A stretch of 64,000 nt of DNA from Pachysolen tannophilus NRRL Y-2460. Taxonomy: Eukaryota. Below, one piece after another: positions 1 to 64,000 of the stretch; position 1 is the first letter of the stretch, and each line of letters starts with the position of its first letter. The translations under genes were made by a program, and so were the position numbers. The stretch spans positions 537,465-601,464 of the forward strand of contig KV454015.1 in assembly GCA_001661245.1 (NCBI GenBank). The letters are read 5' to 3'. The notes beneath the pieces are model-generated. The model had not been told where the DNA came from, made no database searches, and saw only the letters and a program-made list of their open reading frames with translations.

Positions 1-2694
1 TGTGTCCATATTCTCGGTTTGGTCATTATCGTACTGCACTGATGTACTAGTAGAATTTTCGTGATAATCATCAGCGGGACTTAGATCTGACTTATACAGA
101 TTACTTTGGGGTTTATGGCGAACTTTTTCTGAAAGATCACCAGAATGTTGATCCTTTTCCTCAACTAGAGAATAAAAACTATGCTTCAGGTTATTATTCT
201 TAGACTTTAATGGGCTGCCATTGACAGACAGTGGAGAGTTATTCGGGTGTGATATACCATTTACCAGTGATTTCAGCCTTTCGAAATTTGAAGTTGGTGA
301 AGATTTATTGCCGCTTGAAACCATAGTAGTGGGCAATTCTCTTTCACCACTAGAGTGAGTTAATTTAGATGCAATTGGAATTCCACGATCAAAGAAATCC
401 TTCGTTCGAATCTTTGCAGAATATGGTGTTGATGGTTGTGAGGCGCTAATTGAATTTGACAGAGTATTAGGCAACTGGTTACTATTCCTTCTAGCAACAA
501 GTGCGCTTGGAGATGCTGTTGACAGAGAATAAGTAGAAGTAGATAGCGTCCTTCTCCTAGAATCCAAAGGCATTTTTTTGAACTGATGAGATGATGAACG
601 AAATGACGGTACAGAATTTTTAGGTTTCACATGCCTTTGTAATTGTTGTCGATGCAGAATTTGGTCATATTGCAGATTATCAGACATAGAACCAATATTT
701 AAAGTTTCTGATCGTGGTCTTATATAGTTTCTTGGACTAACAGCTGGTCTGTGCCAAAACGAAGAGCGTTTATAACTGGAGAACAGGGGGCTTTCGATAT
801 CCATATCCATGCCATTGACAGCTGTACTTGCGGAAGAAGAATCTGGTGAAAGTATAGCCGTGATAGGTTCTTGAAATTGAACAGAACTTCTGGAAAAATC
901 TTCAAAGCGGGAAATCCAACTTGCAGGAGAATTACGAGGACTATTTACCAATGCCAATGGAGAACTTCCAGCAGGGGTTCTCATATTGATCAAGCGAGAC
1001 CGTAGTAATATTATTGATTTGTCCAAGGCAAATTCTGTAGCACAATGATTCCGAATAATCGTGATCTTTGGCCACGTTGCTCTTGTTCCTCTTACAGTAG
1101 CATCCAAGAGAAATTCTGGAGTTGGATTTACCAATAACTTGTTCAACTCTGTGAATTTGAGATCCGAAAGAATAGTTACATTACCTGAATATTGCTGTGA
1201 TAGAACTGATCTCAATTTTGTAGACAAATTTTTCGCAATTCCTAGTTCAGACATTACTTCCAAGTAATGTATGACCTCTGATGAAAATAAATCGTATGCA
1301 TAACTCAAGTATGCTTTGATTTTCGCAGAATACTCATTTTCTGTTTCTCCACCTACACATGCAATTGACATTTTTAAAAATGGAACGACATGAGGGTTTA
1401 CCTGGCATGCGATTATATGATCAACATTAAACATCTCAGAAAGACGTTTTATCGGTAAATCATTATCGACAGATCCATCTACAAACTTGACTGAAGCATG
1501 ATTCCACTCTTGCATTGCACCTGTTTCCAAGTTTTTTTCATAGATGGTGGAAGAAGAGAAAATACCTGGAAGTGAGCATGAAGCACAAACTGCAGACCAA
1601 ATTAATACGTTAGGTGCCGTTAAATAGTTCAATAATGTAGGTTGTTCATGAATAGATACAGAGGAAACTGTAACGTTTAGGATCCTGCCTGTTCTGTTAT
1701 AGGATTCTCTAAATGTCAAATCACCTAAAAATCCTATCATAGTTTTTCTCAAGTATCTATTATCGAACAAAGTACCATATTTTAAAAAACGAGCCAAATA
1801 TACCAAGAAACCCTCTTCTTTATTTGTTTCATTAAATATATCAAATGTTCTATGTTCAATTGTGGATATTAACAGTATAGTTTCCTCGGGCGATTGTACA
1901 CATAATATACTGGCCATGATTGCGCCAGCTGAAGAACCTGAAATAATTCTTGGAAGTAAGTTAAGTTCTAACAAATTAGACAAGACGCCAATATGAAATA
2001 TACCAAAACACCCTCCTCCACTCAAGACTAAAGCAGTCCTACCAATTGCCTTTCTTGTTTGAATGAGCATTGATAAAAGATACCCATCATCTATTGGATT
2101 TGAAGGATCTATTAACAACTGCAATGCCTTTTCACATTCCTTGATATAGTCCTCAATTAATTTCTTGGTGCCAACATATGAATGACGATATAAATTAACA
2201 TTTCCTATATTACCTGTATTTCTAGTCCAAGTTGTTCGCACAAGATACAACAATTTGGGATAATCTTTCAGTTTCCTTGCCTCTCTCAACTCGTTGAGCC
2301 TTTCTTCTACCAACTTATAATCGTACAAATCAGATTCTTTTGTCTGCTTCCATACTTCGTTGTTTAAATATTCATCTAACTTTATTGATATTTCTTCCCA
2401 TTCTTTATAAGAAGTTGCTGCTTTCTGTTGCGCTAATAACTCATCAATCTGGGCCTGCCGCTCATTCTGCCTACCAACCCAATATCTCGTCAAAGGTAAG
2501 CTCTGTAAGAGCTTGGTGCAATTATTTATCACCGTTTGTATTGAAGATTCTATCATTAATTCATCTTCACAATCTTTGATACCGCTTTTTTCAAATTCGG
2601 CTTTTCGTTTTGCAAATATAGTCGAAGTCACGGATTCAAATGGATTGGCCATATATAAATCATCAAATGAATTTGTCGGTGTGACTCCATCCAT
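1..2694 (-). CDS. Patatin-domain triacylglycerol lipase, Tgl4/Tgl5-like; 3' end runs off the window
   Basis: Not in the ORF track. Manual translation from ATG 2694 (in-frame TAA upstream) gives MDGVTPTNSF...WEEISIKLDEYLNNEVWK...YDYKLV, then RTALVLSGGGCFGIFHIG and the lipase motif RIISGSSAGA. The frame is still open at position 1. Confidence 0.88.
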   Translation of the reverse strand, partial: MDGVTPTNSFDDLYMANPFESVTSTIFAKRKAEFEKSGIKDCEDELMIESSIQTVINNCTKLLQSLPLTRYWVGRQNERQAQIDELLAQQKAATSYKEWEEISIKLDEYLNNEVWKQTKESDLYDYKLVEERLNELREARKLKDYPKLLYLVRTTWTRNTGNIGNVNLYRHSYVGTKKLIEDYIKECEKALQLLIDPSNPIDDGYLLSMLIQTRKAIGRTALVLSGGGCFGIFHIGVLSNLLELNLLPRIISGSSAGAIMASILCVQSPEETILLISTIEHRTFDIFNETNKEEGFLVYLARFLKYGTLFDNRYLRKTMIGFLGDLTFRESYNRTGRILNVTVSSVSIHEQPTLLNYLTAPNVLIWSAVCASCSLPGIFSSSTIYEKNLETGAMQEWNHASVKFVDGSVDNDLPIKRLSEMFNVDHIIACQVNPHVVPFLKMSIACVGGETENEYSAKIKAYLSYAYDLFSSEVIHYLEVMSELGIAKNLSTKLRSVLSQQYSGNVTILSDLKFTELNKLLVNPTPEFLLDATVRGTRATWPKITIIRNHCATEFALDKSIILLRSRLINMRTPAGSSPLALVNSPRNSPASWISRFEDFSRSSVQFQEPITAILSPDSSSASTAVNGMDMDIESPLFSSYKRSSFWHRPAVSPRNYIRPRSETLNIGSMSDNLQYDQILHRQQLQRHVKPKNSVPSFRSSSHQFKKMPLDSRRRTLSTSTYSLSTASPSALVARRNSNQLPNTLSNSISASQPSTPYSAKIRTKDFFDRGIPIASKLTHSSGERELPTTMVSSGNKSSPTSNFERLKSLVNGISHPNNSPLSVNGSPLKSKNNNLKHSFYSLVEEKDQHSGDLSEKVRHKPQSNLYKSDLSPADDYHENSTSTSVQYDNDQTENMDT

Positions 2695-2970
2695 GATCTT
2701 TGGCTCTTTCTCTGTTCTTTGGTCACCAAAATAAATAATAATTAAATATTATCATATTATATTTAAAAAACATTATTTAAAATTGATTATTTTATACCAT
2801 GTGAAAATAGAATACAATTTAGAAAAGACAAGTTGATAAGCTTAACTACAATACAAACGAAGAAGAAGACAAGAGTTTATGGAGATGATCCAAGTCAGGT
2901 AGATTAGACAGGCTAGACATGATATATTTTTATACTATTGTAATGTTCTATATACTGGTAAAATGCTCTA

Positions 2971-5900
2971 TCAAGAGTTATCGGTATCATTAGGGCCTTG
3001 GAAATTTCCTTGGATATAACCATTCAAAATTTGCTCGTCGAATTGATGATTCAGAGGCAGTTTTTGATACTCATTTCTATCAAGTGGTGCATCTGATTTG
3101 TTTGGTTGCAGATTGAAGAAAGTATCAGGATTGGTGTTATCAGCGCCAAATTGTATTGGCTGGTGAGCAAAATTTATAGCGTTAGTAGGGCTCATATTTG
3201 TCCGAATTGTTTCGTTTTGGCATTGTAATGTTTCCAGCATTATCAGCATCTGCTGTTGAATGGTACTGTTTCCACCTGGCATGTAAGGATATGGTATGTC
3301 AATAGTATTTTGATAATTTTGTTGTGTCATATCTGAGGCCCTATTGAAGTATTGAGTATTGAAATTCATAGGGTTTGGAAAAAACAATGTCTCTGGTAAT
3401 TGGTTTTGATTGTTGGATCTAGGATCCGGCATTCCAAAATTGATACATTGGTTATTTTTCAAAAAGTGTTGATTTTCAAGCGTGAAATCTTCTGGATCTG
3501 GTTGTATTTCCAGGTCAGTTTTTGAAATTGGATTTGAAGAAAATTCTGTACTGGAAGACTGGTTGCTCATATTACGATTAAAATTATCAGATTTCATTTT
3601 GCAAGATTTCAGATTGTCTTCACATCTTGAAGTGGATTCAGGTTTATTCAGGTCATGAAGATTTGTTTCAAGGATATTGTCTCTGTCTTTAGTTTTCAAC
3701 AATTGTTGACCCAATGGCCCCAATTCTCTGATCAAGTTCAATAGTTTCCCTAAATTTATTTCATCGATGAGGTCTCCATCCAAAGTTGCATCTTTTTTAT
3801 TTTTAAGTACAATCTTCCTAACTTCATCTTGCTGCTTAGCAAAAACTTCAAGAATTGTTGGTCTTCTACTTAGTATCTGTTTTAAAATTTGTTTCGAAAA
3901 GGCTGATTTGCTACTCACAATATTTTGACAGCACCAGATATATATCGCCACTAGGAATTTTACATAACAATGTTTATCTTTGATCGGAAGACCTTTAAAG
4001 TGTGAAGAATTCACGAATGCAAATTTAATATTTTTAACATATTCTTCAGCTGGTAAATTGGGATCATTAACGGTATCGTCATGATCTTCTGTAATTTCCA
4101 GGCTATTATCATGAAAGACTCTGCTATCATCGCTCTGGTCATCAACGGAAGCATTGGAAAGTTCCTGCAGGTAATTTGGTCTTTTGAATTTGTAAACTAT
4201 TTCTGCTGATGGACTTTCATATGTAATCAAAACCATATGTTTCACGCTCTTGTCACTTAATAGGAATCTATAAAGATTCTTGGTCATAATGAATCTAAAC
4301 CAGTGAATAATAGTATGTAGCAAATAATTCTCTCTATATCCATTCTCCTTTGATTTATGAACTAAAATGATGTAAAATAACGCACATATTTTAACAGATT
4401 TGATCAATTTTGTGAAAATGCTGAACCTATTTTCCAAGTTATTTGGGGTTGAAGTATCTATAGTCTCGCTAATATTTACAAAACTTTCTGTATAAAGAGT
4501 AAGTTTGATCGCAATTGACATCACAACAGAGAAGAGTATCTCTGACGGGAAATTTTTAGGAATTTTTATAAATTTATACGGTTCTTCTCGATTATGAAGT
4601 ACGATTGGATCATCCCATTGAATATTGTATTCTGGTAGTAATTCTTTTGGAACTGAAAATATAACTTTATTTACATCTTCTAGTAACTGGATTCTGATTT
4701 TAGTAAAACGATGACAATTGAAAATTATATCTGAAAGAATAATTGCACATTTGCAAGTTGCAATAATAAACGGTCTTGTATCAAAGTTTTGTGGGCTTCT
4801 TTCATTGTCATTTTGTTGAGGAAGGGAAATTATATCAAACATATTATACAGAATACTTGTTGGTGGTAATGGTGGTACATTGGGGAAAATTGGAACTTTG
4901 TTATTAATACTAGCAACTACTTTATCCCAAGTATAAGTGGCCCATAATAATCTTGCAAGGTCCGAAGTATGCTGTTCATCATCATTTTTAGTTTTTCCTT
5001 TAGAGTTGATAAATTGATCATATGCTTCAATTGCCATGCGACAAGCAATACAGTTGAAAATCCATGATTTTTTAATTGAACCTCCCAAATTAAGATTCAT
5101 TACTGAATACATTAGACCAATAGTGGCTAATTCCATGGAAGGAATTTCAAACAAAGCTTGCAGAAACAACTGAGAAGACTTGTGCATCATATTCAATAAT
5201 TGCGAATGATCATTCTTCTCACTTTCTGTTGTTGCTGGTGTAGCTGGTGTCTCTGGTGCTGGTGCTGGTGCTGGTGCTGCTGTCTTTGCAATGGCTACTG
5301 ATTTCATAAAAGCGAGTATGACGCACGCTAAGAGGGGAGATAAGTCCAGATCTGAGTCCATTTCCATATCTGAATCCAGGCACAGGTCCAAATTGACTTT
5401 TTGGTTTTGCTCTTGTTTATCTTTATTTTGTACAATTTGTCTCAACAAGGATTCATTCTCAGTCATACAGTCAATAGAAGTCTTTGACAAGAAATAAGGG
5501 AACCCATGTTTGAGTAACCCCTGAACTTGATCTTTGAATTCGAACTCCTGAGGCCAAGAATGATCATGATCTCTACCTGTATTCAACGCTTCTTCTGCTG
5601 ATGATTCAACATCATCAAAATAATTTTTATTTTTCAACGTTTGCGATATATATTCAAAAGGAACAGATAAACCATTGGCAATAAATGGAAAATTAGTAAT
5701 ATCAAGTTCCAAATCTTGCTGTTTAGTTTCACTGTTTCCTTCCAGTAAGTTTCTTTTTTTAAAATTTTCGCTCTCACCATCACCTCGTTCCTTAACCTGC
5801 TTAGTCAATTTGGAAATTTGATTTTCCAAATGTCGAACATAAGATATCGAAGCAGGCTTATCGTATACACATCGTTGCTTTGAACTCCTGCAATTTGAAC

Positions 5901-6125
5901 AAAATGGATACAATCCATCACACCCAATCTTTGCAAACTCTCTATTAGTATATTAAAATCACCCAAATTTTTGTCAAAAAGGTCGAAGCTAACCCGACCC
6001 CACTTAACTTCAAATTCCAACAAAAAAAAAAAAAAAAAAAAAGAAGAACAAAAACTCACCTTCCGCTGCCGACAATTAGTGCAGGTCAACCTATGATACT
6101 TCCTAGATCCCTTATTAGAATACAT
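2971..6125 (-). CDS. Zn(II)2Cys6 transcription factor, two exons (6125-6060, 5928-2971)
   Basis: Splicing a GTGAGT...TACTAAT...AAG intron (6059-5929) joins two ORFs into a complete cluster, CTNCRQRKIGCDGLYPFCSNCRSSKQRC. A fungal TF middle-homology-like motif (RLLWATYTWDK) follows. Confidence 0.85.
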
Positions 6126-6992
6126 TTAAATTAAAAAATACGGTAGATTTATTGTTTTCTTTAACCTTAAAACAAGTTCCAAAATAAACTTAGATCTTGT
6201 GTTTCGGTTTTTTTTCCCTTTCTTTCTTTCTTTCTTTCTTTGTCTCTCTTTTTTTGTTTCCACACATAACTCTCAATGTGACCTACAGCATATATATTGG
6301 TTTTCTTATTATTTCAAACCCACATAGCACATAGAGATATCTGAAGTGGATATGCACATCTACGTTTGCCAACACTATACTCAGCTGAGTAACAATGCAT
6401 CTTTATGCATCTTTAGGGGTATTAAACATTTATGTCCGTCCGTCGCGCTTTTTTTTTTTGAAAAATCTTCCTTCACCTTTCCGCAACTTTCAACATCTTT
6501 TTCGGCCTAATTTTTCGCCAGACTTGGCGGTGAATTGGGCGGCTAAATTTTTTTTCTTTTTTCTTTTTTTCTTTTTTCTTTTTTTCTTTTTTTTTTTTTT
6601 TTTTTTTTTTTTTCACTTTTTACTCTGGGCACATAATATTTTTTTATTATTATTTTTTGTCTATGCAAGTGAGTGAGTGTGTGAATGTAGGAGTTGAGGG
6701 GCAGATTAGGGGTACCAGATGAGATATAGGTATGCGGTGCACATAATGATACGCTTTATTGAGATGTATGGTGGTCAGCATTTAAGTTAAGTTAAAGTGC
6801 GCATTTAGCGATGCGCAAACAAGTAGCAGCATGCTTTAAGAGCGCGCCGCTTAACAATCTCAATACTGATAAGCCCAAAAAAAAAGAATTAAAATTAAAT
6901 AAAAAATTAATTAATACTTTTATGGAACAAGATAAACAAAGAAACACAAAATACTCAACTCCTTATCGTATACCTTTGAGGGCCATTTCAAG

Positions 6993-8942
6993 ATGATTTA
7001 TGGGATAACTTTGATTTGTCTTACAGGGGTGTTGTTTTTTGGTTACAATTTCTTGCTGGATCAAGGGTTTGTTACTGTTGAACAACAAGTTGGTTCAAAG
7101 TTACCAAATTTTGCTGAGGAATTAAGAAATCTCAGATGGGGTCCATTAAATTTTATACATACAACAGATACTCATGGGTGGTATGCTGGTCATATGAACC
7201 AGAGGTCATATTCTGCGGATTGGGGGGATTTTATTAGTTTCACTGAACGTATGCATGAGATTGCTGATTTCTTTGGTGTTGACTTGTTGGTGATTGATTC
7301 TGGAGATAAGCATGATGGTAATGGGCTTAGTGATGCTACAGAAGAACTCAATGGGGTATATTCTTCTAGGATCTTTGCGCAACTGAAATATGATTTGTTA
7401 ACTCTTGGGAATCATGAATTGTATGTGGAAGCGGTTAGTACTCATGAATATACCCATGTTGTTCCAATATATGGTGATGCTTATGTTTCTACTAACGTTG
7501 AATATAAATTGGATAATGGTACTTTTGTTCCATTTGGGAATGGTAAGTATCGAATATTTGAGACTAAGAACCAGAAATTCAAGATTTTAGGGTTGGGGAT
7601 TTTATTTGATTTTACACCATCAAATAATGATAAAGTTCGTATAACTCCCATTAAAAATTTAATCCAACAAGATTGGTTTAAAGAATTGTTGGAAGATAAC
7701 GTTGATTCCAACTTGGATCTTATTGTTATTGCTGGTCATGTACCAGTTTCTCGTAGTTGGGAAGAATTGGATGAACTTCACAATTTTTTAAGAAATTATT
7801 TCCCCAATTTACCAATTCAATATTTTGGAGGACATTCTCATATTAGAGATTTCACAATTTTTGATAATAAACTGTCTGGATTACAAAGTGGGAGGTATTG
7901 TGAAACTGTTGGGTGGCTTTCAATTGAAAGTTTAACAGCGAATGAATTACAATATGATAGAAAATATATTGATTTTAATATTCATTCTTTTATGCATCAT
8001 TCTAATACTACAGAATTTGATTTTTCAACTCCAATTGGAATCGGTGTAACTAAAGAAATTGCCAAGTACGTTACAGAATTAGAACTTAAGGAAAGTTATG
8101 GAGTTGTTCCTAGAAATTTCTTGGTAAATGCTTCACCTTATCCTTCAAAAGGTAATTTACTTAGTTTATTATCAGAAAAAATCTTGATTAGATTAGTACC
8201 AAAAGATAAGAGTTTAGAAACAACTGGTAATTCTAGAATTATAATCATTAACACAGGTTCTATTAGGTATGACTTGTATAAAGGTCCATTTACTAAAAAT
8301 TCGAAATATATTGTTTCACCTTTTCAAAATAAATGGAAATTAATTTCAAGTGTTCCAAGATCAATTGCAATGAAGATTGAACCCGTTTTGAATAATCAAA
8401 CATACATCTTACGCAAATGCAACAATAATGATAATGATCACGATCACAAAGTGGAACTGAGTTATTTACAACACAATCTTGATTTTTCTAATCTTTTAAA
8501 CCCAATTGATCAAGCATTTGTTAAAAAGAAAGAGAAAAGACAATTTGAAGAATGTAATTCCAATGAAGAAAAACCAAATTTATTTGATTATTTTACATTC
8601 AAGGCTCTTACTTACGGCTACGTAACAGAAGATGATATGGGATATGATGGTGATGATACCATACATAAATCGTTAAATTATTATCCATCACCAAACGTTA
8701 TTCAGAGTTATGAGCCTGGTTCAGACTTGATTACATCCCAAAACGAAATTGAAGAACTTATCGATGTGGTATACTACGACTTCATCGAGCCCTACATCCT
8801 CTTTGCAATGCGGGAGATTATCGGGAATGAAAAAGATGTTGAAGAATATATCAATAGAATCCAGTACTATAACGATTTGAACAAAGAGTATAACGTTGGT
8901 ATGTTACTACAGGGTTATGTTGAAGAAAACTGGCTGAACTAA
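6993..8942 (+). CDS. Calcineurin-like metallophosphoesterase / 5'-nucleotidase family (YHR202W-like) with N-terminal signal or anchor
   Basis: Motifs HTTDTHGW, DSGDKHDGNGLSD, LGNHELY, GGHSH and SGRYCETVGW; hydrophobic N-terminus. Confidence 0.85.
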   Translation: MIYGITLICLTGVLFFGYNFLLDQGFVTVEQQVGSKLPNFAEELRNLRWGPLNFIHTTDTHGWYAGHMNQRSYSADWGDFISFTERMHEIADFFGVDLLVIDSGDKHDGNGLSDATEELNGVYSSRIFAQLKYDLLTLGNHELYVEAVSTHEYTHVVPIYGDAYVSTNVEYKLDNGTFVPFGNGKYRIFETKNQKFKILGLGILFDFTPSNNDKVRITPIKNLIQQDWFKELLEDNVDSNLDLIVIAGHVPVSRSWEELDELHNFLRNYFPNLPIQYFGGHSHIRDFTIFDNKLSGLQSGRYCETVGWLSIESLTANELQYDRKYIDFNIHSFMHHSNTTEFDFSTPIGIGVTKEIAKYVTELELKESYGVVPRNFLVNASPYPSKGNLLSLLSEKILIRLVPKDKSLETTGNSRIIIINTGSIRYDLYKGPFTKNSKYIVSPFQNKWKLISSVPRSIAMKIEPVLNNQTYILRKCNNNDNDHDHKVELSYLQHNLDFSNLLNPIDQAFVKKKEKRQFEECNSNEEKPNLFDYFTFKALTYGYVTEDDMGYDGDDTIHKSLNYYPSPNVIQSYEPGSDLITSQNEIEELIDVVYYDFIEPYILFAMREIIGNEKDVEEYINRIQYYNDLNKEYNVGMLLQGYVEENWLN

Positions 8943-9059
8943 CATCCCTACACCACACAAAACCACACCACAACATATACTACCCAAGTCTTTGCGGCGG
9001 GAGGAGGGAGACGGGCGGTGATTGGCAGGCAGCAGACACTACTTCCCAACCCCCACTTC

Positions 9060-9150
9060 TCCCTGACTCACTCCACGACTCCGTGACTGTGTGACTGCGC
9101 TTTTATTTCCGCTTCCGAATCGGGTAAAAACCCTAAAAAAAACCCTGAAT
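9060..9150. promoter_or_regulatory. Ribosomal-protein promoter elements upstream of RPS4 (Homol-D-like, Reb1-like, Tbf1/Homol-E-like)
   Basis: TGTGACTG at 9090-9097 (reverse complement of Homol-D CAGTCACA), a variant at 9082-9089, CGGGTAA at 9121-9127, and two AACCCT(A/G) motifs at ~9129-9147. Confidence 0.5.
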
Positions 9151-9401
9151 CATATTTTTCTGCCAATTTACACGCACTTTTTTTTTCTTTTGCCAAAAAT
9201 TTTTTGTTTTTTTTTTTTTTTTTTTTTCACTTAAAATTTTTCAGAGACCAAAGCGTTAACTGTGAACAAAAAAAAAAAAAAGGAAGTAGGTAAAGGTTTT
9301 CTATATAACTTTTTTTTTTTTTTTATTTAATTTATATATATATTCTTCATATATAATTATATCTTTTTAATTGTTTCAGTTTTAGAGATTTATAGTTGAA
9401 C

Positions 9402-10503
9402 ATGGCAAGAGGACCGTATGTAAATGATGAAGATTTAAAGATTCAATAGTGGGGGAATGGAAATATTTAAAAGTATAGAAAAAGAAAGAGAACGGATTAT
9501 TACTATGTGTGAAATGATATAAGATATCACATAAACCAATGATGAGAGTAATGATGATTGTATAAGGTATTACTATGTGTGGTATCGTATGTGATACTTA
9601 CTTGTCATGATATGGATGGATATGTTGTACAGATATTTTAAATTATTTTCTTGTTCCCCTATATATTGATTGTATTAAATGATTTTTACAAATACTAACT
9701 AACTTAAAAAAAATTTTTTTTATTTATACAGAAAGAAGCATCTCAAGCGTCTCGCAGCTCCATCCCATTGGATGCTTGACAAATTATCTGGAACTTATGC
9801 TCCAAGACCGTCTGCTGGTCCACACAAGTTGCGTGAATCATTACCTTTGGTTATCTTTTTAAGAAATCGTCTTAAGTATGCTTTAAACGGTCGTGAAGTC
9901 AAGGCTATCTTGATGCAAAGACATGTTAAAGTTGATGGTAAAGTTAGAACTGATACTACTTTCCCAGCTGGTTTTATGGATGTTATCACTTTGGAAGCAA
10001 CCAATGAAAACTTTAGATTGGTTTATGATGTTAAGGGTAGATTTGCCGTTCACAGAATTACTGACGAAGAAGCAACTTATAAATTGGGTAAAGTTAAAAG
10101 AGTCCAATTAGGTAAAAGAGGTATTCCATATGTTGTTACCCATGATGGTAGAACTATAAGATATCCAGATCCAAACATTAAAGTTAATGACACTGTTAAA
10201 ATTGACTTGTCTACTGGTAAAATCACTGATTTTATCAAATTTGATACTGGTAAATTGGTCATGGCTACCGGTGGTCGTAACTTGGGTAGAGTTGGTGTCA
10301 TCACTCATCGTGAAAAACATGAAGGTGGTTTCGATTTAGTTCACATTAAGGATACTTTAGATAACACTTTTGTCACCAGATTATCAAACGTCTTCATCAT
10401 TGGTGAACCAGGTAAACCTTATGTCTCATTACCAAAGGGTAAAGGTATTAAATTAACCATTGCTGAAGAACGTGATAGAAGACGTGCTCAACAAGGTTTA
10501 TAA
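9402..10503 (+). CDS. RPS4: 40S ribosomal protein eS4, two exons (9402-9415, 9732-10503)
   Basis: ATG GCA AGA GGA CC|GTATGT ... TACTAAC (9693) ... CAG|. The spliced product begins [23 protein letters not shown], typical of eS4. Confidence 0.97.
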
Positions 10504-10792
10504 GAAATAAAAGCTTTAAGCAAAGATTAAAATATAATATAATATAACATATATATGAATAGGATTTTTGGTTATCGTTTTCATAACTCTTGTTTGAAAC
10601 CGTTTTGACGTTCTTTTTTTTTTTGTTAGTTTGTGTACCTTTAAAAGTAAAAAAAAAATAAATAAATATATATTTAAAAGAAAAGAAAGAAGACAAAATT
10701 AATTAATAAATTAATTAATTAATAAATTAAACCTGATTTTAATTTTATCTAGAGATAATTGATTAATTAAGAATCTCTATAATCCTTTTGAT

Positions 10793-11818
10793 ATGATAAT
10801 TGATCTTGTTTCGTGAGTAAATTAAAATGTTTTAATTTTAATAAAAAAAAAAAAAAAATTGATGTATTAACTAATTTTTTTTTTGAGGAGGTTTTTTTAA
10901 AACTTTCAATAGATTAGATTTATTACCACTTTATTGATTCCATTACTCTTATCATTGAAAGCAATTCAGCTTTTTTCAAATGTTCATTATAGTACTCCTT
11001 CTGGTAATACGAATTATGATTCCGTATTGATTAAATTATTAGTTCCTTGGTTAAGGTATTGGCTTTGTTATGCAGTATTAGAATATCTTGTTAATCTATA
11101 TTTTTTAAAACAAGTTATATCTTTGATACCATTTAACAAATTCTTAATAATAGCGATTAAAGTATGGTTTTATTTACCAAATTTCCAAGGATCAAAACTT
11201 GTGGTCAATGGTATAATGTTATATAAATCCAAATTTATTCATACAAGAGATAATAATGAAACTGTAGAAGTTGATTATGTGGATTTATTTGATTTACAAA
11301 TGGCCAATTTTTCAAATAAATTAGAAAATTATATTATGATACATTTACCAAATAGTATAGAATTAATTGAAATTCATAAATCTCTTTTAAATAATTATCA
11401 AGGAAGTTATTTAAATTATTTATTAAGTTATTTTGCAGATGATGATATATTAAATACTGAAACTTTTATTACAAATTTAGAAAAATTTATTTTTAAACCT
11501 ACAAGAAATATACTTGATAGGGCAAGAATAAGACAGGGAAATTCAACAACTATAATGGTATCTTCAATATTGGATGATAATACTCCTGAATATTCCAATT
11601 TTGATGCTCCACCTCCATACACAAGTGCTGGTAATAGTGATAGTAGAAATTCCTCTTGTGTACAATTACCAACAGGAGGATTAAGAACTCACTATGGCAG
11701 ATCCACTTCAATGCCACAACTTTGTGGGGTATCATCATCTTCTAGTCCTGGATCCTTGTTCAGTAAGAAATGGAAAAGAGGAAACAGAAATAATAATAAT
11801 AATAATAATAATAGATAA
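10793..11818 (+). CDS. TB2/DP1/HVA22 (REEP) family ER-shaping protein with a long disordered tail; probable exons 10793-10812 and 10918-11818
   Basis: WLRYWLCYA...IPF...KVWFYLPNFQG resembles the REEP core. ATG 10793, GTGAGT donor at 10813; only the TAG ending at 10917 gives an open frame. Confidence 0.6.
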
Positions 11819-11914
11819 TCTTGAAAAATATTTAATAGAATCATTTATACTATTTTTTTCTCTTAACAATAATTTATTTAATTTCGAATATACACAAGAA
11901 AGAATTCCATTTCT

Positions 11915-12817
11915 TCAAGTTGCCTTGAATGGATACTCAACAACACCATCTTTTCTTTTCCAAATCTTCTTCTTTCTCTTGTTAACAACATGTTCAACAA
12001 ATACATCATCACAATAAGTTTTCTTAAAAATTCTTATAAATTTTGGATCCCATAACTCAGACGCGATACCTAAATCTTTACAACACCTCATCAATGCATT
12101 GCTTTTACAACCTTCAGTAGCAGTTGGAATTCCCTTTTCACTAAAGAAATCTTGCTCGCCTCTTGCAATACTTACTAACCTACCTTTACAAACTAAAGCA
12201 TATTCTCTTGTTACAGTACCACCCATTCCATTTTTCGTCACAAGAGTTTCAGAACGAGGAGCTAACCCCCATCCACCAGCTCCAAATGCACGGTTTAATA
12301 TTCGACGATATTTAATTTCAGGTAAATAAATTAATCCATCTGGTGTGATCTCAACATCATCATTCGTCACCGGTTGAGCCAAGATTTTCTGGATTTCAGG
12401 CTCAAATGAAACCGTACCTAACCCATGAAACGATTCTGACCAATTAACCAGCCTGTTGTGTTGATTATGGTCTCCAAATTCAAGAATTGAAGGTGGTGAA
12501 TCTTTTAATGAGGTTTTAAAAATATCACTAATATTTTTCCCCTCTCCAGAGTTACTTGTCTCTGAAATCTCATCAACAACTCCATTTGTACCAGTACCAG
12601 AACTTCCAGAGCGAGGTGACAGCAACTCTTTCGAACTAGTTGAATTATCTCTTCTCGTGGCTGCTGAAGATGACCCGGTTGAAGATGAAGATGGCCGCCC
12701 ACTAAACGCCTCCTGCATAGCACTCCAATCCGAAGCAAAACATCTACCATCTTTCTGATATACAACAGCCAGCATAGATCTCAGCCGAACCTTCAACATA
12801 GACCTAATCATCACCAT
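11915..12817 (-). CDS. MGM101: Mitochondrial genome maintenance protein Mgm101 (Rad52-like)
   Basis: [30 protein letters not shown] and [24 protein letters not shown]; Arg-rich presequence-like N-terminus. Confidence 0.93.
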
Positions 12818-13097
12818 ATTTTTCCCTTGCTTTGGACGATCGATTCAATCCAATCCAATTTATTTAATATTTATTTGGTATTAATCCGATTTTTCAATTC
12901 TTTTTTTTTTTTTTTTTTTTTTTCACCTTTTCAGAGAAGTACGTGTTATTTTATTTTATTATTATTATTATTATTTTCTTTTTATTGATATGTTTATTAT
13001 TTTAATACTCCAATTGCAAAATATATATTGAATATTCGGTGATTGTTGGTTATTTATAATCAATTCTGGGGTGTTATTCTATTTTGGATGAGCTAAG

Positions 13098-15374
13098 ATG
13101 GTTAGTCTGGCTAAAAAGAAATCTTCTAGTGCTTCTACTAGTGAAGTTTTAACAAGTAAATCTAAATTGGATGATGATATCTTGGTACCAGTTGAAAAAT
13201 CCAATTCAGCAATTGATTTGAGAAAAGAAAGCCAATATAGAGTTGTTTGTGGGATTTTAACTGTTATTGCTTTTTTCACGAGATATTATTCTATTAGTTA
13301 TCCTAATGAAGTTGTCTTTGATGAAGTTCATTTTGGAAAATTTGCTGCATATTATATTGAAAGAACTTATTTTTTTGATTTACATCCACCTTTTGCTAAA
13401 TTGCTTATTGCTGCTATTGGATATCTTGTTGGATTCAATGGTAAGTTTAAATTTGATAATATTGGAGATAATTATGTTACCAATAATGTTCCTTATATAC
13501 CTTTAAGATGTTTAAGTGCAGTTTTAGGAACATTGACAGTACCTGTTATGTTTAATACCATGAAAGAATGTGGTTATAGTGTGCAGACTTGTCTGTTTGC
13601 TGCTTGTTTGGTCTTGTTTGATAATGCTCATGTTGCAGAGACAAGGTTGATATTATTGGATCTGACTTTGATTTTGTCTGTTGCATTGTCTTTATTTTGT
13701 TATGTTAAATTTACAAAACAAAGAAATTCTCCATTTAAATTACAATGGTGGAAATGGCTTATCCTGACTGGTATCTCCTTATCATGTGTTATTTCAACCA
13801 AATATGTTGGTGTATTTACATTTTTCACTATTGGGTTTGCTGTACTTGTAGACTTGTGGGCTTTATTGGATTATAAGAAAGGATTAACTATAAAACAATT
13901 TTATAGACATTTTATCTCTAGATTTATTAGTTTACTCGTTTTACCATTTATCATTTATTTAAGTTGGTTCTATGTTCATTTTGCAATCTTAACAAAATCA
14001 GGTCCAGGTGATGCTTTCATGAGTCCTGAATTTCAAGAAACACTTGGTGATTCACCTTTAGCAAGAGAAGCTAAACTGGTTAATTATTACGATATCATTA
14101 CTATCAAACATAAGGATACTCAAGCTTACTTACATTCTCATCACTACCACTATCCATTGCGTTATGAAGATGGTAGGGTCTCTTCTCAAGGACAACAAGT
14201 TACAGCTTTTGAAGGTGAAGATATGTATAACAATTGGGAAATCTTACCTGTTAAAGAATATGATGAAAACGATAAATTGAACCATGCAGTTCGTCAAAGT
14301 GATGTCATAAGATTGAAGCATGTAGGAACTGGCGGTTATTTACTTACCCATGATGTTGCATCACCTTTGTTTCCAACAAATGAAGAATTTGTAGTTATTA
14401 ATCCAGAATTAGGAGATAATGAAAGATTCAACGATACTTTATTCAAATTGGATCCATTTGACAAGAAGAAAGGTTCTATCTTGAAGACAAAAGCTTCTTT
14501 AATTAAATTCTTGCATGTTCCAACAATGGTTGCAATGTGGACACATAATGATGAATTATTACCAGATTGGGGGTTCCATCAACAGGAAGTTAATGGTAAC
14601 AAGAATGTTCAAAGTTCTGAAAATATATGGTTTATTGAAGAAATTGTTGATTTGAGTGATGAAAGAAAACTGTACGTACCGAAATCAATCAAGACTCTTC
14701 CATTCTTGCTGAAATGGTTAGAATTACAAAAACAAATGTTTGAACAAAACAATAAGTTAACCTCTGATCACCCATTTGCTTCTGAGCCAGGAACATGGCC
14801 TTTCTCCTTAAGTGGTGTTTCCTTTTGGACAAACGATAATGAAAGAAAACAAATTTTCTTTATTGGAAACATAACTGGCTTCTGGATCGAAGTTTCTTTC
14901 TTGTGTTGTTATATCGGTTTGGTCTTGGGTGATCAATTAACAAGACAAAGAAATGTGAAACTTCTTAATGATAAATCAAGGTCTCGTTTATATAATACCT
15001 TGGGATTCTTTTTCATGGGTTGGTGTTTACACTATTTGCCATTTTTCTTAATGAGCAGACAAAAATTCTTACATCATTATCTTCCTGCCCATTTAATTGC
15101 AGCGTTATTTAGTGGTGGATTATTGGAGTTTATGTTCACTGACAATAGAGCAGATTCATTGAAATCAAAAGAAGAAATTACTGAAAGAAAACAGAAAGGT
15201 GGACAAAACTCTGTTAATAGCACTTTGTTAACACCATTGATTGTCTTACTTTTATCAGTATTAATATGGAACTTTATATATTTTGCTCCAATCACCTACG
15301 GTAACACCACTTTGTCAGTACCAGAAGTTCAACTGAGACAATGGCTTGGTATGAAATTACATTTTGCCAAATAA
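13098..15374 (+). CDS. PMT4: Dolichyl-phosphate-mannose:protein O-mannosyltransferase, PMT4 subfamily
   Basis: VVFDEVHFGKFA, FFDLHPPFAKLL, MIR domains, YPLRYEDGRVSSQGQQVT, RQKFLHHYLPAH. Confidence 0.93.
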   Translation: MVSLAKKKSSSASTSEVLTSKSKLDDDILVPVEKSNSAIDLRKESQYRVVCGILTVIAFFTRYYSISYPNEVVFDEVHFGKFAAYYIERTYFFDLHPPFAKLLIAAIGYLVGFNGKFKFDNIGDNYVTNNVPYIPLRCLSAVLGTLTVPVMFNTMKECGYSVQTCLFAACLVLFDNAHVAETRLILLDLTLILSVALSLFCYVKFTKQRNSPFKLQWWKWLILTGISLSCVISTKYVGVFTFFTIGFAVLVDLWALLDYKKGLTIKQFYRHFISRFISLLVLPFIIYLSWFYVHFAILTKSGPGDAFMSPEFQETLGDSPLAREAKLVNYYDIITIKHKDTQAYLHSHHYHYPLRYEDGRVSSQGQQVTAFEGEDMYNNWEILPVKEYDENDKLNHAVRQSDVIRLKHVGTGGYLLTHDVASPLFPTNEEFVVINPELGDNERFNDTLFKLDPFDKKKGSILKTKASLIKFLHVPTMVAMWTHNDELLPDWGFHQQEVNGNKNVQSSENIWFIEEIVDLSDERKLYVPKSIKTLPFLLKWLELQKQMFEQNNKLTSDHPFASEPGTWPFSLSGVSFWTNDNERKQIFFIGNITGFWIEVSFLCCYIGLVLGDQLTRQRNVKLLNDKSRSRLYNTLGFFFMGWCLHYLPFFLMSRQKFLHHYLPAHLIAALFSGGLLEFMFTDNRADSLKSKEEITERKQKGGQNSVNSTLLTPLIVLLLSVLIWNFIYFAPITYGNTTLSVPEVQLRQWLGMKLHFAK

Positions 15375-15688
15375 AACAAGAGAATAAAAGAAGAAATTTT
15401 CCTTTAATTTTTTTTTTTTTTCTTTTTGCAAGATAAAAGATTTACTTTGTTTCATTTTCATTTAATCCTCTTTATCATCACTATTATTAACTCTTCCTCC
15501 TTCATTTTTTTTTTCCTTTTCTTCGAATTTTTGATTTTTGTACTGTATATCAACGGTATTGACCAGACTATTTGCCTTTTTTCTTTTTTCTTTTTTTTTT
15601 TTTATTATATTTGTTCCCATATTAACATATCTCATTAAATAAATACGTATATATATCTATATCTATATCTTGCCGCACAGTTTATTAA

Positions 15689-16669
15689 TCAAATGCTTGG
15701 AAAGGGTAAACGTCTATGTATTCTATTAACAATCTCTAAGTATTCAAGTTCCATACCGATTGTTAAATAGCCATGTCTGATCAAGAAATCAATAATGACA
15801 CCAGCACAATTATATTTAAATTCTCCATTTGCCAACCTTGTTAAGACTTCATCAATACCCATTAGATAAAACTCTTGAACTTCATTATCAGTCGGTTTGG
15901 GAATTTTTTCAGGTTTCATAACCAAATCAAAAATAAATTCAACTTCAGGTTGGATCAATCCAAATTCATTGTTGTAAACTTCAGGTTCATGTTGATAAAT
16001 ATAAGAAATAACTCCATTTTGTTTTATATTTTCCCGGACATATGCTTCATCTAAACCAGCTTCCTCGTAACACTCTTTCACACATGTTTCAAAGACACCA
16101 TAAGGGTATCCCATACCACCAGCAACGGTATTGTCCAACATTCCCGGATATGTTGGTTTCTGATACGATCTTCTAGGTACCCATAATTTCAACTTTCCAT
16201 CTTCCGACAATTCAGGAGGTATATAACCATTAATATGGACACCATAAGTTATAACACCTAATAACATACTAAAAGCTCTCTCAACTAACAAATATGGGGT
16301 ATGAGAAGGATTATATACGACATAAAGCTCATTTCTCCAACCTTTCAATATATTGAAAGTATTCATCGATCTCCAAGCCTCTGCAATTTCTTTAAACTTT
16401 AAGTTTCTGGATTCAATTGTATCCAACAGCGGAATTATAGCAACAGTCCTCAGTACTTCATCAACACTCACACAATCAGAATGCTCTTTAAACCTCTCAG
16501 CAACTAGCGGTAACATATAACCAATTAATGTACCATCATGAGCTAAAAATTTATATGTAGATTTCTCAAATAAACCATAACGGTTCACTTCATGAGCATA
16601 AGGTAAAACATCTATCTTCCTAATCAATTCCACCAACGAGAACTTCTTATTACCTGATTCGGCTTCCAT
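15689..16669 (-). CDS. Nudix hydrolase, YJR142W/Tnr3-like
   Basis: GWRNELY, YGVHINGY, PGMLDNTVAGG and Nudix box ETCVKECYEEAGL. First ATG is at 16669. Confidence 0.88.
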   Translation of the reverse strand: MEAESGNKKFSLVELIRKIDVLPYAHEVNRYGLFEKSTYKFLAHDGTLIGYMLPLVAERFKEHSDCVSVDEVLRTVAIIPLLDTIESRNLKFKEIAEAWRSMNTFNILKGWRNELYVVYNPSHTPYLLVERAFSMLLGVITYGVHINGYIPPELSEDGKLKLWVPRRSYQKPTYPGMLDNTVAGGMGYPYGVFETCVKECYEEAGLDEAYVRENIKQNGVISYIYQHEPEVYNNEFGLIQPEVEFIFDLVMKPEKIPKPTDNEVQEFYLMGIDEVLTRLANGEFKYNCAGVIIDFLIRHGYLTIGMELEYLEIVNRIHRRLPFPSI

Positions 16670-17074
16670 ATTCAACTCTTTCAAAGACCTACCAATACCT
16701 ATCTATATATATATATATAAATCAATTATTATCAACCTTAAAAGAAGGTTTACTAGTACTATTTAATAGTACTAATAAACCAAAGGAAAGAAAAAACTTC
16801 TCCGTTTTGCATATGTTTTCTCCTGGTTGGAAAATCCAAAATTCTCCGTACCGTTTCCGGAAAACATTTGAGTTTGTTTTCTCCTTTTTGGAGATTTTTG
16901 TTTTTTTTTATTTTCTCCGTATCTCCGCCTTTTCTTCTCCGTTTAGATAACGAGTATATAAAATTTTAGGATACGGAAGAGGTGAATAAATACCAGCGAG
17001 TATTTAATCAATTTAATCATATTATTCATTTGTATTATTCCAAGATCAGATAGTGGCTTGGTGGTATATGGAAG

Positions 17075-20000
17075 ATGTCGGTGAAAACGCTGGTGAAGCT
17101 ATTAGATGATGTTTTTCAGAAGAATAATAGCAGTGCGAGGGGTGAATTGATGGCGACTTTAAATCAAGTGGCCGAGACTTATATTACTTATGATTTAATA
17201 ACGAGTGATTTTAGACCAATAATCGATAAATTGTATGATATCTATGAGAACTCAACATTGACCTCTAATTTAGAGGATGAGATTTTGTTTATTGAAGTTT
17301 TGAACGTCTTAGGGGGTTGTTTTATTGATTATGATTCAATTCAGCTATTCGTCAAGAGATATATTAAGTATTCTATAGATAGTGCTGGATATGATTTAAA
17401 ACTTTGTTCTTTATCAAGAAGTTTTATTTTGAAATTAACACTAATTGGGAATTTAGAAGGGAACAAAATTGGTAATAGTGATGATCAATATTTCAAATTG
17501 AAAAAATTTATTTCGGACAGCGTTTTAAATTATTTAATTGAAATTTATTTAAATAAGATTGATATAATAGATGAAAAAATTGATAGATCAACACAGGATT
17601 ATGAAGAGAGAAGGCGGTTTTTGATTTTGAACTGTAAAGACTTGTTGGTCGCACATGGAATCAAAGAAACCAAAAATTTATTAATAAAGATAGATGATCA
17701 CTTGGTTCATAAAGAGTCTAGACTAAGAGCGTTAAAATTATTATCATCACTAGTGGCGGCACTGCCGCCTGATTTATATCAGATATTGGATACCAAAATG
17801 TTTGATAATTTACTCAACTGTTTATGTTATGATAACTCAAGCTATTCAGTATCGGCCGCCAACTCGATATTGGTGATGTTATTACCTCATGTTTGTAGAG
17901 GTTTGAATCCATATTTAATGGTGCTATTTGTAATATATTGTAGATTATTATGTTGGAATTTACAAGTTGAAGCATTTGAAGATGAAAATTATGATGACAC
18001 TCCTCAAACAGAAAAATTGAATCCAATGGATAGTCAAAATTATGATAATAATGAATGGGAAATATTAGAAATGGAAGATGATGAAAATACTAATACAAGT
18101 ATCGAAGTTTACAATTATAAAAAATTATTTACTTACTTGTATGGGTTATATCCAATGACTTTTTTAAATTTTATCAAGAATCCATTAAAGTTTCTTGAAT
18201 TAAACACAGAAAAGAATAATTTCACAAGTCAAATTAATAGTATAATATCAAATGAAAAATTTGATGAATATGAAATCAGAGTGATATCTAAGGAATTACT
18301 TAAATGTTATGCCATCCATGAAAATTTTTTCAACTATCTTACTTACGAAGAAGAGTTAAATGATGAACAAAGATGGAACCGATTAGGTAACTTTGAAGAT
18401 ATAGCAGTAGCTTGTTTATCTTTAGATCAATACTCATTTCTTAAAGTTCCAGAAAATAATTATGGAGAAAATGAAATGAACAGTAACTTAACTTCATCTT
18501 TCATTCAAACAACCCCTTCAACTCAACAACAACAACAACAACTATCATTCAACAATAAACTCTCTAGTTCCACATCTATTGCTTCAAACCCCAAACTGTT
18601 GTTAGACTACCAGGTACTGGGTGACGATATAAATAATTTAATGGAATCACACAGACAATTATACTCTCATGGAACTGCTATAAGAAAAATGTCGAGCTCA
18701 TCGTCATCTGCAATAAGTAACAGTAATTCAAGGAAATGTTCAATTATTAGCAATAACTTGGATGGAGAACAAAATACCAGTGCGATCAATACCAGTTATC
18801 AAGGAACAGCATTGGATTTTTACAAGCGTGAATTATTATTAATGAAAAATGAATTAGAATTCACTAATTATCTAAAAGATTTGAACAAGTTGAAATTGAA
18901 GAATCTTCAAGAGGAAGTATTTAAAAGTTCCAAAGATTCTGTATCATTAGAGAATTCGTTAATGAATTTAAGATTAATAACTAATAAGAATGAAAAATTA
19001 TTAATAGATTTGAACAAGTTAAAAGATGAATTTAATAAATTCAAAAATGATAGATTGAAATATGAAGAGTTAATTTTGAATAAAAACAAGGGTCTCAAGA
19101 AATCAAATGAAGAGTTTTCAGCCAAAATAGATGATCTCATAAGGGAAAATAAGAGTTTGAATGATCATACAGATAAATTCCAAAAACAACTAATTTCAAA
19201 AGATGATGAAATATTCAAATTACAAATGACATTAAAAGATACTGAAGAAATATTCCAAAATATCAGCGGAGAAAAGGAAAATAACAAGAATAATTCGGAA
19301 AATGTTGATAAAACACTGGAAACACATTTGGGGGTCGATGTTGTTAATGATTTAAAAAATGAGAATCGAAATTTAATTTTGGAATTAGACTTGAAAAATT
19401 CTCAAATTGAATCTTTGAAAAACGATTACAACAATAAAATAAATTTGCTAAAATTTGACAATAGTTCATTATCAGAAAAGATTAAAGATTTGAAGGCAGA
19501 CCACAGTGAATATTTCCAAAAGATTATCAAATCTTACGAATTCAAAATTGATGAATTATCTAGAAATCTAAAATTAGTTCAATCCTCACTTTATCTGAAA
19601 GAAAAGAAATTGATTACCTTAACCACTACACAGCCAATACCAATTAACACTAACTCGAATACAAGTAATAATAGTAGATCAGATGCTACTTCTAGTATTA
19701 GTAAAAACACCAGTCACGTCAATAGCAACAGTAATAATACCTCACTATTGGGTTATGATAGACCAGTTCTGGTCAACTCAGAGTCTTTTATGGGAAACTT
19801 TTCATCAGATCATTATGGAGACATTGATAACCGCATATTTGAAAGCAATCCACCAAAGACATCGTATTTGAATGCATATGGAGTTAAACATAACATTGAT
19901 CGCAACGGCGTCAATAATAGCAATGTTGGACGCTCGGCACGTCATTTGAATGGGTTAGCCAGTAATTTTTCATCTTCTACGAATGGTGGAAATGGTTCCA

Positions 20001-20077
20001 GTAACACTAATTCTAATGTCATTAAAGGTAGAGGTGGATTACAAACTAAAACGAGCAAGAAAGCTAACTGGATGTAG
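17075..20077 (+). CDS. TSC1: Hamartin (Tsc1) homolog
   Basis: LFTYLYGLYPMTFLNFIKNP and YCRLLCW in the N-domain; KRELLLMKNELEFTNYLK before a long coiled coil; C-terminal RGRGG-like motif (KGRGGLQ). Confidence 0.8.
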   Translation: MSVKTLVKLLDDVFQKNNSSARGELMATLNQVAETYITYDLITSDFRPIIDKLYDIYENSTLTSNLEDEILFIEVLNVLGGCFIDYDSIQLFVKRYIKYSIDSAGYDLKLCSLSRSFILKLTLIGNLEGNKIGNSDDQYFKLKKFISDSVLNYLIEIYLNKIDIIDEKIDRSTQDYEERRRFLILNCKDLLVAHGIKETKNLLIKIDDHLVHKESRLRALKLLSSLVAALPPDLYQILDTKMFDNLLNCLCYDNSSYSVSAANSILVMLLPHVCRGLNPYLMVLFVIYCRLLCWNLQVEAFEDENYDDTPQTEKLNPMDSQNYDNNEWEILEMEDDENTNTSIEVYNYKKLFTYLYGLYPMTFLNFIKNPLKFLELNTEKNNFTSQINSIISNEKFDEYEIRVISKELLKCYAIHENFFNYLTYEEELNDEQRWNRLGNFEDIAVACLSLDQYSFLKVPENNYGENEMNSNLTSSFIQTTPSTQQQQQQLSFNNKLSSSTSIASNPKLLLDYQVLGDDINNLMESHRQLYSHGTAIRKMSSSSSSAISNSNSRKCSIISNNLDGEQNTSAINTSYQGTALDFYKRELLLMKNELEFTNYLKDLNKLKLKNLQEEVFKSSKDSVSLENSLMNLRLITNKNEKLLIDLNKLKDEFNKFKNDRLKYEELILNKNKGLKKSNEEFSAKIDDLIRENKSLNDHTDKFQKQLISKDDEIFKLQMTLKDTEEIFQNISGEKENNKNNSENVDKTLETHLGVDVVNDLKNENRNLILELDLKNSQIESLKNDYNNKINLLKFDNSSLSEKIKDLKADHSEYFQKIIKSYEFKIDELSRNLKLVQSSLYLKEKKLITLTTTQPIPINTNSNTSNNSRSDATSSISKNTSHVNSNSNNTSLLGYDRPVLVNSESFMGNFSSDHYGDIDNRIFESNPPKTSYLNAYGVKHNIDRNGVNNSNVGRSARHLNGLASNFSSSTNGGNGSSNTNSNVIKGRGGLQTKTSKKANWM

Positions 20078-21057
20078 GAGTCTTAATAATGGTGTACTTT
20101 ATTTTAGCGTATTGTGTTAAACTTTATGAATTAACAATATATGTATATGTATATATAACTAACAAATGTAAATGATTACAAAGATAGATAGAAAACCTGG
20201 TCTGTTCGTACTTATTTAACTCATCTCTTATCGCTTTCGTGTAATGATGTAAGTTCTCTTTTTTTGCATTAAACTATACCTTCCTTTTTTAGAAGATTTG
20301 CAGCTGCATGAATAGTTATCATGAATATAACAAAATGACCTTTAGCTTATTCGAAGTTTATTGAAAGACAAAATGAGGAAGTGTCGGGGCAATATTTATT
20401 TAGTTTTTTCTTTATCCTTAGCTAGTCAATATTTGAAGTCAACTTCTTTGTAACTCTCTGGGGAAAAAAAAACGAAAGCGGTATTTAATAACTAACCCCT
20501 TATTAAAGGGGTATTAATCGCTTAAAAATACATGCATAAACGATTTTACCCCTTTTTTTTTACATTCATGAAATTACAAGAAAGGCTAACTATTCTCAAA
20601 AGGAAGAAGTCAAAATGCACCTATCGGTAACTAAAAGTGGATGGAAAGGTTAGCAATTAAAATTCAAAGTATGAAGTATGACATTTGATTTCGAGTTACC
20701 TTTTTACAAGTCTCTCCATGCGGCTGAATTTTTCTTTGACTTTCTTTTTTTGAACTGGCGACAGTCGAAATTTAAAAGCTACATCTTAGTTCCAATCTCC
20801 TTGATTATGTCATAGAATAGTTTAAGCAGTTGATGATCAGAATAGTGATTATTCAATCTAAACTTTATTTGCAGATGCCAGATTATACAAAATGATGGGA
20901 AGAACGGATGAGTATTTAAATGTGAATTTTTCTTTAAAAAAGCAGATGTAGAGAAAAGTAAGTCACTATTTTATTTTTTGCTTTCAACAGATTGTTTTCT
21001 ATCTTCCCTTGGACGATTTTGTGCTAAGTTTTGGGTTATCTTTGTTAATTCTAAAAG

Positions 21058-22464
21058 ATGGTGTCAGCTTTCAAACCTTTAGTTTTGAAGACATCAGAAA
21101 GGTATAATCACAATACTATCGAACATCAAAAAGATTCTCAGCCATTCTATTTACCTAAAAAGAAACAGTATGTAACTGAAGACTTCACTCACAACAATAC
21201 CACCAAAAAGATAATCAAGCAAGAGCCGGATATGCTTGATTTGGTCAATCAAAATTTAACGAAATCGTCAGGTCGTAGTTTGAATGATCACATATATTCG
21301 ATAGGAAAGGAAACTTCATATTTTTACTATACGTTTGTTGTTTTACAAGAAAAATTAAGAAACAGCTTCAACTTTAGTAGAGACAAATTTTCAGATTGTT
21401 CTAAATTACAAAAACGCAATTATGACAAAGGGATTGAAGAACTAAGTCAAACTTTTCTGCAAAATTTCTTACAGGCAAGAAAAGATCAAACTTCTAACAT
21501 TTCCGATGACTTGATTTCAAGAACGCAGATGGTAATATCAAATTCAAGTAAAGAGAGACTAGAGAAAAAGGTAAAGTTCAGAGAACCTTTGGTTGTTGAA
21601 ACAAATAATGATCAAAAAGAAAATGAGAACCAAGGATTGGAATATGTCCAAGGGGAATTTATAACTGGCTCCAAGATAAGTTCCTCTGCTTTAACTACAC
21701 CTAATCCAGTTGTGATACCAAAAACTTCCATACCTCAACTAGAATCAAATTCAATAAAAATTCCTGACAGTATTAATATAGAATTGCCAAGAACTCCAAG
21801 TGGTAGTAAGAGAAATGGAGCAATTTCATTGAAAAACCTTAAAAAATTGAAAAAATCACCTGAAAGGCACAAAAGTCAACCAGGACCGGCAGAACTAATA
21901 AAGAAAATAGAACCTTCAAATTTTCTACCACTTTCCACTTTTAGAGTAAAAAATTCTTTTAATATCAAACATTTTACTGATGATGAAGAATACACTTATG
22001 AATCAACCACAGATGATCCAAATACATTAACTCCATATGAAACTTTGATTAAGCAAGTTCCTAGAGCAGTTGGAAAAAACGGTAAAAAGAAACCAAATGG
22101 GCTCTGTCCTTACTGTGAAGTCCCCACTTTCAACGAGTTCAAAAACTCAAGCTACTTACATCACTTGAACAAACAACATGGTATTTTCTCCAATGGTGAG
22201 TTCATGCCTGACCCAATTGATTTCGGACTTTACCGCAGCGCTACTAAAGATAAAGGAATCAAGATCTTTGAAGGTCACAGATGTCCTTATCCTGATTGTG
22301 ATGTGGTTTGCAGAATCTCAAGAGAAGGAAAAGGCAGTAGCATGAAGAATAGGTTTTTGGAATACTTGAGGCATACACTGGATGTGCATAAAAGGGGTAA
22401 AAAATTGGACATCAAACGTAAAAGGGAATCAAAAGAACTGGACAAAACAGCTGCTCTCTTTTGA
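21058..22464 (+). CDS. Putative zinc-binding regulator with a Rua1-C/DUF4451-like domain
   Basis: C-terminal GLCPYCE...KNSSYLHHL..HGIFSNG..MPDP...CPYPDC...RH pattern; low-complexity N-terminal half. Confidence 0.55.
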   Translation: MVSAFKPLVLKTSERYNHNTIEHQKDSQPFYLPKKKQYVTEDFTHNNTTKKIIKQEPDMLDLVNQNLTKSSGRSLNDHIYSIGKETSYFYYTFVVLQEKLRNSFNFSRDKFSDCSKLQKRNYDKGIEELSQTFLQNFLQARKDQTSNISDDLISRTQMVISNSSKERLEKKVKFREPLVVETNNDQKENENQGLEYVQGEFITGSKISSSALTTPNPVVIPKTSIPQLESNSIKIPDSINIELPRTPSGSKRNGAISLKNLKKLKKSPERHKSQPGPAELIKKIEPSNFLPLSTFRVKNSFNIKHFTDDEEYTYESTTDDPNTLTPYETLIKQVPRAVGKNGKKKPNGLCPYCEVPTFNEFKNSSYLHHLNKQHGIFSNGEFMPDPIDFGLYRSATKDKGIKIFEGHRCPYPDCDVVCRISREGKGSSMKNRFLEYLRHTLDVHKRGKKLDIKRKRESKELDKTAALF

Positions 22465-22830
22465 CTAGAACATACATACATACGTACATATATGTATATA
22501 TATATATATAGATTAAAAAGACAAACACTGACTTACCAATACTCTGATACCAACTTTCTTGGAGCCAGGAAGCAATAAAGGACTAATACAAACACGAATT
22601 CAAGTCATAATCTCCACAAAGGTCGAATAGTAGCAACATAGTAAAGGGTGTCACGACACTACATATATGTGTCACGTGTCATGGCATCTGTTGCTCACTA
22701 TTTTTTTGAAAAGATAAAAGGTTTTCCCCTCTTATCTTTTAATAATCATTCCATTTATATGAAGATACTTTGAAATAGATCAAGATATGATTTTGGTTAT
22801 AGGGATTTGTATTTAGGGTTCAGTTAGATT

Positions 22831-25428
22831 ATGGATGGATTAAAGAAAGTGTATGGTAATTATAGTGGGTTGATACTTAGTAGGTCAATTGTGAATTTTT
22901 ACTATGGAAAGAGAAATATTATATTGAAATCATTTTATTTGCTATTGTTGGTATACACAGTTATTGGGAGTACAAGCAAGAGAGAGGATAAGAATAGTCA
23001 TTATAAAGAAACTAAAAATGGGTTGGTAAAGGAGGGAAAGAGTGTGAGTGAGAGTGAGAATAAGAGGACAAGGAACGTGGGGATCATTAAAAAATCATCA
23101 TTGCTTAAACTTATCTTATCAATTATTAGTGTAAATAAGTTTGGTTATATAAAGGCGAATTCAGTTCTTGGAGTTTTAGCCTTGGAGATTTTTCTATTAA
23201 TTTCTCGAGCTTTTTTAACATTAAAAGTTGCTTCTTTGGATGGGGTTTTAGTTTCTGCTTTGGTTTCGAAAAAATACAAGAAATTCTTTTCAAATTTACT
23301 CTTTTGGATGCTGCTAGGTGTACCTGCATCTTTAACAAATTCATTATTGGCATTTTCAGAAAAGATATTATCAAAAAATATAAGAACTAATCTAACCAAG
23401 AATTTGCTTAATGACTATTTACCGGATGATGATAAGAGTACTTTATACAAGTTACTTAATAGAACAAGCACTACAAATGATGCGTTGAGCAGATCTCAAA
23501 ATCATGATTCAAAGCAAGAAAATTTAACATTAATTAATGACCCAAATCAAAGAATAACAACAGATGTTGAAAAATTTTCAAATTCTTTGGCTTCTTTACC
23601 TTCACAGTTACTTAAACCCTCATTAGACCTATTATTATGTGCTAATCGATTAGCAACAGCAGGCAAGAATTCTGCAGAAGGTGTAGTATTTCTTGGGTTA
23701 ATTATTCATTTGTCAACTATATTATTGAAATCTATAACTCCAAATTTTATCAAATTATCACGCAAGGGTAATGAATTGGAAAATAATTTTCATATGTTTC
23801 ATTCAAAAATTGCACATAATAGCGAAGAGATTGCCTTAACTAGAGGGCATAGAAGAGAATTGGATTTGATCGATATAGCTTATTATGAATTGGAGAAATT
23901 TAAAAGATTAGAGCTTAGAAGATTGGCATTTTATGATTTAATGATGAACTTTATTGTCAAATATTTTTGGGGAGCTTCTGGTTTAGTTTTATGTTCTATA
24001 CCCATTTTTTCTCAAAAATTGACGGGGGTTAAAGTAGATACAGATTATATATCAGCAAATTTCATAACTAATAGAAGGTTATTACTCAGTGCCTCTGGTT
24101 CATTAGGAAGATTAATTCACAGTAAGAAAAATGTTCAGAATTTAATTGGATATACGGCCAAGATTATTGAATTTCAAACGGTTCTAGACGAAATAAATTC
24201 AGAGAAAAGAATTGAACACAAGATTAATAGTTATGAGGGTGTAACATCATTCGTTGATGAACATAAAAAGTCAAACTTTAAGGCATTATTTGATTATATT
24301 ACTACACCTTTTGAAATTTTAAGACCCGTACTTAAGGCTAGTACTCCCACCTTTTTGAGTAACTCTGAATCATCTTCAGGAGCAAGGGCTTCTAGTTTGG
24401 AGGAAAAAGAACAACCTTTAATTAGTGGTCCTAGGATTTTTTATGGAGACGAAATTACTTTTGATAGGATACCTTTGATAACGCCAAGTGGTAACTTATT
24501 AGTCAAAGACTTGTCATTTTCAATTAAGGCCAAAGATAATTTATTAATAATTGGTCCTAATGGCTGTGGAAAATCATCTTTATTTAGAATATTAGGTGGA
24601 TTATGGACGGTAGAAGAACCGGGAAAGTTAACTATTCCTTATAATAAGAAAGATTTATTTTACTTGCCTCAAAGAGCTTATTTAACCATGGGTACTTTGA
24701 AAGAGCAAATAATTTACCCCGATTCCATTGAAATGTTTAATGCAGGTATAGAGAAAGCAATGAAGTCGCCTGATAGTATAAAAATTGTTAAAGATGAGAA
24801 GTATTTAGTTCAGTTATTGAAAGTTGTTCATTTAGAACATTTAGTTGACGACTGTTTAACTTTAATTAAGCAAAATAATCAATATTCAGAGTCTAACTTA
24901 ATAGATAATGATGTTTCTGCTTCTTTGGATTTACCTCGAAAATGGTCAGATGTACTATCTGGTGGTGAACAACAAAGATTGGCATTAGCAAGATTGTTTT
25001 ACCACGAACCAAAGTTTGCTGTGCTAGATGAATGTACCTCTTCAATTTCCCCGGAATTAGAGCAAGAATGTTACGAGTATGCTATTTATCATTTAAACAT
25101 TACCGTCTTGTCAGTATGTCACAGAACTTCTTTGTGGAAGTTTCACAATCATTTGTTGAAATTTGATCATGATGAAAGTAACAATGTAGTAGGAACAGTT
25201 AAGTTTACCAAGTTCGACCCAATAACAAGATTAAAATATTACAATGAAAAACTCGAGAATGATAAGGAATTGAAAGATTTAGAGAACATATCAAGAAGGT
25301 TAGACGATTTGAAAAAAATACAAGATGATCAAAGAAGTTTAAGTAGCTTGAGTTTGATGGACATGCAATCATCTTCCATTGCTTCAGAAAATAAGAGTAT
25401 CGAAGGTAAAAGAAATGTAATAGGTTAA
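22831..25428 (+). CDS. PXA2: Peroxisomal ABCD half-transporter, Pxa2-type
   Basis: EAA-like motif NSEEIALTRGHRRELD, Walker A GPNGCGKSS, signature LSGGEQQR, Walker B AVLDECTS. Confidence 0.85.
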   Translation: MDGLKKVYGNYSGLILSRSIVNFYYGKRNIILKSFYLLLLVYTVIGSTSKREDKNSHYKETKNGLVKEGKSVSESENKRTRNVGIIKKSSLLKLILSIISVNKFGYIKANSVLGVLALEIFLLISRAFLTLKVASLDGVLVSALVSKKYKKFFSNLLFWMLLGVPASLTNSLLAFSEKILSKNIRTNLTKNLLNDYLPDDDKSTLYKLLNRTSTTNDALSRSQNHDSKQENLTLINDPNQRITTDVEKFSNSLASLPSQLLKPSLDLLLCANRLATAGKNSAEGVVFLGLIIHLSTILLKSITPNFIKLSRKGNELENNFHMFHSKIAHNSEEIALTRGHRRELDLIDIAYYELEKFKRLELRRLAFYDLMMNFIVKYFWGASGLVLCSIPIFSQKLTGVKVDTDYISANFITNRRLLLSASGSLGRLIHSKKNVQNLIGYTAKIIEFQTVLDEINSEKRIEHKINSYEGVTSFVDEHKKSNFKALFDYITTPFEILRPVLKASTPTFLSNSESSSGARASSLEEKEQPLISGPRIFYGDEITFDRIPLITPSGNLLVKDLSFSIKAKDNLLIIGPNGCGKSSLFRILGGLWTVEEPGKLTIPYNKKDLFYLPQRAYLTMGTLKEQIIYPDSIEMFNAGIEKAMKSPDSIKIVKDEKYLVQLLKVVHLEHLVDDCLTLIKQNNQYSESNLIDNDVSASLDLPRKWSDVLSGGEQQRLALARLFYHEPKFAVLDECTSSISPELEQECYEYAIYHLNITVLSVCHRTSLWKFHNHLLKFDHDESNNVVGTVKFTKFDPITRLKYYNEKLENDKELKDLENISRRLDDLKKIQDDQRSLSSLSLMDMQSSSIASENKSIEGKRNVIG

Positions 25429-25597
25429 GAACGGAAATCAATTTTTTAAACAAATTATTTATTGCTATTCATGTATAAAACATCCCAAAAACTTTTTTTA
25501 TTTCTATAAAATTAAAATGTAATCAATACGGTCCAATAGATTATTTAAAATAAAACATATAATTCCTGCTTTTTTTGCTATATTTTTTTTTTTTTTT

Positions 25598-28387
25598 TCA
25601 GACAAAAGTAATATCAATATTATTCTCATCAATTATGTCCATCCAATCTTTGCCTGTTTCCCAGCATGCAACGGCTACATCTCTAGCTTTAATTGACATG
25701 TGATTTCCTATAGAGCTTTGTTTTGTAAATCTGTCATAGAAGAAATTTCTGACATCGGCGTCCAAACTCTCAGCAGACGCTATGAACATACAAAATAAGG
25801 AACATATTTCAGCTGATGAACAATTTTCTATGTACTTCCGGGTAGTATTTGCAATGGATTTACATAGCGATTGAACAATAGTTGAATCTCTTGGAATCAA
25901 AAAAACCCTGCGATATAAGTGTAACAATCCAGCTTGAAAATAGTTTTTATTCGTAGCACTTAAAACTTTATCATTTGCGAACAGCTCATCTGAATACTTC
26001 TTTTTTCTTCTTTCAGATGACTCAAAAATTTTAGTCAACCTTTCTTTTGTCTCGATTGCTCTAGTGATTAAAGAAATTGGAAGATGCAAGTTGGAGGGAT
26101 CGCAGTTATTGTTTTTAACAAGAAATACATTGACTTCTTTTATTAATGTGATTATACTATCGAAAATAGGCAAGTAACGTAGATCAAACCCTAAAAACAT
26201 ATCGACTGCAACTTTAACTTGTTTTTCAGTTTTAGCATAGTCATCATCTAGTTCCTCATCACTTTCATCAGTATCTGAATATCCATAATTAATATCGTTT
26301 AATTGATCATTTCTCCAGAAATGAACTTTTTGTTGTTGACTACCAACTTGTGGCTTCAAAGAAGAGCATAATGCAGCCAATACATCAATATAGGCAAACC
26401 ATCTTGCAAGGAAAAAGGAAACATCTGATTCCTGGAAAGATTGATTAGAAACGAGACCCGAGCTGCTCCTCTTGGAAGAAATAGAACCAGAAACAGGTGG
26501 AAATACTTTCAGTGGTAAAATATCGTTGAACTCGTTTTGACTATCACTTTTTGCAAAATTTTTCAAAGAATTTGTCTCTGATGAAGATACACTTTTTATC
26601 GAATTTCTTCTAAACAAATGTGTCAGCTTTCTTTTCAATAAAATCTGCTTTGCTCCTTTGATATGCAATTTCCAAGATTTGTGTTTACCTGAAAACATTT
26701 CGTATGATCCAATCATAAGCACCAACGCTAAAGTTAAATCACTTCTTGAAGTTTTATCATCCTGAAGTAAGATTAATAACTCGTTTAAAGCTCTTGATAA
26801 TAGTTGATCTAATACTACCTTAGGTTCTGGTTGTCCCAACATCAAAGTCTTATGTGTTAAACCAAATGCAATTAAGATGGATAAAATTGAATCATTAGTC
26901 ATTGCTAATCTTGGAAGTATAACTTTGAAAGGATTAACCTTATATAAATGTTCCGGAGCAGGAACAAGAATATATGAAGTAACATTGCGGAAAAAATGAA
27001 AATTTTCCAGATAATAAGGTATATTCAATAATAAATCAGGTAAAGGTAATAGCCCTCTCGGTATGGTGTTAAAATTAAAGAAACTATGCAGTTCGTTTGA
27101 TGCACTAACTCCATTAACATTTTCATCGTATGAGGCACCGTGATAATTAGTAAATCTCAGTGCTTCTATTTCTTTGGAATATTCACGGATGTCTTCATTG
27201 ACCTCTTCTTCATCTTCATCAATATTGCTATACTTTGTCAGACGTTTATTTGAAAACATGTTACCTCCACCATTAAAAAGAAAAATATCGTTAGAAAAAT
27301 TGCTTTGAGCAACAGGATCAACCTGTTCAATCTTAGAGATATCCTGTGCGTAGGAATCTAACTCATCTAAAAAATTTGTAAATACTAAATCCGGTTTCAT
27401 CATCTCATTATGAATTGAATTGTGGTTATTATTATTATTATTATTATTATTAACATGTTTATGTTGGTGAACGAAGCCATTGCTGCCATTGTTATTGTTG
27501 GTATTTGTGTTTAAAACTTTCAACATATCTATATCAATATCATGGAATTGAGAACTATCAAATACATTATTACTCTCATTTTTCATTATATTAACGTTAT
27601 CGTTGCCTGTCTTTGACTTTTTATTACCAAAATGGTTCTCCGGACTACTAGCACTTCCACTTGTTCCACTTGTAATAGACTCTAAATCGAAATTACCAGC
27701 TAAAGTCGAAGATAAATCATTCAAAATTCCAATATTTTCAAAATGGAATAATGAATTATTACCACCTACTGTTTCCAATGCATTTGTTAAAGCTTGTAAA
27801 CCAGGAGTTAAAGTTTTCAGTATATAATTGGAAACTTCTGTTTCAAGATTATCGCTTCGCTTATGATGACCATTCTTGTTGCGCTTCAATTTCTTAGCAT
27901 GACTACTATTATTCTCCAAGTTAATACCGCTAGGAACCGATACCTCACTAATTGTATTCAGCGTATCATGTGTATTTGGAAGTTGTTGATCAAACAGTTG
28001 TATCTGCTTTGGAGATTGGGTTACAGATGATACAACATTCCTCTCATTCAAAACTTTGCCAATTTCCGGTTTCACAATCTGTTTAGATTTCTTCAAACAA
28101 TCGTTATTCACATTCTTTGAACGTTCAGTGATAGACAGCACACTAAATCCATTTGAAGTATAGTTTTTCGGTATATCACTACACATTTTCTCCAACTTTG
28201 GTTTCTTATAAGGTCTCCCTCCCCAAGTCAACTTAATAGAGTAATCACATTCTTTACCTCTTTTGATACAACTACCACATGAAGGTCTTTCTTCATCACA
28301 TTTAACTTTTAATTTCTTACAACTTTGACATCCAAATCGACTTCTTGTCCTTTTTTGCTTTGACTCTGGTTTGACATTGGATGACAT
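25598..28387 (-). CDS. Zn(II)2Cys6 transcription factor with a C-terminal fungal-specific TF domain
   Basis: RSRFGCQSCKKLKVKCDEERPSCGSCIKRGKECDY; RWFAYIDVL motif; Asn-rich linker. Confidence 0.88.
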   Translation of the reverse strand: MSSNVKPESKQKRTRSRFGCQSCKKLKVKCDEERPSCGSCIKRGKECDYSIKLTWGGRPYKKPKLEKMCSDIPKNYTSNGFSVLSITERSKNVNNDCLKKSKQIVKPEIGKVLNERNVVSSVTQSPKQIQLFDQQLPNTHDTLNTISEVSVPSGINLENNSSHAKKLKRNKNGHHKRSDNLETEVSNYILKTLTPGLQALTNALETVGGNNSLFHFENIGILNDLSSTLAGNFDLESITSGTSGSASSPENHFGNKKSKTGNDNVNIMKNESNNVFDSSQFHDIDIDMLKVLNTNTNNNNGSNGFVHQHKHVNNNNNNNNNHNSIHNEMMKPDLVFTNFLDELDSYAQDISKIEQVDPVAQSNFSNDIFLFNGGGNMFSNKRLTKYSNIDEDEEEVNEDIREYSKEIEALRFTNYHGASYDENVNGVSASNELHSFFNFNTIPRGLLPLPDLLLNIPYYLENFHFFRNVTSYILVPAPEHLYKVNPFKVILPRLAMTNDSILSILIAFGLTHKTLMLGQPEPKVVLDQLLSRALNELLILLQDDKTSRSDLTLALVLMIGSYEMFSGKHKSWKLHIKGAKQILLKRKLTHLFRRNSIKSVSSSETNSLKNFAKSDSQNEFNDILPLKVFPPVSGSISSKRSSSGLVSNQSFQESDVSFFLARWFAYIDVLAALCSSLKPQVGSQQQKVHFWRNDQLNDINYGYSDTDESDEELDDDYAKTEKQVKVAVDMFLGFDLRYLPIFDSIITLIKEVNVFLVKNNNCDPSNLHLPISLITRAIETKERLTKIFESSERRKKKYSDELFANDKVLSATNKNYFQAGLLHLYRRVFLIPRDSTIVQSLCKSIANTTRKYIENCSSAEICSLFCMFIASAESLDADVRNFFYDRFTKQSSIGNHMSIKARDVAVACWETGKDWMDIIDENNIDITFV

Positions 28388-28823
28388 TTTAAACTATTTC
28401 CAAGACACTTTCAAGTCCACCAACAAACTAACAACCTCCAAAACAACAAAACAATACCCTATAGAATCTAATCTTTGGCTCTTTGACTAATCAACTTCTC
28501 TTCAAAGTAAAGCTAAAAGTATCAATGAATACATTACTCGGTTTCCAGCCGCAATCAAGTTTTTATTATTTTTTTGTTATTTTTTCATTTTTCACCTTTT
28601 ACTAATAATCATCCTTCCAAAATAGGTAAATAAATGCGCCTGTTGATGGATAAATGAACATGACCGATGAGAAGAGATGTTTTCTACGATATTTAAGAAT
28701 CATTAATTGGGGTCATTACTATATATAAATGTACATGATGTTCTTTTGAAATGGGAACTATGTTCAAAGTGGGAAGTATGTTTTGGAAGAAAATGTATAT
28801 AATATTTTTAGAGAAGATATGAA

Positions 28824-31229
28824 TTAATGTTTTCTCTTTGCAACCACTGGATGTGAAGGATCTGAACCAGGCCAGGCTGAAATGATTTTTTTGTTTTTGA
28901 GCTTTTCTTGTTCGTATTCATCATCTTCATCTTCTTCCAGATTAGTAGAGGGATAGATGAAGTCACCTGCTGTATTTAAGAACGCGAGCTCTTTTTTAAT
29001 TTTGTGTATAAAGTCATCATCATCATAAACGTCATTTTCAATATAATTTGATTCATCAGTATAAGAACGAGTATTATTATTATTATTATTATTATTACCT
29101 TCTTCTGATGTTGAATCATGCAAAATTTTTTCTAATTTTTCTTTTAATACTAATCTTATGTTTTTTATTAATTTGTTACCAAATTTTTCATCAATGGGTT
29201 TATTTTTAATTAATAATTTCAACAATTGCTTTGTCATCTTTATGGTTTTCAACAAGAAATCGTTGTTGCTGCTAACCAATGGTGAGTTAAGAGTTATCAA
29301 GACAGCATAGTAAAGCAAAATGTGGATATGTACTGGACAATATTTTAAAGAATCAACAATATCTTTATCGTATAGTACCAAATTTAAGATATTAAAAGCA
29401 GACGAAGTAGCAATCTGAGTAGATACCTGTAAATTATTTTCAGATCTCAAAATACCATTTTCCGCTAGTTGTTTATTTTGATGATCTTCATCTATTTCTT
29501 CATCTATTTCTTCATCGCTTTCGTCCTCGTCATCATCCTCGTCATCATCTGAATTAAGTTCAGCTTCTATAAAACCTCCGGTATTATTTTCAGAAACCAC
29601 ATTTTCAAAATCATCATCAAACTTACTATTCCATTTAGGAAATTCACCACTTTTATCTCTCATACCTCTAATGAAATTCGAATTGATGTGAATTTTAGCA
29701 AAATTATAATATATTAAAGTAGACTTTGATGACCAAACGTTGCTATTGCTGAATCCATTCATTGATGACAACAACACTGTCCATCTAACCATCCATTTAT
29801 CCAACTCTAAATTTGTATTATATGGAATACCAAAGTGCGAAGGATCTAATAAATCCCAGGAATTGCCTTTAAATATTTCATTTGTAACTTGACTACATTC
29901 TATTTGAGAAACTAATCTTATGTCTGAAGTTAATGTTGAATAATTCTTAATCTTACTTGAAGCAAGTGAATCTTTCTTTTGAGATAATAATAACTTTCTG
30001 CAATGCCGTATTATGTTATCACTACTATCCATGATTGGTTTCCTATTAAAAGCTAGAGCTTGTTGACTATCCAATATATACAACAAGTACCATAGTTTTA
30101 ATCTTTTCGTAAAATCTATATCAGTTGAAATAACTTCACTTTCTCGGCTATCATTATTTTTCATGGGGAATGTATTGAATCCATAATTTTTCAGTAATTG
30201 TAATGCTACATTACAAAAACTTTGATTTAACCAAAATCCTGCAATACACAAACTGATTATAGTATTGTAAATTTCTGATTCATTATTACTATTATTACCG
30301 TTATCAAAATCTGGTAATATATCATCCAGATTATACATGATTTTAAAACTATATCTTTCCAAAAAATCTTTCAAAGGCAGTGATAAGTGTTTTAAATCTG
30401 GATGATGCACTGAAGCTATTGTACAAACTGTTAATAATAATAATGACGGTTGCCTATTAAACCATAATTTTTCAATATTAAAATCAGATAACTTGAAACC
30501 AAACAACTGAGGAGATATATTTCTTTCGAAAAATTCAAATAAAGATTCAACTTGTGAAAAATTTAATAAATTTCTAAAATCATATTCCTCGTTTAATTTT
30601 TTATATTCATTACTTGATATCTTTCTTCTTGTTGAAAAATTACTATTTTCTTGTAAATCCAGTCGAAGACTAGTGGCATTATTGATAAGATCATATAAAT
30701 TTTTCTCTTCAGCACTAGTTAACAGTGGAAGTTGCAACTGGTTAACTTCTTGGGGCACTGAGGAAAACCCAAGTAATGCTGGAATATCCAGCAGCAGAGG
30801 AACCCCAGAAGCAGCAGTAGTAGTAGCAGCAGCAACAGAAGCATTCGCTTGATTATTCTGCAAAAGGCTTAATATGTTGTCCAAAGTGTTATCAAATTTT
30901 TGAAGTCTATTTTCCACATCGTCCTTCCATATAGTACTATTATTATCGTTATGCTTTGCAAGATTATCACCATTTTCATCAACTTTTTTATAATTTGAAA
31001 CTTTGAACTCATAAACACACTCAGTATTAGTCTTCAAACATCTCTGACATGGGTTTGAGTAATCTCCATTGTTATTTTCACATTTGATCTTTGCCTTTCT
31101 ACATTCAAAACAGGCTTTTATTCTCCTTGGTATTTTATTACTCTGATGATTATTTACTTTCTTTCTTTTTAACGACCAAGTCTGTAGTAAAGAAGATGGA
31201 ACCTTACCGTTGGTGACTTCTGGAGCCAT
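28824..31229 (-). CDS. Zn(II)2Cys6 transcription factor, Urc2/PriB-like
   Basis: ACFECRKAKIKC...PCQRCLKTNTECVY; LELDKWMVRW and KSTLIYYNFAKIH. ATG at 31229. Confidence 0.82.
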   Translation of the reverse strand: MAPEVTNGKVPSSLLQTWSLKRKKVNNHQSNKIPRRIKACFECRKAKIKCENNNGDYSNPCQRCLKTNTECVYEFKVSNYKKVDENGDNLAKHNDNNSTIWKDDVENRLQKFDNTLDNILSLLQNNQANASVAAATTTAASGVPLLLDIPALLGFSSVPQEVNQLQLPLLTSAEEKNLYDLINNATSLRLDLQENSNFSTRRKISSNEYKKLNEEYDFRNLLNFSQVESLFEFFERNISPQLFGFKLSDFNIEKLWFNRQPSLLLLTVCTIASVHHPDLKHLSLPLKDFLERYSFKIMYNLDDILPDFDNGNNSNNESEIYNTIISLCIAGFWLNQSFCNVALQLLKNYGFNTFPMKNNDSRESEVISTDIDFTKRLKLWYLLYILDSQQALAFNRKPIMDSSDNIIRHCRKLLLSQKKDSLASSKIKNYSTLTSDIRLVSQIECSQVTNEIFKGNSWDLLDPSHFGIPYNTNLELDKWMVRWTVLLSSMNGFSNSNVWSSKSTLIYYNFAKIHINSNFIRGMRDKSGEFPKWNSKFDDDFENVVSENNTGGFIEAELNSDDDEDDDEDESDEEIDEEIDEDHQNKQLAENGILRSENNLQVSTQIATSSAFNILNLVLYDKDIVDSLKYCPVHIHILLYYAVLITLNSPLVSSNNDFLLKTIKMTKQLLKLLIKNKPIDEKFGNKLIKNIRLVLKEKLEKILHDSTSEEGNNNNNNNNTRSYTDESNYIENDVYDDDDFIHKIKKELAFLNTAGDFIYPSTNLEEDEDDEYEQEKLKNKKIISAWPGSDPSHPVVAKRKH

Positions 31230-31423
31230 CACACCTTCTATATTTATATCTCTTTATATTTTAATTTTAATTTTACAATTTAAACGGTAAATGGTATTAA
31301 TATTGTATATGATTTAAAAAAATGTGTACATAAAAAAATTATTAGTAAATACATTTTTATTATTTAATTTGTAAATGTTTTTATAAAATTATATAATCTA
31401 CAAATCGGCCAACGGGGAATGAA

Positions 31424-32638
31424 ATGGAGTTCAATCTAACGGTGTCGGCGACTCCGAAGACGACCACGATATTGAATAATCAAAATAAAAGTAATTTGGT
31501 CTTTCTTAAGCATAATTTGGTTGGGTTGATCTATACTGTATTCTTTCAACGGTTATTTTGTCCAGTGGTACCATCATCATCAAGTTTTATTGGTGTAGAT
31601 TATCCGAAATTCATTGGTCAGGATGATTTGGATAGGTTGATAAATGATACTGTCGATCTGTTTATTTATAAGTTGGAAAGTTTGTTTGATAATAACAATA
31701 ATAATGTTGTGAATTCTTCAAGTAATAAGAAATTTAAAAAAATGCTGTTACCATCGGCTCGTTCTTCATTTTCATCGCCATTTGCATCACCTTCATTGTC
31801 GAGCAATAGTGCAGCTGATGTGAGTGCACCGGTTATTGATATTGGTCTGGGGCAACAACAACAAGATTTTAATGTTAATAATCAGACAACAAAGACTGTT
31901 TCCGGAAGGATAGTGATAATTTTTTATGAGAGATCACTACAAACAGATGATGAGCAACATTTTGAAGGAGCTTTTAGTAGTGATGATAATGAATATATAA
32001 ATCCTTGGGAGAGCTGGACTTTTCATGTGAAGGCTAACGGTACAACGTTTCAGCAACAACAGCCGCAACAACAACAGCTGCATCAATATCAATATCTGCA
32101 AAACGTACCATTATCTTCTCAGTCTACAGGAGGCGTTTTAATCAACGGAGGTGGGAGCGGTATTATTGGTAATAATAATAATAATAATAACAGTAATAAT
32201 AATAGTACTAGTGGTAACTTCCCACTATCAGTTGGAAGCGGTGTTCTGCCAATAGGACCCATATCTAATTTGCATGGCAATAACGAATTAACTCAAGATG
32301 AGATAAAAGAAATTAGAGATGAATTTGCATCTAACTTGGTTGAAATTTTAGAAAACCTGGATACATATAAGGATCATATACCACCTATAACGTCACTAGA
32401 TGGGTTTCCTTATAGATTAATAATAAGTGTTGACAATGGTAATGAAAGTTATTTAGATCCTAATGGGTTACAAAGTAACAGTAATGGAAATAACAATAAT
32501 CATTACAATGGTAATAATAATAATTATAATAATAATAATAATAATAATAATAACAGTAATAATTTTAACTATGTCTCTTCAGGGGAAGAAATCTTAAACA
32601 AGGGTTACAAGTTTATTAAAAAGATACTAAGTGAATGA
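31424..32638 (+). CDS. ATG101: Autophagy protein Atg101 (HORMA domain) with poly-N/Q insertions
   Basis: LIYTVFFQRLF, GRIVIIFYE, PWESWTF and KDHIPPIT...FPY match fungal Atg101 blocks. Confidence 0.75.
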   Translation: MEFNLTVSATPKTTTILNNQNKSNLVFLKHNLVGLIYTVFFQRLFCPVVPSSSSFIGVDYPKFIGQDDLDRLINDTVDLFIYKLESLFDNNNNNVVNSSSNKKFKKMLLPSARSSFSSPFASPSLSSNSAADVSAPVIDIGLGQQQQDFNVNNQTTKTVSGRIVIIFYERSLQTDDEQHFEGAFSSDDNEYINPWESWTFHVKANGTTFQQQQPQQQQLHQYQYLQNVPLSSQSTGGVLINGGGSGIIGNNNNNNNSNNNSTSGNFPLSVGSGVLPIGPISNLHGNNELTQDEIKEIRDEFASNLVEILENLDTYKDHIPPITSLDGFPYRLIISVDNGNESYLDPNGLQSNSNGNNNNHYNGNNNNYNNNNNNNNNSNNFNYVSSGEEILNKGYKFIKKILSE

Positions 32639-32970
32639 TGAACCATTTTACAAATGTATATGATTGAATTAGGGATATAGTTTGCTATCAATTTTTTTTT
32701 TCTTTCTTTTTCACTTTTCCATGTTATTTGTTCAATAATTGTAAAAATTGTTTTCAAAAAAATATAAAGTCAAAAAAAAAAAATAAAAAGAAATAAGAAG
32801 AAGAAGAAGTAGTTACTATAAACAAGTATAAATTTTTTTTCTTTTTTTTTTTATATATATAAAACTAAAAATCACTAAAACCAAAAGGTAAATGATCTAT
32901 CAAATCATGAATATCAAGGAAAGTACTTTTGAAAAAAAAAATTTTTTTTTTTTATTCAAAAAGTATTTGT

Positions 32971-34200
32971 TTATTCAATGATACGAGTGATTAAACCTGT
33001 ACCAACAGTTTTACCACCTTCTCTGATATTAAATCTTTGACCAACTTCTAAAGGAGTTGGATGTAAAAGGGAACATTGCATTTCAACGTTATCACCTGGT
33101 AAGATTTGTTGAGAATGGTCAACATTTTCACCTTCAGGGAAAGTTAATATAACAGTAACATCTGCTGTTCTAATAAACATTTGAGGTCTATAATTTTCAG
33201 AAAATGGAGAATGTCTACCACCTTCTTCTTTTGTTAAGATATATAATGAAGCCAAGAATTTTTTATGTGGTTTAACAGTACCTGGTTTACACAAGACCAT
33301 ACCTCTCTTGATATCATCACGTTTAATACCTCTAAGTAAGATACCAGCGTTATCACCAGCCATTGCTTGATCCAATTCTTTTTTAAACATTTCTATACCG
33401 GTGACAATAGTTTTAATTGGAACATCATTATAACCAACAATTTCAACTTCTTCACCTTTTTTCAAATTACCACGTTCAACTCTTCCAGTAACAACGGTAC
33501 CTCTACCAGAAATTGAAAAAATATCTTCAACAGGCATTAAAAATGGTTTTTCTAAATCTCTTTCAGGAGTTGGGATATGTTCATCAACAGCATCCAATAA
33601 TTTCATGATAGCATCTTTACCAATTTCTGGACGTTTACCTTCCAAAGCACATAAAGCCGAACCCATAATGACTGGAGTATTATCACCATCAAATCCATAA
33701 GAAGTTAATAATTCTCTCATTTCCATTTCAACCAATTCTAACATTTCTGGATCATCAATAGTATCAACTTTATTAACAAAGACAACTAAATGTTGAACAC
33801 CAACTTGTCTAGCCAACAACAAGTGTTCTCTAGTTTGAGGCATTTGACCATCAGAAGCAGCAACAACAATAATAGCACCATCCATTTGAGCAGCACCGGT
33901 AATCATATTTTTAATATAATCAGCATGTCCAGGACAATCAACATGAGAATAATGACGCTTAGCAGTTTCATACTCAACATGAGCAGTTGAAATAGTAATA
34001 CCTCTTGCTCTTTCTTCTGGAGCCTTATCAATAGCATTATAATCCAAGAAATTGGCACCACCTTCTGTTGCTAATACTTTAGTAATAGCAGCGGTTAAAG
34101 TGGTCTTACCATGATCAACATGTCCAATTGTACCTATATTAATATGAGGCTTTGAACGATCAAAAGTAGCAGCAGAACGAGCAGATTGGAAAACAAAAGT
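32971..34200 (-). CDS. TUF1: Mitochondrial elongation factor Tu, main body; the native 5' end is not on this strand
   Basis: [43 protein letters not shown], ending [17 protein letters not shown]. Confidence 0.95.
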
Positions 34201-34409
34201 TTCCTTTTCTGGAAACTCAAAATTTTTCACCAAAAAAAAAATCATCAAAAAAAAAAATTTGGGAGTTTCTCTGCTAATAGGAACAACATAAATTGTTAAT
34301 AAATATTAAATAAAGGTATTAAATTAAATTGAATTAAAAAAGAATTTTTGTTTTTTTTTTTTTTCTTTTTTGCCGTAATTTATCTTTTTGGCTCAGGAAA
34401 AGAAGAAAG

Positions 34410-34614
34410 ATGTATCCACGTTCAGTGTTTGGTGCGGCCATCCGTACTTTAACTCGTGCTAGCAGTATGTATATAAATTTAACAAATGAGTTGAGAAATT
34501 AGTAAATTTTTTTTTTTTTTTTTTTGTTTTTGCCTTTTTGCTTTACTAACAAGTTGTTATTTATTTTTAATAGAAACTGTTTCTCCAAAAATCGTCAATA
34601 AGAGTTTGGTGTAA
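34410..34614 (+). other. TUF1: Orphan 5' gene fragment (ATG exon 34410-34464, intron 34465-34573, short exon 2) encoding a mitochondrial presequence; probably the inverted 5' end of TUF1
   Basis: A-rich context AAGAAAG-ATG; GTATGT donor, TACTAAC at 34544-34550, TAG acceptor. The spliced peptide MYPRSVFGAAIRTLTRASKTVSPKIVNKSLV* is rich in R/K/S/T/A and has no acidic residues. Confidence 0.75.
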
Positions 34615-34989
34615 CAAAACACTACCTTTAAAAGTAGTGCACTTAGCTTAAAAAAACACAAATTAACCGAAACGGGAACTATTATGTTTTGAGAACACGA
34701 CTTTCAAAATTTGAATTTTGGAAAGAAAAAACAAGATCGTGTACTAAAAGCACAATATCTTTTTCCGGAAAGTGGAGAAATTGGAAAAAAATCGTCCAGC
34801 CTCTAAACTAATATCCAGCCCCAAAAGTATTTAATTTCTCTTAGGGTCGTACAGTACATATTAAAAATACCGAAAACAGTAAAAAATTTCACTGCACTTC
34901 AAAAAGGATGTGGTGTAGTGTGTTTTGTGTTTTATTTGCTTCTTTGTTTGTTTGTTTGTTTGTTTGTTTCTAGATAGATAGATGGATTT

Positions 34990-35277
34990 ATGAGTGAATC
35001 AACTACAACGGTATTCTTAGAGACTATCCCCGGTATAGCCAATGTTTGCATAAGTGGTATTTCATTAGATCTATCAACCTCTATGTTGGTTGACATCTTA
35101 TACAATGAACATTTACCACAAGGTATCAATAGAGGAAACTCATCAATTTCTAAAATAGATGGCAAACCGGTTCTTCAATATAAATGCGTTAAAGAATTGG
35201 TCAATGGTAACACAGAATTTATCAGCTTAACACTAAGACTTCCCCTATGTCATAAAAGTATAAGGAAACCTTACTAG
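34990..35277 (+). CDS. Small protein resembling the Sde2 N-terminal ubiquitin-like fold, without the GGKGG motif
   Basis: TVFLETIPGI...LYNEHLP...SKIDGKPV...EFISLTLRLPLC recalls fungal Sde2-N. Recognised from memory only. Confidence 0.45.
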   Translation: MSESTTTVFLETIPGIANVCISGISLDLSTSMLVDILYNEHLPQGINRGNSSISKIDGKPVLQYKCVKELVNGNTEFISLTLRLPLCHKSIRKPY

Positions 35278-35450
35278 GCTAATCATAAATCACTATAAGC
35301 TACTCTCAAACAGGCTTTTTTGGCTCTATATCTGGTGGACCTTGTTCAAAGTTTAGCTCTTCGATCTGTCATTTTCGGGTCGTTAAAACTGCTCATTTTT
35401 TTTTTAACACTGAAAAATTTTTGTTAGCACGAAGAAGAATAAGAACAAAC

Positions 35451-35483
<33 letters not shown>

Positions 35484-35529
35484 GGTTTGTGGTTTGTGGT
35501 TTGTGGTTGAAGGAGTTAGTTCATAATCA

Positions 35530-36830
35530 ATGTCGAGTCAACATAAGGATAAGCTGGACATAAATGTTCATATTGATTCGGTAGTTAATAAACTTAAGAG
35601 AAGACAAATTTCTGGGTCTTATACTGTTGCTATTGAAACATGTCAATTACTTATGAGAGTTATTTCAGCTTCACGTTGGAATCATCCAGATCAGTTAATT
35701 GATATAATACTGCAGGTTGGTAAGAAGTTGGTACAGGCTCAGCCGAGAGAGTTTTCATCGGGGAATATTGTCAGGAGAGTGCTATCTTTAATTAGAGATG
35801 AGATGAATGATGATAATGATGTTAATAATGGCAACGGCGGTAACAACAACAATAATAATAATAGTAATTATATCAATAATAGCGTTAATAATGAAAATCA
35901 ACTGATGATTAGTTCAATGTTTGCTTTGTTAACTACAAATGAAAATAAAAAAAATACCGTTAGCAATCAGCAAAATTTACAACAACAAAAATCACAAGTT
36001 TCATCTCTGTCTCTGCAATTGAAAAAAAATACACATACTCAAGATTTTAGATCAATTATAATACAAGGAATAAAAGAATTGATAGATGAGATTTCATCAA
36101 TCTCGGAGAATATCGAGACTATGAGTGTGGATTTGATCCATGATAATGAAGTCTTGTTAACTCCTACTCCAGGTTCAAAAACAGTTTTCAATTTTCTTCT
36201 GAAGGCAAGGTTAAAGAGAAAATTTACAGTCTTGGTAACAGAATGTTTCCCAAATGAAACTGAAGAAGCCCACAAATTCGCCAAGAAATTGGCTCTGCAT
36301 AAAATAGATACAGTAGTAATTCCTGATTCAACTGTATTTGCAGTAATGTCCCGTGTTGGGAAAGTTATTGTTGGTGCAAGATCAGTCTTTGCCAATGGTG
36401 GATGTGTAACTAGTTCGGGAGTCGCTGCAGTTTGCGAATGCGCAAAAGAATACAAAACACCTGTTTTTGTTGTTGCTGGCCTCTATAAATTATCTCCTTT
36501 ATATCCATTTGATAGAGATAGTTTAGTAGAAGTTGGTAATTCAGGTAAAGTCATGGAATGGGAAGATAGCCAATTAGTTGGGAATTGTGAAGTTACAAAC
36601 CCTCTTTTTGATTACGTTGTTCCTGAAAATATTGATATTTATATCACTAACGTGTATGTATCCATTTACAAATTAAAATTGAAAAAAAAAAAAAGTTGTT
36701 CAAATTTTTGTTTTCTTCATTTACTAACAATTAATCCTAATTATTTTTTTTTAGCGGTGGATTTTCTCCAAGTTTTATATATAGAATAGTTCTAGATAAC
36801 TATAAAGCTGAAGATGTTAATCTAGAATGA
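35530..36830 (+). CDS. GCD7: eIF2B beta subunit, two exons (35530-36653, 36755-36830)
   Basis: AQPREFSSGNIVRRVL, VFAVMSRVGKVI, GLYKLSP. A GTATGT...TACTAAC...TAG intron restores the expected end ITNVGGFSPSFIYRIVLDNY. Confidence 0.93.
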
Positions 36831-37183
36831 TTGATATGGCTAAATGGTATATAGAATCATGCTACGCCCTGTGCCTTGCTCGGTCAAGTTTTAACTTTCT
36901 TGATCTTGAGCTGGATACTTTTTTTTTCATATACATTTATTTAAAAAATCGTAATGGGCAATAAGAAACTCTTAAAAGTTGGTATTTTTGAGTACGATTA
37001 TACCATGGTCTAACCCAATGCTATACATCGTAATTATCTGACTTTACATCTACTCTCATATATATATATTTTATATATTTTATATATATCATTTAATAGT
37101 ATTAATCTCTGTCATTAGTACCAACTTTTGTTGTGCAGAAAATTTTTCAGCAAAAAAAAAACGTAAATTTAAAGTGAAACAAA

Positions 37184-37192
37184 ATGACTCTT
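37184..37192 (+). promoter_or_regulatory. Gcn4/Bas1-type site upstream of SER1
   Basis: ATGACTCTT about 110 nt upstream of the ATG of an amino-acid biosynthesis gene. Confidence 0.5.
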
Positions 37193-37295
37193 ACCTTTTG
37201 TCAATATATATATATATATATATATATCTGTAGATATCTGTATATATTGTTACGTTTTTGTATATCTATAGTTGATTGAGGTTTTTCTTTTCATC

Positions 37296-38495
37296 ATGGT
37301 CAATTCTTTAGAAAGAGAAGAGCCACATTATTTTGGTGCTGGTCCAGCTTTACTTCCAACTCTGGTACTCCAACAGGCTGCGTATGATCTTTTAAATTAT
37401 CAAGGTTCAGGTTTAGGTATTGGTGAAATTTCTCATCGTTCAAAACCTGCTACTGATGTTATTAACCAGTCAAAGGCAAGGTTAGTACAACTTCTTGATA
37501 TTCCTGAAGATACTCATGAAATTTTTTTCATGCAAGGTGGTGGAACTACTGGGTTTTCATCAATTGCATCAAATTTAATGGCCAATTTTTTAAATAGAAA
37601 AGGTAAAAGTGGTAAAGCTGGTTATGTTATCACTGGTTCTTGGTCTCAAAAATCTTATGAAGAACTGAATAGGTTGGGAGTTGATACTGAAATCATTGCC
37701 AATGCTGCCAATGCTCGTGGTTCCAATTCTACCAAATTTGGTACAATTCCAAATGTTGATTCATGGTCTAATAATGTTTCTAAAGATGATACTGCATATA
37801 TATATTATTGTGATAATGAAACAGTTCATGGGGTTGAGTTTCAAGAATTTCCCTTTGAGAAGTATGAAGGAATTCCAATTGTTGCAGATATGTCATCTAA
37901 TTTCTTGTCAAAGCAGATACCAATTAGCAAATATGGTTTAATTATGGCAGGTGCACAGAAAAATGTTGGAATTGCTGGTTTAACAATTTATATAATTAGA
38001 AAAGATCTTATCCCTCAACCTTCTGATCATAAATTATTAATTGAAAATGGTATTCCTATAACACCAATCGCATTCCATTACCCATCAGTTATAAAAAATA
38101 ATTCTGCTTATAATACAATTCCAATCTTTACATTACAAGTCATTAATCTTGTTTTGGAAAACTTAATCACAGTTAAAGGTGGTTTACAAGCCCAAGAAGA
38201 TTTAAATCGCAAAAAAGCTGAAAAGTTATACAGTGTCTTGGATAAATATCCAGAAATTTTTAATTTACCAGTGGAAAAATCTGTTAGAAGTAAAATGAAT
38301 GTAGTATTTACCATTTCAGGAGGTGAAATAAAAGAAGGAATTTTCTTAAAAGAAGCTGAAAAAAGGTATAAATTAACTGGATTAAAAGGTCACAGATCTG
38401 TTGGTGGTATGAGAGCTTCTTTATATAATGCTGTTGATACCACCAGTGTTGATTTATTATGTAAATTTATTGAAGAATTTGCAAAAGAAAATTAA
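37296..38495 (+). CDS. SER1: 3-phosphoserine aminotransferase
   Basis: YFGAGPA, EISHRS, NETVHGVEF, DMSSNFLS, PLP-lysine AGAQKN, LKGHRSVGGMRASLYNA. ATG at 37296. Confidence 0.95.
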   Translation: MVNSLEREEPHYFGAGPALLPTLVLQQAAYDLLNYQGSGLGIGEISHRSKPATDVINQSKARLVQLLDIPEDTHEIFFMQGGGTTGFSSIASNLMANFLNRKGKSGKAGYVITGSWSQKSYEELNRLGVDTEIIANAANARGSNSTKFGTIPNVDSWSNNVSKDDTAYIYYCDNETVHGVEFQEFPFEKYEGIPIVADMSSNFLSKQIPISKYGLIMAGAQKNVGIAGLTIYIIRKDLIPQPSDHKLLIENGIPITPIAFHYPSVIKNNSAYNTIPIFTLQVINLVLENLITVKGGLQAQEDLNRKKAEKLYSVLDKYPEIFNLPVEKSVRSKMNVVFTISGGEIKEGIFLKEAEKRYKLTGLKGHRSVGGMRASLYNAVDTTSVDLLCKFIEEFAKEN

Positions 38496-38540
38496 GTAAC
38501 AATAATAATAATAAAAATAATAAATATATTTGTATAAACA

Positions 38541-39540
38541 TTACTGCTGATTAATACCACTAACATAATAAACAATCTCACAATTCTCATTCTCATCTAA
38601 ATAGCAATGCAATACTAATGCTTCCATCTCACTAATGATTAACACAACATTTGAAGATAATTCACAGATATTGGCTCCTAATTTCCAGTCTCGAAGTTTA
38701 ACCATGACATTAATTGGTTCATCTCTATCCCTCTCTCTTCCTCTGATATTAGTTTCATCTTCTTGATCCTCGTTGCTATTATTGATTTGCTGCACTGGTA
38801 GTCTTTCTCTCCAAGATGCTGTTATTTTTCTTGTATCTTCATTTATTGTTAGTCCCAAGTATCCATTCTTTGTAGCTGCAATGTTTAAATACTCTGCTTT
38901 TTTATATCGTTCTACTCTTTTGAAAAGAGATACAATATCTCTATTTAACTTCATAAATACATCCACATTACTCAACTCTGGTTCTCTAATTCTTTCGTCA
39001 CTTTCTTTTTTCAATAATCGCACAGGAATACGAAACGTATGACTTATACTTGAACTCACGCTCACATGCTCATTATAAAAAATAGATAAAGTAGCCAACG
39101 ATTTTGATGCTGAAATTACTTGTTTAGATCCTCCCGTTCCATCAGCATTATTTGCTGAAGGGTTCTTCCTCTGAAGTCTAATCGATAATCCATACGAGTT
39201 TGTACGTTCAAAGTTTTTCAATACTTGATACAATGGCTCGATATTGATCTCCATTGAGATAGTATTATCTCTTATAGATTCTACCTCGTAGATATCAAAA
39301 ATCTCTTGGGATAATTTACACCATACTTGTGGCTCATTCAAAGAAGCTGAAATAATATGTAAATTCTGCGGAGTAAATCGTAATATACAAAATTTACGAA
39401 GACTAATGATAGCACCCAAAGTATCTAGAAATTAAAAATAATGTTAGCACAATTTTTATACAATCCGAAGAATAGTTAATAATAAATGAAAACTTACTTC
39501 TCAAAGATTCTGTAGATGCTGTTGATATCTTCAACTTCAT
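38541..39540 (-). CDS. MEC3: 9-1-1 checkpoint clamp subunit Mec3/Hus1, two exons (39540-39498, 39424-38541)
   Basis: A GTAAGT...TGCTAAC...TAG intron (39497-39425) gives MKLKIST...NTLGAIISLRKFCILRF; EPQVWCK and HTFRIPVRLL..ERIREPEL. Confidence 0.82.
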
Positions 39541-39684
39541 TGGCCTAAGTTTACTTACAGGAATTATATATAATATAATAATATTAAGCAGTTACTTTTC
39601 ATCTTTATTATTATTTTGATTTCAAATATTGTATATAAAGCGCGTTAAAAAATATTTAAAGGTGAAAAAAAAATACATAGTAAT

Positions 39685-42670
39685 TTACAATATTTTGATT
39701 TTTGAATAAATACCATCGTTATAACCCTTTTGAAGGCCAGTGTCACTGTCGTTGTTGGAAAATCTTTCCCTTTGTAATGTCGAGATGTTGCTCAAGACAT
39801 CACGAGCTTGTTCTCTAACCAATAAATCGTTATCTGTTTCAACAAGATACTTCAACAAGTTGACGATTTTTTTACCATAATTTGGGGGGAAACCTTCAAT
39901 TCCACCTGGTCCGGTGACTAAATCATTTACTAGCACTACTGCCGACCTTCTCATTATTGATTCTTCACTAGAAGTTTCCAAGTTTAGTATACCTAGCACA
40001 CAGTCAAAACAATCTGGTAATTTGGAAATTAAACCTATAGGATTCACTTTACAGCAAACACCTAAAAGTGACATTGCAGACATTCTTAATCTGTTATCCA
40101 GCTTCAAAGAAGTTTCATGCTCTGATTCATTTATAGTAGATGGAATTCTTATTAAAGATAACGTAGCGGATGAAACGAGATCAGCAACGTTTCCGGTAAA
40201 AGTATCATTTGCGTTTTGAATGAATCTTAAAAGAACTTCACCTATTCTTAACCTTTCGTCTAATTCCTGTTTTGGATTGATATAAAAATCTATCAATATA
40301 GGTAACACATTGTTTTTATCAAACTTTAACAACGAATCTAATCCTTTAATGACATTCAAGTAGATAAACGGATCAGGGTCTTTAAGTTGGAGCAAATTCA
40401 ATTCAATTACAAACTCCAATGAGACAACATCTGATCTCTTATCAATTAATTGTCTAAGTAAAAATAACCCATGAGCTCTAATTGGTACCAATGGATCATT
40501 CAACGAGGTGATTGCCCTTTTTAAAGTTTCTTCATCCTTTTCTCTTGAAGATTTTGGCCTTAAGGTCTCTTTGGCTAATATCGATTGGATTCTATTATAC
40601 AATGACTCTGCTGACTTGTTTTGATTAGATAGAGATAGCAAAAGTGTTGAAATTTCTTTAAGTACTGAAACAGAACTTTCATTTAACTCTGTTGTTGTTG
40701 TCTCCGATAATATAGCGGATAATAACTCTAATACTACACTCAATGACTCACGTAACTCATCCTCTTCATCATCTGAATCTTCGTCATCTGAATCTGCACC
40801 TTGTTCAATAGTTTTTTCCATTATTTTCATATCCTTTTGTTTGTTCTCTTTTTTCACAACAAGATTCTGAGTATTATTTATCAAGACATTTTTAACAACT
40901 TCCAACATGTCATCAGGAGACCTTGACAATTTTTCCTTATACTTGTCAACAATGTTTTCTAATAATCTTAAATCAATCAACATTATAAAAGGATCATCTT
41001 CACCATCTTGTTGCAAATCAATTTTAGAATCGCTAACATTTAACCATCTTTTCAAAATCAACCCAAACTCTTTTTGAAGTAATTCTTCATTTAAATCTTT
41101 CAAGATATTCATAAATAAGTCAACTGCAATATCTAAACTATCAAAAAGATTATTATTAGTTATATTGTTATCTTCTATGGTTGTTTTTTTCTTGATAACA
41201 ATTAATCCATTCTCACCATTTTCAAAAATCCAATTTTCACCTGAGATTAATAATAAATTCTTGGCTATTGTATCTAAAAATTCCAAATCATTGGTAATTG
41301 TGAAAAAGGAAATAAATATACTTTTAGGAACTTCAATATTTCTCTTTGTACTTTTAACATATATTGTATAACTCCAAAGTGGTAATATTAATTGTTGAAA
41401 TAAACATTTCAATAATTCTGGAGAAGATTTCTTAGTCAATGAGATAATGACATTTACAGCATTATTCAAATCTACTTCACTTGTCAAAATTTTATTTTCT
41501 GAAATTTTTGGATTAAAACATTCCCATATTTTTGAAAAAATGAAATCTTTAACAATTAAAGATTTTTTTTCAAACAAAGTTTCCACTATATTACATGCAA
41601 CAGATGTCAATATGGGTCTATTTATTAATACCAAGATATCATATAATTGTTTACCAACATTTCCAAAATAATCTGCAGAATTGAATTGCCTTGGCTTACT
41701 CATTATGACATTACAGATATGATCTATTTTTTCTATATTTATGTCTTCATCTTCTCTCAAACCAGCAACAAATTCAATTAACGATTTGACACCATCTGCT
41801 CTTTCCACAGTTAATAAAGATAATCTTGAAGAAACAAATTTTTTCAACCAAGGTTGGGAATAAGGTTGTAATAATAATGTATATATGCTAAATAATTGGA
41901 AAGTATTTGATAATTTTTCAATTTGAGTAAATTGAGTCTGGTATTTTTCATAAAAAGCTTTATTTGAATTTGGATTACACATCAACGATATCGATCCTAC
42001 TAATAAGTCGGTATATCCCGAGCCAGTCATTAATAAGTTTTTAACATCTCCTCCACCATCTATTATTTCATATAATTTTGTTACTATTAAACTTAACAAT
42101 TTCTCCGAATCCAGTGAAGAAGAAGAAGAAGAAGGAGATGATGATGATGATGATGACGTAATTTTAGTTATCTTGATTTTATTTTTACCAAAACTCTTTA
42201 ATTGTCTTCTTTCTAAAGGAATACCAACATTCACAGGTAACGCCGAGTAAATACCTTCAATTATCACAAGATTTAAAACTGATCCAAAAATTTTCATATC
42301 AGGTAAAGATATAGTGATAATATTTTTATCCTTTGCCTTTAATTTTTTTTTCATTTGATAATTTTTGAATTTGTAAAAGATAATCCAACAATTTATCTAT
42401 AACGGTAAATCTCATATAAAAATCATGATTAACATTATTTCCATTAAAATTCAAATCATTACAATTTTTTCCATCTAATTTAATATATAAATTTTTAATT
42501 GTATCTTGATTATTATTATTATTATTATTATCATCATCATTTTTAATAAATTTTGCAATCTCTTCAAATAACTTATCTAACGGGGTATTTGCCCTTAACT
42601 TTGGATTCAATAATTGCTCTTTTAAAGAGTTTCCCATATCTGAATTATCTCCATTCCCATCATTAGGCAT
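39685..42670 (-). CDS. RTP1: RNA Pol II assembly/import factor Rtp1 (TANGO6 family); frameshift at an A9 run (42343-42351)
   Basis: LNDPLVPIRAHGL, LKDPDPFIYLNVIK, LDERLRIGEVL, RMSAMSLLG. Removing one A joins the 114-aa and 889-aa ORFs. Confidence 0.85.
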
Positions 42671-42741
42671 ATTAATAATTCTTGTATATTTTAATTTGTC
42701 TTAGTTAATAAATACCTTCTTCACTTTACCTCTCAAATATA

Positions 42742-42860
42742 GCGATGAGCAGTATCATATAAAACATATTAAATTAAATTATTAAAAAAAAAATTTTTTT
42801 TATTTTTTTCTTTCTTTTATTAAAAAAAAAAATTCAAAAAAAATTCTTTATAAAAATTTT
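42742..42860. promoter_or_regulatory. PAC and RRPE-like elements in the divergent RTP1/YAR1 promoter
   Basis: GCGATGAG at 42742-42749 plus AAAAATTTT tracts. Confidence 0.55.
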
Positions 42861-42953
42861 CTTTTAATTAATAATTACTCTTGATTTTTTTCTGGGAAGA
42901 CTCCAGTATTATAAGAGAAATACTTGTTTTGTTTGTTAGATTAGGAATTAGAA

Positions 42954-43568
42954 ATGTCATTAACCACATCTCTCACGCAAGAGGAAATAGACGTTATAAT
43001 CGATGATGCCAGGTATGGAGATTTAGAAGAACTTCAAGAAATTTTTAAAGAAGTAGATCCATCATTATTATTGACAATGCGTGATGAATATACTTTAAAT
43101 ACACCTATACATATGGCAGCAGCAAATGGACATACAGAAGTTATTAAATATTTACTTTCATTACTTTCACAAGAAGAACAAAGAAAATTGGTCAATTTAC
43201 AGAATGAAAATGGCAATACACCTCTTCATTGGGGGTCACTTAATGGAAACCTTGAAGTTATAGAAACCTTATGTTCTGCTGGAGCAGATCCTTTTATGAA
43301 AAATAAAGCAAACCATGATGCAATATATGAAGCAGAGAATAATGGTAAAGAAGAATGTGAAAATTACTTCTTAAATAAATTTGCAGTTGAACCACAACAA
43401 GACGATGATCAAGAAGAAACTCAAGAAAATGGTGAATCCATAAAAGTTACCGTGAAAGAAGGAACAGAGATCTTTGAGGCCACAAGAGAAGGAGTGGCTG
43501 CAGAAGAGCAACGCAAGCTTCAATCTGAAAACGAACTAGAACAAAAAACAAACAAATTGACCATATAA
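42954..43568 (+). CDS. YAR1: Ankyrin-repeat Rps3 chaperone Yar1
   Basis: IIDDARYGDLEEL, TPIHMAAANGH, GNTPLHWGSLNG, ADPFMKN; acidic tail. Confidence 0.88.
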   Translation: MSLTTSLTQEEIDVIIDDARYGDLEELQEIFKEVDPSLLLTMRDEYTLNTPIHMAAANGHTEVIKYLLSLLSQEEQRKLVNLQNENGNTPLHWGSLNGNLEVIETLCSAGADPFMKNKANHDAIYEAENNGKEECENYFLNKFAVEPQQDDDQEETQENGESIKVTVKEGTEIFEATREGVAAEEQRKLQSENELEQKTNKLTI

Positions 43569-44172
43569 TATATATATATATATAGAGACTATCAATCTAG
43601 TTCTCCACTTAATAATAGATGTTTACTACTCTTTTTAAGCCCTACACCATCTACACCACTCACACCACTCACACCACCATTGATATATACACCCCACACC
43701 ATTAATTTTTTTTTTTTTTTTTAGCTATAAGTAGTAATTTACCGTATAAGGCAGTTGTACAATTAAAAACCTTTTCTACTTCCCCTTTTAGGCGTAGTAT
43801 TTCCCTTTTCAAGCCATAGGCCCCAGAATTACCGCACTCCCCGCCAACTTCAACAGCGTAAAACACAGCACTAACAAAAACAATAAATGGAAAAAAATGT
43901 GAAAAAATTTTTGACAAACAAAAAAACGCAGAGAAAATAAAAGTCGTACAAAATGTCGAAAAATTATTAAAAATTTGTGAATGATATTTTTCAATATTAA
44001 TCAAAAGAAAGTATAGTAAAATAAGTAAAATATAATATAATAGTATAGTAATAATAAATATAATAGTATATATAATATATATATAATAGTAAAAAAGAAA
44101 AAAAATTTTTTTTTTTTTTTTTATTGTTTTTATTTACTAATCAGTGTTTTTCATAAAAAGTATTGGTGTTAA

Positions 44173-45069
44173 ATGGGTGATATTGAGGAACCAGAAGTTA
44201 AAGATTTGGGGTTTGATCCATCTTTAAAGAAGAAGAAGAAATCAAAACCAAAGATTACTGATGAGTCATTAGAATCTACTCCATCTGGTGAAATTGATGA
44301 TATGTTTAGTGGATTGAAAAAAAAGAAAAAAAAACTGACAAAGGAAAAAGATTTGAGTGGTCTGGTAGATTCTGTAGATTCAGTGGATAATAGTATAAAT
44401 GACCTTAGTGAATCATTGGATGATCTTAAATTAAAGAAAAAGAAGAAAAAAATTTTATCATCACCAACAGTGGTTGATGATTTTGAAAAACAATTGGAAC
44501 AAGCAGGTATTGAAGAAACTACTCTGAGGCCTGAAAGTGCTCAAGATTCATTAGAAGAATCACAAAATGAACTTCAACAACAAGCTCCAGGGTTATCATA
44601 TAAAGATTTATTATCTAGATTTTTCAAAATATTGATGGAAAATAATCCAGAATTAGCAGGTGAAAGATCTGGACCTAAATTCCGTATTCCACCTCCAATT
44701 GTTCAAAGAGAAGGTGTAAAGAGAACTATGTTTGCTAATATTGAAGAAATTGCTCAAGTTTTACAAAGATCCCCAAAACATTTAATCGAATATTTGTTTG
44801 CTGAATTAGGTACTTCAGGTTCTATTGATGGTCAAAATAGATTGATTATTAAAGGTAGATTCCAACCTAAGCAAATCGAAAATATCTTGAGAAGATATAT
44901 TATTGATTACGTTACTTGTAAAACTTGTAAATCGATGAATACTGAATTGAAAAGAGAAAGTGCTAATAGATTACATTTCATTGTTTGTAAAGCATGTGGT
45001 TCAACAAAATCCGTTTCATCAATTAAAACAGGTTTCCAAGCCCATGTCGGTAGAAGAAAGAAAGCTTAA
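44173..45069 (+). CDS. SUI3: Translation initiation factor eIF2 beta
   Basis: Three poly-Lys boxes, [13 protein letters not shown]4 finger CKTC...CKAC. Confidence 0.95.
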
Positions 45070-45182
45070 GGTATATAACCTTTGGTATAACTATCGAGAA
45101 AGAATTTTGTATATTTAATTATTATTATCATCATTATTATTTTTACCTTTTCTTAATTTTTTTTTTCTTTTTGTTATAAATC

Positions 45183-45213
<31 letters not shown>

Positions 45214-45280
45214 ACATTACCCAAGTTCAAAAAACTTATTATTATTAAAGCTTGTAGCTTGTAACTTGTAAATTGATTCC

Positions 45281-46777
45281 TTAAATATCTGCATTACTTT
45301 CTGCATCCAAAATCGAATCAACAACCATCTTAACTGACAGACTTTCTTCCCACTCTTTTGATCCATATTCTACAATTCTTATCTTTGATAATTGTCTAAC
45401 TTTTCTCCAAGTTAAAAACAAATTGAACAAATCTTTTAATAAAACAACACAACAACATCCAATAATGTTTCTAATAAATGTGCCCTCATCAGGTGTTTGG
45501 GCATATTTATTAATAAACTTAGTTAATAATGGTATATGGCGTAATAATTTACTAGCAACTATTTCACCTAATTTTGGCCATAACATAGTTGTGAAAATAG
45601 TTAAATATACAGATTTTTTCTCAAATACACCCGAATAATCATGTTTAATACAATTTTCAATCTCACGCCTACTTCTTGATCTTTTAATTTTTCTCATTGA
45701 ATCATTTTTAAAAATGAAATCATAAATTTTTGTGAAAAAAGATTTAGAACTATGATATCCTTTTTTCTGTTTTAATAAATCATGTTCTAATTGAAGCTCA
45801 TATTCCTCTTTATTTTCCAGTTGTATTTGATCCAATTCTTCCAATGATAACCTATCTGCTATTGAACTTGGTTGAACAGTTCTTACCCATCTATAATAAA
45901 TTCGATTAAAAGTTAAGCTGAAAAAAATATTATACAGAAATCTTGATAAATTCAAGATTAATAATCCAGCTCTTGCCCTTGGTACCATCATATTATTAAT
46001 CCTATCCATACATAATAGTGGAAAACTTTGAACATAAAATTCTTGCAAATTAGAAGTCTTAAAAGGTGAAACTCTAAAATTTAACAAATAAATAGGAAGA
46101 CCTCCTGTAATCAGGAAAAATCTCAGTGGGATAAGATTCCTATCCAATGCATCCAATAAATTACTAGCAGGTATATTTAATAACCTCATCTGAACACTCT
46201 CGGGACATAATGTGGAAAGAATGTGTACACCTGCAGCACTGAATGAAGCAGCTACACTTGCCACTGTTGCAGTAATTGCTGTGGAAACTAAAGTAGAAAT
46301 TGAAACAAATTTTGTACCAAATATTATAAATTCTTGAATACTCATCCTTAAACTATTGATTGGTTCTTTTTCTGTCTTTAAAAAAATCAACCTTGAACAT
46401 TGTGGGCATTTAACGCTGATGGTAGTTCTTGAACGATCATTACTAACAGAACCAATACCTCTTGGTGATAATGGATTACTCGATGTCTCAATATGAATAC
46501 CAATTCTACCCCATAGACTAAAATCTTGTACCGTATTATTATTATTATTGTTGTTGTTATTAGCACCTTCCTGGATTCTTTCAGCTCTTTTTTTCTCTAA
46601 ATCAATTGATAATACCCAATTGATAAAACATATTCTATGAGCCGTTAACGAACATGAACACGGTTTGACCCAATCATGAGCATCTTTTGGTTTACCCATA
46701 GGAGGTATCTCATCCTTTGAGCCCAAACAAATCCAACAATGGTCATTAGAGTCATGCAATTCCGATGAGCTGGACAT
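45281..46777 (-). CDS. RING-variant (RING-CH) membrane E3 ligase, MARCH5-like
   Basis: CWIC...WVKPCSCSLTAHRICFINW...CPQC followed by hydrophobic segments. ATG at 46777. Confidence 0.72.
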   Translation of the reverse strand: MSSSSELHDSNDHCWICLGSKDEIPPMGKPKDAHDWVKPCSCSLTAHRICFINWVLSIDLEKKRAERIQEGANNNNNNNNNTVQDFSLWGRIGIHIETSSNPLSPRGIGSVSNDRSRTTISVKCPQCSRLIFLKTEKEPINSLRMSIQEFIIFGTKFVSISTLVSTAITATVASVAASFSAAGVHILSTLCPESVQMRLLNIPASNLLDALDRNLIPLRFFLITGGLPIYLLNFRVSPFKTSNLQEFYVQSFPLLCMDRINNMMVPRARAGLLILNLSRFLYNIFFSLTFNRIYYRWVRTVQPSSIADRLSLEELDQIQLENKEEYELQLEHDLLKQKKGYHSSKSFFTKIYDFIFKNDSMRKIKRSRSRREIENCIKHDYSGVFEKKSVYLTIFTTMLWPKLGEIVASKLLRHIPLLTKFINKYAQTPDEGTFIRNIIGCCCVVLLKDLFNLFLTWRKVRQLSKIRIVEYGSKEWEESLSVKMVVDSILDAESNADI

Positions 46778-47571
46778 TATTGACCGAAGCAATAAAAGCA
46801 AACTAATTAATTGAAACGAAATTCTCACAATGTACCAGCAAAGACAACTCTTTTTCTTTTCTTCAAAAAACTAACAAAGAAATAAAGAAAGAAAAATTTT
46901 ATTTTTTTATTTTGAACTATTCTCAGCTGATATATTAAACAATAATTTAAACTTGGAACATTCAACTCTTTATTCCTAACAATCAACTAAATGATTGATC
47001 TACCTTACAAATTACCAATTATCTTTTATAAAGAGGAATTCTGACCTGACTCTATTTTGATCTCCAAATGAACTTTTTGGTAAACTACGCACTACTTTTG
47101 CTTATGCTCTTCTCCATCAACTTCAACACAGAGTTCATAACGTTTGACACTCAGATCCACACTCAAAGATGGTCTAGATGGTTTAGATACTTTTTAGTCT
47201 ACAAAACTAATTTATTGAGAACCTAGCTAGTATCTACAAAGTATTTCAGTGTAAAGAAGTTTAAAAAGGCCGGGTATTTATTCGTTTAAAGTCAATAAAA
47301 CTAAAAAAAAAAAAAAAAAAGATAAAAACTTAAAAAGAAAGTTGGGTATCTCTCCCCATCATTGTGCATATGAATGCACACCGAAATAAAAACGTAAAGA
47401 GAATAGTTAAAAATAGTCAAATTTAAAAAAAATGAAAAGTCATTTCAAAAATGAGTGAAAATAAAAGTATAACTATGAAGAAGTAAAATACTAATCAAGA
47501 AGCAAGCTGTATAAACTTTTCGAATTTTTTTGAACAAACAAAAATGTTCAGATGACAAAGAAAAAAGTCAT

Positions 47572-48561
47572 TTAACTTGATGAAACCAATGGAAGAACGT
47601 TTTCTAGGAACTCGCCTTCTACATTACCTGGTGGGTAATATTCACAGACAACGTAGTTACTCCATACAGAGTTACAGTATTGGTAAGCGCAACCCAATTC
47701 TGTGGTGCTCTTCCAGATGACTTGGGTAAAGTGACCAGTGGATTCTGAGAATGTTGTTGTCGAGTAATTGTAGTCGTCACCTTCGGCGTACCATGCGTCA
47801 ACAGTGCCAACGATACTGTAACCAGCAGCCAAGTTTTCACCATATGGATCAGATCCATAGTAGTACTCTGAGTGTTCTAATGTGTAAGTTTCGCAGAAAC
47901 TGTTGTCTTCAATGTATTGAGCGGCATAAGAAGCCAAAGTATCAGACCAAACTAAATCTGGGACACCATGTAAAGCACGCTTTGCGTTGTGCTCATCAAG
48001 GATAGCAGCAACAAATGATGGCGAGCTTGATACAATAGCTGATGTGGAAGTGGTTGAGCTTGAACTAGAGCTGGAACTTGAAGTAGTTGAAGTACTGGTA
48101 GTTGAGGTAGTTGAGCTTGAACTGGTGGTGGAAGAAGTGGAAGAAGTTGATGAGGTTGATGAAGTTGACGAAGTGGATGAAGTTGAAGAAGTTGAGCTTG
48201 AACTTGAGCTTGAACTTGAGCTGGTTGTTGATGATGATGATGTAGTGGTTGGGCTTGAAGTGGTTGTATGTGAAGTAGTCTCGGAACTGGTAGTAGTTGG
48301 AGAAGAAGTTGAGGATTTTGAACTAGTGGATGTCTCAGTCGAAGAAGTCGAAGAAGTTGAACTAGTGGATGTCTCCGTTGAAGAAGTTGAAGAGCTCGAG
48401 GAGCTGGAAGTTGTGGTAGTTGCTGGATAAACCGTGGAGATAGTTGAACCGTTTTCAATGTATTCCGTGATGGTGACAACAGTGGTGGTCTTTGCCGCTT
48501 GCGCTATTGTCGATATCGACAAAAGCAAACAAGCTATATTAAGCGTGCTACTTATCTTCAT
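47572..48561 (-). CDS. Secreted CAP/SCP protein, Pry-like, with a Ser/Thr-rich linker
   Basis: Signal peptide, S/T tract, HNAKRALH, YGENLA, GHFTQVIWKST, CEYYPPGN. Confidence 0.92.
   Translation of the reverse strand: MKISSTLNIACLLLSISTIAQAAKTTTVVTITEYIENGSTISTVYPATTTTSSSSSSSTSSTETSTSSTSSTSSTETSTSSKSSTSSPTTTSSETTSHTTTSSPTTTSSSSTTSSSSSSSSSSTSSTSSTSSTSSTSSTSSTSSTTSSSSTTSTTSTSTTSSSSSSSSSTTSTSAIVSSSPSFVAAILDEHNAKRALHGVPDLVWSDTLASYAAQYIEDNSFCETYTLEHSEYYYGSDPYGENLAAGYSIVGTVDAWYAEGDDYNYSTTTFSESTGHFTQVIWKSTTELGCAYQYCNSVWSNYVVCEYYPPGNVEGEFLENVLPLVSSS
48030..48420 (-). repeat. Degenerate Ser/Thr-coding tandem repeats in the Pry linker
   Basis: Repeated TCAACT/TCAAGT/TCAAGC units (GAAGTT/GAACTT/GAGCTT on the + strand). 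Confidence 0.7.
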
Positions 48562-51525
48562 CTTCTCTTTTTTTTTTCTTGAAAAAGGAAATATCTCTAA
48601 ATGAGTTGAGGTGAGCTTGTTGGATGAAAAGATAAATTACAAAAGATCTGTTTTCGAAGCAGGAAATAACTCATCTTTTATACAATCTACCTTTTTGTCG
48701 AGCTTTCTCGTAAACTTGCTTCGCTTCAAGTTTTTTCATTTCTTTTTCATTTCTTTTCTTTTCTTGCTTGGTGCATTGTTTACAGAATTTCACTTTGCAC
48801 TCTGCTGTGGAAGAAGCAGGGAAAAAGCTCAACCAATTACTATTGGAATCTTCAAATTATCATACACAAGGCAAAGAGTTGTGTAAACAAAAAGTCAAAA
48901 AACCACTGCAAGATTGGTGAAACGCGATCTTTCGCATGCACAACACGTCAAAACCTTAAACTTAAAAGAAAAATATGCATCTTGGACAATTAACTTTAGA
49001 TTTGCAGGAGTTCATTACGCTTCTCAGGGAATTAGCGAATAGTTCGGTAGACAATCGTGGTTTTTTTAGGTGATCTTCAAGCATCTTTCGGTGGTCAAAA
49101 ATGAAAAATTAAAAAATATTTTCTGTGAATTGTAACTACGGTGCATATAGAAAACCAGAAAACCGAAAGAAAAAATAAAATAAAATAAACTAAAGCGTTT
49201 GATAGAGGTGCTGAGTACTGTTTAGAAAAAATTTTTTTCTAGCGGTTTCGTGTTTTATTTAAAAGACCTCAAAACACGATTAATCAAACATGAGATGATC
49301 TCGGTAACCGTTGAATTTGACGTTGTGTTCAGTTGAATGGTTGACTTTGATCGGGTTTTATTATTATTGTGGGACATAAACAAACAAAAAGTACCTTTAA
49401 TGTTTTCATTCTTTTTTTAAGAGTCAGTAATTAAATAAGTAATCCTCGTTAAGCTTATACTACAGGATCATACTATGTTACGTATGCACCACGAGTACTG
49501 CACCAGCCGAATTTTTTTGGAATATATAACATTACTTTTCGGCTTGGAGGACCCGATTGGGACCATTTTTTACCAGGATTGAGAGCGCATGTAGGTAGCT
49601 TCCTTGTACACTTTAACTCAGTTCCTGGGACTCTGGTACCAAAGAGAAGCGAGAGCAAAAATCAAAAGAAATATTATTCACGTTTTGAAAACTTGTTTGG
49701 GGCCTCTCTAACATCATAGGTCAGTGGTAAGTTTAATGTTTACATTTTCTTTCAAGTGTCATAAACGTAAAACTCCCACAGATGTGTATATATTATAAAT
49801 AAACAAATGATTATATATAATACCGAGCAATAGAAGCATATTAAAGTTTAGAGAGACATACATATCGTCGTATACATTTATTTTATAAATATATGGTAGT
49901 ACAAACAAACAAATAATCTGGATCTGCGTTGCGTGCAAACTTTGTCTTTCTCCACCCCCCACTCAACTTGATTGAGCATTAAGTCTGAATAAGAGATGAC
50001 AATGACTTATCCTTACGAAACAGAAAGATTTGCACTCAAGCCAGTTAGTTATCCGCTGAACAGAACTTAATATCTTATATACCATTTCCTATTATAAACA
50101 AACTTTACAGTACAATACAATACAATAAAATGAAATAATATATATATATATATATATGCTTAGTCAAGCATGCCTAAAAAACCTGGGAAGTTCACTACTG
50201 GGGTCATATTGTCATAATCATGGTATTAAATAAACTGTAAAAAAATTCCACTGTTAGCCATTTCCTCTTTCGTCAATCTACAATAGGAAATCTAATTAGT
50301 TAGTCAGCCTTTTGCTAAGCTTAGATTCGGATCTTTGCTCTTTGATCTCACGCACTACCCAAGTGAGCCTTCCATTTAAGCTATTGTGCATGTGGCTCAA
50401 TTGGTAATTCTTTGCTCAATTGGGAAGGGTTCCCTTTTTCGGCAAGATCTTCTTACGGGAAAAGGCCCTTTAGGGACCAAAATAAATACATGACGCATAA
50501 TATAACAAATTTTCCCTGCCACGCCACAGGACCCAAGTGAAGACAATTAAACTAACTATAGGAGAAGCTTATGCTTAGGATTGCAATGTTTATGGGTGGT
50601 ATTAAATATCAGAGAAAACAATAGAGCTAATAAGTATAGTACAGACAGGGTATAATGAGATTGATGTCTCTTTTTTTTTCAAGTTAAAAATATCAAAATA
50701 ATCCTAATGTAATTGGAGAGAGGACACGGGCATTAATATTAATATTAATAATAATATTTTTCATTTCTCATTTCTCCTTTTTAAGCTATCTGACAGGTTT
50801 TTTCTCTCTCTCTAACTTTATTTTTCTGCAGTGTCTTTTTTACTGGCTTTGGCCTTTTTTTCCAACTAACTAGATTGAGATATTGAGACATTTGTGGGTG
50901 AGATTCTGGCAATTTTTTAACTATTCAGAGTCTATCCATGCTAGATAACATTTTAGTGAAATTGTCCACCAAGATTCAAATGCACGTAATTTAACACAGT
51001 ACATATTATATTATTTTCAATTGTTTTTGCATCCATTGCAGGACTCTCAATAAACTTGTATAGCTTTTGATGTCATTGCATATAATATACATCTTTCCAA
51101 AATACCTCATGCCCAGATACTTATAATTTTACCCGAATACTTCAGGTGTTGACATGGGAAACGATGGTTGAAATTAATCACAGAAGAGGCCCTTGCCGAC
51201 TTGCAAAAGTATTTGGGAAGGTAGAAATTAATTTTCTATTATTCCTTTGACGTCAATAGCAAATTGTCGCTTTGAAAAAGTAAACTATACTGATAAAAAC
51301 ATGATTATGAATATGACTTTCAATTAATATACAATATATCCTTGAACCAAGGAATATATGTAATGTGAGGGATTCTTTTACAACTAAAAAAAAAATAAAA
51401 ATAGAAAAATTATTTTTAGCTGATGCAATGAAACTAATGATGATGCTTATTAGAACTTGCTACAAAGAATACAAAAAAAAAAAAATAGAAAATAGAAATT
51501 TTTAATTTTATCGAGAGAACTTTTG

Positions 51526-53271
51526 TTAGCGACCACCACCAAAAAGTCCGAAGAACCCCTTTTTAGCTTTATTTGATTCCTCTTCATTTGCTCCTCTTTG
51601 TACTTCTCTCTGTTCATTTTTATTAGTATCATCGTCATAGGTGATATAGTTGAAGGCAATGTCAAACAAAACCGGTTTGACGTGGATCGGTTCGAAATTG
51701 TTTTCCATATTAACCACTTTGTTTAACGTTTCATCTGCCGAACCACCGATAAACTTATTTATGTTATTTATTAGGAAATCATCACTAGTCTTTCTGGATT
51801 CAAAATAATTACATAAGATATGAACCTTGTTCAAATTACGTTCTACTTCCAATTTCAAAGTTTCAACGTCTTTTGAAATTGGCAAGTTAGGGATATTAAT
51901 ATGATCTATGACGTCGGTTGATTCCAAGAAATTACAAAGCTGGTTTGCCTTGCTTAGCAACAGCAATGATTCCTTTAACTTTCTTGAAGTCAAGTAAGAT
52001 TCAGCTAATTTAGTAATTTTGATGATTTGATAATATGATTCAATGGTTTCTAAAGCTTTCCACATCTCTTCATTGTTATATACACCAGGCAAATCTTTTA
52101 ATTCTTGCACTGCCCTCAAGATATTTTCCAATATTCTCAAGATATCTTTGTTTTTCAATAATACAAAATTTTTTGACAAGTTTTTCTTTTGTTTAATGCT
52201 CAATTCTTCAATCAAAGTTAAATCTCTTCTGATTTTCAAAAAAATCAATTGATATTTGATATAGGCCAATATGACTTGATTATCTTCTATTTCTTCATCA
52301 GTTAAATCATTAGTTTTCTCCATTTCAGTACTATGATGTTCCAATACTTCTTGCCAAGCCAATAATGCTGGATCGTATGAAGAAACATTGACAAAATGTG
52401 GTAAAGTTTTTGCCTGAGCAAACATAAGCAATCTTGAAGTATCTTCAGATCTAATATCAGCTGAATATTTTGACCATTGAATTTTTTTCAACAAATCAAT
52501 TGACATCTTATCTTCTGCCTTGGTAAACGCAGCATCTTTGGAATTAACAATGTCAACAAGTTCTTTTAAACAAGGAATGGTATTATCATTGATATGGAGA
52601 CGAGCAATATTATTCAAATCAGGTGTAGCTGATAAGGACAGCCCATTAATGTGATATAATGATAATTTTAAAGATGGATCAACTATAGTATCAATCATTT
52701 CAACAAAAATTTCCTTATTTGAAATATTATATTTAGAATTTTTATCACTTGACAGTTTATCTAAAAATTGTAAACCTATCCTAGCAATTGAATATGAATA
52801 TATTGAATCATTCCAATTTTTTTTAAAAACTGCATAAGAACCAAAGACAATTGCAGCATAAATTAAAAATTCTAATTTAATAAATAAATTTTTTTCATCT
52901 TTGATGATTTCTAATAATTTCTTACAATTTATCAACGATTTTTTATACTTAGACCTAATGAAAACTTCTTTGGATTTTGAAGATTGAACTTCTAATACAG
53001 TCTTGGTCTCTAATGCATGAATAATATCACGCTCAATGTTATACAAAAATAAAAGTCCATATTTCGGGTTGGAATTATAATCAACACTAGTCACCTTGGA
53101 CTGTTTTTCTTTAGACTTATAGTTCTTGGTATCTCTTGTATGAATCTTTAATTCTTTCCTCAATTTACCTAACCTCTTATTTATCCTCTTTCTTTGATTA
53201 TGGTAGTCATTAGCAGAAGTTAAGAAAAGATTAATACGAACACCAAAAGTGGTACTCAAAGGGGAATCCAT
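51526..53271 (-). CDS. SRP68: Signal recognition particle subunit Srp68
   Basis: MDSPLSTTFGVR...DYHNQRKRINKRL, KPVLFDIAFNYI, C-terminal KKGFFGLFGG. ATG at 53271. Confidence 0.9.
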   Translation of the reverse strand: MDSPLSTTFGVRINLFLTSANDYHNQRKRINKRLGKLRKELKIHTRDTKNYKSKEKQSKVTSVDYNSNPKYGLLFLYNIERDIIHALETKTVLEVQSSKSKEVFIRSKYKKSLINCKKLLEIIKDEKNLFIKLEFLIYAAIVFGSYAVFKKNWNDSIYSYSIARIGLQFLDKLSSDKNSKYNISNKEIFVEMIDTIVDPSLKLSLYHINGLSLSATPDLNNIARLHINDNTIPCLKELVDIVNSKDAAFTKAEDKMSIDLLKKIQWSKYSADIRSEDTSRLLMFAQAKTLPHFVNVSSYDPALLAWQEVLEHHSTEMEKTNDLTDEEIEDNQVILAYIKYQLIFLKIRRDLTLIEELSIKQKKNLSKNFVLLKNKDILRILENILRAVQELKDLPGVYNNEEMWKALETIESYYQIIKITKLAESYLTSRKLKESLLLLSKANQLCNFLESTDVIDHINIPNLPISKDVETLKLEVERNLNKVHILCNYFESRKTSDDFLINNINKFIGGSADETLNKVVNMENNFEPIHVKPVLFDIAFNYITYDDDTNKNEQREVQRGANEEESNKAKKGFFGLFGGGR

Positions 53272-53590
53272 AATCAAACTCTCTCTTTACCAGTTACTAC
53301 CTCTCCAAACTAAACCGTTTCCAAAAAAAGATAAATATATATATCTATATATATTCAAGTACTAATTATAAATATTATCCAACTACTATTCCGTTCTTCT
53401 CATACTAGGTTTCGTCGTCTTCGTCGTCTTGGTCGTTGTCGTCGTCGAGTATAAAATTTTCAACCTTCTTATTATTAGCAAACTGTGCACTACCAAGCAG
53501 TTGAGTCTTATCGTCCAGGACAGCAAACGACTGGTGAAGAGAATGCTATTGATTCATTGATGGATACCTTCGTTTTTTTCGGTATGGGTG

Positions 53591-54052
53591 ATGGAAGTTT
53601 TTGTAAGTGATCCTTGGTTTGGTTTGTTGGCTAAACCTAAACAAAAAATTGAAGAGTTTTTACTATTGAAAAATGTGGATTTTAAAAATGCAGTTATTCG
53701 TAGAGTTGGTGATGGTATAACTTACATTTTGAAAAATGACAACCTATCGTTTTTATTTATTGTGAATGAAGAAGGTATGGAGTTATTAGATAGTATTGAT
53801 TTCTATAGATGTAGATCTCTGTATTTTGTTGATGATATAGGGGATTTGCCATTACCTTTCAATATAAGTAAAGACGATACTGGAGCATCGCTAGTTGCCA
53901 AGTTTGGTGAGCCTTTACAAAAAGGTGGTGGATTCAAAGAGAAGATCAATATATGGTTAAGATGGGAGTTTTTACAAGTTGAAATAGATAATAAAAGCTG
54001 GGAACAGGGGAAAGATGCGAAATGGGTTAGTCTTACGATTTTCAAAGGGTAG
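53591..54052 (+). CDS. Uncharacterised small protein
   Basis: 153-aa ORF with globular composition (GASLVAKFGEPLQKGGG...IWLRW) that fills the gap between SRP68 and PEX6. Confidence 0.65.
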   Translation: MEVFVSDPWFGLLAKPKQKIEEFLLLKNVDFKNAVIRRVGDGITYILKNDNLSFLFIVNEEGMELLDSIDFYRCRSLYFVDDIGDLPLPFNISKDDTGASLVAKFGEPLQKGGGFKEKINIWLRWEFLQVEIDNKSWEQGKDAKWVSLTIFKG

Positions 54053-54081
54053 ATATGAAAGTAATAAATATGTATAAATAT

Positions 54082-57000
54082 TTAATTTTCTAAGAAATTA
54101 TTATCTCCACCATTGGAACTTCCATTAGTTATGTAGTCGATTGAATGATTTTTTTGTTCAATTTTTTCTCCACCGCTTCCTTCAAAATTTTGTCTTACTC
54201 TTAAATAATGGTCTAATTCCTCAGCAGAAACAGATGGAATTATTTCGTTTCTCAGTTTAATGAAATCTTCTTCTTTCACTAATACTTCAACATCTTGTGA
54301 TGAGGCAATATTATCAAACCAGTATCTTAAACTGATTTTTTCTTCTTCTTTTTCTATAGTTGCATTGTGGTCTTGGAACATTCGATCAACGTCACTTGCT
54401 GTTCTTGTCATTGCATTTAACATCGCATCTGAACAAAGGGCATAAAAATCGGCACCTGTGAAATGAAATGGACAACTTCCAGCGATATGTGATAAATTAA
54501 TTTGTGAGTCCATTTGAAATTTTCTGGTTAAAGCTTCTAAAATCTTTGTTTGTTTAGTATGAGTATCGGGAATTCCAAGGTAAAGCATTTTATCAAATCT
54601 ACCAGGTCTCAATAATGCTTCATCCAATAAATCTGGCCTATTAGTTGCACCAACAACAAATACACCATCACCACCTTCAGAGTCACTCATTCCATCCAAT
54701 TCTGCTAATAGTTGGGAAACTATACGATCCATCACACCACCGGAATCACCTTGGTTACCTCTCTTGGGAGCAACAGAATCTAACTCGTCAAAAAATACAA
54801 CACAAGGTTTAGCATCCCTAGCTTTTTGGAAAACTTTTCTAACATTTGCCTCTGATTCTCCAATATACATATTTAATAATTCTGGACCTTTGACAGAGAA
54901 AAAATTTAAAGCAAAATTTGTGGCAATAGCTTTGGCTAATAGTGTCTTACCTGTTCCAGGTGGACCATAAAATAATATTCCACTTCTTTTCTTTAAACCG
55001 TTATTGAACAAATGCGGATGCCTTAAAGGCATGTCAATTGTATCCAAAATTTCATCTTTAACCATATCTAAACCACCAACGTCTTCCCATTTAACGTCTG
55101 GAATTCTAGGTGCACCGATAGAATCGCTAAATTTACTTCTGGCATTACCAATAGCTTTATCAAAATCTTCAGGTGTCAAAGTTATATAACCACCATTGTT
55201 AATGATTAGTTGAGTTAAAGTAATAGTTAGTTTTTCAGCTAAAGACTCAAATCTTTCAATTGCAAAAGATTTAGCAGCTCCAACAATTGAAGATAAATCT
55301 CTAGGTGTTAACCCAGCACTTTGCAAAGCCAAGTGATCAAAAGACAAATCTTCTCTTGGTAAAAATTGGTAATCTGTTAAAGAAAAATTAGTGCTATCGC
55401 TGTCCCCAACAGAAATTAAAAATCGAAAAATTTGTTTTCTTTCAAATTCGGTCGGAACATTCAAATTAATTTCAAACCTCAAGTTTGATCTAACAGTATC
55501 AGATAGACAGTCTGAGTCGCTTGTAGAAACTATGAAAATAACTCCTTTTTGTTTAGAATATTCATCAATCAATTCTGCAACCTTCAAATTAAGTGACTCC
55601 TTTTGTTGATTAGATTGCAGATTCAGTTGTTGGTCAACTTTCTTAGCTATTGCTTCAATATGCCTAAGATGTATTATCAATGGTGTAGCACTTTCAACAA
55701 TTCTATCCAATTTACCTCTCAAGGTTCCAATGGTTTTGACATCAGAACTGGGATTTAATACCTCATACGCATCTAATTCAACTAAATGAACACCTAGTTC
55801 AATTGATAAATTCTTTACTAGCAATGATTTACCTATACCCCTTGACAGACTACTTAATAGTACTGTTGTTTGCAAATTAAAAGATCGATTTCTATTTAAC
55901 AAGGAAGTCCCAATCAATTTCCGGAGAGTTTTTGCGAATTGGAAACTATAAGTGTTATTCAGCAATTTAACATTTGGAAATTGGAACAATCTTTCTAAAC
56001 CTAAATATTCATACCAATTCAATAACTTATAATCAAGAATTGGTGGAGCTTCTGTAACAATTCCAGACTGAATCATTCTTGTACGCGATGAATCAATAAT
56101 ATATTGGCCATTATGATCGTGATTGTTATTATCGCCAACAACTTCTGTTACCTTGAACCAGGCAACGGCATCACAGTTGCCACCTGGTATCACACTTGGA
56201 AATTCTGGTTTATTCACATCATCTGTGTTCAGCAGCGATTGCAAAGTCTCATAGGTACTGAAAATTGACCTTGCCAATATTGTATCAATTGGAATTGGAA
56301 TAAGTTGTCCTTCATAGACAACTCTATTCTTAACTTCAAAGAAAGATTTTAAATTGGAGAGAAATAAATGCTGAAGAGTACGATCTAAAGTGATCGGTGA
56401 AGATACTCTGGCAATATTTACCTGTTTTGCAATAGGTACGTTGAATGATTGCTGGGGTTTTGAAATACGGGATATCCATACTGAAAGTTTTTCAAATTCG
56501 AAATTTGGAACTAACAAATTCTTATATAAATTTAATATTGAAACGGAGGATAAGTAGATAGTATTGGATTCAAATTCATTAGGTTCCAAAAATGAAAAAA
56601 CTTTAAAGGTTCGAATCTGGGATTTGTCAGTATCTTCTGAAGTTGAAATTCGAACTTTGATGTAGTCACCACTAAAACATCCAATCTTGTTTAACTCGTT
56701 AATTTTGACAAACCCGAATATTTGATCGTCTTCCTTCCCTTCTTGAGAGGGTGTAGGTGCAAAATTGTTTATCTTGAAAAGTAACGATTTCAAATTAAAC
56801 TTCAATTCTTTTAATTCTGTTTTTGGGAAATTCTCCTGTTCTTCTTCCTCATCGGATGACTCCAATGAGAGATAATCTAAGGTGTTTAAATTGATGGTAT
56901 CAATTATTGGCTCATTAGCCGATACTGCTTTTTGATAAAAAATTTCATCGTTATCCCTTCTAACAACAGTAACATTTGTTTCCTCTGTCAATAATCCTTG

Positions 57001-57555
57001 AGAAATTGGATCACAAAAAATAATTTTACCATTTAAATTCTCAATGTAGTCATTTGTCCTAAGAATCTTATATTCTTGATTATTTTTCAACAATTGGTAT
57101 AAATTATCTTTTGAAATACCAGATAATAATTCGTAGACTTCATCAGGAAAAGAAATGTAAACTCTAGATATCAGCGGAAGCGGTATATTACCACGAAAAT
57201 CAATGGCACTTATTAGACAACTATCAACAGTCATCTGACCACTAAACCTATCCATTAAACTAGTAACATTATTGAATTCTACTGTTAACGAGGGCAAGCT
57301 TGAATTCACCCATATCTGATAAGTTTCAAATTTTTTAAACAACGACGACCCAATAAGTTTTATCGATGCAAATAATGGGTATTGCTGTTGTTCTTCCCAA
57401 CTTGTACCATATAGTTCACTATAAAGATTCGGTGAAATATTAATATGATCTTTTGCTAATTGTGGATTTTGGTTGAAAATCACATACGATAGAACGGGTT
57501 TTTGCGAACAGTTCTTGTAAGAAAGCACCTTGGATTCCTCTATTAAAGCCGGCAT
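54082..57555 (-). CDS. PEX6: Peroxisomal AAA ATPase Pex6
   Basis: SIGAPRIPDVKWEDVGG, GPPGTGKT, ELLNMYIGESEANVR, GDSGGVMDRIVSQLL, GADFYALCSDAM. Confidence 0.96.
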   Translation of the reverse strand: MPALIEESKVLSYKNCSQKPVLSYVIFNQNPQLAKDHINISPNLYSELYGTSWEEQQQYPLFASIKLIGSSLFKKFETYQIWVNSSLPSLTVEFNNVTSLMDRFSGQMTVDSCLISAIDFRGNIPLPLISRVYISFPDEVYELLSGISKDNLYQLLKNNQEYKILRTNDYIENLNGKIIFCDPISQGLLTEETNVTVVRRDNDEIFYQKAVSANEPIIDTINLNTLDYLSLESSDEEEEQENFPKTELKELKFNLKSLLFKINNFAPTPSQEGKEDDQIFGFVKINELNKIGCFSGDYIKVRISTSEDTDKSQIRTFKVFSFLEPNEFESNTIYLSSVSILNLYKNLLVPNFEFEKLSVWISRISKPQQSFNVPIAKQVNIARVSSPITLDRTLQHLFLSNLKSFFEVKNRVVYEGQLIPIPIDTILARSIFSTYETLQSLLNTDDVNKPEFPSVIPGGNCDAVAWFKVTEVVGDNNNHDHNGQYIIDSSRTRMIQSGIVTEAPPILDYKLLNWYEYLGLERLFQFPNVKLLNNTYSFQFAKTLRKLIGTSLLNRNRSFNLQTTVLLSSLSRGIGKSLLVKNLSIELGVHLVELDAYEVLNPSSDVKTIGTLRGKLDRIVESATPLIIHLRHIEAIAKKVDQQLNLQSNQQKESLNLKVAELIDEYSKQKGVIFIVSTSDSDCLSDTVRSNLRFEINLNVPTEFERKQIFRFLISVGDSDSTNFSLTDYQFLPREDLSFDHLALQSAGLTPRDLSSIVGAAKSFAIERFESLAEKLTITLTQLIINNGGYITLTPEDFDKAIGNARSKFSDSIGAPRIPDVKWEDVGGLDMVKDEILDTIDMPLRHPHLFNNGLKKRSGILFYGPPGTGKTLLAKAIATNFALNFFSVKGPELLNMYIGESEANVRKVFQKARDAKPCVVFFDELDSVAPKRGNQGDSGGVMDRIVSQLLAELDGMSDSEGGDGVFVVGATNRPDLLDEALLRPGRFDKMLYLGIPDTHTKQTKILEALTRKFQMDSQINLSHIAGSCPFHFTGADFYALCSDAMLNAMTRTASDVDRMFQDHNATIEKEEEKISLRYWFDNIASSQDVEVLVKEEDFIKLRNEIIPSVSAEELDHYLRVRQNFEGSGGEKIEQKNHSIDYITNGSSNGGDNNFLEN

Positions 57556-57755
57556 CCATTATATTTCAGTCTCTTAAAAAAATTTTTTTTTTTTTTGGCT
57601 ATACTCACTGATTATTGATTATATTTAGTTGGTTGAACGGTGGTGAATTTACTATTATTTACTATATTATGCATTGTAAAAGAGTAAAAAAAATAAAAAA
57701 AGATAAAAAAAAATAAATGGGGCGGTCATTTATTATTTACCGAACTATTCTAGTA

Positions 57756-59207
57756 TTAAGCATTACGAACGTTATTCATTAACTCAGGATCCAAGTTCAA
57801 CCGATTGTCATTGTGATTGTCATTATCATTATCATTATTGTCTTTATTATTATTATTGTTGGTGTTATTACTTGCAGATCTATCTTGACGTTGTTGGGTA
57901 TTTATTGCTGCAGCAACTGCTTCCAATGTAGCATCACCAGCTGTTAGTTGATGATTGGAGTAATAATTGGGAGAGTCATCATCAGAATTTGAATCACGAT
58001 TTGCTGTATTGACTGTGCTTTCCCTTTCTTCATCAAGGTCAGCTTCTTCTCCTTCTTCTTCTTCTTCTTCTTCTTGTTTTAAAATTTTTAAATAACTTTG
58101 AAATAATTTTTGTTGTTCTTCTACTAACCATTCCGATCTATTAGCTAAATTGTATAGAGATAATCCAGAAATTCCTAAAGCATCTTGAGCGCATTGTCTT
58201 TGTTCTCTTATCCATATATCTAATTTTGCATCATTTGATAAACTCAACCAGTTTTCAAAAGCGGTAGATAATTTTTCTTGATAATCTTGAAACTTTTTCA
58301 ATTTCTTGGAACTTATTTCATTTTGTAAATTTGCTAACCTTAATTCTACATCATTAGAATGTTCTGCACTTGATTGAATCAGATATTGAGTATTAGTATC
58401 TAACAATTGTTGATTGTTTAAGTATTCTTTTAAAGTTCTAAAAGTCTCCAAAGTGGGTGGATCATGAGGCCATTTTGAAGGTGGTAAGAAATATAATACC
58501 ATCCTTGGGAAAGATGGATGTTGTTGTAATGATGGTTTCCCCAATTTTGATAAGAAATTCACCATTGCCAATTTTTCAGCTTTTAATTTTCTATCTTGAA
58601 GTTTTCTTCTTTTACGATTTTTAATTTTAACATTTTCATTTTGATTATATATTCTTGCTCTTTCATTTCTCCTTTTCCTTGCTCTAGGATTATCAACACC
58701 AGACCGTCTTTGAACATCTGATCTAATTTTCATAATTTCTGCAATGGGATGAAGATCAGTACCTTTTTTCAAATCCAAATGTCTACCTAAAGATCCAGGA
58801 TGACTAAAATATTTCCCACAAAACGGACACACTTTTTTCAAATCCAACGAACCACTACCAGAACCAACATTAGAGCTCCCATTACCATCAGATCTAACAA
58901 AATTTTTTTGCGATTGCAAAGTAGGCGATTTCTGAACTTCATCTATAAGATTATCATGATGATCTTTGCCATTAACACCAGTACCAATACCAGTACCACT
59001 ATTAGTATTAGTATTACTATTACTATTGCTACCATTATTATTATTATTATTATTACCACTACCATGAAGCAAGTTCACACTATGTAAAGCAGCATCAACA
59101 GCATGCTGCACATCGATATTCTGGAAATAATTCGAAGGATTAAATTGATCATCATCTTCACCCGCTAAACCATTTATCTGACCATTGTTATTCTTATCAT
59201 TGGACAT
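57756..59207 (-). CDS. Zinc-finger-like nuclear protein, possibly Rsf1 (respiration factor 1) family
   Basis: CPFCGKYFSHPGSLGRHLD...HP..EI.KIR, basic region, Asn- and Glu-rich tracts. ATG at 59207. Confidence 0.6.
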   Translation of the reverse strand: MSNDKNNNGQINGLAGEDDDQFNPSNYFQNIDVQHAVDAALHSVNLLHGSGNNNNNNNGSNSNSNTNTNSGTGIGTGVNGKDHHDNLIDEVQKSPTLQSQKNFVRSDGNGSSNVGSGSGSLDLKKVCPFCGKYFSHPGSLGRHLDLKKGTDLHPIAEIMKIRSDVQRRSGVDNPRARKRRNERARIYNQNENVKIKNRKRRKLQDRKLKAEKLAMVNFLSKLGKPSLQQHPSFPRMVLYFLPPSKWPHDPPTLETFRTLKEYLNNQQLLDTNTQYLIQSSAEHSNDVELRLANLQNEISSKKLKKFQDYQEKLSTAFENWLSLSNDAKLDIWIREQRQCAQDALGISGLSLYNLANRSEWLVEEQQKLFQSYLKILKQEEEEEEEGEEADLDEERESTVNTANRDSNSDDDSPNYYSNHQLTAGDATLEAVAAAINTQQRQDRSASNNTNNNNNKDNNDNDNDNHNDNRLNLDPELMNNVRNA

Positions 59208-59669
59208 GATTGACCATATACACAGATGTAATAGGAAAATCCATAGATAAGTAGCCAATAATAAATACGTTTTATTACTAACTATGCCGCAATCCAAAAC
59301 GAAGAAAAACAAGAAAAAAAATTAGAAAACGAAAAAAAAAAATTCAGTCAAAAATTTCGAAATTGAGCGGAGGATAAAGAAATTTAAAGGTATTTTTACC
59401 ACATTCGGACATATTTAGTACGAGCCAACACTACTTTTTGCTTTTTTTGTTTTTATTTTCGTTTTTTCCGTTCAAGTGTACCAACTACCTCGCTACCACT
59501 CTTGCTTTGTTGTTTTCCCGTTTCGGCTATAATGTGTTTAAATGCCACGACTTTCTTTGGTTCTTTCTGCACAACTATTTAATTCTAGTACACGACCATA
59601 TAGATATAAAATTACATTTCCTAATCGGGATATTTGATTTGTAACTCCTAGTTCGCGCACTACTTTTAG

Positions 59670-59692
59670 TGGAATTTTAAAGAATGTTCCAT
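59670..59692. promoter_or_regulatory. Heat-shock-element-like site upstream of HSP90
   Basis: AGAATGTTCC (nGAAnnTTCn) at 59681-59690. Confidence 0.45.
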
Positions 59693-59983
59693 AAATCAAA
59701 AATTGGGCAAAAAAAAAAAAAAAATTGGAAAAGAAAATTTTTTGACGTTCTTTTTTGTTTGTATGTAACGCTTCCCAAAGATTAATTCAATCAACGTAAC
59801 CATATAAATAAATCAAAAGAGATTGCCAATTTTTCTTTTTTTTTTTTTTAATATTATAATTATTATTTTTATTCTATTCTAATATATTCAATTAGTATTA
59901 AAAGTATTTAAATACATCTACTTAAAAGTTTTTTTTTTTATTTGATTAGAAGAAAAAAAAGGAAAGGATAGGGAAAAAAAAAG

Positions 59984-62124
59984 ATGGCAGACCTTAAATC
60001 AGAATCATTTGAATTTCAAGCTGAGATTTCTCAGTTGATGAGTTTATTCATCAATACAGTTTATTCTAATAAAGAAATTTTTTTAAGAGAATTGATTTCT
60101 AATGCATCTGATGCTTTGGATAAGATTAGATACCAGGCTCTTTCTGATCCAAAACAATTGGAATCTGAACCTGAATTATTTATCAGAATAACACCAAAGC
60201 CAGAAGAAAAAGTTTTGGAGATTAGAGATTCTGGTATTGGTATGACAAAAGCTGATTTGATTAACAACTTGGGTACGATTGCCAAGTCCGGTACTAAGGC
60301 GTTTATGGAAGCTCTTTCTGCTGGAGCTGATGTTTCTATGATTGGTCAATTTGGTGTTGGTTTCTATTCGTTATTCCTTGTTGCTGATCATGTTCAAGTT
60401 ATTTCAAAGAATAATGATGATGAACAATATATTTGGGAATCAAATGCAGGTGGTAAGTTCACTGTTACATTGGATGAATCCAATGAAAGAATAGGAAGAG
60501 GTACTGTATTGCGTTTATTTTTAAAAGATGATCAATTGGAATATTTGGAAGAGAAACGTATTAAGGAAGTTGTTAAGCGTCATTCTGAATTTGTTTCTTA
60601 TCCAATTCAATTAGTTGTTACAAAAGAAGTTGAAAAAGAAGTTCCAGCTGATGAAGAAGAAACTACTGAAGAAAAAAAGGAAGATGAGGAAGAAACTAAA
60701 GAACCAAAAGTAGAAGAAGTTAAAGATGAAGATGAAGAAGAAAAAGAAAAAAACCAAAGACAAAGACTGTAAAAGAAGAAGTTACAGAAACTGAAGAATT
60801 GAATAAGACTAAGCCTTTATGGACTAGAAACCCATCTGAAGTTACTCAGGAAGAATATAATGCTTTCTATAAATCAATTTCAAATGATTGGGAAGATCCA
60901 TTGGCTGTTAAACATTTCTCAGTTGAAGGTCAATTAGAATTTAAGGCAATCTTATTTATTCCAAAGAGAGCTCCATTTGATTTATTTGAATCAAAAAAGA
61001 AGAAGAACAATATTAAATTATATGTTCGTCGTGTCTTTATTACTGATGAAGCTGAAGAATTAATTCCAGATTGGTTATCATTTGTTAGAGGTGTTGTTGA
61101 TTCTGAAGATTTACCATTAAACTTATCAAGAGAAATGTTACAACAAAATAAAATCTTGAAAGTTATTAGAAAAAACATTGTTAAAAAAATTATTGAAACT
61201 TTTAACGAAATTGCTGAAGATCAAGAACAATTTGATAAATTTTACACAGCTTTTAGTAAGAATATAAAATTAGGTATTCATGAAGATTCTCAAAATAGAA
61301 ATGCATTGGCTAAATTGTTGAGATATAATTCAACAAAATCTGCTGAAGAACAAACTTCTTTATCTGATTATGTAACAAGAATGCCGGAACATCAAAAAAA
61401 TATTTACTTTATTACTGGTGAAAGTATTAAAGCTGTTGAAAAATCACCATTCTTGGATGCTTTGAAAGCAAAGAATTTCGAAGTTTTATTCTTGACTGAT
61501 CCAATTGATGAATATGCTATGACTCAATTAAAAGAATTTGAAGATAAGAAATTGGTTGATATTACAAAAGATTTTGAATTAGAAGAAACTGAAGAAGAAA
61601 AGAAAAAAAGAGAAGAAGAAATTAAAGAATTTGAACAATTAACTAAAGTTCTTAAAGATATCTTGGGTGATCAAGTTGAAAAAGTTGTTGTTTCATACAA
61701 ATTAGTTGATGCACCAGCAGCTATCAGAACTGGTCAATTTGGTTGGTCAGCTAACATGGAGAGAATAATGAAAGCTCAAGCTTTAAGAGATACAAGTATG
61801 TCTTCATACATGGCTTCAAAGAAGATCTTTGAAATCTCTCCACAATCTCCAATCATTAGAGAATTGAAAAAGAAGGTTGAAACTGATGGTCCAGAAGATA
61901 GAACAGTTAAAGATTTAACAACTTTGTTATACGAAACTGCTTTATTGACTTCAGGTTTCACTTTAGATGAACCAACTTCATTCGCTGCTAGAATCAACAG
62001 ATTGGTCGCTTTAGGTTTGAACATTGATGAAGATGAAGAAGCCGCAGCTGCTGATTCCACTGAAGCTGCCACTTCTGCAACTGAAGAGGCTCCAGCTGAA
62101 TCTGCTATGGAGGAAGTCGATTAG
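59984..62124 (+). CDS. HSP90: Cytosolic Hsp90; frameshift at an A7 run (60747-60753)
   Basis: [31 protein letters not shown]-terminal MEEVD. Adding one A joins the two ORFs as [15 protein letters not shown]. Confidence 0.95.
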
Positions 62125-62385
62125 ATTAAAGTTTGAAGAATTAGAAAAGAAATTTTTTTTTTTTTTTTCTTTTTTCGTTTTAAGCTTTTTCTACATACTA
62201 TTTTCTTTATATTAATTTTTTTTTTTTTTTTTTTTTTATTTTATTTTTATTTTTTATTATTATTCTTTTGTTCTTTGCCTTTTTGACTTATAACCATTTT
62301 ATAGTTTAATTTTTACGTTGTGTATAAGCACATGGTTAATATATATTAATGAAATAAAATAATATAATGATATTGATAATGATAA

Positions 62386-63343
62386 TCAATGAAAACTTTT
62401 AATAATTTCATTTTTTAACTCTTCATTTGTATCTTCAGCATACTCAAAATTTGGATTTTTCACGGATTTTGTGGGAAAATTAAAATCATCAACTTCTACA
62501 AATTTATCAACATCATTATTTTTATAAATTTTTATCCCGTTACAATTTTCTATTACAATTCTATTGGCCTCATTTAGTATCCGGGGAACAATTATACTTT
62601 GTTGTAAATTGTGTAATCGTAACTGATAAGATTCTGTTACTATTAAATTATCAGAACCACAATCTATGAAAATTGATGTATTTGATTTGATATTAATTTT
62701 AGAATTATGAATATTGGAAAGATGAATAGAATCTGGAATATACCCGGTATTATCCATTTTAATTATAGATGATTGAATATTATTTAAAAAAATGTGAGCA
62801 GTTGAAGAATTTATTGGCTTCGCGATCGTATATTCTATACCAATAATGTTTTCAGCTGTTGGTTCTTGTTTTTGCTCTTCATTAATTGCTTTGAAATCTA
62901 TTGTTGAATCAGAAGTTTCAATTTTTGCAAACGGTACTTTATTTTTATTCTTAAAACTAAATTTTTTCTTTCCCTTATTCAAATCTTTGCTCTTGGACTC
63001 TAATAAGTTAAACAATTGATCAATAGTGTTGGTATAGTATTTCTGATCATAAGCAGGCAACGATGAAATAAAATTTCCACTTCCATTCCCAATAACTTCT
63101 CCATCATCACGATTACAAGAGAAAATTTCCAGCGGCAATTGGTTTATCTCCATTTTCAAATCTTTGATTTCTGATGCTGTCGTTACTTGATCAATTTTTT
63201 TCTGAATCTCTATCAAAAAAATAAAAAACAATACAGTTAGTAAATCAATTATTCTGCTATTATATTAACTTTTCCGCAATGAACTTACCATTTTTTCGCA
63301 CATTAAATTCCGAATAGATTTTTTGAAAATCTCCTGAAGACAT
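62386..63343 (-). CDS. Tubulin-folding cofactor C-like (Cin2/TBCC), two exons (63343-63289, 63209-62386)
   Basis: GTAAGT...TACTAAC...TAG intron (63288-63210); LPAYDQKYY, KKKFSFK, QLRLH, IVIENC, VDDFNF...NPNF. Confidence 0.8.
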
Positions 63344-63720
63344 TACTGACTGATAAGACTTTGCTATGGTTAACAACAATCATATAATATATATATATGT
63401 ATATACATATATATATATATATATTATATGATTTTTGGTTGGAAAGTGACAAGAAAACAGGGTGACACAGAAGGCATCCAGGTGGCACATGTCATTTTTT
63501 TAAAAAAAAGGGTCATTCCAAACGGTCGTGTTTTTGGAAACAGAAAAGGCCGATTTTTCGAAAAAAGGTAAACAAAACAAAAAGGTAAACAAATAATAGA
63601 ATCTCCTAATAATAATAATACTTTTATTTAATACTATTCTCTATGGTTTGAATATCAAGAATTAGTCACTATAATTGATAGAGGACTTGTATTGATATTA
63701 TCAGTATTAATATTTAACAT

Positions 63721-63761
<41 letters not shown>

Positions 63762-63871
63762 TTTTATTTTTTGCTATTTATTTGTTTTAATCGTAAGAGA
63801 GAAGTAAGGAAGGAAGAAGAGAAGAAAAGGTAAACAAGGCTATTCATAAAACCAAAAAAGAAGAAAAAAAA

Positions 63872-64000
63872 ATGACAACTCCTCTAAGTTCACCAACTAA
63901 AAGAGGATCTTCTCCAACGAAGAATCAAGAGTTTTCGCCGTTGATGTCGGCATCAAGATTTAATAGTAAGGTAAACACTGCTGCAGACAAGAATCATGTT
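63872..64000 (+). CDS. 5' end of an unidentified gene, cut by the window edge
   Basis: A-rich ATG context; open frame MTTPLSSPTKRGSSPTKN... with SP motifs. Confidence 0.55.
   Translation, partial: MTTPLSSPTKRGSSPTKNQEFSPLMSASRFNSKVNTAADKNHV

Follow-up and report, generated by a model that had tools for sequence, protein, structure and literature searches.

The in-frame CTG codons of the 64,000-nucleotide stretch of DNA analysed here (the window) raise the question of which amino acid they specify and under which genetic code the genes of this locus should be translated. Our analyses, which are based upon the codons, the residues in homologous alignment columns, identity with database proteins of the species, and the unchanged reading of the other Leu codons, lead us to hold with a probability of about 98% that the window belongs to the nuclear genome of Pachysolen tannophilus, a budding yeast (order Alaninales) in which CUG is translated as Ala (NCBI table 26), while CUU, CUC, CUA, UUA, and UUG still specify Leu. 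The decisive support for this reading comes from the species identity and published mass spectrometry; evidence drawn from the window alone is thin. The decoding of CUG as Ala in P. tannophilus is already known, having been published in 2016 for the same species, and the window brings no new knowledge in this regard. An earlier sequence-only reading of the window had arrived at the same code, which the conserved columns, the database identity, and the published mass spectrometry support, and it rightly regarded this code as not new, table 26 being defined by P. tannophilus.

The sequence-only reading named four CTG codons, all of which we have found in frame at the positions given in Table 1 (Pmt4 residues 189 and 746, Ser1 residue 124, and Pex6 residue 1101). 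Its statement that orthologs carry Ala at three of these sites is borne out by the best solved-structure matches, which read RLILLDA (Pmt4), SFEEAKRL (Ser1), and EDFLKA (Pex6), and Ser1 residue 124 is Ala in all 5 of the structure alignments shown. The column for Ser1-124 derives from 45 distinct rows representing 61 loci, 41 of these rows having a residue there, and the column for Pex6-1101 includes the 59 of 93 homologs with a residue at this position.

Table 1. Genes of the window used for the analysis of CTG decoding and individual CTG codons within them (window coordinates).
Feature	Positions	Strand	Characteristics
PMT4 gene	13098..15374	+	Pfam PMT, MIR, PMT_4TMC; 8 in-frame CTG codons
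SER1 gene (phosphoserine aminotransferase)	37296..38495	+	2 in-frame CTG codons; structure matches
PEX6 gene	54082..57555	-	8 in-frame CTG codons; structure matches
GCD7 (eIF2B beta) gene	35530..36830 (3' end approximate)	+	Intron 36654-36754; 7 CTG codons; second exon located behind intron
Metallophosphoesterase / nucleotidase (NT5) gene	6993..8942	+	5 CTG codons; added as test gene
CTG, Pmt4 residue 189	13662..13664	+	Conserved Ala column; A 103, S 16, L 0 (119 homologs); A in solved Pmt4 sequence 9e61
CTG, Pmt4 residue 746	15333..15335	+	Variable column, non-diagnostic; A 47, K 30, S 19 (119 homologs)
CTG, Ser1 residue 124	37665..37667	+	Invariant Ala column; A 41/41 distinct rows with residue, all GCN codons
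CTG, Pex6 residue 1101	54253..54255	-	Conserved Ala column; A 55, S 2, P 1, L 1 (n = 59); EDFLKA in solved Pex6 8u0v, 8c0v
CTG, Gcd7 residue 61	35710..35712	+	Only strongly conserved non-Ala CTG column; R 114/119 homologs

The residues facing CTG were then pooled over five genes (viz. PMT4, SER1, PEX6, GCD7, and NT5), in which 25 of the 30 CTG sites could be aligned, the other five (PEX6-644, PEX6-646, GCD7-160, NT5-22, and NT5-648) being dropped on account of too few aligned homologs. Columns reaching at least 80% were taken as strongly conserved. Four of the 25 CTG columns are of this kind and they read A, A, A, and R, with neither Leu nor Ser among them, the three Ala columns being those preselected by the sequence-only reading. 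The added genes GCD7 and NT5 yielded no further conserved Ala column; in the latter, residue 294 is S in 69 and A in 47 of 137 homologs and residue 131 is a mixture of L, V, Q, I, M, and A. In conserved columns, the other CTN codons face Leu in 26 of 27 cases and TTR codons in 89 of 98, and Leu is the best residue for each of CTT, CTC, CTA, TTA, and TTG, whereas, among the codons represented by at least 10 columns, CTG alone has a best residue other than its standard one.

Most of the CTG codons of the window fall in variable columns, and Ala ranks first among homolog residues in only 4 of the 25 CTG columns vs. 91 of 135 GCN columns. The pooled log-likelihoods over the 25 columns are -5.1 for Ala, -5.2 for Ser, -9.6 for Gln, and -22.5 for Leu, with Ala above Leu in 97% and above Ser in 50% of bootstrap replicates; the pooled sites thus reject Leu but tie Ala with Ser. 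Single alignments with distant structures place L opposite residue 161 of a peroxisomal ABC transporter, V opposite Srp68-437, and G opposite Tsc1-230, none of which favours Ala, and the structure search with ATG101 gave low-complexity matches only. A separate proposal, that the CTG-Ala codons are mainly one base change away from Leu, Gln, Arg, or Met codons, was unsupported, the columns with less than 50% Ala being alike for CTG (22 columns) and GCN (54 columns; p = 0.43; 9/22 vs. 17/54, p = 0.44).

Exact look-ups of PMT4, SER1, and PEX6 in NCBI/UniRef recovered the Ala versions in 3 of 3 cases and the Ser (table 12) and Leu (standard code) versions in 0 of 3 cases each, and 7 of 10 further exact queries translated under table 26 were also found. 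The best match of the GCD7 protein is PACTADRAFT_43645 from P. tannophilus NRRL Y-2460, which is identical over the first 375 residues and has A at all 7 CTG positions. Matches to entries of this strain, whose lineage is Alaninales, narrow the earlier placement of the DNA in P. tannophilus or its relatives to the species itself. A database match of this kind reflects the genome annotation and does not independently prove how CUG is decoded. The claim that the open reading frames are mistranslated at every CTG holds for a standard-code reading of the window and does not extend to the public records, which already carry Ala. In the assembled sequence, the HSP90 gene of the window contains an apparent frameshift near 60747, which may be real or an assembly slip. 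For the region 54000-62200, 98% of the sampled words are present in 5 of the 7 sequencing runs listed, no RNA run being among those.

Evidence for the tRNA and the peptides comes from published papers; within the 64 kb of the window, ARAGORN detected 0 tRNA genes. According to mass spectrometric studies of P. tannophilus, Ala occupies 97.2% of the 907 CUG positions with ion support (PMC4937558) and 243 of 256 CUG sites, with 3 Leu and 0 Ser (PMC5951914, Supplementary Table 1). In the mechanism proposed in the literature, one copy of an alanine tRNA gene would have acquired the anticodon CAG; because alanyl-tRNA synthetase identifies its substrate by the acceptor stem (G3:U70, A73) and not by the anticodon, the resulting tRNA-Ala(CAG) would be charged with Ala, with no competing tRNA-Leu(CAG) presumed to be left. 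A tRNA-Ala(CAG) with G3:U70 and A73 has been described in P. tannophilus (PMC4937558).

If the standard code applied, CUG would be Leu and the Ala columns would represent ordinary Ala-to-Leu substitutions. Leu ranks first in 4 of the 25 CTG columns (PMT4-4, PMT4-166, PMT4-223, and NT5-131), accounts for 42% at GCD7-224, and lies opposite residue 161 of the peroxisomal ABC transporter. Homologs taken from assemblies may themselves carry wrongly translated CTG codons, and Leu could be inflated in some columns for this reason. Against the standard code, the five other Leu codons face Leu in 115 of 125 conserved columns and CTG in 0 of 4, Leu ranks first in 197 of 308 columns of other Leu codons vs. 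4 of 25 for CTG (Fisher p = 4.8e-6), its pooled score is 17 log units under that of Ala, and both the exact look-ups and the published peptides speak against it; we regard the probability of this reading as negligible. Translation of CUG as Ser, as in the Candida/Debaryomyces clade, is suggested by the pooled tie with Ala, by Ser being commonest at PEX6-442, NT5-294, SER1-23, and GCD7-162, and by a 2014 alignment-only study that assigned the Ser code to Pachysolen (PMC4986446). However, Ser is found in none of the four strongly conserved CTG columns vs. 47 of 69 such columns for Ser codons (A in only 4 of 69), the invariant Ala at SER1-124 argues against it, and neither the exact look-ups nor the 256 published CUG sites contain it. 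The Ser reading has already been refuted for P. tannophilus by this mass spectrometry, and here it is vanishingly improbable. Tabulating the homolog residues, as the sequence-only reading had advised, revealed no dominance of Leu; its view that Ser fits less well stands at the three conserved sites and not over the 25 alignable sites.

Another possibility is that CUG, although mainly Ala, is ambiguous, some sites receiving Leu in a meaningful proportion. Several CTG sites are located in Leu/Ile-rich columns, the published data include a few non-Ala CUG sites (8 mixed and 18 other among 907, PMC4937558; 13 of 256, PMC5951914), and low-level incorporation of other residues is left possible by the latter study. 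However, CUG was found to be as unambiguous as AUG (PMC4937558), the standard-code species in the table of PMC5951914 have a comparable background of unexpected residues, and Leu-rich columns are also expected from ordinary one-base Leu-to-Ala substitutions (CTN or TTG to CTG). We consider such ambiguity very unlikely. It is equally unlikely that a wobble-reading tRNA-Leu inserts Leu at some CUGs (e.g., GCD7-224, PMT4-166, PMT4-223, and residue 161 of the peroxisomal ABC transporter) to a functionally relevant extent, perhaps at a condition-dependent rate; if it did, Ala/Leu statistical proteins would result.

The decoding of CUG as Ala in the window agrees with the nuclear code described for P. 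tannophilus (Muhlhausen et al., 2016, PMC4937558) in species, codon, residue, and the unchanged status of the other Leu codons, and no difference was found. It likewise shows no difference from the CUG-Ala clade, the order Alaninales (Pachysolen, Nakazawaea, and Peterozyma), of which Pachysolen is the type genus and to whose formal diagnosis CUG = Ala belongs (PMC5951914, PMC11182611). The published scarcity of CUG in conserved regions of Alaninales is also seen in the window. The CUG-Ser1 (Serinales, table 12) and CUG-Ser2 (Ascoideales) clades have likewise independently reassigned CUG by means of an anticodon-mutated tRNA, but these clades insert Ser by way of a tRNA descended from tRNA-Ser, whereas the conserved CTG columns of the window are Ala. 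Our literature search found no paper joining Codetta with CUG and tannophilus.

Of the 29 coding segments counted, 22 contain CTG at least once, and each of the 117 in-frame CTG codons, which make up 15.6% of all Ala codons, would be read as Ala. These codons constitute 28% of CTN codons (117/418) vs. 9% for G-ending codons in seven other four-codon boxes (433/4777), the same comparison giving 5-19% vs. 8-24% in 12 fungal-like control loci whose code is not known. As a test of CTG reassignment, codon usage is suggestive only and is silent on which residue is inserted.

Since 22 of the 29 coding segments contain at least one CTG, standard-code readings yield wrong proteins; every gene of the P. 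tannophilus genome needs to be translated with table 26, and further findings drawn from this genome need checking for standard-code mistranslation. Sense-codon reassignments are few in nuclear genes, and the change of CUG to Ala, which is one of them, now defines an order of yeasts.

The interpretation that CUG is read as Ala in Pachysolen tannophilus is supported by conserved Ala columns at three CTG sites and by published peptides. The window is gene-dense with a GC content of 31%, and its 33 ORFs of at least 100 residues are ordinary budding-yeast genes by Pfam assignment. Across the 15,337 codons of 29 coding segments, CTG occurs in frame 117 times, with at least one occurrence in 22 of the segments. 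The four CTG codons cited in a sequence-only reading that proposed the Ala assignment were all confirmed to be in frame in PMT4, SER1 and PEX6 (Table).

Table. Coordinates of features in the window.
Feature	Position	Strand	Remarks
Ribosomal S4 gene	9772-10503		
CTG codon	13662	+	PMT4 residue 189, in frame
CTG codon	15333	+	PMT4 residue 746, in frame
Run of three CTG codons, Zn2Cys6 gene	30791-30799	-	
Mitochondrial EF-Tu gene	32971-34245		
CTG codon	35710-35712	+	GCD7 residue 61
GCD7 intron	36654-36754	+	GTATGT, TACTAAC at 36722, TAG
H/ACA snoRNA snR36	36864-37051	+	between GCD7 and SER1; Rfam 88.8 bits
CTG codon	37665	+	SER1 residue 124, in frame
HUS1-like ORF	38541-39254	-	
RTP1-like ORF	39685-42670	-	
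Short ORF overlapping RTP1-like ORF	42326-42670		upstream, different frame
Interval upstream of CAP-domain gene	48562-51525		
CTG codon	54255-54253	-	PEX6 residue 1101, in frame
HSP90 gene	59984-62124	+	

No in-frame CTG is found in the genes for ribosomal S4, mitochondrial EF-Tu and HSP90, for which high expression is expected, and 9-15 are found per gene in transcription-factor-like and low-complexity genes, a distribution that would fit a minor decoding tRNA. In a Zn2Cys6 transcription-factor gene three CTG codons stand in tandem directly after an Ala/Thr-rich stretch; under table 26, the NCBI code in which CUG is Ala, they encode a short poly-Ala.

Homologs were collected with CTG masked as X in the queries, yielding 119 sequences for Pmt4 (the top 120 of the 2119 listed, less the query itself), 93 for Pex6, 119 for Gcd7, the eIF2B beta protein (best 120 of 358, self removed), 150 representatives for a nucleotidase ORF (best 150 of 1219) and 61 Ser1 loci, reduced to 45 distinct rows. 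Among these best homologs the column at PMT4-189 contains Ala in 103/119 and Ser in 16/119; at PEX6-1101 Ala is present in 55 of the 59 homologs having a residue there, and at SER1-124 in 41/41, every one on a GCN codon. The ortholog motifs given for these sites in the sequence-only reading likewise match the sequences of solved structures. The column at PMT4-746 (Ala 47/119, Lys 30 and Ser 19 among the best 120 of 2119, self removed) says little about decoding.

The five genes contain 30 CTG codons, 25 of them with enough aligned homologs. In columns conserved to at least 80%, these 25 sites stand opposite Ala three times and Arg once, and the Leu, Ala and Ser control codons behave as expected in such columns (CTA/CTC/CTT opposite Leu 26/27; TTA/TTG opposite Leu 89/98; GCN opposite Ala 58/62; Ser codons opposite Ser 47/69 and Ala 4/69). 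From these control rates, the probability of at least three Ala columns among four is about 7e-4 if CTG were Ser and 2e-5 if it were Leu, values that are post hoc because the sequence-only reading had chosen the three Ala sites. The Arg column is GCD7-61 (Arg in 114 of the 119 Gcd7 sequences retained from the best 120 of 358), where CTG is non-conservative whichever way it is read. In a per-codon profile score over four genes, CTG alone among codons with at least 10 columns has a non-standard best residue; AGC, with 8 columns, also narrowly missed its standard residue.

Pooled scores over the 25 CTG columns are -5.1 for Ala, -5.2 for Ser, -9.6 for Gln and -22.5 for Leu, and Ala exceeded Leu in 97% of bootstrap resamples and Ser in 50%. 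Ala is the commonest residue in 4/25 CTG columns versus 91/135 GCN columns (p = 2.4e-6), and neither of the two added genes, GCD7 and the nucleotidase ORF, has a conserved Ala column at a CTG. Hence, the window evidence alone rejects Leu and points to Ala through three sites only. An alignment-only study initially assigned Pachysolen to the Ser code (PMC4986446). The CTG codons of the window lie mostly at variable positions, a pattern already published for CUG-reassigned clades, in which these codons are prone to sit in poorly aligned regions (PMC5951914). In published peptides, Ala was reported at 97.2% of 907 ion-supported CUG positions, CUG being roughly as unambiguous as AUG in Pachysolen (PMC4937558), and of 256 CUG sites, 243 had Ala, 3 had Leu and none had Ser (PMC5951914). 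Because of these peptides, a low-level Ala/Leu ambiguity of CUG at sites in Leu-rich columns is very improbable.

When PMT4, SER1 and PEX6 were looked up as exact matches in NCBI, UniRef and nr, their table-26 translations were present (3/3) and their Ser (0/3) and Leu (0/3) versions absent. The best match to the GCD7 exon among the best 120 of 358, PACTADRAFT_43645 of P. tannophilus NRRL Y-2460, is identical over 375 residues with Ala at 7/7 CTGs; the final 24 residues are encoded 3' of the intron, and the spliced product agrees with this record. Seven of ten further table-26 queries were present, the absent ones being the SRP68 ORF and both halves of a frameshifted HSP90. Such matches reflect the species and its genome annotation and are no independent proof of decoding.

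Near 60747, a frameshift within an A-rich stretch breaks the HSP90 gene in two; a homopolymer slip in the assembly is the probable cause. The frame from 59984 ends in a stop at 60772 and the protein resumes in another frame, into an ORF at 61135. The CTG at 60767 lies outside the true frame and was left out of the count. In both the overlapped RTP1-like ORF and the HUS1-like ORF, whose first aligned profile position is 75, a 5' exon may have been overlooked or a frameshift may be present. The interval upstream of the CAP-domain (PRY-like) gene (~3 kb) contains no ORF of at least 100 residues and no Rfam match; snR36 is the sole Rfam match in the window at the gathering threshold.

No tRNA genes are present in the 64-kb window. 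The Pachysolen tRNA with anticodon CAG has been described as a mutated alanine tRNA that retains G3:U70 and A73 and is without the long variable arm typical of Leu and Ser tRNAs (PMC4937558). CUG as Ala is already known in P. tannophilus, the type case of table 26, and no departure from that table was found in the window. NCBI taxonomy places the species in the Alaninales, an order whose diagnosis includes CUG as Ala (PMC11182611), and the CUG-Ala clade has been widened to Nakazawaea and Peterozyma (PMC5951914). One proposal holds that tRNA-Leu(CAG) was lost and the codon then captured (PMC4937558), another that a killer toxin imposed selection against tRNA-Leu(CAG) (PMC5951914); thus, across these sources, the origin of the reassignment is debated, and the present-day decoding is undisputed.

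Follow-up and report, generated by a model that had tools for sequence, protein, structure and literature searches.

In a 64-kb stretch of DNA from the yeast Pachysolen tannophilus (64,000 nucleotides, called the window below), TUF1, the gene for mitochondrial elongation factor Tu (EF-Tu), is divided between the two strands. Its body is read on the - strand, and a unit that looks like its promoter, first exon and intron adjoins it on the + strand, about 200 nt away. Does the yeast really carry TUF1 in this form, or is the arrangement a product of the assembly? An earlier reading of the sequence alone had offered three explanations, namely a mis-oriented assembly piece, a fixed inversion of the species and an invertible ON/OFF switch for mitochondrial translation. 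Of these, only the first is supported by the contigs of public sequencing runs analysed here.

TUF1 in the window

The body of TUF1 ends on the - strand with the stop codon at 32971-32973. Its ORF matches all three EF-Tu domains of Pfam (PF00009, E 9.4e-64; PF03144, E 6.7e-24; PF03143, E 9.5e-34) and shares 84-87% identity with named yeast TUF1 or mitochondrial EF-Tu proteins; the closest relative overall is P0002 (439 aa), at 90% identity. Upstream, the EF-Tu frame remains uninterrupted up to the ATG at 34245, which yields an ORF of 424 aa, listed as entry P0001 in the protein collection. The leader of this ORF consists of 27 residues, three of them acidic and three basic, and has a hydrophobic moment (muH) of 0.42. 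The N-terminus of the 424-aa ORF is promoter DNA read on the wrong strand, and the TUF1 body of the window is left without a usable presequence.

None of the 408 codons in the TUF1 body (32971-34195, - strand) is CTG, so TUF1 is uninformative on how this yeast reads CTG.

On the + strand, exon 1, counted as 55 nt (18 codons and one nucleotide) from the ATG at 34410, encodes no acidic residue and has its amphipathic peak at IRTLTRASKTV (muH 0.81). The segment behind it, 34465..34573, carries the GTATGT, TACTAAC and YAG signals of a budding-yeast spliceosomal intron. As arranged in the window, the stub of exon 2 that follows reads 12 further codons to a TAA at 34612-34614 (+), a stop that is spurious. 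The 5' flank contains a 7-bp stem, AGTTTCC-N6-GGAAACT, at 34198-34217 and, on the - strand at 34229-34219, the word TGAAAAATTTT, which we take to be the one named RRPE. The frame from ATG 34245, the + strand exon, the intron, the stub, the stem and the TGAAAAATTTT word had all been described from the sequence before, and each of them is indeed there.

Both strands of the 64-kb window were scanned with the intron pattern GTATGT...TACTAAC...YAG, which gave five matches at three loci. At two loci the intron (145 and 101 nt) is followed by the expected exon 2 on the same strand, whereas the intron next to TUF1, alone among the three, has a mere stub behind it and is thus the odd one out. At 109 nt, the intron next to TUF1 is comparable in length to the other two, and the exon-intron unit to which it belongs is more than a chance match.

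Table 1. Features of the TUF1 locus (window coordinates)
Feature	Position	Strand	Basis
TUF1 exon 2, main body (mitochondrial EF-Tu)	32971..34195	-	Pfam GTP_EFTU, D2, D3; identity to yeast TUF1; contigs
Spurious N-terminus of the 424-aa ORF (ATG 34245-34243)	34196..34245	-	Leader with 3 D/E, net charge 0
TUF1 5' flank (promoter and 5' UTR)	34196..34409	+	Hairpin, RRPE-like word and A-run 34247-34257 inside; read directly
412-bp piece, inverted in the window when compared with the contigs of four runs	34196..34607		Opposite-strand joints
TUF1 exon 1, ATG + 18 codons + 1 nt (MYPRSVFGAAIRTLTRAS), start of presequence	34410..34464	+	Direct sequence reading
Predicted spliceosomal intron, 109 nt	34465..34573	+	GTATGT 34465, TACTAAC 34544-34550, TAG 34571-34573
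TUF1 exon 2, first 34 nt	34574..34607	+	Contigs continue directly into the EF-Tu body; frame kept
Remaining intergenic DNA, TUF1 to the divergent + strand ORF at 34990	34608..34989		Contigs -34312..34196, then +34608..34906

Orientation of the locus in sequencing runs

Reads were assessed as Logan contigs of public runs over positions 33800-35000. Of the 18 runs listed for the stretch, none is recorded as RNA. Five public runs contain 0.85 of the sampled words of the stretch, and four of them were compared: X1, X2 and X4, derived from sample S1 of study P1, and X5, derived from sample S2 of study P2 and bearing a different organism label. Contigs leave 34313-34376, 34496-34540 and 34907-35000 uncovered (A/T tracts and a short-period repeat at 34947-34966). 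In the covered parts of the 1201 bases, no substitution relative to the window was found in any of the four runs, which therefore come from the same organism.

All four runs contain the same two contigs across the locus. One reads the + strand from 34541 to 34604/34607 and then descends on the - strand from 34198/34195 through the TUF1 body to 33800 and beyond. The other reads the - strand from 34312 to 34196/34199 and goes on along the + strand from 34605/34608 to 34906. At neither joint do any letters intervene between the two sides, the shorter of which measure 64-118 letters, and contig depths are 60-174. Both opposite-strand junctions, 34195-34607 and 34196-34608 (or 34198-34604 and 34199-34605), are thus present in X1, X2, X4 and X5. 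Since both join opposite strands in every run, the window carries 34196-34607 turned round, exact to the base.

The breakpoints share three nucleotides only, AAA at 34196-34198 and TTT at 34605-34607, which are reverse complements of each other. Because these ends fit either side, the piece may equally be given as 34199-34604. The flip is base-perfect and reciprocal, with no base lost or gained. Its ends lie away from the homopolymer tracts at which contigs break (34313-34376 and 34496-34540). Contigs crossing 34195/6 or 34607/8 in the manner of the window number zero in the four runs, where rare forms could hide, as contigs drop rare variants. X1, X2 and X4 have three contigs each and X5 has eight, five of which are 31-mers in an A-run; all end or turn at the joints.

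A single base-level difference exists in the contig-covered parts, and it sits inside the flipped piece. The A-run at 34247-34257 is 11 long in the window and longer by one A, behind 34246, in each of the four runs. Such a disagreement in homopolymer length is a further pointer to the assembly.

In all four runs, the contig of about 180 nt over exon 1 (34377-34495, between T-tracts) has a mean word depth roughly half that of the adjacent contigs (91.9 against 149-174, 33 against 60-64, 54 against 103-116 and 41.5 against 101-109). The flanking homopolymers, by their effect on short contigs, are the probable cause.

The restored gene

The piece was turned round computationally and the intron removed. 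In the collinear form so obtained, exon 1 splices in phase 1 to 34574, and the 34 nt up to 34607 enter the EF-Tu frame at 34195, the restored junction codon being TTT. The flipped and spliced coding sequence stays open for 437 codons down to the normal stop, giving an EF-Tu of 437 aa, compared with 437 aa in P0005 and 439 aa in P0002. Without splicing, the collinear frame upstream of exon 2 reaches a TGA 82 nt up without passing an in-frame ATG, and hence the intron is needed. The consensus signals together with the reading frame suggest that it is spliced as predicted.

The restored leader comprises 40 residues before the conserved FDRSKPH, with 7 K/R, no D/E and a muH peak of 0.81. Leaders were compared in 86 of 119 other homologues, those having an FDRSKPH-type landmark. 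Of these 86, 79 contain no D/E, and 80 carry a net charge of +5 or +6. In length, the restored leader falls within the range of homologues, 26-61 residues. A basic, acid-free presequence is found in the collinear form only and is missing from the ORF of the window, whose leader had already been called acidic and implausible, rightly so in view of its three D/E residues and net charge of 0. At its start, M-Y-P-R-S-V-F, the restored leader is similar to those of several relatives, which begin x-P-R/K, and P-R/K occurs within the first 12 residues of 17 of the 86 homologues.

The true 5' end of TUF1 is formed by the ATG exon and the intron of the + strand, which the window shows inverted. The link between this unit and TUF1, claimed from the sequence, holds, because in all four runs contigs connect the unit with the TUF1 body in collinear order, and splicing yields an in-frame product whose leader is basic and acid-free. 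The further claim that flipping restores an in-frame gene proved correct as well, but not in the placement of the ends. Three junctions had been proposed; the third is two bases off, and the GAAACT and GTTT options are wrong. The true joint is 34195-34198 / 34604-34607, and its local motif differs from the proposed NKSLVFQSARS.

Inverted repeats around the joints were searched with a seed of 6 and a minimum length of 8, and 171 inverted pairs were recovered in 701 nt. The 25 longest are nearly all pairs of an A-run with a T-run; none of them straddles both joints, and the sequence beyond the joints is dissimilar. An imperfect inverted repeat had been suggested for the ends of the segment. It does not rise above chance, is not located at the joints and is not among the 25 longest of the 171 pairs; part of it is created by the false junction. 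This repeat was rejected as a substrate for recombination, the real joints being elsewhere and short inverted pairs being so abundant.

Origin of the inversion

In all likelihood, the inversion seen in the window is a mis-oriented piece of assembly. The genome would then carry an ordinary collinear TUF1 made up of promoter, 55-nt exon 1, 109-nt consensus intron and exon 2. The 412-bp piece 34196-34607, which extends from the promoter through exon 1 and the intron to the 34th nucleotide of exon 2, would have been inserted backwards, splitting exon 2 and giving rise to a false ORF of 424 aa whose start lies in promoter DNA. Independent data from two samples of two studies disagree with the assembly at either end of this piece. 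That these samples, otherwise identical to the window, hold only the collinear form favours an artefact, and so does the exactness of the reciprocal flip, which is as expected of a misplaced piece. Read-derived contigs support the collinear orientation only, which indicates an assembly error rather than biology, and we infer that assembly or finishing, rather than an event in a cell, produced the flip. For both samples compared, the contigs refute an inversion fixed in the species. The interpretation given in the sequence-only reading is thus partly supported, since the link to TUF1 was right and the readings as a switch or a species inversion were not.

A real, one-off inversion private to the sequenced clone or strain seems unlikely to us. 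It would cut the TUF1 body off from the promoter, the presequence exon and the intron and produce a respiratory-deficient or leaky allele, which yeasts able to do without mitochondrial translation could carry. The arrangement does sit in gap-free sequence (no N in 64 kb), the 424-aa ORF survives with an ATG of its own, and clones might truly differ. However, both samples, taken from separate studies and matching the window in all covered bases bar one homopolymer A, show the collinear form only, and the surviving leader is acidic with a net charge of 0, unlike those of 79 of the 86 homologues. Repair of two breaks with no base lost or gained and with 3 nt of A/T identity would moreover be unusual. 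A further idea is that the TUF1 body is expressed from ATG 34245 or from an unrecognised - strand exon, the + strand unit being an independent small intron gene of 31 codons. In the window this unit indeed has its own ATG, intron and stop, but in the contigs the stop at 34612 is not behind it and the unit enters the EF-Tu frame directly. The leader of the window's ORF lacks import character, and the unspliced frame above exon 2 has, as described, no in-frame ATG before the TGA 82 nt up. We give this idea almost no credence. An upstream - strand exon for TUF1 was looked for in 34100-35000 (-) and rejected, as this region has neither GTATGT nor TACTAAC, only the weak look-alikes TATTAAC and TACTAAT; given the collinear form in the contigs, such an exon is also unnecessary.

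A reversible element, acting as an ON/OFF switch on mitochondrial translation by flipping promoter, exon 1 and intron, is very improbable. In its favour, the inverted segment contains just what the gene needs to be switched on, and the two arrangements mirror each other exactly. The OFF orientation occurs in the contigs of none of the four runs, both ON junctions being passed unbroken (a rare form could hide in contigs), and the crossover points have AAA/TTT in common and no inverted repeat. A Pfam scan of the seven ORFs between 28824 and 39254 matched Zn_clus, ATG101, EF-Tu, IF-2B, Aminotran_5 and Hus1, with one ORF remaining without a match, and no recombinase family among them. From the way contigs are built, comparable levels of both forms should end the contigs at the breakpoints; here they run through, which argues against a switch. 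A heterozygous inversion was rejected by the same reasoning, the contigs passing through the joints rather than stopping there. We think it equally improbable that a few cells, or the clone that was sequenced, truly have the orientation of the window, the 412-bp piece flipping between an ON form, present in all contigs, and an OFF form captured in the assembly. In that case a yeast nuclear genome would contain a DNA-inversion switch that acts on mitochondrial translation and needs no long inverted repeats. To our knowledge, no such switch is known for a nuclear yeast gene.

Comparison with known systems

With the piece in its collinear orientation, TUF1 of this yeast is an ordinary member of the yeast family (YOR187W family), and its predicted 5' intron is its only notable trait. 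It has the same three EF-Tu domains as P0005 of Saccharomyces kudriavzevii, P0004 of Lachancea lanzarotensis and P0008 of Kluyveromyces lactis, at 84-87% identity. The restored product equals P0005 in length and likewise has a basic, acid-free leader before FDRSKPH. A difference lies in the predicted 109-nt intron after codon 18, as the ten aligned relatives are single ORFs with import-type leaders. TUF1 of S. cerevisiae is not known to have an intron.

As in other small mis-orientations of assemblies, the conflict with independent reads occurs at either end, no base is out of place in the flip and a homopolymer within the piece differs in length. The case differs from them in that the ends of the flip are not at the low-complexity tracts where short-read contigs break. 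Inverted repeats mark the crossovers of the invertible promoters fimS and hin, the invertons of Bacteroides and the FLP/FRT system of the yeast 2-micron plasmid, all of which have a recombinase of their own and show both orientations when sequenced. What the TUF1 locus has in common with them is that the orientation of a promoter-bearing segment decides downstream expression. In contrast to these systems, the joints of the TUF1 piece share 3 nt of A/T, no recombinase is found in seven ORFs and all four runs show one orientation.

Among the matches listed by a literature search on yeast TUF1 or mitochondrial elongation factor Tu, none dealt with an intron or an inversion of TUF1. Metagenomes scanned with the 55-nt exon 1 gave no match and hence no further independent copy.

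For the biology of the organism, the inversion is most likely unimportant, as it has a normal TUF1 with a 5' intron. It matters for annotation, because gene callers run on the assembly yield a 424-aa EF-Tu with a false N-terminus. The corrected TUF1 model has two exons and encodes 437 aa including a mitochondrial presequence. The assembly holds at least one flipped piece of 412 bp.

Neighbouring genes and introns

The window has a G+C content of 31%. Divergent from TUF1 and sharing an intergenic region with it, an ORF of 95 aa (34990-35277, +) follows a run of GTTT/GTTTGTTT repeats at 34947-34966, just upstream of it; the ORF has no Pfam match. On the other side of TUF1, a protein of the ATG101 family (PF07855; 31424-32638, +) contains long Asn and Gln runs. 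In a Hus1-like ORF (38541-39254, -), the Pfam profile is matched only from position 75 of 288, and the missing N-terminal part may be encoded in an upstream exon.

Two further genes of the window account for the other consensus introns. In an RPS4-like gene (8899-10500, +), the intron at 9587-9731 precedes exon 2, and three nested GTATGT sites (8899, 9416 and 9587) all fit the intron pattern. A gene of the IF-2B family (PF01008; 35530-36900, +) has its consensus intron at 36654-36754, near the 3' end. Unspliced, it reads as an ORF of 419 aa with a false tail, and spliced it gives 399 aa with a plausible C-terminus, ...ITNVGGFSPSFIYRIVLDNYKAEDVNLE.
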